Assembly: GCA_964247055.1 (NCBI GenBank) | Contig: OZ176055.1 | Coordinates: 9,176,001 to 9,240,000 of the forward strand | Reading direction: 5' to 3' | Length of the DNA stretch: 64,000 nucleotides | DNA from: Paragordius varius | Lineage: Eukaryota; Animalia; Nematomorpha | In this document: positions 1 to 64,000 of the stretch, one piece after another | Numbering within the stretch: the first letter of the stretch is position 1 | How the letters are laid out: each line of letters begins with the position of its first letter | Position numbers and translations under genes: made by a program | The notes under the pieces: generated by a model | The model's database searches: none | Told to the model about the DNA's origin: nothing | The model's input: the letters and a program-made list of their open reading frames with translations, nothing else

Positions 1-139
1 CAAAAGGTAAATTAGGACAAAAAAATGAAAAGGTAATGAAGTGAAAATTTATACAAAAAATGGCAAAAAATTTGGATGAAGATTTTTACGTTATTATTAA
101 ATTTTTAATGCATACTGCTCTCAAAATCGGGAAAAATAA

Positions 140-560
140 CCTGTGAAATATATATTCTGATAGATAAATGTATATTATCATGACGCTTTTGATTTTAGCC
201 CTCATGAGTGAGATAAGAAAATCATTATATAAGCTCTTCATATCAGAAAATGGCATACTGTTTTTAAAGTTATTTTATTTAAATTTAATCATCAAACATG
301 TATTAAATAAAAAAGCTTATGTATACAGTTTTGTGATGTAGACTAAAAGCCTTTTATATACATATTCAAACCATAAATCCATTTATTTTGCTGTTGTACT
401 AGCCACTTAAAAAATTTATAGGGAAAATAGCGGCAAAAAGGTTGAGATAAGAATTTTTAAACAATTTTAAAATGTCTTTTGAATAATGCGCTTATAAGGC
501 TAAATAAAGCACATTTTGAATTCTCCTTAGTAGCTTAAATATTAGGATATTCGAATTAAA
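140..560. repeat. Dispersed repeat segments (likely MITE/TE relic)
   Basis: About 175-265 resembles 36680-36775 (e.g. CATATCAGAAAATGGCA), and about 415-545 resembles 4865-5010 (ATAATGCGC..TAAGGCTAAA..AAAGCA). Aligned by eye only. Confidence 0.5.
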
Positions 561-1320
561 AATCGCTGGGGAAATAAACCTACCCTAAAGGTAATAGAGT
601 GTAATATCGGTGAATCAATAGGTAAATAAATGTGTATTATGTTTAAAAAATGTTAATAATTAAAGCTTTCGGGCTCCATTTTACCGGGAAAAACCTGATA
701 TATTTTATTTATCAACTATACGTTTCAATCGTCTTTGGAGATGTTTCAATTTTGGATCCTAGGAGTCAAAACTGTAAAAAACATAAGGTTTTGTATCTAA
801 TAGATGTGAATATTGTTTGTCAATTAAATTACTAAAATTACTTTCAAAGTAGTTAAGAAATTGCTCTCTAAGATAAAATACTACCCCACACTCAAAAAAG
901 TGGAAAGGTCAAGTGTAAAAATTTGTAGCACAATCTCGACCCTTTTGCCTATATATTAGGAAAACATGCCCATTTACGAAAAAATTTTAGGGATATTTTT
1001 TCAAAAAAAGCATAGATCTTTTATCAAATAAATTTTATAATATACAAATTTTGCCATTTTCCGTCCTACCAGAATTATATATTCCATCAGTTTTACAACC
1101 ACCGATTTTGGACGCAGTGTTATATATATATATTATTAAGATTTATCTTATACTGCCCAATAGAATATGAAAATTTGTGATTTTTTATGGATATAATAGA
1201 TTGAATTACAAATCTATATTTCCCAGTGTGGTAAAAAAAGCTACTTCATATGCCTTTTTAGCAGACGATAATTTCGTCTGATACCAATATTTAAATTTCA
1301 TAGTCCTTTGCAGTTTTGTC

Positions 1321-3326
1321 ATGGTAAGTATTACATAATTTACACCATACATTATATATTATATTTTATACAATGTTAGTCAAAGAAAAAAGGTTTATCT
1401 CTTGAAGATAAAAGACAGAAGCTTATGGAAATATTTTATGAGAAAGTACATTTTTTTCAATTTTTAGAAAGATTGTTTCCAGTTAAAAGAAGTCGAGAAA
1501 TATGCATCGAAAGAGAAAAAAATTAATGCTCAAGTTGTTAAGGAAATTTTGCAATCTCTTGTGGACGATGATTTGGTGACATCGGAAAAAATAGGCTCCT
1601 CCATATATTATTGGTCATTTCCAAGTCAAGCTGGATTAAAAGTTTGTCCATATTTTATTTTAGAGGAATAATAAATTGATAGAGTTGGAAAAAGAAAATC
1701 GTGAATTATTAAAAAGGCGAGAAAATCTCGAAAAGGAAATCTCATTATCTGCGAAAGACAAAGAAGAATCGGTATATTTACTATATGCTCTCGTTAAGCG
1801 TTTTTGTTAATTTCTATTTTTTTCAAAAAAAACCAATAAAATATAACTGGCCAATATTTATGGACCAGCGTTTGATCTGGCTACCAAAAAAACATTAATT
1901 TTACGGTTATCCCAATTTTTGTCTTCTGAAGCCTTGTTATCTTCTGCAGACGACTTGTCAAAAAATTATTCGATGCTTTATGACATATGGCGATTTCCTT
2001 TGATGATAACCCTGATTTTCTTTTACCACTATGATGGGAAGTTAGATTTGAAATTCATATGATGATTTATCGATTATTTTTTAAAAAATTCTAATGTTTA
2101 TTTATACCAAAAGAACTTCTTTTTTCAAGGACCAAACCGTAATAGGGTTGGTTCTTCAAGAGTTAAAAATGCGCACAGGATTGATAGAAGCTTTATCTTA
2201 AAACTTTAAACATTCTAAATACGTTGGTTCCAGTTGGAAGTAAAAGAACCTATCTCATGTTTAAGAAAACCTCATTTCAGCAGGGTTACTTAGGACATTT
2301 TTTTCGAATGAAGCTTCACTAATTTTTTTTCTTTAATAAGCATATGTTATAAAAGTCGAAATCTATGACTGGGATACCTCAAATTTTATACCATAATAAA
2401 TATATTATTAGGGTTTTTTGTATGACCCTCCATTTTATCTGCGTAATAAACCTATTATTTTTCAATTCGTTTCTACACACATTTTTGGGGATGCACCTTG
2501 CATACATTATTGGTGACAAACTAAATTGTCATATACGTTTTTTGAAAAATTGCTAAAAGAATAACTTTTTGAAGCCGTTACGCGGGTCGAGAAGTACGCA
2601 TCAAAAAGTGAAATATCCGGCTATGTTTTTTTGTGATTTTTTCATAGATGATTGAGACATTTTTGGTTATTTCGCATATATAAGCCAAGATGTTCTTAAT
2701 ATATATATTTCAATAATATTTTTTTGTTGAATGTGGTCCTTTACGGTTAATTGTATATAATAGTTATTAACGTAGGATGAAAAGATTAATATCATGAAAC
2801 TGGTTGAAATTAACAAATTAGCCATTGCTCAATTAAACAAAGATCTCAGTCTTTATAAAAACAATAATCCACGGTATATTGCTGGACTGGAAAAGCAAAA
2901 CGTTGAGCTTAAAAATGGCATTAATATTTGGACAGGTTGGTTATAAATTCAAAATTATAATTATACAGACAAAAATTTTTTTTTGAAACGAAAACTATGT
3001 TTTTAAAACCATAATTTTTTTAAAAATATAGCTTGCCTTTTAGGGTCGCACAATAAAAAGTAATGATATATATTTGTAACACTCTCAATTATGTGTATCA
3101 AAATTGTAATTATATATAGTTTATGTAAAAAATATTGGTGTTCTCTAAAAATAATATTTGTCTTTTAATTTTTATGTTTTGTCCGTATATTTTAAATTTT
3201 TACTGTAATGTTCCTTTAGATAATCTATTTTCTACCATTTCCTGGCTCAAAACTAAATTTGGAGTGGATGAAGCTACTATAAAAGAACAATTTAACATCC
3301 CAGAAAATTTGGATTACTTTGAATGA
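1321..3326 (+). CDS. MND1: Meiotic nuclear division protein 1 (MND1), 6 exons
   Basis: Exons 1321-1323, 1380-1445, 1468-1641, 1664-1771, 2776-2935 and 3220-3326, joined at GT-AG introns, give a stop-free protein: [34 protein letters not shown]...[30 protein letters not shown]...[20 protein letters not shown]...[11 protein letters not shown]. It matches the Mnd1 winged-helix N-terminus and the C-terminal WTDN motif. Confidence 0.95.
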
Positions 3327-3887
3327 ATGACGAAATGAATATGAATAATATTTTATATTAATATATACCGAATTTGTCAAATTATGATTAACGAAAATAA
3401 TAAGAAATAGAGTTTGTTTTGTATTATGTAATTTTGGCCTTTAAAAACTTGTTTTTAATACCATATGTCTGTATATAATGTACAAAAATATGGATTTTAC
3501 AAAAAATAGTATGGCTGTATATAGCCGCGGGAGCATTATGATCTCTTTATATTTTATTGCAATGATTTTAAATAAAAGATAATTAGTTTTAAAAGAAAAA
3601 TATGTAATGTTTTATTTCTCAGTTTTTTTAGACAGGCCTTTTTCTACATAATTTTTTTTAGCGAGCGGAAATAAATGGTCATTCGCTAATATAGAGTAGA
3701 AAATGGTAATAGATATCATTATACATAATCGTTTTATTGATTTTTTTTCCAAAAAAACAACAACTTGAAATTTAACTTTCACTCACATAAAACTATGCTA
3801 CTCGCTATTCTAAATTTTATTTTCGACCAAGTGACACAAAATTCAATTTGGTTATCCGTTATCATAAAAATATCACAGTAACAAAAT

Positions 3888-4370
3888 ATGAACAACTCTA
3901 GAAAACCGTGCACTATTTCATTCTTGAAGGGTTGGTTTTACAAAGCTGTTTCGGGCATGCTTGTTACAATTGTTTTAGCCGTGTGCTTAACCCTATCCTT
4001 GCAATCATTTGAAAAAATTAATGAGAAATATCCGTCTTACAATGGCGCTGCCCTGGGTGCTTTATTCACAATGTTAATTTTTACAATCTTATCCACACTA
4101 TTATATATGGGCAATAATATTTGGGTGCGGAGAAAAGGTGCAAGCAGATATAAAAGAATCAAAAGTTTTTATTCTTTGAATCCGGCGGCATCGTTGGGAT
4201 TGAATGAAAATATGTTAATGGGAAACACTATATCCAATCCTTCAGTGATCACAAGGTGTGAAAATATCATATCACCAAAATCAATGTTTAGTCAGTACTC
4301 CTCGTATTCACCCACTTCACAAAATTCAGACCAGCGATTAGGCATTAATTACGGTTACATATTTAAGTAA
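3888..4370 (+). CDS. Hypothetical 160-aa protein with two predicted TM helices and a Ser-rich tail
   Basis: ATG-initiated single ORF, less AT-rich than its flanks, with two hydrophobic stretches (MLVTIVLAVCLTLSL; GAALGALFTMLIFTILSTLLYM). No family recognised. Confidence 0.55.
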   Translation: MNNSRKPCTISFLKGWFYKAVSGMLVTIVLAVCLTLSLQSFEKINEKYPSYNGAALGALFTMLIFTILSTLLYMGNNIWVRRKGASRYKRIKSFYSLNPAASLGLNENMLMGNTISNPSVITRCENIISPKSMFSQYSSYSPTSQNSDQRLGINYGYIFK

Positions 4371-5843
4371 GACGTCCTCCGTCATTATATAAATTATAGA
4401 GCATTGTACAAAATTTTAGTTTAAATTTTTTAAACTGCTATATTTAAACATTGGAACCAGTATGGTTATTAAATACGGGTATATAATTGCGTAGGAGCTT
4501 TTTATGACATCAATACATGACTTTGTTCTTTAACATTTCATTACCTTTTTACTTTTTTGTCCTAGTTTACATATTAGGCAATTTTTTATCTCAGTGTACA
4601 AGTATATAAATTACAGTTTTATAAGATTTTAGTTAAAATTAATTATCAAAACTTGTTCTCATGGATTAGATAAAATAGCCTCTATTTTTACAGTTTGTGA
4701 CTTCTAAAAAATTGGTAAAGCTCTAAAACAAACGAACAGCATATAATAAAATAAATATATCAAGTTTTGCTGGTAAAATGTAACTTAAAAGCTTCTAAAA
4801 AATTTATTTACATTTTATAACCATAAAATATAATTATTTGTCTGTTATATTAGCGATTTAAAAAAAATTATAGAAAAAAATGGCGACAAAAAAAGTTTGA
4901 GATGAGGTTTTTTTTACAATTTTTCATTTTTAACAAATTTTTGTATAATGCGCCTAAAAGGCTAAAGAAAGCATATTTTTAAATTTGGCTTAATACCTAA
5001 AATGCTTTTTTAGAAAATCAAATTCAAATCGCTCTGAAATTTAAAGTACCCCATGTAATGGAATGTTAGGTAACATGTTTTATAATTATAAAAAACGTCC
5101 CCTTTGTAGCGTTTAAGGCTTGATACAACTCTTTGTCTTTCTTACTAGGAAATATAAATGTTTAATAACTGGTGTCGAGTTATTTTTTCTTCTTAACTCA
5201 GCTGATTTCCTTTGTTTAACAATAAGTGTTTATTCCTTACCGTTTAACAGACTAAAACCCTAATCTTTTGTTCATTAGTGACTTAATGAACAATAAAAAT
5301 AATTTTTTTAGAAGAATTAGTTAATACAAAGTATATTTGTTGGCTCCAAATTCATATTTAAATATTTTGTCGTTAAGTTTTTATCTTATGTCAATTTATC
5401 ATAACGATAAAATTAATTGAATGATTTTAAGATTGACATATAATTTAATTTTTGATTTTTAGAAAAATCTAAGGGCAACGGATCCATTTCTTTAGAGTAT
5501 AGATGAAAAAATTTATTAAATAATTAAATTATTTTAATAGAGAGTTTTACCTTTCTACCAAAATAAAATGTTAAAAGATAATATGGAACTTATTTTTCAA
5601 AACTAAATTTTATGTAGATTGGCTTATTGATATAATTTTTATTAGGATTGAAGCAATTTAAGCCGTTTTTTTCATACCCCAATTCGAATCGCTTGTTAAC
5701 GAGTATAAAATGATCCTATATGTATGTTTTACAAAATTTCGCGTCAACTTCCGCTACGCAATAACAAAATAATACAGTTTTTTGTAAGTATGGTATTTAT
5801 CTAAAGTTTTAGTTATGAAAACTGCAATAAATTAACAGATATT

Positions 5844-8800
5844 ATGCTTATACTTATTCAGGAACTTAGTACTCCAATAATGTTCGTAAAAGATAATAAT
5901 ATTTGCAATAAAAATTTTCTTTTACTCTATCTAGCGTCTGCGTCGAAATTCGTTAATAAAAATTTTATCCGTCTCTTTTTTTCACACATTGTTTCCACAA
6001 ATTTTAACATGTTTTATGAAAAATGGCAAATAATCATGTGCGTTCGCTTTTCTTTGTAATTATTTCAAATAGCCGTTAAACCTATAGTTTTGTTAAAAAA
6101 AATGATTTGTATGATTAGCTGATCTCTGACCCGACCTTAATATGGCACTTAATACATTATCCAAGGACGGTATAAGGAGCACGGTCAGACTCATTTTAAT
6201 AGTTAGACCTAAAGCTATTTTAATGCGTTTTTAACACTGAGTTTACTATTTATGCGAACATTTTCTTAATTCATACGTCGCACAATGTTAAAATTTTAAG
6301 TCGTATCATTATTCATATATATATATATTAGATTATATATAAGCTCTATATTTGGGCTTAACTTGGACTCTTCTAGTAGAACACAATCTACGGAGGGCAA
6401 ACGTAAAATCCTCCTCAAAATAATATGTTTGGCGTTAATTTGGTCAATATCTCTTTACCTGTTTATCTATTGTATATTCAATATGATACCCTCTATTTTT
6501 ATAACATTGTATTCATCGCATCTTACTTTCACGCAATCATTTGGTTGGGTACTCTTACACGAAAGATTTTGGGCACACAAAGTATATCTAAATATTTTTT
6601 GATTAAATTAAAAATTAATTTTAGCAGTTTAATATCGTTTACATTTACAGTAACAATAAAACTATAAATACCAAACATATATAAAGGAATATATTACCCC
6701 TTGATTTTTTTATGTGAAACCAATATGATTAATATGAAATATATAATTTTGGTTGGTAACCGAAAACGAATTGTAGAAAATAATTCTTTAAACATATGGT
6801 TTACTTGTAAAAACATAAGTCTTATACTTTTTTATGTTTTGCATTTATAAGTTTAATTTTTTTTGGTAAAAAAACACCACATTTTGAACAAAATAAATAT
6901 TTTTATATGAAAATATTTTAATGGATTTTATTAGATTGTAGCCTTGATATTAATGCTCACCAGCGTAGTTTTATTGACACATTTTAAAGGGGAATTTTTG
7001 AAATATTTGGGCGATGTTTTGCTTGCTATAGTCTCTGCCCTTACATTCTCAATATATAAGGTATTTTTAACTCTTACATTTAATCATATTTTACAAGCCT
7101 TTGGCGTTATTTTTAAATATCATACTCAATTCAATTTCTTTAAAGCTCATATTTTTGGTCAAAGAAGCTGTTGTTAAAATGATATGTATTTTATCTAGTT
7201 TTATTATAAATTAAGTAAGAACGAAATCTTATATTCTTTCAAAAATCCATTCAATAAAATTTAACTTATAGCACTTTAAGGCCCTAATTATTTAAATATA
7301 AATCAAATTGCAATGTAATTGTGGGCGAATAGTGTAGTCTTCCTCTATAAAACAGTCCATTTTATATTAAAAAAATCTAAACCGCGATCAGAACCAATAT
7401 GGTCTGAGTATTTAATAATTTACTGTTTAATTTAACCCTTAGATATATTGTCGTAAAACGCTTGAAAGCCCATTTATTCCAAACCATCTTTCCAACTCAG
7501 GCATCCTTTACAATACCTTTAATCTCAATGATAGTTTTAAATCAAATTATTTGGCAACATCCCAAAACTATATAGAAAATAACCCTAATAATAAAACTAA
7601 TGATAATACAACAAGTCAATACAATTTTCCCACAAATTCTTTAACAGATTATAAAGAAAAAGTTAGAATTTCTAATGCTGTATCATATCCAAATCTACAA
7701 ATACCCTCCAATAATGTAAAGTTTGAGGAAGCAAAAATGGATTTGCGACCTAGTCCCACATTTTCAATGCCCTTGAGGACCGACTCTCCATCAATTTTAG
7801 GGAGGTTTTGGCAAAATCAAACATTGATATTGCGACCAAAAGATTTAAATTTTGATCGATATACCCTGTTTTATGTCATTTTTGGGTTTTTTATTACAAT
7901 ACTTTTTTTAGCGTTAACTTTGCTCCTAGTTTTTACCAAAGCTGAAACGGTACCTTCAACATTATTTATTTGGAAGGAAAATACTCTTTCAACATTATAC
8001 CTTGCAAGTATCTAATATAAATAGAATTAATAATAATTAGTTTATTTAGTGGTTGTTGAGATTGGACCTATTTTGGTATCTCCCATATACATATATTTGG
8101 GCATTTGCTTAAGCACTATAGGAAATATAGGTATAGTCCTTTTTTCTTTTATTCGGGTTTACAGTAAAAAATGATTATATACGGACAAAACATAAAAATT
8201 TAAAAGAAAAATTATTTTTGGAAAAGGGAATCTAACTTTTAAATCATTTTAAATACAACTCATCTTTTTAGTTTGCATAATAATCAGAGATGTACATTGG
8301 TAACTCACTTTATGAAATTCAATGAATTTTATTGTTGGGTAGATCAAGATTTAAAAATATAGTTGTCTATTTATAAATAAATATCTGTCTTTCGTGTTTT
8401 TATGTTACGTCTGTCTACTTTCAATTTTTACCGTATTAAGTTCGATATTTTAATGCTTTTTTATTATATAGTTTTAGATTTCCGATACTACCGTTTGGTA
8501 CCAAACACTATGTTACAAATTGCTTTTTCCAGCGCAATTTTGTCATACATAATCTTATTGTTTCCAGATGATTGGCAAAGTTATACGGATAAAATTTTTA
8601 CGATCAGAAAACGATCATTTCCCACTTCGACGTTAAAATCTTTTTCTGGAAATGCCCAGGCCTATAATTCACAGATAGGTTTAGGGGCCCAAATCCCGAA
8701 TATTAGTTCTAGTGTGTCAACCACGCCCTACAAAATAAATTTCAACCAAGCAATCAATCCAATAATGAATAAAAGTAGTGAAAGGTCGGCAATTATTACA

Positions 8801-8905
8801 TCCAATCCCACAGTCACAAAGGTGCGAAAAAGTATTACTCAAGAAATTTTACACAAAGTACGCAGACCCGGGCTCTTATTTAGCACTGATATTCCTGCAA
8901 AATAA
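5844..8905 (+). CDS. SLC35F3/SLC35F4-like drug/metabolite-superfamily transporter, multi-exon; 5' start uncertain
   Basis: Successive exons resemble SLC35F3/F4 segments in order: KNF..LFFSHIVSTNFNMF (~5960-6015), LIWSISLYLFIY...FGWVLLHERFWAHK (~6400-6580), IVALILMLTSVVLL...LAIVSALTFSIYK (~6935-7060), FGFFITILFLALTLLLVFTKAE (~7880-7950), VVEIGPILVSPIYIYLGICLSTIGN (8050-8130), ILSYIILLFPDDW (~8540-8575). Exons are bounded by GT-AG sites. Confidence 0.8.
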
Positions 8906-9556
8906 TTTTAAGTATATGGGTGGTTTTGTAAATGTATATTGTAAATATTAACTTGAGATTTTGAACAAAAGTATTATTTAAATAAAATATTAGTTGATCA
9001 CTTATTTAATATGCGAGGCTACTCATAGTAAGCAATATGTTTTTGAGTGTTAGGTAACACTAGACAACAAATTTTTCTCCGCTCGATTTTTTTACACTTT
9101 CTGATATTTACTATCATTTTAACAGTAAATTTGGAATAAAAAATTATTACGCCTAAGAATTTTGTAAAATTTGATTGATTTTTTTTTATAAAATTTTAGT
9201 AAAAAATGTTTGTCTTTTAATATACAACAAATGCCCATCAATATATCATTCAAAAGAATGATAACTTTATAAAATGCATACAAATATGTTTTACATCGAT
9301 AGTTAATATTGGACAAAGAAGCGACAAACACGCAGCGAGAGCGCTTTTCGTAATTCATATATTTTTAAAACTATTGGATGATATTGGCACAAACTTTGTC
9401 TAGATGGCAATGAATGTCCAAAAAATATAACACAAAATTTTTTTTTTAATTAAAACACTTATATATCGCTTTTATGTCATTTAAAACAACCATTTTTGAG
9501 TTTTTTGTTTTAAAAATTATCATATCATATTAATTAATTATCTTTATGAGTCTTAA

Positions 9557-10475
9557 CAGGGGTGGCCGAAACGCCCGCGTTCGATTTCTTGACCGCGAGA
9601 TTTCAAGCCTGAAAAATTTTAAAAAAATGTAAAAAATATTTGTGCATAACAATTTTGAAATTATGAATTATGGCATACTCATTCATCTTTAAATTTTAAA
9701 AAACATCAAATGTTTCCACATTTTCACATGACATCAGGATAATCAACCAAATTCCAAATGTTTATGAGTTAATTGCCTGATTAATTTTGATCCCAAATCT
9801 GGTAAATTTGCAATTTTTGAAAATGGCTGATTATTTAGTTTTACATTTAACATATTATCTAACGGAGATAACAAGGCACTGTATTCGAGTTTATATAATA
9901 ATAAAAGTGAATATCATCGACATTCCAACAGCAATATTTTAGATTACGTCAAATTTGAAAAATCGCTCTGTTTTAATTGATTTGCAATGTGCAATATTTC
10001 CGAGATATCGCGTCAAAAAGCAAGTTAAGGAAGCATATTAGATCTTTTAATTGTGAATGTCAATAATTCTCTACGGCATAGATATATTTGTAGTAAAAAT
10101 TGTCTAAATCTTTCTAAAAATGCAGCACGTAACCATCTTAAATCTATACTAACTTGTTCACTACTATGAGCACACCAATTCTTTTCAACTATACTGCGGC
10201 GCGACACTCTAATCGATTAGTGAAATTTACTATCTTGAAATATATGCTAGCACTAAATATTAAAATTAATTTATTAAATTTACAATGGATATTAACTGTA
10301 TATCTTGCAACGGATAGATCTTGTAGCTCTTGGCAAATATCTTTATAATTTACCAGATTTTATGGATTTCACCCCAATCAAACGAATATATATATTTACA
10401 CCATTTGTCTTAAAGTCCACATGAAATTTTATCCTTAAAAAGTGGGCCACGGGAAATCAAGGTTGGCCACCCCTG
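9557..10475 (-). mobile_element. Degenerate, internally deleted hAT (Charlie/Buster-like) DNA transposon
   Basis: Perfect 11-bp TIRs CAGGGGTGGCC (9557) and GGCCACCCCTG (ending 10475). The minus-strand fragment RWLRAAFLERFRQFLLQIYL resembles the hAT RWLSRG..L.RF motif. No clean 8-bp TSD seen. Confidence 0.7.
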
Positions 10476-12250
10476 GCTTATATTTTAAATTTTTCATACA
10501 AAGTTGAAGGTATTTAGATCCTTATAACGATTATGTAATAAATTTACAGTTATAATTATGCATTTTTGTATCCACTAGGTAAATTTTTTTTGATAATAAT
10601 AATTTTATTTAAAAAGCAAACCAAAAGCTTTTTCAAAGATTTTTTTTAATTTTATACTTATGTAACCCTAATAATTATATCTATATAATTTATATGATTT
10701 TTAAATTTGTTTGTCTGTAGATTTAAATGACTAACTACCATTCGAAAGATACGGATTTTTGCTCTTTCGAATGATATATACATCGCTTTAAAACTTTTCA
10801 TTTTGTATATTTTGAGTATAATGTCTAATCATGGCTAAAAATCATCTATAACACCTAGTAATAATAAATTAGGTGTTAGATTAATTTTTTTTCAGATATA
10901 CTAATTATGTACTTTATGAAATAAATTTAAAAATTACATGTATGGCACTTAAAAAATTTAAATTTGTTGTCTAGTGAAACACAGTGTTCAAAATTTGGGG
11001 TAATTTTTTTACAGTATATCATACCTAGCTTAATATGACCGTTGTGACTTATACAAAAATATAAGGATGAAAAAAATTGTCAATGTAGAAAATTTTTTTT
11101 TCACTTTTTCCACATATGGTTATCGGAAAAATCAATATATTTGCACAATACTTGATCAAAAATCACAAAACTGTTATTAAATATAAATAATATTAAATAA
11201 ATATTATTTGTAAATTTTGGCGCAATATGAATGGATATATATAAAATAAACCTCAATTTAGTAAATCCACTTAAATTTAGCCCTTTATATTAGTAACATA
11301 AAAAATACTCGGTAAAAATCTAATATGAGCCAAAATTAATTTTATTTATTAATATTAATATTACTTATATATATAATAAAAATGACATTTACACAATATT
11401 TATTTTTGAAATTTTTAATTTTAGTAAAATAAAATTAAATTTTTTAATTTATATTTTCTTGTTATCTAGTGATATAATTCTGGTCATATGTAATGAGATA
11501 TTGAAGCGTTCAGAATGAAACTGTCAAGTTAGATAAAAGGTTTAATCCTGATATTGATAGTATATTTTTTAATAATTTTAGGTAAAATAAGAAAATGCAA
11601 GTTGTTACGAATATTAAGCTACTTTTGTGGTAAAATGCATAAAAAAGGCATTTTACGTCTAATCAAATAATTTAAATTATGTTTTTTGTGTAAAAATTTA
11701 TTTTTGAATATAATATGTTTACTCTTCTGAATCTAAAATTATGTTTTTCGATGAATGTTTTAATGAGGTCGTTTTTGAAAATAAAACTCCTCCATAGATT
11801 GCTATTTTATTTTAATATTAAGTTCTGCCAAGGATCCATTGGTTTCTCTTAGATCATTCCCTTCTTGGGTCATCGCAAACAATCTATACTTAGGACATAT
11901 AAAATCCAACTCATTGAAAAAGTTCTTGATATTTAAGTCTTTTTTGCCAAAATATTAATAGCAATAAATACCTGATTAGAATAGTTTATCAACATTTTTT
12001 AAAAGATTCAAATATAAGCATTTAAAGCAATGGTATTCAAGAAAATATTTAAAGGGCCGCAAAAATATCTTGTCTCAAGAACTGTGCAATATATAACTAT
12101 AAAAACTTGGATATATCTATACTTAAAAATATATCTGATAATTCAGGGCCATAAATACACTTTTAGTGCCGCAGTTTTAAATAAAATGATTAAATTCAAT
12201 TCTTTCCATAGCCATAAACTGTCTTTTTAAAAAATAATTCAAGAAAAAAA

Positions 12251-12466
12251 ATGGGGCATAATCTGAAGTTTTTAATTTCACATTTCAAATTTGTGGAATG
12301 CACCTAAAAAGCCATTAAAACATGTAACTGATATATTATGATTAGTGTAAATGTAAAAATAATGGGGCATAATCTGAAGTTTTTAATTTCACATTTCAAA
12401 TTTGTAGAATGCACCTAAAAAGCCATTAAAACATGTAACTGATATATTATGATTAGTGTAAATGTA
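12251..12466. repeat. Tandem duplication, 111 bp x ~2
   Basis: ATGGGGCATAATCTGAAG... starts at 12251 and again at 12362; the copies are nearly identical. Confidence 0.9.
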
Positions 12467-12559
12467 TGATTGCAATATTCATTGGGTTGTAAGTTTTTTT
12501 TTATATGTAAATTTCAAAATGTTTCAGTTACCTTAAATTATAAATTATACAATCAGTAT

Positions 12560-13900
12560 CGGTTCTTCATCCAACTAGAGTTGGAGAAATATCCAATTCT
12601 TTATTTCTTCAACCAACAGAGTTGGAGAAATATCCATTTCTTTATTTCTTCATCCAACAACAGTTGGAGAAATATCCCTTTCTCCATTTTCTTATCTAAC
12701 AAGAGTTGAAAAAATTTCCAAGAGTTGGAAAAATATCCCGGCCACCGGTTCTCCATCCAACACGAGTTGGATAGATATTCCTCTATATTTTTCCATTTGT
12801 AAATCCAAAGAGTTTGATAAATATCCAAGATTTGTATATTCCGTTTTCTACTTATTCTCCAACAAAAGTTGGAGAAAATCCCTTTCTTCATTTTTTCATT
12901 CAACAAGAGTTGAAGAAATATGCCGTTTTTTATTTCTTCCATAAAAAAGAGTTGAAAAAATATGCCATTCTCCATTTATTCATCCAACAATAGTTGGAGA
13001 AATATCCTGTTTTCCAATTCTTCTCCACAAAGATTTGGAGATCTCCCTTTCTCCCCTTTTTCATCCAACAAGAGTTGAATAGATTTCCGAGAATTGGAGA
13101 AATATCCACTTCTCTTGTTCTGCATCCAAACGCAAAGAAATATCCAGTTTCTCATTATAGTTGGGAAAATTTAGAGTTTTCACGTTTTTCACCGACAAGG
13201 AGTTTGAGAAAAACACTTTCTTCATTTAATCCTTCAACAAGAGTTAGAAAAACATTCCTTTCTACATTTTTACATCCAACAAGAGTTGGAGAAATTGGCC
13301 GTTTTGCATTTCTTCTTGCAAAAAGAGCTAGAGAGTTAGAGAAAATCCCTTTATGCATTTCTTTATTCAACAAGAGTTGGGAAAATATCCGGTTCTTCAT
13401 TTGTCCATCCAACAAAAGTTGGAGAAATATTTAAGAGTTGGAGATATATTCCTTTTTCCTTTACCTCATTCATCAAGAGTTCGAGAAATATGCTGTTTTC
13501 CATTTCTTCATCCAACAAAAGTTGAATAGATTTCCAATAATTCAGAGAAATATCCCGTTCTCGTATTCTTCATTCAACGCGATAATGCCGGTCTCCATTT
13601 CTTTATCTTCAACAAAAGTTGTAATCCAAGAGTAATTTATCCCACTCTATTTCTTCATCCAACAAAAGTTGAATAAATTTCCAAGAATTGGAAAGATATC
13701 CCGTTCTTCAGCCAACACGAGTTGGATAAATATTCCTTTCTCCATTTCTTCTTCCGACATTTTTTCACCCAACAAAAGTTGGAGAAATAACCTAATTAGA
13801 GATTTATCCCTTTCTCCATGTCTTCATCCAACAAGAGTTAAAGAAATATGCCGTTTTCCAATTCTTCCTCAAACAAGAGTTAAATAATATTGTCAACGAG
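12560..13900 (+). repeat. Diverged 5' halo of the 42-bp satellite (module 1)
   Basis: Recurring TCCAAC-N4-GTTGGAGAAATAT cores (N4 usually AAGA/AAAA) separated by variable TC-rich linkers. Confidence 0.85.
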
Positions 13901-13915
13901 AACGAATATTTTATG

Positions 13916-14679
13916 TTAAAATAATAATTTGAATTCTCGTGAAATTTATTAAATTAAACTATCCAAAATTTTCGATACATGGGAGTATCTTTTTCAATGG
14001 ATTAACTACAACAAAAGAAAATAATAATACGATATAATTAAAACATTTGAAAAAAATATAATTATAAATTATGATAACAAAAAAATGCAAAGTGTATGTC
14101 CATGTGTTATTGTTTTTTTCTTGGAGTGGTAATTATTTTAAAGTAATCTGTTTCTTTTAAGAAGTCTTTTGTAACTTTGTTAAGTTCTTTCCTCTCTTCT
14201 CTTCTGTTGATGAGATGTATAATATAGAGCGCTGGACAATCATTACATTTTTTGTGGCAGACGGTACATTCTTTTTTAGTTTCTCGGCGTGGTCTTAAAA
14301 AACTTAATAGATTCTTTGGTGGTTTGTAATAAGCATGTACATCGTTTTCTGTTATAATGTTAATTTTTTTGGATGTATTGTTATAAGTCAGGCACATACA
14401 TCTTTCGGGCGGATTTTGCCTTTCTCTTGGGTTTAATATATTGTTTAATGAAAGAAACAGATTAAAGTATTTACCACTCCAAGAAAAAAACAATAACACA
14501 TAGACACACACTTTGCATTTTTTTGTTATCATAATTTATAATTATATTTTTTCAAATTTTGTTTTAATTATATATTATTTTCTTTTGTTTTAGTTAATCC
14601 ATTTAAAAGATACTCCCATGTATCGAAAATTTTGGATATAATTTAATAAATTTTATGAGAATTCAAATTATTATTTTAA
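13916..14679. mobile_element. Foldback/MITE-like element with ~240-bp inverted arms, bounded by TTAA (copy 1)
   Basis: The left arm TTAAAATAATAATTTGAATTCTC... (13916 to ~14157) is the reverse complement of the right arm (~14451-14679, ...GAGAATTCAAATTATTATTTTAA). The core is ~290 bp. Confidence 0.85.
14107..14532 (-). pseudogene. Cys/His-rich ORF inside the foldback; resembles a piggyBac C-terminal Cys-rich domain remnant
   Basis: Contains HAYYKPP...RPRRETKKECTVCHKKCNDCPALYII. The same segment persists in copy 2 (47783-47977) despite a nearby deletion. The family assignment is from motif resemblance only. Confidence 0.35.
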
Positions 14680-14699
14680 GTTAAATAAATATACCATTA

Positions 14700-15015
14700 T
14701 CCATTTTTTCATCCAACTAGAGTTCGAGAAACATGCCGTTTTCCATTTCTTTATCCAACATAAGTTGGATAAATATTCAAGAGTTGGAAATATACCCCTA
14801 TCTCCATTTCTTCATCCACAAAGAGTAGAAATCCCTTTCTCCATTTCCTCATCCAAGAGTTTATAGAAATATTCCATTCTCCATTTATTTATCCAATAAG
14901 AGTTAGATAGTTGGAGAGATCTCCATTTCTCCCTTTTTTCATCCAACGAGAGTTTAATAGATTTCCAAGAATCTGAGAAATAGCCACTTCTCTTGTTCTT
15001 CAGTCAAACGCAAAG
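14700..15015 (+). repeat. Short block of diverged satellite monomers between the foldback and the array
   Basis: Homologous to 48300-48625; contains TCCAAC..GTTGGA cores. Confidence 0.8.
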
Positions 15016-18000
15016 AAATATCCAATTCTTTTCTTCATCCAACTATAATTGGAGAAATATCCAATTCTTCTTTTCTTCATCCAACTCCAGTTGGAGAAAT
15101 ATCCAATTCTTCATTTCTTCATCCAACTCCAGTTGGAGAAATATCCAATTCTTCTTTTCTTCATTCAACTCCAGTTGGAGAAATATCCAATTCTTCTTTT
15201 CTTCATCCAACTCCAGTTAGAGAAATATCCAATTCTTCATTTCTGCATCCAACTCCAGTTGGAGAAATATCCAATTCTCCATTTCTTCATCCAAATACAG
15301 TTGGAGAAATATCCAATTCTTCTTTTCTTCATCCAACTCCAGTTGAAGAAATATCCAATTCTCCATTTCTTCATCCAAATACAGTTGGAGAAATATCCAA
15401 TTCTTCTTTTCTTCATCCAACTCCAGTTGGAGAAATATCCAATTCTTCATTTCTTCATCCAACTCCAGTTGGAAAAGTATCCAATTCTTCTTTTCTTCAT
15501 CCAACTCCAGTTGGAGAAATATCCAATTCTTCTTTTCTTCATCCAACTCCAGTTGGAGAAATATCCAATTCTCCATTTCTTCATCCAAATACAGTTGGAG
15601 AAATATCCAATTCTTCTTTTCTTCATCCAACTCCAGTTGGAGAAATATCCAATTCTTCATTTCTGCATCCAACTCCAGTTGGAGAAATATCCAATTCTCC
15701 ATTTCTTCATCCAAATACAGTTGGAGAAATATCCAATTCTTCTTTTCTTCATCCAACTCCAGTTGGAGAAATATCCAATTCTTCATTTCTTCATCCAACT
15801 CCAGTTGGAAAAGTATCCAATTCTTCTTTTCTTCATCCAACTCCAGTTGGAGAAATATCCAATTCTTCTTTTCTTCATCCAACTCCAGTTGGAGAAATAT
15901 CCAATTCTCCATTTCTTCATCCAAATACAGTTGGAGAAATATCCAATTCTTCTTTTCTTCATCCAACTCCAGTTGGAGAAATATCCAATTCTTCATTTCT
16001 GCATCCAACTCCAGTTGGAGAAATATCCAATTCTCCATTTCTTCATCCAAATACAGTTGGAGAAATATCCAATTCTTCTTTTCTTCATCCAACTCCAGTT
16101 GGAGAAATATCCAATTCTTCTTTTCTTCATCCAACTCCAGTTGGAGAAATATCCAATTCTCCATTTCTTCATCCAAATACAGTTGGAGAAATATCCAATT
16201 CTTCTTTTCTTCATCCAACTCCAGTTGGAGAAATATCCAATTCTTCATTTCTGCATCCAACTCCAGTTGGAGAAATATCCAATTCTCCATTTCTTCATCC
16301 AAATACAGTTGGAGAAATATCCAATTCTTCTTTTCTTCATCCAACTCCAGTTGGAGAAATATCCAATTCTTCATTTCTTCATCCAACTCCAGTTGGAAAA
16401 GTATCCAATTCTTCTTTTCTTCATCCAACTCCAGTTGGAGAAATATCCAATTCTCCATTTCTTCATCCAAATACAGTTGGAGAAATATCCAATTCTTCTT
16501 TTCTTCATCCAACTCCAGTTGGAGAAATATCCAATTCTTCATTTCTGCATCCAACTCCAGTTGGAGAAATATCCAATTCTTCATTTCTTCATCCAACTCC
16601 AGTTGGAGAAATATCCAATTCTTCTTTTCTTCATCCAACTCCAGTTGGAGAAATATCCAATTCTTCTATTCTTCATCCAACTCCAGTTGGAGAAATATCC
16701 AATTCTTCATTTCTGCATCCAACTCCAGTTGGAGAAATATCCAATTCTTCATTTCTTCATCCAACTCCAGTTGGAGAAATATCCAATTCTTCATTTCTTC
16801 ATCCAACTCCAGTTGGAGAAATATCCAATTCTCCATTTCTTCATCCAAATACAGTTGGAGAAATATCCAATTCTTCTTTTCTTCATCCAACTCCAGTTGG
16901 AGAACAATCTTCATTTCTTCATCCAACTCCAGTTGGAGAAATATCCAATTCTTCTTTTCTTCATCCAACTCCAGTTAGAGAAATATCCAATTCTTCATTT
17001 CTTCATCCAAATACAGTTGGAGAAATATCCAATTCTTCATTTCTTCATCCAACTTCAGTTGGAGAAATATACAATTCTTCATTTCTTCATCCAACTCCAG
17101 TTGGAGAAATATCCAATTCTTCTTTTCTTCATCCAACTCCAGTTGGAGAAATATCCAATTCTTCATTTCTGCATCCAACTCCAGTTGGAGAAATATCCAA
17201 TTCTTCATTTCTTCATCCAACTCCAGTTGGAGAAATATCCAATTCTTCTTTTCTTCATCCAACTCCAGTTGGAGAAATATCCAATTCTTCATTTCTTCAT
17301 CCAACTCCAGTTGGAGAAATATCCAATTCTTCATTTCTTCATCCAACTTCAGTTGGAGAAATATACAATTCTTCATTTCTTCATCCAACTCCAGTTGGAG
17401 AAATATCCAATTCTTCTTTTCTTCATCCAACTCCAGTTGGAGAAATATCCAATTCTTCATTTCTTCATCCAACTCCAGTTGGAAAAGTATCCAATTCTTC
17501 TTTTCTTCATCCAACTCCAGTTGGAGAAATATCCAATTCTTCATTTCTTCATCCAACTCCAGTTGGAAAAGTATCCAATTCTTCTTTTCTTCATCCAACT
17601 CCAGTTGGAGAAATATCCAATTCTTCATTTCTTCATCCAACTCCAGTTGGAGAAATATCCAATTCTTCATTTCTTCATCCAACTCCAGTTGGAAAAGTAT
17701 CCAATTCTTCTTTTCTTCATCCAACTCCAGTTGGAGAAATATCCAATTCTTCTTTTCTTCATCCAACTCCAGTTGGAGAAATATCCAATTCTTCTATTCT
17801 TCATCCAACTCCAGTTGGAGAAATATCCAATTCTTCTTTTCTTCATCCAACTCCAGTTGGAGAAATATCCAATTCTTCATTTCTTCATCCAACTCCAGTT
17901 GGAAAAGTATCCAATTCTTCTTTTCTTCATCCAACTCCAGTTGGAGAAATATCCAATTCTTCATTTCTTCATCCAACTCCAGTTGGAGAAATATCCAATT

Positions 18001-21000
18001 CTTCTATTCTTCATCCAACTCCAGTTGGAGAAATATCCAATTCTTCATTTCTGCATCCAACTCCAGTTGGAGAAATATCCAATTCTTCTTTTCTTCATCC
18101 AACTCCAGTTGGAGAAATATCCAATTCTTCTTTTCTTCATCCAACTCCAGTTGGAGAAATATCCAATTCTTCTTTTCTTCATCCAACTACAGTGGAGAAA
18201 TATCCAATTCTTCTTTTCTTCATCCAACTCCAGTTGGAGAAATATCCAATTCTTCTTTTCTTCATCCAACTACAGTTGGAGAAATATCCAATTCTTCTTT
18301 TCTTCATCCAACTCCAGTTGGAGAAATATCCAATTCTTCTTTTCTTCATCCAACTCCAGTTGGAGAAATATCCGATTCTTCATTTCTTCATCCAACTCCA
18401 GTTGGAGAAATATCCAATTCTTCATTTCTTCATCCAACTCCAGTTGGAGAAATATCCGATTCTTCATTTCCTCATCCAACTCCAGTTGGAGAAACATCCA
18501 ATTCTTCATTTCCTCATCCAACTCCAGTTGGAGAAATATCCGATTCTTCATTTCTTCATCCAACTCCAGTTGGAGAAACATCCAATTCTTCATTTCCTCA
18601 TCCAACTCCAGTTGGAGTAATATCCAATTCTTCATTTCTGCATCCAACTCCAGTTGGAGTAATATCCAATTCTTCATTTCTTCATCCAACTCCAGTTGGA
18701 GTAATATCCAATTCTTCATTTCTTCATCCAACTCCAGTTGGAGAAACATCCAATTCTTCATTTCTGCATCCAACTAGAGTTGGAGAAATATCCGATTCTT
18801 CATTTCTTCATCCAACTCCAGTTGGAGAAACATCCAATTCTTCATTTCCTCATCCAACTCCAGTTGGAGTAATATCCAATTCTTCTTTTCTTCATCCAAC
18901 TCCAGTTGGAGAAATATCCAATTCTTCTTTTCTTCATCCAACTACAGTTGGAGAAATATCCACTTCTTCATTTCTTCATCTAAATCCAGTTGAAGGAATA
19001 TCCAATTCTTCTTTTCTTCATCCAACTCCAGTTGGAGAAATATCCAATTCTTCATTTCTTCATCCAACTCCAGTTGGAGAAATATCCGATTCTTCATTTC
19101 TTCATTCAACTACAGTTGGAGAAATATCCGATTCTTCATTTCTGCATCCAACTAGAGTTGGAGAAATATCCAATTCTTCATTTCTTCATCCAACTCCAGT
19201 TGGAGAAATATCCAATTCTTCATTTCTTCATCCAACTCCAGTTGGAGAAATATCCGATTCTTCATTTCCTCATCCAACTCCAGTTGGAGAAACATCCAAT
19301 TCTTCATTTCCTCATCCAACTCCAGTTGGAGAAATATCCGATTCTTCATTTCTTCATCCAACTCCAGTTGGAGAAACATCCAATTCTTCATTTCCTCATC
19401 CAACTCCAGTTGGAGTAATATCCAATTCTTCATTTCTGCATCCAACTCCAGTTGGAGTAATATCCAATTCTTCATTTCTTCATCCAACTCCAGTTGGAGT
19501 AATATCCAATTCTTCATTTCCTCATCCAACTCCAAATGGAGAAATATCCGATTCTTCATTTCCTCATCCAACTCCAGTTGGAGAAATATCCGATTCTTCT
19601 TTTCTTCATCCAACTACAGTTGGAGAAATATCCACTTCTTCATTTCTTCATCTAAATCCAGTTGAAGGAATATCCAATTCTTCTTTTCTTCATCCAACTC
19701 CAGTTGGAGAAATATCCAATTCTTCTTTTCTTCATCCAACTACAGTTGGAGAAATATCCACTTCTTCATTTCTTCATCTAAATCCAGTTGAAGGAATATC
19801 CAATTCTTCTTTTCTTCATCCAACTCCAGTTGGAGAAATATCCAATTCTTCATTTCTTCATCCAACTCCAGTTGGAGAAATATCCGATTCTTCATTTCTT
19901 CATTCAACTACAGTTGGAGAAATATCCGATTCTTCATTTCTGCATCCAACTAGAGTTGGAGAAATATCCAATTCTTCATTTCTTCATCCAACTCCAGTTG
20001 GAGAAATATCCGATTCTTCATTTCCTCATCCAACTCCAGTTGGAGAAACATCCAATTCTTCATTTCCTCATCCAACTCCAGTTGGAGTAATATCCAATTC
20101 TTCATTTCTGCATCCAACTCCAGTTGGAGTAATATCCAATTCTTCATTTCTTCATCCAACTCCAGTTGGAGTAATATCCAATTCTTCATTTCCTCATCCA
20201 ACTCCAAATGGAGAAATATCCGATTCTTCATTTCCTCATCCAACTCCAGTTGGAGAAATATCCGATTCTTCTTTTCTTCATCCAACTACAGTTGGAGAAA
20301 TATCCACTTCTTCATTTCTTCATCTAAATCCAGTTGAAGGAATATCCAATTCTTCTTTTCTTCATCCAACTCCAGTTGGAGAAATATCCAATTCTTCTTT
20401 TCTTCATCCAACTACAGTTGGAGAAATATCCACTTCTTCATTTCTTCATCTAAATCCAGTTGAAGGAATATCCAATTCTTCTTTTCTTCATCCAACTCCA
20501 GTTGGAGAAATATCCAATTCTTCATTTCTTCATCCAACTCCAGTTGGAGAAATATCCGATTCTTCATTTCTTCATTCAACTACAGTTGGAGAAATATCCG
20601 ATTCTTCATTTCTGCATCCAACTAGAGGAGAAATATCCAATTCTTCATTTCTTCATCCAACTCCAGTTGGAGAAATATCCAATTCTTCATTTCTTCATCC
20701 AACTCCAGTTGGAGAAATATCCGATTCTTCATTTCCTCATCCAACTCCAGTTGGAGAAACATCCAATTCTTCATTTCCTCATCCAACTCCAGTTGGAGAA
20801 ATATCCGATTCTTCATTTCTTCATCCAACTCCAGTTGGAGAAACATCCAATTCTTCATTTCCTCATCCAACTCCAGTTGGAGTAATATCCAATTCTTCAT
20901 TTCTGCATCCAACTCCAGTTGGAGTAATATCCAATTCTTCATTTCTTCATCCAACTCCAGTTGGAGTAATATCCAATTCTTCATTTCTTCATCCAACTCC

Positions 21001-24000
21001 AGTTGGAGAAACATCCAATTCTTCATTTCTGCATCCAACTAGAGTTGGAGAAATATCCGATTCTTCATTTCTTCATCCAACTCCAGTTGGAGAAACATCC
21101 AATTCTTCATTTCCTCATCCAACTCCAGTTGGAGTAATATCCGATTCTTCATTTCCTCATCCAACTCCAAATGGAGAAATATCCGATTCTTCATTTCCTC
21201 ATCCAACTCCAGTTGGAGAAATATCCGATTCTTCATTTCTGCATCCAACTAGAGTTGGAGAAATATCCAATTCTTCATTTCTTCATCCAACTCCAGTTGG
21301 AGTAATATCCAATTCTTCATTTCTTCATCCAACTCCAGTTGGAGTAATATCCAATTCTTCATTTCTGCATCCAACTAGAGTTGGAGAAATATCCAATTCT
21401 TCATTTCTGCATCCAACTAGAGTTGGAGAAATATCCGATTCTTCATTTCTTCATCCAACTCCAGTTGGAGAAACATCCAATTCTTCATTTCCTCATCCAA
21501 CTCCAGTTGGAGTAATATCCGATTCTTCATTTCCTCATCCAACTCCAAATGGAGAAATATCCGATTCTTCATTTCTTCATCCAACTCCAGTTGGAGAAAT
21601 ATCCGATTCTTCATTTCCTCATCCAACTCCAGTTGGAGAAATATCCGATTCTTCATTTCTGCATCCAACTAGAGTTGGAGAAATATCCAATTCTTCATTT
21701 CTTCATCCAACTCCAGTTGGAGAAATATCCGATTCTTCATTTCCTCATCCAACTCCAGTTGGAGAAATATCCGATTCTTCATTTCTTCATCCAACTCCAG
21801 TTGGAGAAATATCCGATTCTTCATTTCTTCATCCAACTACAGTTGGAGAAATATCCGATTCTTCATTTCTGCATCCAACTAGAGTTGAAGAAATATCCGA
21901 TTCTTCATTTCTTCATCCAACTCCAGTTGGAGAAACATCCAATTCTTCATTTCCTCATCCAACTCCAGTTGGAGTAATATCCGATTCTTCATTTCCTCAT
22001 CCAACTCCAGTTGGAGAAATATCCGATTCTTCATTTCCTCATCCAACTCCAAATGGAGAAATATCCGATTCTTCATTTCTTCATCCAACTCCAGTTGGAG
22101 TAATATCCGATTCTTCATTTCTTCATCCAACTACAGTTGGAGAAATATCCGATTCTTCATTTCTGCATCCAACTAGAGTTGGAGAAATATCCGATTCTTC
22201 ATTTCCTCATCCAACTCCAAATGGAGAAATATCCGATTCTTCATTTCTTCATCCAACTCCAGTTGGAGAAATATCCAATTCTTCATTTCTTCATCCAACT
22301 CCAGTTGGAGAAATATCCGATTCTTCATTTCTGCATCCAACTAGAGTTGGAGAAATATCCGATTCTTCATTTCCTCATCCAACTCCAAATGGAGAAATAT
22401 CCGATTCTTCATTTCTTCATCCAACTCCAGTTGGAGAAATATCCAATTCTTCATTTCTTCATCCAACTCCAGTTGGAAAAATATCCAATTCTTCATTTCT
22501 TCATCCAACTCCAGTTGGAGAAATATCCAATTCTTCTTTTCTTCATCCAACTCCAGTTGGAGAAATATCCGATTCTTCATTTCTGCATCCAACTCCAAAT
22601 GGAGAAATATCCGATTCTTCATTTCTTCATCCAACTCCAGTTGGAGAAATATCCAATTCTTCTTTTCTTCATCCAACTCCAGTTGGAGTAATATCCGATT
22701 CTTCATTTCCTCATCCAACTCCAAATGGAGAAATATCCGATTCTTCATTTCTTCATCCAAATACAGTTGGAGAAATATCCAATTCTTCATTTCTTCATCC
22801 AACTCCAGTTGGAGAAATATCCGATTCTTCATTTCTGCATCCAACTCCAAATGGAGAAATATCCAATTCTTCATTTCTTCATCCAACTACAGTTGGAGAA
22901 ATATTCAATTCTTCATTTCTTCATCCAACTACAGTTGGAGAAATATTCAATTCTTCATTTCTTCATCCAACTACAGTTGAAGAAATATCCAATTCTTCTA
23001 TTCTTCATCCAACTACAGTTGGAGAAATATTCAATTCTTCATTTCTTCATCCAACTACAGTTGGAGAAATATTCAATTCTTCATTTCTTCATCCAACTAC
23101 AGTTGGAGAAATATTCAATTCTTCATTTCTTCATCCAACTACAGTTGGAGAAATATTCAATTCTTCATTTCTTCATCCAACTACAGTTGGAGAAATATTC
23201 AATTCTTCATTTCTTCATCCAACTACAGTTGAAGAAATATTCAATTCTTCATTTATTCATCCAACTACAGTTGAAGAAATATCCAATTCTTCATTTCTTC
23301 ATCCAACTACAGTTGAAGAAATATTCAATTCTTCATTTCTTCATCCAACTACAGTTGGAGAAATATTCAATTCTTCATTTCTTCATCCAACTACAGTTGA
23401 AGAAATATCCAATTCTTCTATTCTTCATCCAACTACAGTTGGAGAAATATCCAATTCTTCTATTCTTCATCCAACTACAGTTGGAGAAATATTCAATTCT
23501 TCATTTCTTCATCCAACTCCAGTTGGAGAAATATTCAATTCTTCATTTCTTCATCCAACTACAGTTGGAGAAATATTCAATTCTTCATTTCTTCATCCAA
23601 CTACAGTTGGAGAAATATTCAATTCTTCTATTCTTCATCCAACTACAGTTGGAGAAATATTCAATTCTTCATTTCTTCATCCAACTACAGTTGGAGAAAT
23701 ATCCAATTCTTCTATTCATCCAACTACAGTTGGAGAAATATTCAATTCTTCATTTCTTCATCCAACTCCAGTTGGAGAAATATTCAATTCTTCATTTCTT
23801 CATCCAACTACAGTTGGAGAAATATTCAATTCTTCATTTCTTCATCCAACTCCAGTTGGTGAAATATCCGATTCTTCATTTCCTCATCCAACTCCAAATG
23901 GAGAAATATCCGATTCTTCATTTCTTCATCCAACTCCAGTTGGAGAAATATCCAATTCTTCATTTCTTCATCCAACTCCAGTTGGAGAAATATCCGATTC

Positions 24001-27000
24001 TTCATTTCTGCATCCAACTAGAGTTGGAGAAATATCCGATTCTTCATTTCCTCATCCAACTCCAAATGGAGAAATATCCAATTCTTCATTTCTTCATCCA
24101 ACTACAGTTGGAGAAATATTCAATTCTTCATTTCTTCATCCAACTACAGTTGGAGAAATATTCAATTCTTCATTTCTTCATCCAACTACAGTTGGAGAAA
24201 TATTCAATTCTTCATTTCTTCATCCAACTCCAGTTGGTGAAATATCCAATTCTTCATTTCTTCATCCAACTACAGTTGGAGAAATATTCAATTCTTCAGA
24301 AATATTCAATTCTTCATTTCTTCATCCAACTACAGTTGGAGAAATATTCAATTCTTCATTTCTTCATCCAACTCCAGTTGGTGAAATATCCAATTCTTCA
24401 TTTCTTCATTAAACTACAGTTGGAGAAATATTCAATTCTTCATTTCTTCATCCAACTACAGTTGGAGAAATATTCAATTCTTCATTTCTTCATCCAACTC
24501 CAGTTGGTGAAATATCCAATTCTTCATTTCTTCATCCAACTACAGTTGGAGAAATATTCAATTCTTCATTTCTTCATCCAACTACAGTTGGAGAAATATT
24601 CAATTCTTCATTTCTTCATCCAACTACAGTTGGAGAAATATTCAATTCTTCATTTCTTCATCCAACTACAGTTGGAGAAATATTCAATTCTTCATTTCTT
24701 CATCCAACTCCAGTTGGTGAAATATCCAATTCTTCATTTCTTCATCCAACTACAGTTGGAGAAATATTCAATTCTTCATTTCTTCATCCAACTACAGTTG
24801 GAGAAATATTCAATTCTTCATTTCTTCATCCAACTCCAGTTGGTGAAATATCCAATTCTTCATTTCTTCATCCAACTACAGTTGGAGAAATATTCAATTC
24901 TTCATTTCTTCATCCAACTACAGTTGGAGAAATATTCAATTCTTCATTTCTTCATCCAACTACAGTTGGAGAAATATTCAATTCTTCATTTCTTCATCCA
25001 ACTACAGTTGGAGAAATATCCAATTCTTCATCTCTTCATCCAACTACAGTTGAAGAAATATCCAATTCTTCTATTCTTCATCCAACTCCAGTTGGAGAAA
25101 TATTCAATTCTTCATTTCTTCATCCAACTCCAGTTGGAGAAATATCCAATTCTTCATTTCTTCATCCAACTACAGTTGAAGAAATATCCAATTCTTCTAT
25201 TCTTCATCCAACTACAGTTGGAGAAATATTCAATTCTTCTATTCTTCATCCAACTACAGTTGAAGAAATATTCAATTCTTCATTTCTTCATCCAACTCCA
25301 GTTGGAGAAATATCCAATTCTTCATTTCTTCATCCAACTACAGTTGGAGAAATATCCAATTCTTCTATTCTTCATCCAACTACAGTTGGAGAAATATTCA
25401 ATTCTTCATTTCTTCATCCAACTACAGTTGAAGAAATATTCAATTCTTCATTTCTTGATCCAACTACAGTTGAAGAAATATCCAATTCTTCTATTCTTCA
25501 TCCAACTACAGTTGGAGAAATATCCAATTCTTCTATTCTTCATCCAACTACAGTTGGAGAAATATCCAATTCTTCTATTCTTCATCCAACTACAGTTGGA
25601 GAAATATTCAATTCTTCATTTCTTCATCCAACTCCAGTTGGAGAAATATCCAATTCTCCATTTCTTCATCCAACTCCAGTTGGAGAAATATTCAATTCTT
25701 CATTTCTTCATCCAACTACAGTTGAAGAAATATCCAATTCTTCATTTCTTCATCCAACTCCAGTTGGAGTAATATTCAATTCTTCATTTCTTCATCCAAC
25801 TACAGTTGAAGAAATATCCAATTCTTCATTTCTTCATCCAACTACAGTTGAAGAAATATCCAATTCTTCTATTCTTCATCCAACTACAGTTGGAGAAATA
25901 TTCAATTCTTCATTTCTTCATCCAACTACAGTTGGAGAAATATTCAATTCTTCATTTCTTCATCCAACTACAGTTGAAGAAATATCCAATTCTTCTATTC
26001 TTCATCCAACTACAGTTGGAGAAATATTCAATTCTTCATTTCTTCATCCAACTACAGTTGGAGAAATATCCAATTCTTCATTTCTTCATCCAACTACAGT
26101 TGAAGAAATATCCAATTCTTCTATTCTTCATCCAACTACAGTTGGAGAAATATTCAATTCTTCATTTCTTCATCCAACTCCAGTTGGAGAAATATTCAAT
26201 TCTTCATTTCTTCATCCAACTACAGTTGAAGAAATATCCAATTCTCCATTTCTTCATCCAACTCCAGTTGGAGTAATATTCAATTCTTCATTTCTTCATC
26301 CAACTACAGTTGAAGAAATATCCAATTCTTCATTTCTTCATCCAACTACAGTTGAAGAAATATCCAATTCTTCTATTCTTCATCCAACTACAGTTGGAGA
26401 AATATTCAATTCTTCATTTCTTCATCCAACTACAGTTGGAGAAATATTCAATTCTTCATTTCTTCATCCAACTACAGTTGAAGAAATATCCAATTCTTCT
26501 ATTCTTCATCCAACTACAGTTGGAGAAATATTCAATTCTTCATTTCTTCATCCAACTACAGTTGGAGAAATATTCAATTCTTCATTTCTTCATCCAACTA
26601 CAGTTGGAGAAATATTCAATTCTTCATTTCTTCATCCAACTACAGTTGGAGAAATATTCAATTCTTCATTTCTTCATCCAACTACAGTTGGAGAAATATT
26701 CAATTCTTCATTTCTTCATCCAACTACAGTTGAAGAAATATTCAATTCTTCATTTATTCATCCAACTACAGTTGAAGAAATATCCAATTCTTCATTTCTT
26801 CATCCAACTACAGTTGAAGAAATATTCAATTCTTCATTTCTTCATCCAACTACAGTTGGAGAAATATTCAATTCTTCATTTCTTCATCCAACTACAGTTG
26901 AAGAAATATCCAATTCTTCTATTCTTCATCCAACTACAGTTGGAGAAATATCCAATTCTTCTATTCTTCATCCAACTACAGTTGGAGAAATATTCAATTC

Positions 27001-30000
27001 TTCATTTCTTCATCCAACTCCAGTTGGAGAAATATTCAATTCTTCATTTCTTCATCCAACTACAGTTGGAGAAATATTCAATTCTTCATTTCTTCATCCA
27101 ACTACAGTTGGAGAAATATTCAATTCTTCTATTCTTCATCCAACTACAGTTGGAGAAATATTCAATTCTTCATTTCTTCATCCAACTACAGTTGGAGAAA
27201 TATCCAATTCTTCTATTCATCCAACTACAGTTGGAGAAATATTCAATTCTTCATTTCTTCATCCAACTCCAGTTGGAGAAATATTCAATTCTTCATTTCT
27301 TCATCCAACTACAGTTGTAGAAATATCCAATTCTTCTATTCATCCAACTACAGTTGGAGAAATATTCAATTCTTCATTTCTTCATCCAACTCCAGTTGGA
27401 GAAATATTCAATTCTTCATTTCTTCATCCAACTACAGTTGGAGAAATATTCAATTCTTCATTTCTTCATCCAACTACAGTTGAAGAAATATCCAATTCTT
27501 CTATTCTTCATCCAACTACAGTTGGAGAAATATCCAATTCTTCTATTCTTCATCCAACTACAGTTGGAGAAATATTCAATTCTTCATTTCTTCATCCAAC
27601 TCCAGTTGGAGAAATATTCAATTCTTCATTTCTTCATCCAACTACAGTTGGAGAAATATTCAATTCTTCATTTCTTCATCCAACTACAGTTGGAGAAATA
27701 TTCAATTCTTCTATTCTTCATCCAACTACAGTTGGAGAAATATTCAATTCTTCATTTCTTCATCCAACTACAGTTGGAGAAATATCCAATTCTTCTATTC
27801 ATCCAACTACAGTTGGAGAAATATTCAATTCTTCATTTCTTCATCCAACTCCAGTTGGAGAAATATTCAATTCTTCATTTCTTCATCCAACTACAGTTGG
27901 AGAAATATTCAATTCTTCATTTCTTCATCCAACTACAGTTGAAGAAATATCCAATTCTTCTATTCTTCATCCAACTACAGTTGGAGAAATATCCAATTCT
28001 TCTATTCTTCATCCAACTACAGTTGGAGAAATATTCAATTCTTCATTTCTTCATCCAACTCCAGTTGGAGAAATATTCAATTCTTCATTTCTTCATCCAA
28101 CTACAGTTGGAGAAATATTCAATTCTTCATTTCTTCATCCAACTACAGTTGGAGAAATATTCAATTCTTCTATTCTTCATCCAACTACAGTTGGAGAAAT
28201 ATTCAATTCTTCATTTCTTCATCCAACTACAGTTGGAGAAATATCCAATTCTTCTATTCATCCAACTACAGTTGGAGAAATATTCAATTCTTCATTTCTT
28301 CATCCAACTCCAGTTGGAGAAATATTCAATTCTTCATTTCTTCATCCAACTACAGTTGGAGAAATATCCAATTCTTCTATTCATCCAACTACAGTTGGAG
28401 AAATATTCAATTCTTCATTTCTTCATCCAACTCCAGTTGGTGAAATATTCAATTCTTCATTTCTTCATCCAACTACAGTTGGAGAAATATTCAATTCTTC
28501 ATTTCTTCATCCAACTCCAGTTGGTGAAATATCCAATTCTTCATTTCTTCATCCAACTACAGTTGGAGAAATATTCAATTCTTCATTTCTTCATCCAACT
28601 ACAGTTGGAGAAATATTCAATTCTTCATTTCTTCATCCAACTCCAGTTGGAGAAATATTCAATTCTTCATTTCTTCATCCAACTACAGTTGGAGAAATAT
28701 TCAATTCTTCATTTCTTCATCCAACTCCAGTTGGAGAAATATTCAATTCTTCATTTCTTCATCCAACTACAGTTGGAGAAATATTCAATTCTTCATTTCT
28801 TCATCCAACTACAGTTGGAGAAATATTCAATTCTTCATTTCTTCATCCAACTACAGTTGGAGAAATATTCAATTCTTCATTTCTTCATCCAACTACAGTT
28901 GGAGAAATATTCAATTCTTCATTTCTTCATCCAACTCCAGTTGGTGAAATATCCAATTCTTCATTTCTTCATCCAACTACAGTTGGAGAAATATTCAATT
29001 CTTCATTTCTTCATCCAACTACAGTTGGAGAAATATTCAATTCTTCATTTATTCATCTAACTCCAGTTGGTGAAATATCCAATTCTTCATTTCTTCATCC
29101 AACTACAGTTGGAGAAATATTCAATTCTTCATTTCTTCATCCAACTACAGTTGGAGAAATATTCAATTCTTCATTTCTTCATCCAACTACAGTTGGAGAA
29201 ATATTCAATTCTTCATTTCTTCATCCAACTACAGTTGAAGAAATATCCAATTCTTCTATTCTTCATCCAACTAGAGTTGGAGAAATATTCAATTCTTCAT
29301 TTCTTCATCCAACTACAGTTGGAGAAATATTCAATTCTTCATTTCTTCATCCAACTACAGTTGGAGAAATATTCAATTCTTCTATTCTTCATCCAACTAC
29401 AGTTGGAGAAATATTCAATTCTTCATTTCTTCATCCAACTACAGTTGGAGAAATATCCAATTCTTCTATTCTTCATCCAACTACAGTTGGAGAAATATTC
29501 AATTCTTCATTTCTTCATCCAACTACAGTTGGAGAAATATTCAATTCTTCATTTCTTCATCGAACTACAGTTGGAGAAATATTCAATTCTTCATTTCTTC
29601 ATCCAACTCCAGTTGGTGAAATATTCAATTCTTCATTTCTTCATCCAACTACAGTTGGAGAAATATTCAATTCTTCATTTCTTCATCCAACTACAGTTGG
29701 AGAAATATCAATTCTTCATTTCTTCATCCAACTCCAGTTGGTGAAATATCCAATTCTTCATTTCTTCATCCAACTACAGTTGGAGAAATATTCAATTCTT
29801 CATTTCTTCATCCAACTACAGTTGGAGAAATATTCAATTCTTCATTTCTTCATCCAACTACAGTTGGAGAAATATTCAATTCTTCATTTCTTCATCCAAC
29901 TACAGTTGGAGAAATATTCAATTCTTCATTTCTTCATCCAACTCCAGTTGGTGAAATATCCAATTCTTCATTTCTTCATCCAACTACAGTTGGAGAAATA

Positions 30001-33000
30001 TTCAATTCTTCATTTCTTCATCCAACTACAGTTGGAGAAATATTCAATTCTTCATTTCTTCATCCAACTCCAGTTGGTGAAATATCCAATTCTTCATTTC
30101 TTCATCCAACTACAGTTGGAGAAATATTCAATTCTTCATTTCTTCATCCAACTACAGTTGGAGAAATATTCAATTCTTCATTTCTTCATCCAACTACAGT
30201 TGGAGAAATATCCAATTCTTCATTTCTTCATCCAACTACAGTTGGAGAAATATTCAATTCTTCATTTCTTCATCCAACTACAGTTGGAGAAATATTCAAT
30301 TCTTCATTTCTTCATCCAACTCCAGTTGGTGAAATATCCAATTCTTCATTTCTTCATCCAACTACAGTTGGAGAAATATTCAATTCTTCATTTCTTCATC
30401 CAACTACAGTTGGAGAAATATTCAATTCTTCATTTCTTCATCCAACTCCAGTTGGTGAAATATCCAATTCTTCATTTCTTCATCCAACTACAGTTGGAGA
30501 AATATTCAATTCTTCATTTCTTCATCCAACTACAGTTGGAGAAATATTCAATTCTTCATTTCTTCATCCAACTACAGTTGGAGAAATATTCAATTCTTCA
30601 TTTCTTCATCCAACTCCAGTTGGTGAAATATCCAATTCTTCATTTCTTCATCCAACTACAGTTGGAGAAATATTCAATTCTTCATTTCTTCATCCAACTA
30701 CAGTTGGAGAAATATTCAATTCTTCATTTCTTCATCCAACTCCAGTTGGTGAAATATCCAATTCTTCATTTCTTCATCCAACTACAGTTGGAGAAATATT
30801 CAATTCTTCATTTCTTCATCCAACTACAGTTGGAGAAATATTCAATTCTTCATTTCTTCATCCAACTACAGTTGGAGAAATATCCAATTCTTCATTTCTT
30901 CATCCAACTACAGTTGGAGAAATATTCAATTCTTCATTTCTTCATCCAACTACAGTTGGAGAAATATTCAATTCTTCATTTCTTCATCCAACTCCAGTTG
31001 GTGAAATATCCAATTCTTCATTTCTTCATCCAACTACAGTTGGAGAAATATTCAATTCTTCATTTCTTCATCCAACTCCAGTTGGTGAAATATCCAATTC
31101 TTCATTTCTTCATCCAACTACAGTTGGAGAAATATTCAATTCTTCATTTCTTCATCCAACTACAGTTGGAGAAATATTCAATTCTTCATATCTTCATCCA
31201 ACTCCAGTTGGTGAAATATCCAATTCTTCATTTCTTCATCCAACTACAGTTGGAGAAATATTCAATTCTTCATTTCTTCATCCAACTACAGTTGGAGAAA
31301 TATCAATTCTTCATTTCTTCATCCAACTCCAGTTGGTGAAATATCCAATTCTTCATTTCTTCATCCAACTACAGTTGGAGAAATATTCAATTCTTCATTT
31401 CTTCATCCAACTACAGTTGGAGAAATATTCAATTCTTCATTTCTTCATCCAACTACAGTTGGAGAAATATTCAATTCTTCATTTCTTCATCCAACTACAG
31501 TTGGAGAAATATTCAATTCTTCATTTCTTCATCCAACTCCAGTTGGTGAAATATCCAATTCTTCATTTCTTCATCCAACTACAGTTGGAGAAATATTCAA
31601 TTCTTCATTTCTTCATCCAACTCCAGTTGGTGAAATATCCAATTCTTCATTTCTTCATCCAACTACAGTTGGAGAAATATTCAATTCTTCATTTCTTCAT
31701 CCAACTACAGTTGGAGAAATATTCAATTCTTCATTTCTTCATCCAACTACAGTTGGAGAAATATTCAATTCTTCATTTCTTCATCCAACTCCAGTTGGTG
31801 AAATATCCAATTCTTCATTTCTTCATCCAACTACAGTTGGAGAAATATTCAATTCTTCATTTCTTCATCCAACTACAGTTGGAGAAATATTCAATTCTTC
31901 ATTTCCTCATCCAACTACAGTTGGAGAAATATTCAATTCTTCATTTCTTCATCCAACTCCAGTTGGTGAAATATCCAATTCTTCATTTCTTCATCCAACT
32001 ACAGTTGGAGAAATATTCAATTCTTCATTTCTTCATCCAACTACAGTTGGAGAAATATTCAATTCTTCATTTCCTCATCCAACTACAGTTGGAGAAATAT
32101 TCAATTCTTCATTTCTTCATCCAACTACAGTTGGAGAAATATTCAATTCTTCATTTCTTCATCCAACTCCAGTTGGTGAAATATTCAATTCTTCATTTCT
32201 TCATCCAACTACAGTTGGAGAAATATTCAATTCTTCATTTCTTCATCCAACTCCAGTTGGTGAAATATCCAATTCTTCATTTCTTCATCCAACTACAGTT
32301 GGAGAAATATTCAATTCTTCATTTCTTCATCCAACTACAGTTGGAGAAATATTCAATTCTTCATTTCTTCATCCAACTACAGTTGGAGAAATATTCAATT
32401 CTTCATTTCTTCATCCAACTCCAGTTGGAGAAATATTCAATTCTTCATTTCTTCATCCAAATACAGTTGGAGAAATATTCAATTCTTCATTTCTTCATCC
32501 AACTACAGTTGGAGAAATATTCAATTCTTCATTTCTTCATCCAACTCCAGTTGGTGAAATATCCAATTCTTCATTTCTTCATCCAACTACAGTTGGAGAA
32601 ATATTCAATTCTTCATTTCTTCATCCAACTACAGTTGGAGAAATATCAATTCTTCATTTCTTCATCCAACTCCAGTTGGTGAAATATCCAATTCTTCATT
32701 TCTTCATCCAACTACAGTTGGAGAAATATTCAATTCTTCATTTCTTCATCCAACTACAGTTGGAGAAATATTCAATTCTTCATTTCTTCATCCAACTACA
32801 GTTGGAGAAATATTCAATTCTTCATTTCTTCATCCAACTCCAGTTGGTGAAATATCCAATTCTTCATTTCTTCATCCAACTACAGTTGGAGAAATATTCA
32901 ATTCTTCATTTCTTCATCCAACTACAGTTGGAGAAATATTCAATTCTTCATTTCTTCATCCAACTCCAGTTGGTGAAATATCCAATTCTTCATTTCTTCA

Positions 33001-33910
33001 TCCAACTACAGTTGGAGAAATATTCAATTCTTCATTTCTTCATCCAACTACAGTTGGAGAAATATTCAATTCTTCATTTCTTCATCCAACTACAGTTGGA
33101 GAAATATTCAATTCTTCATTTCTTCATCCAACTACAGTTGGAGAAATATTCAATTCTTCATTTCTTCATCCAACTACAGTTGGAGAAATATTCAATTCTT
33201 CATTTCTTCATCCAACTCCAGTTGGTGAAATATCCAATTCTTCATTTCTTCATCCAACTACAGTTGGAGAAATATTCAATTCTTCATTTCTTCATCCAAC
33301 TACAGTTGGAGAAATATTCAATTCTTCATTTCTTCATCCAACTACAGTTGGAGAAATATTCAATTCTTCATTTCTTCATCCAACTCCAGTTGGAGAAATA
33401 TTCAATTCTTCATTTCTTCATCCAAATACAGTTGGAGAAATATTCAATTCTTCATTTCTTCATCCAACTACAGTTGGAGAAATATTCAATTCTTCATTTC
33501 TTCATCCAACTACAGTTGGAGAAATATTCAATTCTTCATTTCTTCATCCAACTACAGTTGGTGAAATATCCAATTCTTCATTTCTTCATCCAACTACAGT
33601 TGGAGAAATATTCAATTCTTCATTTCTTCATCCAACTACAGTTGGAGAAATATTCAATTCTTCATTTCTTCATCCAACTACAGTTGGAGAAATATTCAAT
33701 TCTTCATTTCTTCATCCAACTACAGTTGAAGAAATATCCAATTCTTCATTTCTTCATCCAACTACAGTTGAAGAAATATCCAATTCTTCTATTCTTCATC
33801 CAACTACAGTTGGAGAAATATTCAATTCTTCTTTTCTTCATCCAACTCCAGTTGGAGAAATATTCAATTCTTCATTTCTTCATCCAACTACAGTTGAAGA
33901 AATATCCAAT
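15016..33910 (+). repeat. 42-bp tandem satellite array 1 (~18.9 kb, ~450 monomers)
   Basis: Continuous head-to-tail GTTGGAGAAATATCCAATTCTTCATTTCTTCATCCAACTCCA with point variants; the ORF track shows 14-aa periodicity. Confidence 0.99.
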
Positions 33911-35490
33911 TTATCATTTAATTTATATGTCTAGAGATTACAGGTACGCGAACTATTCATTTTTCTAACAACAGGCTCAGATAAGCTATGATATCCGATT
34001 CTGTTATACGAGTTATCTTGTTTCTGTTTATAATTTTAGCCAAATCATCCACTTTCTTATATATCCTCCTTAATAATTATGGGTTAACCAGATCCTCATT
34101 ATGCATGCGTTCAATTATTTCGATTTAATATTAAACCATGTTTGCTTTTTTATTTTAGAAATTAAAATTTAATCTCCTGACTCAAGCCATATTTCGGAAA
34201 TATCAATTATAAGATAACGCAAAATAGTAATATTAAAAAATGTATTGGTATACATAACTTCCCAAAGAAAGTAAAATCATATATCATACAAATGAAATGC
34301 ATAAACAAGTTATAACTATTAGCTAAAGATTTGAGCGGCGAAAGTTACTTAGTGAAACGTTATGTGTTGTTGAATAGGTACTGGGTTTATAAACTTCAGT
34401 ATAAATTTTCGTTCAGGACTTTATTATTCAAGCTTCTCTTACATCAATGGATAATTTATTGTTTTTAACAGTAGATGGAATTTATCTGCCCAATCCCTTT
34501 ACCTTTTGAATCAGAATATTTATTACGAGTATTTATTCAAATCCTTTTATAAGATTTCAAAATAATTTGAGATTTTTTTTGTTCATGAGTGTTCAAAGTT
34601 TCCAGCATCTATTAATGTTTGTCAACTGAAGCTTGTAAATTAAGATTTTCTTTAACATCAGAAATCAGAATAAACACCATTTTTTTATTTATATTGTAAT
34701 CTGCTCTTTAAATGATAATCCAAAGATTGTTTAACAAAGTTTGGCTTTGATTTCGATATGAGTTAAAGGTCTCCAAAATTTACATACTATCTGTTAAACA
34801 AGTTTAGATAAAGATAAGTTAAATACTAAAGGACAACTTCAAAGTATGTTGGTTTTATCCAGAATGTAATACTATGAAACATCATCTCATTCAAATGTTT
34901 CTGTTTGGTATAAAAACTCCGAGGTTACAGTCTTTTACAGATTTTGTTATTATATATTGACTCTCTTTTATAAATATTATATCCGAACATAAATGCTTCT
35001 ATTTAAATGATTAATTTGATGAAGTTATATCATTGATCCTAACATCATTTATTATTGTGAATATACTTTGTTTAGACTGAATCATCAGTCAGCACAGTTC
35101 GTGTTAAGAATTTCCATGTTAATGCCCTTATTTCGTTTACAGTGGTTATATATTCAAAGTTGTTAATATATGGTTGATTTTTAAAGATGAGATACCCATA
35201 CTTCTATACATTATTAAGAGATGTCAAGTTTTTAATAATTTAAAGCTGTAATATTCTTCCGTGTTGGTTTCCATATTATATAGTTTGAAATTATATGTTT
35301 AAATAAAAAATGCATTTATTATTATATATACAAATTTTAATATGCATACATACATAATAAGTATAATATATGTGAATATCGATGCGATTAATTTATTTGT
35401 ACATTGTACATTAAAATTTGGTAAATATATACTTATAAAAATATTTAAATATTAATATACATAAAAATTTTGCTATATAAAAAATATATT
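33911..35490. repeat. 3' flank of module 1, paralogous to 62145-64000
   Basis: Collinear matches, e.g. CCAGATCCTCATTATGCAT (34089/62339), GAGTTAAAGGTCTCCAAAAT, and the near-identical GACTGAATCATCAGTCAGCACAG...GTGTTGGTTTCCATATTATATAG block. Confidence 0.92.
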
Positions 35491-36964
35491 TATATTATAA
35501 TTAAATTTTTGCAATGTCCCCTAACTAAAATAATTATGAGTAAAAAATTTAAACATTAACTTTCATATACAATATTGCAAAATTAATTTTTGCCTCAACT
35601 TTCATAATGTTTAAATTATTTTAGCCGAAAAATGTGATTCGGCTGTTTATAACATTGATATTGCATTTTTACTTATATGGCGTTTAATAAAATATTGCAT
35701 TCTGTAAAAGCCCATCAATGAACGTGATAAGTTTAAATTGACCCAATATGGTAATATATATTAAAAGTTTAAGGTAATCAAACATACCCAAGATATCTTG
35801 CTAATCAGTTCCAATCTTTAATTAGTTAATTGAATCAAACAATAGGATATTTCTAGATTTCGGTTGAGATCATTCTATAGATTAACAGTATATAATTATG
35901 CATGAACCACTTTAAATTTAAATTTTTTTAAAAGATTTATACTTTAAGTAAGATCAGTAATTTATAGTTGTGAGCTAGTTTGTTTTTACAATGATATCAT
36001 GGTATATTCTGGCAAAATAAATTAAATTTTTATTACAAATATATATAATATGCATGCCTCAGTAATACTAAATTTACAAAAAAATTTGGACAATATGTTG
36101 TACATTTTGAAATGCGAAAATAACGATAATAAACCTAGTTTTATGTTTCTGCATTTCTGAAGATAATTGGTTAGATGATTGCCTCATATAATTCATGATA
36201 TCTATGTATAGTCTTTCGTATTCGTTTGTAAAAGTGCAATAATTAGTACGGGTTGATTGATATTAGAATTGATTTTTTAGAACAATCCATTCTTAAATAC
36301 TTACATATTATAAGTGAGAAATTGAAATGATTGATAATCTAGCTGACACAATTTGATTGTTAAGTATAAATTATGTAAAAAACATTAAAAATAAACATAT
36401 TTTATAATGGCGTTTTAAGCAAAATTGTTAAATATTCAAGGGTTAAAGTTATCGATTTGCAAAAAGATATTTAAATAGTGCAATCTATCATAAACATTAA
36501 AGATTTACTGACATGCTTTCAATCCATGGGGTTTTAAAAGTAATAAGTTTGTCCTATTTGTATGGGGGTGCATAAAGTAGTAAAAATAATATCGTAAGCC
36601 TTAATTACCCGGGGTTCAAAATCGGGGGTCATGAATTATCTTGATGAAATAAATATATTTCGATAGAAAAATGTATCAGGATTATAATGCTTTTGGTTTT
36701 GGCCCTTGCGAGTGATATGAGAAAGTTATTTACATTTTTGTGCTACGCACTCCATATCAGAAAATGGCAAAATTTGACATTTTTTGTAATAATTTTTTTG
36801 ATGAAACCTAAATGCTTCAATCTAAAAAATATCACTGAAATATATCAAAAACTATTTATAAAAAGCAAAACAATATTTCTATAATATTTTAATTTTTAGA
36901 TGTAAGCTCAAAGACATTTTTGCTCTTCTAAAAGGGTATAGTTCTTTTAAAATAAACATAACCG

Positions 36965-37475
36965 GAATTTAGCAATAAAATTTTTAAATATATGCTATTT
37001 TGAAAAAAATTATTTTATAAAAATGCATAAGAAAAAAATTTAAATTTTAGTAAATTTTGTTGAATTGTTTTTATGGTATTTTTAGGCATGATAAAAACGT
37101 ATAAAAACGCTTTCACATATTGTAAAAACCCTTTTTCTTTATAATTTAATGAATAACATTTCTATCGCTTCAGAATTTTATATTTAAAGTTTTTTTTACT
37201 TTAAAATTTTGGTTTTATAAAATACAATATATATTTGTCATAAATTTGAGGACAAACAAATATTTTAATCGAAATTCTCAGGTGATAGTAATGTTTGGAA
37301 TAATAAAATTATATAGAAAGAGTGTTTTTATAATATAAAAAAGCTTTTATAACGTTTTCATCATGCCTAAAAAGTGGAAAGTACCAACAAAATTTTGCTA
37401 AAAATTAAATTTTAAAGTGTGCAATTAAAAAAATTTATGCAAAAAATTAACCATATATTTTAAAATTTTATCACA
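36965..37475. mobile_element. Imperfect AT-rich foldback (MITE-like)
   Basis: TTTTTAGGCATGATAAAAACGT (~37080) pairs with ACGTTTTCATCATGCCTAAAAA (~37352); complementarity extends outward for about 100 bp. Confidence 0.5.
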
Positions 37476-38258
37476 CACCCCCAGCATTTTTGTGTTTATT
37501 TTAACACTTGATTCGAATTGGGTCTAAATAAATCAAACAATATTTATGATATTTCAAAAAATGCAGAAAAAACGACTCCAATTGAAGTTTATGCTTTTAA
37601 AAAAAATATTTAAAAAAGCCAAAATATCTATAAAATTTAGTTATGAAGTTCCATATCAAACTACTCTAACGCTATTTTTATTTTACATTTTTGCAACACC
37701 TTCATAGTCCTTCGATTCGAATTGAGGTAGTTGGATACCGCAGGCTAGTTTTAAATTAAATACCTTAAAAAAGATGGAACGAATAACCATGGCAAAATGC
37801 ACGTATATAACATTTGTGAACCGAAAAATGAAAAAAAATTTCAAATATACTTAATAATTACTTATTAAGAGGTAAAACCCTAAGGTAAAAATTTACGTAA
37901 GCTAAATATTAAAATAATGCAAAATAGCCGTTTTTTTATATCAATGTTAAATGTAATTTTAAAAAAAGTAACCTAAATTTTAGGCTTAAAATCAAATCAA
38001 CACAATATTTTGCAAAAATGTTGTTAAACAAAAATGGCCTCCAATTTGATACGCAACTTTTTTCCAATATTTAAATTTTTTTAAATATTTTTGCTTATTT
38101 ATATAATTTTTATTAGAATAGAAGCTTATATTTAAATTTAAACCGTTTCTTTTATTGGTTTTATATAAATATCAACTTAAATATCGTTTGAGGTATTTAA
38201 GTCCTCCAATTAAAATCAAAATGTTAAATAATTTTAGCTTTAAAATTAAATAAACACA

Positions 38259-38545
38259 ATATTTTGCAAATATGTTGTAAAATAAAAATGGCGTCGAAGC
38301 AGTTTGATATGGATTTCTTTTAACACTTTGATTCAATTTGGGGTATCTAAATACCCCAGACTAAATTTGAGTTAGGATTTTTAAAAAACTACAGAATGAA
38401 ACGGTCCCAATTTAAATTATGCTTCTATCCTAATAAAAATTATATAAATATGCCAAAATATCTAAATAAAATTTTGTTTTGAAAAAAAAGCTCCATGTCA
38501 AACTACTTCGACGCCATTTTTTTTTACAAAATTTTTGCAAAATAT
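38259..38545. mobile_element. MITE-like palindromic element (~55-bp TIRs), with related partial copies at 37490-37700 and 37975-38060
   Basis: ATATTTTGCAAA...AAATGGCGTCGAAGCAGTTTGATATGGA pairs with TCCATGTCAAACTACTTCGACGCCATTT...TTTGCAAAATAT. An internal palindrome GGGGTATCTAAATACCCC is present. Confidence 0.65.
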
Positions 38546-38559
38546 CTCTTCTTTTAATT

Positions 38560-39582
38560 TTAAGGGTAAAATTAAAGCTAATTTAGGGATATTTTTTGCT
38601 TTGGGATTTATGTTATGCTACAACAAACAAGTTTCATACCAAAATTTTGGTATATACATGGTTGCTTTAACATACTTCCATTTTACCGAATATGTGTCTA
38701 TTTCCATCGTTCACAATAAATCGGTGACTTTTGAATCATTTCTCATAAATCATAGTACTGCATATAGTTTAGCGGCCATAATGAGTTGGTACGAATACTT
38801 TTTCTCTTTACTTTAATTTTTTATTCTTTTTTAATCTTTTTTTTCTAGGAAAGTACAGTCAGGTCATTTGTTTTACAGGCGTAATTTTATGTTTGATTGG
38901 AGAACTGATACGATTTTAATCATCTCATTCAATTTTCCATATCACAGAATCAAAAATTGGTTACAAATGGTATTTATGGATATATGAGACATCCATCTTA
39001 TTTGGGTTGGTTTATATAGTGTGCTGGTACTCAGGTAGTAATTAAATATTAATTAATATCTTTTGGGCTATTTTTCTGCCCCAAACCAATTTTAAATTAA
39101 AAAATCTAAAAAATTATCTATGATATTGTGCCAAATGGAAAAATATGCTTTTTGATCGCATTTTAGCCCATTATACAATAATGTTTTTTTAAAAAATGTA
39201 AAATTGTAAAAAAATCTTATCGATATCCCTCTAATTTTTGATGCAACGTTTTTATGATACATTTTGAATATAATCATGTTTTGACAGAAAATTATGTAAA
39301 ATCTCGTAGAGGTAGCAAACTGATAATAATTAAGTTGTTTTAAATATATATTATATTTTGTGTTTTTTTTATATAAAAAATTCAATGGTGCTTTTTTAGA
39401 TTATTTTGATGAATCCAATATGCTTTTTATGTTACATTATTGTGGCTTGGAGATTTTTCAAAACAAGAAAATATGAGGAAGAACGCTCATTGGTGCAACA
39501 TTTTGGCAATGAATATATCAATTATCAACAAAATGTTTCTACTGGTCTACCTTTTATTCATGGTTTTTATGTGAAAAAATAA
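38560..39582 (+). pseudogene. ICMT: Isoprenylcysteine carboxyl methyltransferase (ICMT/STE14) pseudogene with introns
   Basis: Motifs: YFHFTEY...FLINHSTAY, GELIR, FNHLIQ, LVTNGIYGYMRHPSYLGWF, NPIC...WRFFK.R...EERSLVQHFGNEY...TGLPFI. Lesions: TAG at 39017-39019 where Trp is conserved, ~10 codons missing plus a frameshift at ~38914, no usable donor near 38810, and no 5' end found. Confidence 0.85.
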
Positions 39583-39849
39583 AATATATATATATATATG
39601 TAGGTCAAATTATTTTTTGTGATATTAGCTAGGTGTGTATATATATTTAATAAATTTAAGTCTCATGATAGATTTTAGATCCCTTTTGGCAAAGAGAAAA
39701 TTGAATTGTTTGCGTACTCATATATTTTTAGGGAATTCTGTTTTAGTTAAGCTAAAATTTATATTTTTGTGTTTATAATAATGAATATCCCTTAGTTTAA
39801 AAACAACTTCGACCATAGCATTCTGTGTGAGATATTTGTGCAAATTCAT

Positions 39850-39995
39850 GGTTGAGTGTGCTGTATTATTTTTTTAATCTTATCTGAGTATCTTAGAGGT
39901 CCCTCACGTTTCCTAGCCCCTTCCAATGGGCCTAACATGGTCGCATTTTCTAAATCATCGGCTCTCATCACATGTCCGAAAAATCTGAGTTTTTA
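39850..39995 (-). mobile_element. RTE-clade LINE 3'-end fragment
   Basis: The minus strand reads KLRFFGHVMRADDLENATMLGPLEGARKREGPLRYSDKIK, typical of an RTE ORF C-terminus. Confidence 0.7.
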
Positions 39996-40024
39996 CAATA
40001 TATGAATTTTTTGAAGTAGGATAT

Positions 40025-40965
40025 GGTTGGTTGGTTTTTCCTAAGTCGTAAACGACTTTTTGGACATAGTTTTAACTATTTCTTTCCATTTTTTTCTATC
40101 TTTCACCGCTATATTGAGCTCTTTCAATGTCATTTTGGTCTCTTCTTTTATCGTATCCAACCACCTCATCGGTGGTCGGCCTCGTTTCCTTTGCCCTTCT
40201 ACCTTCCCAAACATTGTATCTTTCTCCAGAGAATTCAATCGCATGACATGATCAAAATATGTTAACTTTCTTTTTAAAATTATCTCCAGTATATTTGTTT
40301 TAGGTTTTAATATCGATTTTAGAGCTTTTCCATTTTTGTGGACATATTATGGAATCAATTTGGTTCTTATATTTACCACATGGAGAGGTCCATGTGTATA
40401 ACCTACTATTGTGTTGTGGAAACCATGTGTTGGTTATCATCATTTCATTTTCTTGACAAAAATTGATCAGTGCTTCACCGGCCTCGTTTCGTTCTCCCAA
40501 TCCATATGGGCCAACTACTTGATCTACCTCTACCGACTTTGCTGTTCCAATCCCCTCCTTTGATAATCATATCTCCTTTCTTCGTTTCCTCCAAAACTAT
40601 TTGCAACGTTGCATAAAAGTCCTCTATGTCTTCTTTGGGAGCGTTTGACGTAGGTGCATAGACTACTATGTATGTAAATTTAAGTGGCTTGGTATTCAGC
40701 CTAATACTCATGATTCTGGGTGTATATGGTGTATAACTAATGAGACTTTTATTTAATTTGTTTTTTATTAATACTGCAACGCCTTCTGATTTATGGTCAT
40801 CTCTCCCCGATCTTAACAATGTATAATTTTCGTTTTGTACTTTCGCGCTACCTTTTTGCTTGGTTTCCGTTAGACCCAGTATATCTAAGTTTAATCTTTC
40901 CATTTCCTTTTCAATTATCACTTGTTTTGTTTCTGTTAAGGAACGTACGTTCAGCACCAACTTTG
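40025..40965 (-). mobile_element. RTE/BovB-like LINE: AP-endonuclease domain joined directly to the C-terminal tail, RT deleted
   Basis: APE motifs NVRSL, LDILGLTETK, GVAVLI, VYAPT, GDWNSKVG, G.RNE.G, YTW..P, NQID, followed at ~40295 by KLTYFDHVMR..SLEK..MFGKVEGQRKRGRPPMRWLD. A short (AACC)3 tail lies at ~40030-40041. Confidence 0.92.
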
Positions 40966-41213
40966 AAAAGTCGCGTCAAGTTCATATAGTAAAACTATTT
41001 TTTGGCAGTAATATATGAGGGTGGTTTGCCATTGTCTTCCCTCTCACTTACCCTCTTTACAAAAAAAAATAAATATCTAGAATAAATAAAATTAAAGAGT
41101 GATCTTTATGATGTTGTTAATTTGGATAAATTATAAATATTAATATTTCACTCTATCTAGCAATCATAAAAAGATATAAAGAATTTATGGCTAGGCTAGT
41201 AAAAATAAAATAA

Positions 41214-42030
41214 TTAGGCACTAAGGAGTTGAGAAAAAAAAGAGATGATATGTATAACAATGATTTTTGATGACTTACACTGCTCAACAAGGTTTTGCAC
41301 CACCCCATTATTTTTGCATTTTCTGATACCTAATGGCATGAAAAGGCCAAAACATAAAAGAAAATTGAGGCCACCAATAGGATTTTTCCGAAATTTAATT
41401 TTTAAATTTGTATTTAATTTAAAAAAAACAATCATTCCTCGTGTACATATGTTTAAATATTCAAACGAACAAGTCGATACAAGTAATATTCCATGCATGA
41501 ATAACAAAATTCTAGGCATTAAATAAGATACTAAACAAGCTAAGAGCCAAAGTATTAAAAATCTAAAAGGGGCCTATGTATAGTGTGATAGATCCGGGCG
41601 GCTGCACAAGCTCTGCATATCCCCCAAGCGATCCAATTATAGATATGGCAAAGATAACAATAAGTAATCCTAAAGCTTGATAAGAGATTGCGAGCAAAAT
41701 CCAGGCAAATTGACATGTCAAATTAACCAATTCACAGAATAAAGTTAGATAAATTCTACAATTAAATTGAATAAAAAGATTAGGTAAACACAAATGGTCC
41801 AATCCCATAATAGTAAATTCAACTAAAAGTGGCTACACAACATCCATCTGAAATTAAAAATACAAAACAACCAATAATTTTAAAAAATAAAGTATATCCA
41901 CCAGGTATAAATAAAAGATTTTTTGTAAGAACCAACTCAAGAAAAAAAGCCTAATAACTACTCGAAAGAACGAAAACTAACAAAAAAATATAGCCTATCT
42001 GAAAGCCGAAGGTTTAAACCATAGAATGCC
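41214..42030 (-). pseudogene. Probable broken multi-pass (tetraspan-like) membrane protein gene
   Basis: Several hydrophobic minus-strand segments (ILLAISYQALGLLIVIFAISIIGSLGG; IGGLNFLLCFGLFMPLG; IIVIHIISFFSQLL). I could not build a stop-free spliced model and the family is not identified. Confidence 0.3.
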
Positions 42031-42849
42031 TTTTTTAGTATTTTTTTAAAAAATTTTTATACGTATTAAAAATTCACTTGAAAGAAAAAGACTAAATTTT
42101 GACGTTTAAGTCCGTACTATTTTTTTCTCTCTGATATTTAAATGACATATTTATATTCAAACGATAGAGTTTAAAACGCTTTAATAAATGATATTAAGTT
42201 TATAATATAATAACATTTTATTATAAAGTTATATTTAATTTTCTCTCGATTTTCTTTTGTTTTTGAAAAATTGAAAAACCTTTAATATTTCAAAATTCTG
42301 ATTGGCGGGATCAAAAATTTTTTCACATTCGGTTTTAAAACACTGAAATTAGTCATAATTTAAAAAGTTTGAGTGGTGGTGCTCAAAAATGTCCAAATTT
42401 GTCGACTAGTGTTATGAATTATATTACTCTTTAAATTACATTTAGCATACAAATAAAAAAAAACTCTGCAAAACAAAGATAAAGATTAATAATTACTGAA
42501 AGGAAACATATTTTTAAATATATTTATAGTATATAATAATATAAAATAATAATAATACTCTCCTTGAATTTCTTGCCGCTTTTAATCACATGGTTTCATG
42601 TATGAAAATTAAATTCTTTAAAAAAAATAAGTAGGATATATTTTGGTTTAATATGTTTTAGTATTTTATCATTTGTTATTCTGTTCCCAGTATACCGCCA
42701 TATACCTAGAGATCTATAATTTAGATGCTTTATTTTGTTTCAATCAGTTTTTGTGAGGGTCCAGGACTCACAGTTATAGTGCATTATTGGAAAAATTATA
42801 GATTCTATTACACGCTTTATAATGGAACTGGAAATTTTTTGTTTTTAAG

Positions 42850-43170
42850 AATGGATTTGAGTTTGATTATGTTGCATTTTTTACCATTGCAACTCTCTGG
42901 TCGTGTCGGTTAGAGGTGCCATTTAAAGTTATGTTCTGAGCAAGTATTTATGCTCTCCTTCCAGTTGTAATGATAAATTGGCTGTATTTGTCATCTATAA
43001 CGTTTTCTTGGGGTTAATTTTCAGCCCCCACTTGATGCTTTCGTGTTCTATTGTTTTTAAAATTCGCAATTAGTTCTCTTTTGTTTGGGTAAGAATGGTT
43101 GTGTCGTCGGCGAAACGCAAGTTATTAATGCCTCCAATTTTGAGGACTGCTGAATCGTCTTTTATTATTT
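42850..43170 (-). mobile_element. RTE-clade reverse transcriptase fragment (degenerate)
   Basis: The minus strand reads GGINNLRFADDTTILTQTKEN*LRILKTIEHESIKWGLKINPKKT, with the FADD catalytic motif at 43103-43114 and in-frame stops. Confidence 0.85.
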
Positions 43171-44145
43171 TTCTGATGTTTTCAGACTAGCAAAATCTTT
43201 AAAGGTTTTAAGGATATTATGATCTGTACGTAATTATAAAACATATCATGATCAAATATATATTATTTCCCAGTCTAAAAAACATTTTTTTCCCAAATAA
43301 TAAAATCGGTTTATTTTTTATATGATAAATATCAAAACAAAATATAAATTACTCTTAATCACTATGAGTATATCAAAAGGGGTATTATTTTTTGACAATT
43401 ATTTATTGCATTATTTATTATTTTACTCTAATATTGGGCAATCATTAAATGACCTAGTCTTATGAAATTTAAATTTTTTATGTAAAACCCATATATACCC
43501 AAATTTAACCTCAAATAATTCTTATTCTATCTCTTGACATGTCGAATGGCCTTAAAATCCAATTTCACTATAAAAGTAGGGTAGGTGCTTATGGATAAAA
43601 TATTCTAATTGAAATTATTGATAGGATTCATTCTGCCTTGCCTAAATTTTTAAACAAAAATAAAATCAAATATTTTATATAAAATTTCTTTTGATGAATA
43701 GTGTTTATATAGTTATTTAAAACAAATCATTCAAAAATACAAATTATCATCCTTGCATAAGGAGAATAGAAAAAATGATAAACTATATTATAGACTAAGT
43801 ATATATTAACGTCAAATCTTAAATATTCAGCCAGAACCACTATATTACCTTTAGAATGGTTTTGAAAGTTAAGGGAATTCGACATAAATGATTGAATATG
43901 ATATGTTTAAGGGTTAGATTAGATGTGTTAGATTATTATATAAAATATTTCATAAGACCAGATCATTCAATGATTGCGCAATTCGGAAGTAAAATAATGA
44001 TAAAATGCAATAATTGATTGTGCTGTCAAAAAATATTTTATAGAATGCTAATAATAATTTTAAGATGTTTTTATATCTTGTTTTGATTAATAATTGAAAA
44101 TAAAACCATTTGTATTGAATTGGAAAAGTTACGATTAGAGAAATT

Positions 44146-44262
44146 TTGGACTGGGAAATCGTTTTGATTGTTTGGGAAAACGTTTTGATTGACTGGGTAA
44201 ACATTTCCCTTCATTCAAATGTATCGATTGACTCAGAAAACGCGTCGATAGACTGGGAAACG
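44146..44262 (+). repeat. ~21-bp minisatellite (about 5 degenerate copies) followed by (TA)n
   Basis: GACTGGGAAA(A/T)CGTTTTGATT-like units; (TA)n at ~44264-44286. Confidence 0.7.
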
Positions 44263-44359
44263 GTATATATATATATATATATATATTCTGATAATGTAAT
44301 AAAATTCTCCCGGTGCTTTTGGTTTTCGGTCTTACGAGAGATATGAGAAAGCTATTACT

Positions 44360-47300
44360 AGTTTTATGACTATCCCGTTCTCCCTTCCTTCATCTACCAA
44401 GATTCGGAAAAAATTCGAGAATTGGGTAAATTTTCTGTTATCCATTCCTTCATCTACCAAGATTCGGAAAAATATTCCAGATTTGGAAAATATTCTGTTC
44501 TCCAATCCTTCATTCAACACTGAGAAATATCCAAGAGTTTGGGAATTATGCTGTTTGCCAATCCTTCACCCACCAATATTTCTAATATTCCGTTCCCCAA
44601 TCCTTTATCGACCTCGGGACCCTGTTCTCTATACATTTATCCACCAAGTTTCTAAAAAATATTCATAACAAGTCCCGTTTTTTCTTTCTTCCAACAAGAA
44701 TAAGGCAAAAATAAGAACTGGAGAAACATCCAGTTCTCCAATCCTTTCTCCAAGAAATATTCGAGAAATATCCTGTTCTCCATTCTTTCAACAAGTGTCG
44801 GAGAAACCCCTTTATTCCCTCATCCGCTAAGATTCTAAGAAATCTGTTTTCCAGTCCTACAAACTACAAGAGTCCAGAGAAATATTTAAGAATCGGAGAA
44901 TCCCGTTCTCAAATACTTCATCTACCAAGATTCGGAGAAATGTTCAAGAATTAGAAAAATTCTTTCTCTCCATTATTTTAATCAACAAGAGTCGGTGAAA
45001 TATCCAGGGCTCGAAAGTCCCTTCGCCAATCTTTTATCCAACAAGAGTCGGTGATATATCCAAAAGTTAGAATCCTGTTTTTCATTACTTGATCCACCCA
45101 GAGTCGGAGTAATATCCAAGAATAATAGAAATATCTCGTTCTCCATTTGTTCACCCAATAAAAGTCGGAGAAATCCAAGAGTTGGATTAATATCCCGTTT
45201 TCGATTTCGTCATTCAAGAAAGGTTGGCGAAATATCCAAGAGTTAGAAATATATTCCTTTCTCCGTATCTCCATCCAACAATTATTATATAACAACAGTT
45301 AGAGAAATATCCCGTTCTCCTGTTCTTCATCTAACACGAGATGGAGAAATATCGGGTTTCCATTTCATCCAACAAAAATTGGAGAATCCATTGAAGAAAT
45401 ATCCTTTTCCATTTTTTTATCCAACACGAGTTTGGTTTAAATCCCTTTTTCCATATTTTCATTCAACAAGAGATGAATAACAAGAGTTGGAGAAATATGC
45501 CGATTTCCATTTCTTCATCAAACAGGAAAATATCCCATTCTCCAGTTTTTCATCCAACAAGAGTTCAAGAAATATGCCGTTTTCCATTTCTTCATCCAAC
45601 AAAAGTTGGATAAATATCCAAGAGTTGGAGATATATCCCTTTCCCCTTTCTTCATCTGCAAAGAGTTGGAAATCCCTTTCTTTATTACCTCATCCAACAA
45701 GAGTTAGAGAGATATCCTTTTCTCCCTTTTTTCATCCAATAGAGGTAGATAGTTGGAGAGATCTTCCTTTCTTCCTTTATTCATCCAACAGGAGTTGAAT
45801 AGAATTCCAAGAATTGGAGAAATATCCACTTCTCTTGTTCTTTATCCAAACGCAAAAAAATATCCAGTTTTAAGAGATGGGAAAATGAGTTTTCTCGTTT
45901 TTCACTCAAAAAGAGGAAAAATACTTTCTTAATTCTTCATTAAACAAGAGATAGAGAAATATCCCTTTGTACATTTTTACGTCCCACAAGAGTTGGAGAA
46001 TTATCCCGTTCTCCATTTTTGAAACAACAGTTGGATAATTCAAGAGTTTGAAAAATATCCCCTTTTTCATGTTCATCCACAAAGAGTTTGAGAAAAATAC
46101 TTTGGCTATTTTTTCGTTCAACAAGATCTGGAGAAAATCGGCCGTTTGCGTTTTTTCTTCCAACAAGTTTTAGAGAATTAGAGAAAATCCCTTCCCCATT
46201 TCTTTATTCAATGGGAGTTGGGGAAATATCCGGTTAACCATTTCTTCATTTAACAAAAGTTGGAGAAATATCCTAATTGGAGATTTATCCCTTTTTCCAT
46301 ATCTTCATCAAGCAAGAGTTAAATAAATATGCCATTCTCCATTTATTTATCCAACAAAAGTTGGAGAAATAGCCTGTTATCATTTCTTAATCCACAAAAT
46401 TTAGAAAAAAAATTTTCTCCATTTTTTCATCCAACTAAGAGTTCGAGAAATATGCCCTTTCTAATTCTTCGTCCATTAAGAGTTGGGTAGTCTCCCTTTC
46501 TTCCCTTTTTCATCCAATAAGACTTGAACAGATTTCCAAGAATTTGTAAAAAATACGCTTTTCTTGTTTTTCATCTAACGCAAAGAAATAATAAAGGTAG
46601 GAGTAATATCCTGTTCTCCATTCGAATTTTCACGTTTTTCATCCACAAAGAGTTGAAAATACTCTCGCTATTTCATCGTTTAACAAGAGTTGGAGAAATA
46701 GGTCGTTTGCATTTCTTTTTCCAACAAGAGTTGGAGACTAAGATAAAATCCTTTTCTCCATTTCATCTTCCAAGAGTTGGGCAAATATCCAAGAGTTGGA
46801 GATATACCTTTCTCCTTTTCTTCATCCAGAGTTTAAAAAATATGCCGTTTTCCATTTCTTCATCCAACAAGATTTGAATGGATTTACAAGAATTGGAGAA
46901 ATATTCTGTTCTCCATTTATTCAACCAACAAAAGTTGAAGAAATATCCAAGAGTTAGGGATATATCCCTTTTTTCTTTTCTTTATCCGGCAAGAATTTGA
47001 CATATATCCCGCTCTCCATTTTTTAATCCAACAAAAGTTGGATAAATAAAAATTTGAAATATTAGTTTTCCATTTCTTCATCCACCTGGAGTTGGTGAAT
47101 GCTGTTTTACATGTTTTCATCCGCAAACAGTTGGAGAAAATCTCTTTCTTTATTGGTTCATGCAACAAGAGTTGAATAGATTTCCAATAATTCAGAGAAA
47201 TATCCCGTTCTCGTATTCTTCATTCAACGCGATTATGCCGGTCTCCATTTCTTTATCCAACAAAAGTTGGAGAAATAAAGAGTAATAATATCCCACTCCA

Positions 47301-47575
47301 TTTCTTCATCCAACAAAAGTTGAATAAATTTCCAAGAATTGGAAAGATATCCCGTTCTTCAGCCAAAACAAGTTGGATAAATATTCCTTTCTTTATTTCT
47401 TCTTCCGACAAGAGTTGGAGCAATATTCGGTTAACCATTTCTTCACCCAACAAAAGTTGGAGAAATATCCTAATTAGAGATTTATCCCTTTCTCCATATC
47501 TTCATTTAACAAGAGTTAAAGAAATATGCCGTTTTCCAATTCTTTATCAAACAAGAGTTAAATAATATTCTCAAC
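44360..47575 (+). repeat. Diverged 5' halo of the 42-bp satellite (module 2)
   Basis: The most distal units use CCAAGATTCGGA / CAACAAGAGTCGG cores (44360-45250) and grade into TCCAACAAGAGTTGGA cores. 47165-47580 is closely homologous to 13510-13910. Confidence 0.88.
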
Positions 47576-47593
47576 GAGAACGAATATATCATG

Positions 47594-48289
47594 TAATAAT
47601 TTGAATTCTCGTAAAATTTATTAAATTAAACTATGTCCAAAATTTTCGATACATGGGAGTATCTTTTTCAATGGATTAACTACAACAAAAGAAAATAATA
47701 ATCGATATAAGTAAAATAAAATTTGAAAAAAATATAATTATAAATTATGATAACAAAAAAAATGCAAATGTATGTCCATGTGTTATTGTTTTTTTCTTGC
47801 AGTGGTAAATATTTTAAAGTAATCTGTTTCTTTTAAGAAGTCTTTTGTAACTTTGTTAAGTTCTTTCCTCTCTTCTCTTCTGTTGATGATATGTATAATA
47901 TAGAGCGCTGGACAATCATTACATTTTTTGTGGCAGACCGTACATTCTTTTTTAGGTTCTCGGCGTGGTCTTAACAAACTTAATAAATTCTTTGGTGGTT
48001 TGTAATAAGCATGTACATCGTTTTCTATTCTCTTGGGTTTAATAAATTGTTTAATGAAAGAAACAGATTACTTTAAAGTATTTACCACTCCAAGAAAAAA
48101 ACAATAACACATAGACATACACTTTGCATTTTTTTGTTATCATAATTTATAATTATATTTTTTCAAATTTTGTTTTAATTATATATTATTTTTTTTGTTT
48201 TAGTTAATCCATTTAAAAGATACTCCCGTGTATCGAAAATTTTGGATATAATTTAATAAATTTTACGAGAATTCAAATTATTATTTTAA
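47594..48289. mobile_element. Foldback/MITE-like element, copy 2
   Basis: Paralog of 13916-14679 with the same inverted arms and right-end TTAA (48286-48289). The left TTAA is lost and ~75 bp of the core is deleted. Confidence 0.85.
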
Positions 48290-48299
48290 GTTAAATAAA

Positions 48300-48871
48300 T
48301 ATACCATTATCCATTTTTTCATCCAACAAGAGTTCGAGAAACATGCCGTTTTCCATTTCTTTATCCAACATAAGTTGGATAAATATTCAAGAGTTGGAAA
48401 TATACCCCTATCTCCTTTTCTTCATCCACAAAGAGTTGAAATCCCTTTCTCCATTTCCTCATCCAAGAGTTTATAGAAATATTCCATTCTCCATTTATTC
48501 ATCCAATAAGAGTTAGACAGTTGGAAAGATCTCCATTTCTCCCTTTTTTCATCCAACGAGAGTTGAATAGATTTCCAATCTGAGAAATATCCACTTCTCT
48601 TGTTCTTCATTCAAACGCAAAAAAATATCCAGTTTTTCATTAAAAATGGGAAAATATGGAGTTTTCTCGTTTTTCACCCACAAAGAGTTTGAGAAAAATA
48701 CTTTGTTCATTTCTTCATTCAAAAAGAGATGGACTTATCCCTTTCTATATTTTTATTTCCAACAAGAGTTGGAGAATTATCACGTTTTTCATTTTTAATA
48801 CAACAAGAGTTGAATGATCCAAGGGGAAAATATTTTTCATCCACAAAGAGTTTGCGAAAAATATTTTCTCA
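48300..48871 (+). repeat. Diverged monomer block before array 2
   Basis: Homologous to 14690-15025, plus ~250 bp that is absent in module 1. Confidence 0.8.
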
Positions 48872-51800
48872 AATCTCCAATTCTCCATTTCTTCATCCGA
48901 CTACCGCAGGAGAAATATTCAATTCTCCATTTCTTCATCCAACTACAGTTGGAGGAATATTCAATTCTTCTTTTCTTCATCCAAATACAGTTGGAGAAAT
49001 ATCCAATTCTTCATTTCTTCATCCAACTCCAGTTGGAGAAATATCCAATTCTTCATTTCTTCATCCACCTCCAGTTGGAGAAATTTCCAATTCTTCTTTT
49101 CTTCATCCAACTCCAGTTGGAGAAATTTCCAATTCTTCATTTCTTCATCCAACTCCAGTTGGAGAAATATCCAATTCTTCTTTTCTTCATCCAACTCCAG
49201 TTGGAGAAATATCCAATTCTTCATTTCTTCATCCAACTCCAGTTGGAGAAATATCCAATTCTTCATTTCTTCATCCAACTCCAGTTGGAGAAATATCCAA
49301 TTCTTCATTTCTTCCTCCAACTCCAGTTGGAGAAATATCCAATTCTTCTTTTCTTCATCCAACTCCAGTTGGAGAAATATCCAATTCTTCATTTCTTCCT
49401 CCAACTCCAGTTGGAGAAATATCCAATTCTTCTTTTCTTCATCCAACTCCAGTTGGAGAAATATCCAATTCTTCATTTCTTCATCCAACTCCAGTTGGAG
49501 AAATATCCAATTCTTCATTTCTTCATCCAACTCCAGTTGGAGAAATATCCAATTCTTCATTTCTTCCTCCAACTCCAGTTGGAGAAATATCCAATTCTTC
49601 TTTTCTTCATCCAACTCCAGTTGGAGAAATATCCAATTCTTCATTTCTTCCTCCAACTCCAGTTGGAGAAATATCCAATTCTTCTTTTCTTCATCCAACT
49701 CCAGTTGGAGAAATATCCAATTCTTCATTTCTTCCTCCAACTCCAGTTGGAGAAATATCCAATTCTTCTTTTCTTCATCCAACTCCAGTTGGAGAAATAT
49801 CCAATTCTTCATTTCTTCATCCAACTCCAGTTGGAGAAATATCCAATTCTTCATTTCTTCATCCAACTCCAGTTGGAGAAATTTCCAATTCTTCTTTTCT
49901 TCATCCAACTCCAGTTGGAGAAATATCCAATTCTTCATTTCTTCATCCAACTCCAGTTGGAGAAATTTCCAATTCTTCTTTTCTTCATCCAACTCCAGTT
50001 GGAGAAATATCCAATTCTTCATTTCTTCATGCAACTCCAGTTGGAGAAATTTCCAATTCTTCTTTTCTTCATCCAACTCCAGTTGGAGAAATTTCCAATT
50101 CTTCATTTCTTCATCCAACTCTTGTTGGAGAAATTACCAATTCTTCTTTTCTTCATCCAACTCCAGTTGGAGAAATATCCAATTCTTCATTTCTTCATCC
50201 AACTCCAGTTGGAGAAATATCCAATTCTTCATTTCTTCATCCAACTCTTGTTGGAGAAATATCCAATTCTTCATTTCTTCATCCAACTCTTGTTGGAGAA
50301 ATATCCAATTCTTCATTTCTTCCTCCAACTCTTGTTGGAGAAATATCCAATTCTTCTTTTCTTCATCCAACTCCAGTTGGAGAAATATCCAATTCTTCAT
50401 TTCTTCATCCAACTCCAGTTGGAGAAATTTCCAATTCTTCTTTTCTTCATCCATCTCCAGTTGGAGAAATATCCAATTCTTCATTTCTTCATGCAACTCC
50501 AGTTGGAGAAATTTCCAATTCTTCTTTTCTTCATCCAACTCCAGTTGGAGAAATTTCCAATTCTTCATTTCTTCATCCAACTCTTGTTGGAGAAATTACC
50601 AATTCTTCTTTTCTTCATCCAACTCCAGTTGGAGAAATATCCAATTCTTCATTTCTTCATCCAACTCCAGTTGGAGAAATATCCAATTCTTCATTTCTTC
50701 ATCCAACTCTTGTTGGAGAAATATCCAATTCTTCATTTCTTCATCCAACTCTTGTTGGAGAAATATCCAATTCTTCATTTCTTCCTCCAACTCGTGTTGG
50801 AGAAATATCCAATTCTTCTTTTCTTCATCCAACTCCAGTTGGAGAAATATCCAATTCTTCATTTCTTCATCCAACTCCAGTTGGAGAAATATCCAATTCT
50901 TCATTTCTTCATCCAACTCCAGTTGGAGAAATTTCCAATTCTTCTTTTCTTCATCCAACTCCAGTTGGAGAAATATCCAATTCTTCATTTCTTCATCCAA
51001 CTCCAGTTGGAGAAATATCCAATTCTTCATTTCTTCATCCAACTCCAGTTGGAGAAATTTCCAATTCTTCTTTTCTTCATCCAACTCCAGTTGGAGAAAT
51101 ATCCAATTCTTCATTTCTTCATCCAACTCCAGTTGGAGAAATATCCAATTCTTCTTTTCTTCATCCAACTCCAGTTGTAGAAATATCCAATTCTTCTTTT
51201 CTTCATCCAACTCCAGTTGGAGAAATATCCAATTCTTCATTTCTTCATCCAACTCCAGTTGGAGAAATATCCAATTCTTCATTTCTTCATCCAACTCCAG
51301 TTGGAGAAATATCCAATTCTTCTTTTCTTCATCCAACTCCAGTTGGAGAAATATCCAATTCTTCATTTCTTCATCCAACTCTTGTTGAGAAATATCCAAT
51401 TCTTCATTTCTTCATCCAACTCTTGTTGGAGAAATATCCAATTCTTCATTTCTTCATCCAACTCCAGTTGGAGAAATATCCAATTCTTCATTTCTTCATC
51501 CAACTCCAGTTGGAGAAATATCCAATTCTTCTTTTCTTCATCCAACTCCAGTTGGAGAAATATCCAATTCTTCTTTTCTTCATCCAACTCCAGTTGGAGA
51601 AATATCCAATTCTTCATTTCTTCATCCAACTCCAGTTGGAGAAATATCCAATTCTTCTTTTCTTCATCCAACTCCAGTTGGAGAAATATCCAATTCTTCT
51701 TTTCTTCATCCAACTCCAGTTGGAGAAATATCCAATTCTTCTTTTCTTCATCCAACTCCAGTTGGAGAAATATCCAATTCTTCTTTTCTTCATCCAACTC

Positions 51801-54800
51801 CAGTTGGAGAAATATCCAATTCTTCTTTTCTTCATCCAACTCCAGTTGGAGAAATATCCAATTCTTCATTTCTTCATCCAACTCCAGTTGGAGAAATATC
51901 CAATTCTTCTTTTCTTCATCCAACTCCAGTTGGAGAAATATCCAATTCTTCATTTCTTCATGCAACTCCAGTTGGAGAAATTTCCAATTCTTCTTTTCTT
52001 CATCCAACTCCAGTTGGAGAAATTTCCAATTCTTCATTTCTTCATTCAACTCTTGTTGGAGAAATTACCAATTCTAATTTTCTTCATCCAACTCCAGTTG
52101 GAGAAATATCCAATTCTTCATTTCTTCATCCAACTCCAGTTGGAGAAATATCCAATTCTTCATTTCTTCATCCAACTCTTGTTGGAGAAATATCCAATTC
52201 TTCATTTCTTCATCCAACTCTTGTTGGAGAAATATCCAATTCTTCATTTCTTCCTCCAACTCTTGTTGGAGAAATATCCAATTCTTCTTTTCTTCATCCA
52301 ACACCAGTTGGAGAAATATCCAATTCTTCATTTCTTCATCCAACTCCAGTTGGAGAAATTTCCAATTCTTCTTTTCTTCATCCAACTCCAGTTGGAGAAA
52401 TATCCAATTCTTCATTTCTTCATGCAACTCCAGTTGGAGAAATTTCCAATTCTTCTTTTCTTCATCCAACTCCAGTTGGAGAAATTTCCAATTCTTCATT
52501 TCTTCATCCAACTCTTGTTGGAGAAATTACCAATTCTTCTTTTCTTCATCCAACTCCAGTTGGAGAAATATCCAATTCTTCATTTCTTCATCCAACTCTT
52601 GTTGGAGAAATATCCAATTCTTCATTTCTTCATCCAACTCTTGTTGGAGAAATATCCAATTCTTCATTTCTTCCTCCAACTCTTGTTGGAGAAATATCCA
52701 ATTCTTCTTTTCTTCATCCAACTCCAGTTGGAGAAATATCCAATTCTTCATTTCTTCATCCAACTCCAGTTGGAGAAATATCCAATTCTTCATTTCTTCA
52801 TCCAACTCCAGTTGGAGAAATTTCCAATTCTTCTTTTCTTCTTCCAACTCCAGTTGGAGAAATATCCAATTCTTCATTTCTTCATCCAACTCCAGTTGGA
52901 GAAATATCCAATTCTTCATTTCTTCATCCAACTCCAGTTGGAGAAATTTCCAATTCTTCATTTCTTCATCCAACTCCAGTTGGAGAAATATCCAATTCTT
53001 CATTTCTTCATCCAACTCCAGTTGGAGAAATATCCAATTCTTCATTTCTTCATCCAACTCTTGTTGAGAAATATCCAATTCTTCATTTCTTCATCCAACT
53101 CTTGTTGGAGAAATATCCAATTCTTCATTTCTTCATCCAACTCCAGTTGGAGAAATATCCAATTCTTCATTTCTTCATCCAACTCCAGTTGGAGAAATAT
53201 CCAATTCTTCTTTTCTTCATCCAACTCCAGTTGGAGAAATATCCAATTCTTCTTTTCTTCATCCAACTCCAGTTGGAGAAATATCCAATTCTTCTTTTCT
53301 TCATCCAACTCCAGTTGGAGAAATATCCAATTCTTCTTTTCTTCATCCAACTCCAGTTGGAGAAATATCCAATTCTTCTTTTCTTCATCCAACTCCAGTT
53401 GGAGAAATATCCAATTCTTCATTTCTTCATCCAACTCCAGTTGGAGAAATTTCCAATTCTTCATTTCTTCATCCAACTCTTGTTGGAGAAATTACCAATT
53501 CTTCTTTTCTTCATCCAACTCCAGTTGGAGAAATATCCAATTCTTCATTTCTTCATCCAACTCCAGTTGGAGAAATATCCAATTCTTCATTTCTTCATCC
53601 AACTCTTGTTGGAGAAATATCCAATTCTTCATTTCTTCATCCAACTCTTGTTGGAGAAATATCCAATTCTTCATTTCTTCCTCCAACTCGTGTTGGAGAA
53701 ATATCCAATTCTTCTTTTCTTCATCCAACTCCAGTTGGAGAAATATCCAATTCTTCATTTCTTCATCCAACTCCAGTTGGAGAAATATCCAATTCTTCAT
53801 TTCTTCATCCAACTCCAGTTGGAGAAATTTCCAATTCTTCTTTTCTTCATCCAACTCCAGTTGGAGAAATATCCAATTCTTCATTTCTTCATCCAACTCC
53901 AGTTGGAGAAATATCCAATTCTTCATTTCTTCATCCAACTCCAGTTGGAGAAATTTCCAATTCTTCTTTTCTTCATCCAACTCCAGTTGGAGAAATATCC
54001 AATTCTTCATTTCTTCATCCAACTCCAGTTGGAGAAATATCCAATTCTTCTTTTCTTCATCCAACTCCAGTTGTAGAAATATCCAATTCTTCTTTTCTTC
54101 ATCCAACTCCAGTTGGAGAAATATCCAATTCTTCATTTCTTCATCCAACTCCAGTTGGAGAAATATCCAATTCTTCATTTCTTCATCCAACTCCAGTTGG
54201 AGAAATATCCAATTCTTCTTTTCTTCATCCAACTCCAGTTGGAGAAATATCCAATTCTTCATTTCTTCATCCAACTCTTGTTGAGAAATATCCAATTCTT
54301 CATTTCTTCATCCAACTCTTGTTGGAGAAATATCCAATTCTTCATTTCTTCATCCAACTCCAGTTGGAGAAATATCCAATTCTTCATTTCTTCATCCAAC
54401 TCCAGTTGGAGAAATATCCAATTCTTCTTTTCTTCATCCAACTCCAGTTGGAGAAATATCCAATTCTTCTTTTCTTCATCCAACTCCAGTTGGAGAAATA
54501 TCCAATTCTTCATTTCTTCATCCAACTCCAGTTGGAGAAATATCCAATTCTTCTTTTCTTCATCCAACTCCAGTTGGAGAAATATCCAATTCTTCTTTTC
54601 TTCATCCAACTCCAGTTGGAGAAATATCCAATTCTTCTTTTCTTCATCCAACTCCAGTTGGAGAAATATCCAATTCTTCTTTTCTTCATCCAACTCCAGT
54701 TGGAGAAATATCCAATTCTTCTTTTCTTCATCCAACTCCAGTTGGAGAAATATCCAATTCTTCATTTCTTCATCCAACTCCAGTTGGAGAAATATCCAAT

Positions 54801-57800
54801 TCTTCTTTTCTTCATCCAACTCCAGTTGGAGAAATATCCAATTCTTCATTTCTTCATGCAACTCCAGTTGGAGAAATTTCCAATTCTTCTTTTCTTCATC
54901 CAACTCCAGTTGGAGAAATTTCCAATTCTTCATTTCTTCATTCAACTCTTGTTGGAGAAATTACCAATTCTAATTTTCTTCATCCAACTCCAGTTGGAGA
55001 AATATCCAATTCTTCATTTCTTCATCCAACTCCAGTTGGAGAAATATCCAATTCTTCATTTCTTCATCCAACTCTTGTTGGAGAAATATCCAATTCTTCA
55101 TTTCTTCATCCAACTCTTGTTGGAGAAATATCCAATTCTTCATTTCTTCCTCCAACTCTTGTTGGAGAAATATCCAATTCTTCTTTTCTTCATCCAACAC
55201 CAGTTGGAGAAATATCCAATTCTTCATTTCTTCATCCAACTCCAGTTGGAGAAATTTCCAATTCTTCTTTTCTTCATCCAACTCCAGTTGGAGAAATATC
55301 CAATTCTTCATTTCTTCATGCAACTCCAGTTGGAGAAATTTCCAATTCTTCTTTTCTTCATCCAACTCCAGTTGGAGAAATTTCCAATTCTTCATTTCTT
55401 CATCCAACTCTTGTTGGAGAAATTACCAATTCTTCTTTTCTTCATCCAACTCCAGTTGGAGAAATATCCAATTCTTCATTTCTTCATCCAACTCTTGTTG
55501 GAGAAATATCCAATTCTTCATTTCTTCATCCAACTCTTGTTGGAGAAATATCCAATTCTTCATTTCTTCCTCCAACTCTTGTTGGAGAAATATCCAATTC
55601 TTCTTTTCTTCATCCAACTCCAGTTGGAGAAATATCCAATTCTTCATTTCTTCATCCAACTCCAGTTGGAGAAATATCCAATTCTTCATTTCTTCATCCA
55701 ACTCCAGTTGGAGAAATTTCCAATTCTTCTTTTCTTCTTCCAACTCCAGTTGGAGAAATATCCAATTCTTCATTTCTTCATCCAACTCCAGTTGGAGAAA
55801 TATCCAATTCTTCATTTCTTCATCCAACTCCAGTTGGAGAAATTTCCAATTCTTCATTTCTTCATCCAACTCCAGTTGGAGAAATATCCAATTCTTCATT
55901 TCTTCATCCAACTCCAGTTGGAGAAATATCCAATTCTTCATTTCTTCATCCAACTCTTGTTGAGAAATATCCAATTCTTCATTTCTTCATCCAACTCTTG
56001 TTGGAGAAATATCCAATTCTTCATTTCTTCATCCAACTCCAGTTGGAGAAATATCCAATTCTTCATTTCTTCATCCAACTCCAGTTGGAGAAATATCCAA
56101 TTCTTCTTTTCTTCATCCAACTCCAGTTGGAGAAATATCCAATTCTTCTTTTCTTCATCCAACTCCAGTTGGAGAAATATCCAATTCTTCTTTTCTTCAT
56201 CCAACTCCAGTTGGAGAAATATCCAATTCTTCTTTTCTTCATCCAACTCCAGTTGGAGAAATATCCAATTCTTCTTTTCTTCATCCAACTCCAGTTGGAG
56301 AAATATCCAATTCTTCATTTCTTCATCCAACTCCAGTTGGAGAAATATCCAATTCTTCATTTCTTCATCCAACTCTTGTTGGAGAAATATCCAATTCTTC
56401 TTTTCTTCATCCAACTCCAGTTGGAGAAATATCCAATTCTTCATTTCTTCATCCAACTCCAGTTGGAGAAATATCCAATTCTTCATTTCTTCATCCAACT
56501 CCAGTTGGAGAAATATCCAATTCTTCATTTCTTCATCCAACTCCAGTTGGAGAAATATCCAATTCTTCTTTTCTTCATCCAACTCCAGTTGGAGAAATAT
56601 CTAATTCTTCATTTCTTCATCCAACTCCAGTTGGAGAAATATCCAATTCTTCATTTCTTCATCCAACTCCAGTTGGAGAAATATCCAATTCTTCATTTCT
56701 TCATCCAACTCCAGTTGGAGAAATATCCAATTCTTCTTTTCTTCATCCAACTCCAGTTGGAGAAATATCCAATTCTTCATTTCTTCATCCAACTCCAGTT
56801 AGAGAAATATCCAATTCTTCATTTCTTCATCCAACGCCAGTTGGAGAAATATCTAATTCTTCTTTTCTTCATCCAACTCCAGTTGAAGAAATATCCAATT
56901 CTTCATTTCTTCATCCAACTATAATTGGAGAAATATCCAATTCTCCATTTCTTCATCCAATTTCAGTTGGAGAAATATCCAATTCTTCATTTCTTCATCC
57001 AACTACAGTTGGAGAAATATCCAATTCTTCTTTTCTTCATCCAACTCCAGTTGGAGAAATATCCAATTCTTCATTTCTTCATCCAACTCCAGTTGGAGAA
57101 ATATCCAATTCTTCTTTTCTTCATCCAACTCCAGTTGGAGAAATATCCAATTCTTCTTTTCTTCATCCAACTCCAGTTGGAGAAATATCCAATTCTTCAT
57201 TTCTTCATCCAACTCCACTTGGAGAAATATCCAATTCTTCAATTCTTCATCCAATTTCAGTTGGAGAAATATCCAATTCTTCATTTCTTCATCCAACTAC
57301 AGTTGGAGAAATATCCAATTCTTCTTTTCTTCATCCAACTCCAGTTGGAGAAATATCCAATTCTTCATTTCTTCATCCAACTCCAGTTGGAGAAATATCC
57401 AATTCTTCTTTTCTTCATCCAACTCCAGTTGGAGAAATATCCAATTCTTCTTTTCTTCATCCAACTCCAGTTGGAGAAATATCCAATTCTTCATTTCTTC
57501 ATCCAACTCCACTTGGAGAAATATCCAATTCTTCAATTCTTCATCCAACTACAGTTGGAGAAATATCCAATTCTTCATTTCTTCATCCAACTACAGTTGG
57601 AGAAATATCCAATTCTTCAATTCTTCATCCAACTCCAGTTGGAGAAATATCCAATTCTTCATTTCGTCATCCAACTCCAGTTGGAGAAATATCCAATTCT
57701 TCTTTTCTTTATCCAACTCCAGTTGGAGAAATATCCAATTCTTCATTTCGTCATCCAACTCCAGTTGGAGAAATATCCAATTCTTCTTTTCTTCATCCAA

Positions 57801-60800
57801 CTCCAGTTGGAGAAATATACAATTCTTCTTTTCTTCATCCAACTCCAGTTGGAAAAATATGCATTTCATCATCCAACTTTAGTTGGAGAAATATCCAATT
57901 CTTCTTTTCTTCATCCAACTTCAGTTGGTGAAATATCCAATTCTTCATTTCTTCATCCAACTACAGTTGGAGAAATATCCAATTCTTCATTTCTTCATCC
58001 AACTCCAGTTGGAGAAATATCCAATTCTTCATTTCTTCATCCAACTCCAGTTGGAGAAATATCCAATTCTTCATTTCTTCATCCAACTCCAGTTGGAGAA
58101 ATATCCAATTCTTCTTTTATTCATCCAACTCCAGTTGGAGAAATATCCAATTCTTCATTTCTTCATCCAACTTCAGTTGGAGAAATATCCAATTCTTCAT
58201 TTCTTCATCCAACTACAGTTGGAGAAATATCCAATTCTTCTTTTCTTCATCCAACTCCAGTTGGAGAAATATCCAATTCTTCATTTCTTCATCCAACTCC
58301 ACTTGGAGAAATATCCAATTCTTCAATTCTTCATCCAACTACAGTTGGAGAAATATCCAATTCTTCATTTCTTCATCCAACTACAGTTGGAGAAATATCC
58401 AATTCTTCATTTCTTCATCCAACTACAGTTGGAGAAATATCCAATTCTTCAATTCTTCATCCAACTCCAGTTGGAGAAATATCCAATTCTTCTTTTCTTC
58501 ATCCAACTCCAGTTGGAGAAATATACAATTCTTCTTTTATTCATCCAACTCCAGTTGGAAAAATATGCATTTCATCATCCAACTTTAGTTGGAGAAATAT
58601 CCAATTCTTCTTTTCTTCATCCAACTTCAGTTGGTGAAATATCCAATTCTTCATTTCTTCATCCAACTACAGTTGGAGAAATATCCAATTCTTCATTTCG
58701 TCATCCAACTCCAGTTGGAGAAATATCCAATTCTTCTTTTCTTCATCCAACTCCAGTTGGAGAAATATACAATTCTTCTTTTCTTCATCCAACTCCAGTT
58801 GGAAAAATATGCATTTCATCATCCAACTTTAGTTGGAGAAATATCCAATTCTTCTTTTCTTCATCCAACTTCAGTTGGTGAAATATCCAATTCTTCATTT
58901 CTTCATCCAACTACAGTTGGAGAAATATCCAATTCTTCATTTCTTCATCCAACTCCAGTTGGAGAAATATCCAATTCTTCATTTCTTCATCCAACTCCAG
59001 TTGGAGAAATATCCAATTCTTCTTTTATTCATCCAACTCCAGTTGGAGAAATATCCAATTCTTCATTTCTTCATCCAACTTCAGTTGGAGAAATATCCAA
59101 TTCTTCATTTCTTCATCCAACTACAGTTGGAGAAATATCCAATTCTTCTTTTCTTCATCCAACTCCAGTTGGAGAAATATCCAATTCTTCATTTCTTCAT
59201 CCAACTCCACTTGGAGAAATATCCAATTCTTCAATTCTTCATCCAACTACAGTTGGAGAAATATCCAATTCTTCAATTCTTCATCCAACTACAGTTGGAG
59301 AAATATCCAATTCTTCATTTCTTCATCCAACTCCAGTTGGAGAAATATCCAATTCTTCTTTTCTTCATCCAACTCCAGTTGGAGAAATATCCAATTCTTC
59401 ATTTCTTCATCCAACTCCACTTGGAGAAATATCCAATTCTTCAATTCTTCATCCAACTACAGTTGGAGAAATATCCAATTCTTCAATTCTTCATCCAACT
59501 CCACTTGGAGAAATATCCAATTCTTCATTTCTTCATCCAACTACAGTCGGAGAAATATCCAATTCTTCATTTCTTCATCCAACTCCAGTTGGAGAAATAT
59601 CCAATTCTTCTTTTATTCATCCAACTCCAGGAGAAATATCCCTTTCTTCTTTTCTTCATCCAACTCCAGTTGGAGAAATATCTAATTCTTCTTTTATTCA
59701 TCCAACTACATTTGGAGAAATATCCAATTCTTCATTTCTTCATCCAACTCCAGTTGGAGAAATATCCAATTCTTCATTTCTTCATCCAACTCCAGTTGGA
59801 GAAATATCCAATTCTTCTTTTATTCATCCAACTCCAGTTGGAGAAATATCCAATTCTTCATTTCTTCATCCAACTTCAGTTGGAGAAATATCCAATTCTT
59901 CATTTCTTCATCCAACTACAGTCGGAGAAATATCCAATTCTTCATTTCTTCATCCAACTCCAGTTGGAGAAATATCCAATTCTTCTTTTATTCATCCAAC
60001 TCCAGTTGGAGAAATATCCCTTTCTTCTTTTCTTCATCCAACTCCAGTTGGAGAAATATCCAATTCTTCTTTTATTCATCCAACTACATTTGGAGAAATA
60101 TCCAATTCTTCATTTCTTCATCCAACTCCAGTTGGAGAAATATCCAATTCTTCATTTCTTCATCCAACTCCAGTTGGAGAAATATCCGATTCTTCTTTTA
60201 TTCATCCAACTCCAGTTGGAGAAATATCCAATTCTTCAATTCTTCATCCAACTTCAGTTGGAGAAATATCCGATTCTTCATTTCTTCATCCAACTACAGT
60301 TGGAGAAATATCCAATTCTTCATTTCTTCATCCAACTCCAGTTGGAGAAATATCCAATTCTTCATTTCTTCATCCAACTCCAGTTGGAGAAATATCCAAT
60401 TCTTCAATTCTTCATCCAACTACAGTTGGAGAAATATCCAATTCTTCTTTTCTTCATCCAACTCCAGTTGGAGAAATATCCAATTCTTCTTTTATTCATC
60501 CAACTCCAGTTGGAAAAATATCCAATTCTTCTTTTCATCCAACTCCAGTTGGAAAAATATCCAATTCTTCATTTCTTCATCCAACTCCAGTTGGAGAAAT
60601 ATCCAATTCTTCATTTCTTCATCCAACTCCAGTTGGAGAAATATCCAATTCTTCTTTTCTTCATCCAACTCCAGTTGGAGAAATATCCAATTCTTCTTTT
60701 ATTCATCCAACTCCAGTTGGAGATATATCCAATTCTTCTTTTATTCATCCAACTACATTTGGAGAAATATCCAATTCTTCTTTTATTCATCCAACTCCAG

Positions 60801-62144
60801 TTGGAAAAATATCCAATTCTTCTTTTCATCCAACTCCAGTTGGAAAAATATCCAATTCTTCATTTCTTCATCCAACTCCAGTTGGAGAAATATCCAATTC
60901 TTCATTTCTTCATCCAACTCCAGTTGGAGAAATATCCAATTCTTCTTTTATTCATCCAACTCCAGTTGGAGATATATCCAATTCTTCTTTTATTCATCCA
61001 ACTACATTTGGAGAAATATCCAATTCTTCTTTTATTCATCCAACTCCAGTTGGAAAAATATCCAATTCTTCTTTTCATCCAACTCCAGTTGGAAAAATAT
61101 CCAATTCTTCATTTCTTCATCCAACTCCAGTTGGAGAAATATCCAATTCTTCTTTTCTTCATCCAACTCCAGTTGGAGATATATCCAATTCTTCTTTTAT
61201 TCATCCAACTCCAGTTGGAGATATATCCAATTCTTCTTTTATTCATCCAACTACATTTGGAGAAATATCCAATTCTTCTTTTATTCATCCAACTCCAGTT
61301 GGAAAAATATCCAATTCTTCTTTTCATCCAACTCCAGTTGGAAAAATATCCAATTCTTCATTTCTTCATCCAACTCCAGTTGGAGAAATATCCAATTCTT
61401 CATTTCTTCATCCAACTCCAGTTGGAGAAATATCCAATTCTTCATTTCTTCATCCAACTCCAGTTGGAGAAATATCCAATTCTTCATTTCTTCATCCAAC
61501 TCCAGTTGGAGAAATATCCCTTTCTTCTTTTCTTCATCCAACTCCAGTTGGAGAAATATCCAATTCTTCATTTCTTCATCCAACTCCAGTTGGAGAAATA
61601 TCCAATTCTTCTTTTCTTCATCCAACTCCAGTTGGAGAAATATCCAATTCTTCATTTCTTCATCCAACTCCAGTTGGAGAAATATCCAATTCTTCTTTTC
61701 ATCCAACTCCAGTTGGAAAAATATCCAATTCTTCATTTCATCCAACTCCAGTTGGAAAAATATCCAATTCTTCATTTCTTCATCCAACTACAGTTGGAGA
61801 AATATCCCTTTCTTCTTTTCTTCATCCAACTCCAGTTGGAGAAATATCCAATTCTTCTTTTCATCCAACTCCAGTTGGAAAAATATCCAATTCTTCATTT
61901 CTTCATCCAACTCCAGTTGGAGAAATATCCAATTCTTCATTTCTTCATCCAACTCCAGTTGGAGAAATATCCAATTCTTCTTTTCTTCATCCAACTCCAG
62001 TTGGAGAAATATCCAATTCTTCTTTTCTTCATCCAACTCCAGTTGGAGAAATATCCAATTCTTCATTTATTCATCCAACTCCAGTTGGAGAAATATCCAA
62101 TTCTTCTTTTCTTCATCCAACTAGAGTTGGATAAATATCCAATT
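48872..62144 (+). repeat. 42-bp tandem satellite array 2 (~13.3 kb, ~315 monomers)
   Basis: Same consensus as array 1 with a different set of variants; contains a 2896-bp higher-order duplication. Confidence 0.99.
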
Positions 62145-64000
62145 TCCCATTTATTTCATACGTTAACAGATATTTGATTATATTTACAGGTATGCGAACT
62201 ATCCATTTATCTAACAACATAATCAAATTTTAAGCAACTGAAAAAATGTCCAAATCTGTTTAACAAGTTATCTTTGTCCGATTTTAATGTTAGTTCAATT
62301 CCACTTTCTTCTATATCCTCCTTAATAATTAGAGGTAACCAGATCCTCATTATGCATCCGTTCAATTATTTCGATTTAATATTAAGATGTATCGATCATC
62401 AATTGTCATTAACTCTTTAAATATTTAACCATGTTTCCATTTTTTATTTTAGAAGCGTTTAAAATTTATTATACTGACTCAAGCCATATTTCGAAAATAT
62501 CAATTATAAAAAAATAATTTTTTATAAATAATTTACATAAGATAACACAATTACATAATATTATTAAAAATTATATTGGTTCATAGAAAGCATAACTTTA
62601 GAAAGTAAAATCATGTATCATGCAAATGAAATGCATAAACAAGTCATAATTATTAATTAAAGATAAAGCCCATTTATCCGAGTCCATTACAAATTTAGCG
62701 ATGGGATTCGAAAAGTAAGCTGTTTAATTTTTAATGATATACATTAATGTATATAGCAGTCGTTATTAAAATTAAAAAATTATTGAATCGATTTAATCAT
62801 ATCATAGATTTGCACTTAGATTTGAGCGGTGAAAGTTATTTAATAAAACGTAATGTGTTGCAGAATAGTTCCTGGGTTTATAAACTTCGGTATAAATTTT
62901 ACGTTTACGACTTTACCACTTCAAGCTTCACCTACATTAATGGATAATTCTTTATTAACAAAGGTCGATGGAATTGGTGTCTACCTTACAGAATCACCCA
63001 ATCCCTTTTCCTCTGAATCAGAATATTTATTAACTCGAGTATTTATTCAAATCCATTTATAAGATTTCAAATTTCGGATCTTTATACGCCTTTAATTATT
63101 TTTGTTCATGAGTGTTCAAAGTTTTCAACGTTCATTAATGTTTGTTAACTGAAGCTTGTAAATTAAAAGTTTCTTAACAGAAATCCGGATAAGCACCGAT
63201 AGTTTTTACTTTTATATCTGTGTAATCTCCTCTTTAAATGATTGTCCAAAGATTAACAAAGTTTTGTCTTTTATTTCGATATGAGTTAAAGGTCTCCAAA
63301 ATCTACATAATATCTGTTAAACAATTTTAGTTGTTTATAAAGAGAGGTTAAATACTGTAATGATCGTCTTTCAGGCATAAAATATTAAGGACAAAATCTT
63401 CTTAGGATTTGTTTTATCCAGAATGTAACACTATGAAACATAATCTTCAAATGTTATATTTGGATAAAAACTGCGAGGTTACAGTGATTTTAGTTATTAT
63501 TTATTGACTCTACTTTTATAAATATTATATCCGACAATAAATGCTTCACTATTTAAATCATTTATTTGATGAAGTTATATCATTGCTATATTATTGTGAA
63601 TATACTTTGTTTAGACTGAATCATCAGTCAGCACAGTTCGTGTTAAGAATTTCCATGTTAGTCCCCTTATTTCGTTTACAGTGGTTACATATTCAAAGTT
63701 GTTAATATATGGTTGATTTTTAAAGATGAGATACCCATACTTCTATACATTATTAAGAGATGTCAAATTTTTAATAATTTAAAGCTGTAATATTCTTCCG
63801 TGTTGGTTTCCATATTATATAGTTTGAAATTATATGTTTAAATAAAAAATGCATTTATTATTATATATACAAATTTTAATATGCATACATACATAAATAA
63901 GTATAATATATGTGAATATCGTTGCGATTAATTTATTTGTATACATTAAAATTTGGTAATTAAATATTAATATACATAAAAATTTTGTTATATAAAAAAT
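62145..64000. repeat. 3' flank of module 2, paralogous to 33911-35490; runs off the window
   Basis: Collinear with flank 1, with an extra ~150-bp segment at ~62660-62815. Confidence 0.92.

Follow-up and report, generated by a model that had tools for sequence, protein, structure and literature searches.

The window, by which we mean the whole 64,000-nucleotide stretch of Paragordius varius DNA analysed here, contains two direct copies of one module, in which a halo of degenerate repeats, a foldback, a short diverged block, an array of a 42-bp monomer and a right flank follow one another in that order. The features, with their positions in the window, are listed below.

12563-13884, plus strand: halo of copy 1, degenerate 42/49-bp relatives of the satellite (TRF)
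13885-14679, minus strand: foldback of copy 1, apparently a degenerate Penelope-like retroelement made up of an arm, a centre and an inverted arm
14680-15013, plus strand: short block of copy 1, diverged monomers that separate the retroelement from the homogeneous array
15014-33919, plus strand: array 1, ~450 copies of the 42-bp monomer (TRF)
33920-37337, plus strand: right flank of copy 1 (self-BLAST and copy comparison)
35050-35291, no strand assigned: near-invariant 242-bp block inside the copy 1 flank, with its copy 2 counterpart at 63589-63830
37497-38307, minus strand: old MITE copies (585-bp, TTAA-flanked), with a matching arrangement beyond the copy 3 flank
38320-38584, plus strand: young MITE, 95% identical to its family, 5' end intact after TTAA
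38585-44300, plus strand: upstream segment U of copy 2, 5.7 kb, starting within the ICMT gene
38585-39580, plus strand: ICMT pseudogene, 5'-truncated and frameshifted (PF04140 matches, exon comparison)
40025-42629, minus strand: retroelement private to copy 2, with an 11-bp TSD and an A-rich tail; copy 3 has the empty site
44360-47562, plus strand: halo of copy 2, degenerate 42/60-bp repeats (TRF)
47563-48289, minus strand: apparent Penelope-like remnant of copy 2, sharing the copy 1 insertion site but with a 72-bp deletion of its own
48290-48870, plus strand: short diverged block of copy 2 (self-BLAST and copy comparison)
48871-62144, plus strand: array 2, ~317 copies of the 42-bp monomer (TRF)
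62145-64000, plus strand: right flank of copy 2, part (a) only, continuing to ~64915 (~0.9 kb past the window end) and followed by unique DNA

The sequence-only reading of this DNA had described the same order of parts twice in the same orientation, and this is borne out by TRF together with self-BLAST, which aligned 13475-15013 with 47126-48620 at 90-96% and 33938-35435 with 62184-63969 at 80-90%, both in the same orientation, confirming that the non-array parts are paralogous (80-96%). The inverted arms of the foldback, 13916-14141 and 14679-14462, paired with each other. Measured at the foldback, copy 2 is offset from copy 1 by 33,678 bp; measured at the flank, the offset is 28,246 bp. These values agree with the ~33.6 and ~28.2 kb given earlier, and the gap between the two is the difference in length between arrays 1 and 2. 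Copies 1 and 2 also have longer flanks than had been described, copy 2 has the 5.7-kb segment U, and there is a third, inverted copy.

This third copy lies at C6:9,317,984-9,340,887, 83 kb past the window copies, with an identical part order, so that the module comprises three copies of 22-26 kb each within 165 kb of a single chromosome. In a search of the 110-Mb genome, the satellite, the halo, the right flank and segment U were confined to C6:9.188-9.341 Mb: the right flank occurs three times, each time adjoining an array, segment U occurs twice, and the halo has no occurrence outside this region of C6. The three copies diverge by 6-16%: their retroelement regions are 91-94% identical and their flanks 84-88%, and for U the identity is 88.7% (copy 2 versus copy 3). 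The housekeeping genes ATP23 and RPL27A are located between copies 2 and 3, and housekeeping genes are found within 11-15 kb to either side as well as between copies. Rfam at the gathering threshold and a tRNA search returned nothing in the whole window, and a literature search gave no match for '42-bp satellite'. A ciliate germline origin was rejected, as the HSP70 genes show long open frames in the standard code.

The satellite arrays and their flanks

A 34-mer of the monomer, searched genome-wide with up to 2 mismatches, matched 698 times in forward orientation, always in the window, and 137 times in reverse, always in the third array, and the satellite amounts to 41 kb in total on one chromosome only. 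The monomer consensus is identical across all three arrays, and the array-to-flank junction has one monomer phase in all three copies. Nonetheless, 127 of the 135 monomer types are private to a single array and only three are common to all, which upholds the earlier proposal that the array interiors turned over independently. In array 2, moreover, a 2,896-bp unit recurs ~2.5 times in tandem with 98-100% identity, at roughly 50.1-57.4 kb; in a base-by-base autocorrelation, higher-order periods were blurred by indels. Because both array edges, the junction phase and the retroelement insertion are common to all copies, the arrays were inherited: they came along with the duplications and then diverged independently, without re-seeding.

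TRF detected degenerate 42/49/60-bp repeats to the left of both window arrays. The left edge of the copy 1 halo is abrupt and falls mid-monomer against unique DNA at 12562/12563, and nothing left of 12560 is paralogous to any sequence in the region. The short block of copy 1 is 96-98% identical to that of copy 2 and is absent in copy 3. Neither the halo ORFs nor the neighbouring ORFs matched a Pfam family, apart from the one noted below.

On the right, part (a) of the copy 1 flank, to 36418, is common to the three copies, and part (b), 36419-37337, has its counterpart in copy 3 alone; homology reaches 37337 and then continues to about 38319. Within part (a), the 242-bp block shows 3-4 differences between any two copies (~98.5% identity), compared with 80-90% identity in its surroundings. 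It contains no ORF and no Rfam match at E-value thresholds, and RNA folding z-scores of -0.6 and -0.3 for the two strands gave no structure signal. Such near-invariance is not predicted by a purely neutral history.

The foldback and its family

In copy 1 the foldback lies between direct repeats of GTTAAA, and joining its flanks restores one degenerate monomer; in all copies the retroelement occupies this one insertion site between GTTAAA repeats. It belongs to a dispersed family with at least 60 loci that lack the satellite. A 518-aa ORF in a 4.2-kb family member matched RVT_1 of Pfam (E = 3e-12), with weaker matches in three other members, and a CCHH motif could be read by eye in the 518-aa protein (VY, CxxC, YIGQ, R, EH, HCxxxGH), although Pfam gave no GIY-YIG match. 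Neighbour clusters in the Atlas carry RVT_1 and GIY-YIG, with PF01541 in 23% of members. Several family loci contain head-to-head pairs with ORFs reading outward, and their long and short ends differ by ~33 bp. The window copies are ~0.8-kb remnants that have lost the RT part. The Cys/His ORF of the foldback (141 aa, 14107-14532, minus strand), which is absent from copies 2 and 3, has no family in Pfam, and the foldback gave no Rfam match at E-value thresholds. This ORF appears to be the remnant of a putative GIY-YIG/CCHH endonuclease, and probably represents the native C-terminal end of the RT-endonuclease protein after an in-frame loss of 57 aa.

Penelope-like elements have a C-terminal GIY-YIG endonuclease, occur as 5'-truncated inverted or tandem copies (pseudo-LTRs) and carry a 30-40-bp tail at one end (PMC8557442). 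The family described here resembles them in a protein whose RT precedes a putative GIY-YIG core, where two Cys separate the GIY and YIG motifs and a pair of His comes later, and also in its 5'-truncated copies, its inverted repeats derived from an inverted truncated copy, and its ~33-bp tail at one end (PMC8557442). It departs from them in that the window remnants are ~0.8 kb without an RT and in that searches of five family loci (E ≤ 0.1) and of window positions 13400-15100 (E ≤ 1) detected no hammerhead ribozyme, which is weak evidence, as the copies are 5'-truncated. Taken together, the foldback appears to be a degenerate, dead Penelope-like retroelement. It is an independent insertion, older than the duplications, of an inverted pair of 3' ends into a degenerate monomer. 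When the monomer was compared with Penelope-like loci (71 kb) and MITE loci (30 kb), they had only chance 10-12-mers in common.

The copy 2 junction

The young MITE ends at family position ~272, where copy 2 starts, and the 38584/38585 junction carries a 6-bp microhomology, TAATTT (38579-38584), common to the MITE consensus, copy 2 and copy 3; microhomology was readable at this one junction only. Exon 1 of ICMT and open ICMT exons are present only beside copy 3, and copy 2 begins after exon 1. The retroelement private to copy 2 contains an APE-domain ORF (40478-40960, minus strand) that matched Exo_endo_phos, the sole Pfam match among the foldback, halo and neighbouring ORFs tested. Single-copy DNA abuts the end of the copy 2 flank and the left end of copy 1, and where copy 3 ends on its U side the adjoining ~1.5 kb is single-copy too; on the flank side of copy 3, the DNA beyond the old MITEs has no match elsewhere in the 184-kb region.

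Two other accounts were rejected. A mobile unit flanked by MITEs was suggested by the ends of copy 3, which bracket a MITE when mapped to the window, but this MITE is cut short at the junction, and the DNA upstream of copy 3 is unique, with ICMT exon 1 and no MITE. Likewise, had copy 2 simply inserted into a MITE, the missing 3' half would be expected beyond copy 2, where it was not found.

History of the locus and its meaning

The best explanation, to which we assign a probability of about 0.8, is that an old, reticulate local segmental duplication tripled a euchromatic, chromosome-specific satellite locus. The module has the traits of a segmental duplication, namely low copy number, a length of >1 kb, host sequence carried along, arbitrary breakpoints and microhomology, while being older than the conventional 90% cut-off allows. 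An old segmental duplication was one of the two origins proposed in the sequence-only reading, and it stands on the three copies within 165 kb, their differing ends and the microhomology junction that cuts both a MITE and a gene; the accompanying idea that the satellite re-expanded twice does not stand, the arrays having been inherited. The ancestral unit would have consisted of the ICMT gene, ~2 kb of spacer, degenerate repeats with the Penelope-like insertion, a homogeneous array and the right flank, and every duplication would have taken the array along with its flanks. Later unequal exchange within each array may then have kept the consensus while making most variants array-private, and it is this continued turnover that would account for an unchanged consensus with private variants. 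The last event would be copy 2, in which a replication or repair error may have joined the middle of the MITE, a recent insertion in the copy 1 flank, to the interior of ICMT, leaving the 5'-truncated pseudogene.

In the retroelement and the distal flank, copy 2 is most similar to copy 1, whereas over the first 900 bp of the flank its closest match is copy 3. This mosaic similarity probably arose because tracts were swapped among the copies by gene conversion. No single tree fits, and the order of events is therefore uncertain; we tentatively favor an inverted duplication followed by a tandem duplication, which would require two further deletions. An MMBIR/FoSTeS-like replicative mechanism would suit the junction. 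It is also conceivable, if unlikely, that the satellite locus promotes its own local duplication and that the 242-bp block is a selected non-coding element. Arrays of palindromic-core monomers would then stall forks, and the resulting template switches would copy the array and its flanks nearby; if so, the block, as a promoter, boundary element or RNA, would make each copy functional rather than junk.

The other proposed origin, in which the satellite would be seeded by a large mobile unit or by a cassette of centromere type, is not supported; the only dispersed part is the unrelated Penelope-like foldback. A unit of the Helitron, foldback or composite-transposon kind that inserts the array at new sites could draw on that dispersed family, on the MITEs at or near two copy ends and on a part order repeated three times. 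However, there are just three copies, all within 165 kb, and their ends are unlike one another: 12563 in the halo, 38585 inside ICMT and a continuous gene context in copy 3 on the left, while on the right one copy ends at ~64915 and the others past 37337. The search for TSDs and TIRs at the outer ends, suggested earlier, found neither at any module end, the host gene ICMT is cut at one of them, and the monomer has no similarity to the Penelope-like element or the MITE; with at least 60 family loci free of the satellite, we consider this explanation extremely improbable. The pattern suggested earlier for recognizing a simple local duplication is essentially what was found, with foldback and flank together only at these loci and no shared termini. 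It is quite unlikely, too, that one copy arose when recombination between arrays or tandem units released an extrachromosomal circle of array plus flanks that re-integrated nearby. The two ends of copy 3 correspond to points in the window only ~265 bp from each other, with the truncated MITE between them, a circular-permutation pattern such as excision of a unit from a tandem pair would give, and eccDNA has been proposed as a carrier for euchromatic satellites in Tribolium (PMC11610590), but the apparent permutation follows from copy 2 being the junction and requires no circle, and errors of replication or repair would explain microhomology at a single junction just as well. Moreover, because copy 3 has an intact ICMT with exon 1 and unique upstream DNA, it looks like the ancestral context and not like a re-integrated fragment.

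Very little credence is due to an assembly artefact, either a tandem haplotig or a mis-joined satellite. Satellite arrays are difficult to assemble, array 2 repeats its 2,896-bp unit at 100% identity, the locus is different in another sample, some contigs match U from 38579 onwards yet diverge on the opposite side, and, because none of the contigs listed crosses 38584/38585, the long-range arrangement is taken solely from the assembly. Against this, the copies are 6-16% apart and are further set off by numerous indels, by TE insertions and deletions confined to single copies and by monomer variants private to one array, which is far more than alleles would differ within one contig. The unique parts of 36056-40039 are covered by exact-match contigs of run X1 at a uniform ~180-200x, and the third copy is inverted and set apart from the others by genes. 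As for the arrays being a functional chromosomal element, whether centromere-type or a small-RNA-producing cassette, with the 242-bp block as its control element, the near-identity of the block and the identical consensus of three independently turned-over arrays are in its favor. Yet the satellite is limited to 41 kb on a single chromosome with housekeeping genes within 11-15 kb on both sides and between copies, the block has no RNA-family match, ORF or structure signal, and none of the RNA runs contained the sampled words of 33500-43400; we regard such a role as very unlikely and infer that the satellite has no function.

Segmental duplications, or low-copy repeats, can arise by microhomology-mediated errors of replication or repair (FoSTeS/MMBIR). 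The segmental duplication favored here is similar in that its copies lie close together, occur in direct as well as inverted orientation and span tens of kb, in its 6-bp microhomology junction cutting a mobile element and a gene, in the truncated pseudogene it created and in the probable gene conversion between copies afterwards, but differs in that each copy is mostly satellite array and in that the copies, 84-94% identical, are older than the usual 90% cut-off. The internal tandem repeats of foldback and Helitron transposons can grow into satellites, as in Tetris of Drosophila virilis and the Helitron-linked satellites of oysters. Here, too, a foldback element adjoins a tandem array, but the monomer is unrelated to the element, the insertion went into a pre-existing monomer, and the dispersed copies lack the satellite. 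In Tribolium castaneum, Cast1-Cast9 form euchromatic satellite arrays in gene-rich regions with shared flanking sequence (PMC11610590). The locus shares with them arrays of >10 kb in gene-bearing euchromatin, a common array-end sequence on one chromosome, degenerate monomers at array edges and microhomology at junctions (PMC11610590). In contrast with Cast1-Cast9, there are only three arrays in one 165-kb region, with no genome-wide burst, and several kb of flank were copied on both sides, including a fragment of a host gene.

These results caution that a foldback beside an array need not carry the satellite, as here it is only an old Penelope-like insertion, and they remove a candidate for a new class of mobile elements. 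The locus offers a clean, fully readable case of local spread by a young, chromosome-specific satellite that travels as a passenger when its surroundings are segmentally duplicated, after which the copies would diverge by internal turnover while their flanks stay linked by gene conversion.

Three satellite modules on one contig

TRF placed the two 42-bp arrays of the window at 15014-33919 and 48871-62144, with degenerate 42/49/60-bp repeats to the left of both, and self-BLAST confirmed that the non-array parts of copies 1 and 2 are paralogous and in the same orientation, at the offsets claimed in the sequence-only reading (~33.6 kb at the foldback and ~28.2 kb at the flank). We then consider the whole genome (110.6 Mb in 44 contigs), in which the contig C6, carrying all of the modules, accounts for 10.11 Mb; the window is C6:9,176,001-9,240,000, and coordinates above 64000 continue its numbering through the 120 kb of C6 that follow. 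We searched for a 34-mer from the monomer, allowing up to 2 mismatches; it gave 698 forward and 137 reverse matches, and the reversed pattern, used as a control, gave 0. The 698 forward matches all fall in the window, and the 137 reverse ones all fall at C6:9,324,540-9,333,511, where a third array (array 3) lies in inverted orientation, with 217 copies and a 372-bp higher-order period. Exactly three copies of the right flank exist in the genome, every one adjoining an array, and the genome search found no match to the halo, the degenerate satellite relatives left of the array, beyond this region of C6. Copy 3 has its parts reversed (flank, array, foldback, halo) and includes a segment, U, matching window 38585-44300, the DNA immediately upstream of copy 2; the genome has just two copies of U. 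These counts of satellite, flank, halo and U therefore answer the call for a module count across the assembly: the genome has three modules, all of them within 165 kb.

The foldback element and the ends of the copies

Most contigs carry relatives of the foldback (13885-14679): its family occupies 60 or more loci, with identities of 78-92%, and the satellite was never found beside these dispersed copies. Family members elsewhere read arm, 170 bp, centre and, ~600 bp further on, centre, 170 bp, arm in reverse; longer elements reach 4.2 kb and have ORFs pointing outward to each terminus, with RVT_1. The best-preserved member seen is a 4.2-kb head-to-head Penelope-like element on contig C7 (C7:2,024,588-2,028,760), with a 518-aa ORF for RT and a putative GIY-YIG endonuclease at L029:470-2023 (C7:2,027,104-2,028,657). 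The C-terminal end of this ORF reads as a GIY-YIG-type core, in which the GIY-like and YIG motifs enclose two Cys and a His pair follows; the Atlas clusters closest to it consist of animal proteins that carry RVT_1 and GIY-YIG. Endonuclease-positive Penelope-like elements are marked by inverted 5'-truncated copies, pseudo-LTRs, a one-ended 30-40-bp tail and a CCHH motif (PMC8557442); long and short ends of the foldback family differ by ~33 bp, and a search for the hammerhead ribozyme found none in five family loci (E<=0.1) or in window 13400-15100 (E<=1). The Cys/His ORF of the sequence-only reading, open in copy 1 only, is the native C-terminus of the family protein minus 57 aa, in-frame, and this deletion corresponds to a missing 170 bp that is kept in copy 3's element but absent from copies 1 and 2. 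GTTAAA stands as a direct repeat on both sides of the foldback, and when the flanking sequences are joined a single degenerate monomer is recovered; the insertion occupies the same site in all three modules. The monomer has no similarity to the Penelope-like element or to the 585-bp MITE family described below. Thus, the foldback is an ordinary retroelement that inserted into a pre-existing satellite; it is older than the duplications and is not what carries the satellite.

Copy 1 begins mid-monomer at 12563, against unique DNA; a 111-bp unit, present twice at 98% identity, adjoins it on the left (12244-12466). Its flank runs on through old MITE copies, also present in copy 3, and then meets a young MITE copy at 38320-38584. 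The MITE family is 585 bp long and TTAA-flanked, with imperfect inverted ends (examples L062-L071). It numbers thousands of first-look candidates with identities of 91-95%, and C6:9,245,313-9,248,267 contains several nested copies. The young MITE is intact at its 5' end and stops at 38584, family position ~272, where U begins, and six bases at this junction, TAATTT, are common to the MITE consensus, copy 2 and copy 3. U encodes ICMT. The main ICMT gene of the genome lies directly upstream of array 3 (C6:9,339,870-9,341,098, minus strand); its exons are open and it looks intact, and its exon 1 falls beyond the shared segment, in unique DNA. The window ICMT (38585-39580) is a 5'-truncated, frameshifted pseudogene without exon 1. 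A retroelement at 40025-42629 in U is found in copy 2 only, copy 3 having the empty site; it is bounded by an 11-bp TSD, AAGTAGGATAT, and has an A-rich tail; its APE-domain ORF lies on the minus strand, and its internal order appears rearranged. The copy 2 flank ends at ~64915, followed by single-copy DNA; a dispersed element of ~2.25 kb lies just past it (C6:9,242,088-9,244,335; 850 first-look candidates, 84-88% identity). No pair among the three copies has both ends in common, and no TIRs or TSDs were found at their module ends. The proposal of a mobile satellite-carrying unit failed every defining test, and the end pattern is that of segmental duplication.

Divergence, array turnover and a proposed order of events

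In global alignments, identity in the retroelement region was 94.1% between copies 1 and 2, 92.5% between 1 and 3, and 90.9% between 2 and 3; the flank gave 88.4%, 83.9% and 86.4%, respectively, and U gave 88.7% between copies 2 and 3. One block of the flank departs from these averages:

Window 35050-35291: 242-bp block, ungapped, array flank of copy 1
Window 63589-63830: the same block, array flank of copy 2
C6:9,323,022-9,323,263: the same block, beside array 3

The block shows 3-4 differences between copies (~98.5% identical) in surroundings at 80-90%, whereas 28-39 would be expected at the flank's average divergence (P<=5e-9). It has no ORF, Rfam match or fold signal, and reflects either selection or a gene-conversion hot spot.

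At the array-flank boundary the monomer phase is identical in the three copies, and this, together with the common left edge, shows that each copy inherited its array. The three consensus monomers are identical apart from position 35. Three 42-mer types occur in all three arrays and make up 268 of the 885 copies, and 127 of the 135 distinct 42-mers are private to one array. Inside array 2, a 2,896-bp (69-monomer) unit is repeated in tandem ~2.5 times at 98-100% identity (window ~50100-57400), reflecting either unequal exchange in the very recent past or an effect of the assembly. Post-duplication turnover was therefore independent between arrays, as had been proposed from the sequence, and is still ongoing.

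The 170-bp deletion is common to copies 1 and 2. Since the copy 2 junction can only have formed after the young MITE had entered the copy 1 flank, copy 2 is the youngest. In the order we favor, the lineages of copy 3 and of the window would have been split by an inverted duplication, and a direct duplication via a microhomology-mediated switch would have come next; afterwards, copy 1 would have lost U and part of the halo and copy 2 the distal flank, with gene conversion. The flank is itself a mosaic, copy 2 being closest to copy 3 in the first 900 bp and to copy 1 past 35270, and it is possible that copy 2 is a mosaic derived from both older copies.

Read support and genomic setting

Exact contigs from run X1 cover the unique parts of 36056-40039 at ~180-200x; these contigs are short, and none of those listed crosses 38584/5. 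Contigs from X4 (another sample) and X3 (another labelled organism) match U from 38579 on, with dissimilar sequence before that point. Across window 35500-41400 in runs X4 and X3, the same organism's second sample showed SNP divergence of ~3% and very low depth in 36091-36484 and 39440-39833, and this depth and divergence suggest structural polymorphism at the locus. Because read support consists of short contigs only, the long-range structure rests on the assembly. A false duplication in the assembly is nonetheless strongly argued against by the 6-16% divergence of the copies, their private insertions and the inversion of the third.

Outside the arrays, GC content in the window is ~26%. HSP70 genes have long open frames under the standard code, interrupted by introns, and thus mark a eukaryote that uses this code; an animal source is indicated by the APE-type retroelement, the Penelope-like elements and the MITEs. 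ATP23 and RPL27A are located between copies 2 and 3. The locus is gene-bearing euchromatin, a setting in which its arrays resemble the euchromatic satellites of Tribolium (PMC11610590). Of the two alternatives in the sequence-only reading, it is segmental duplication that was borne out, in the form of a local, old, reticulate triplication of a satellite locus, real but ordinary.
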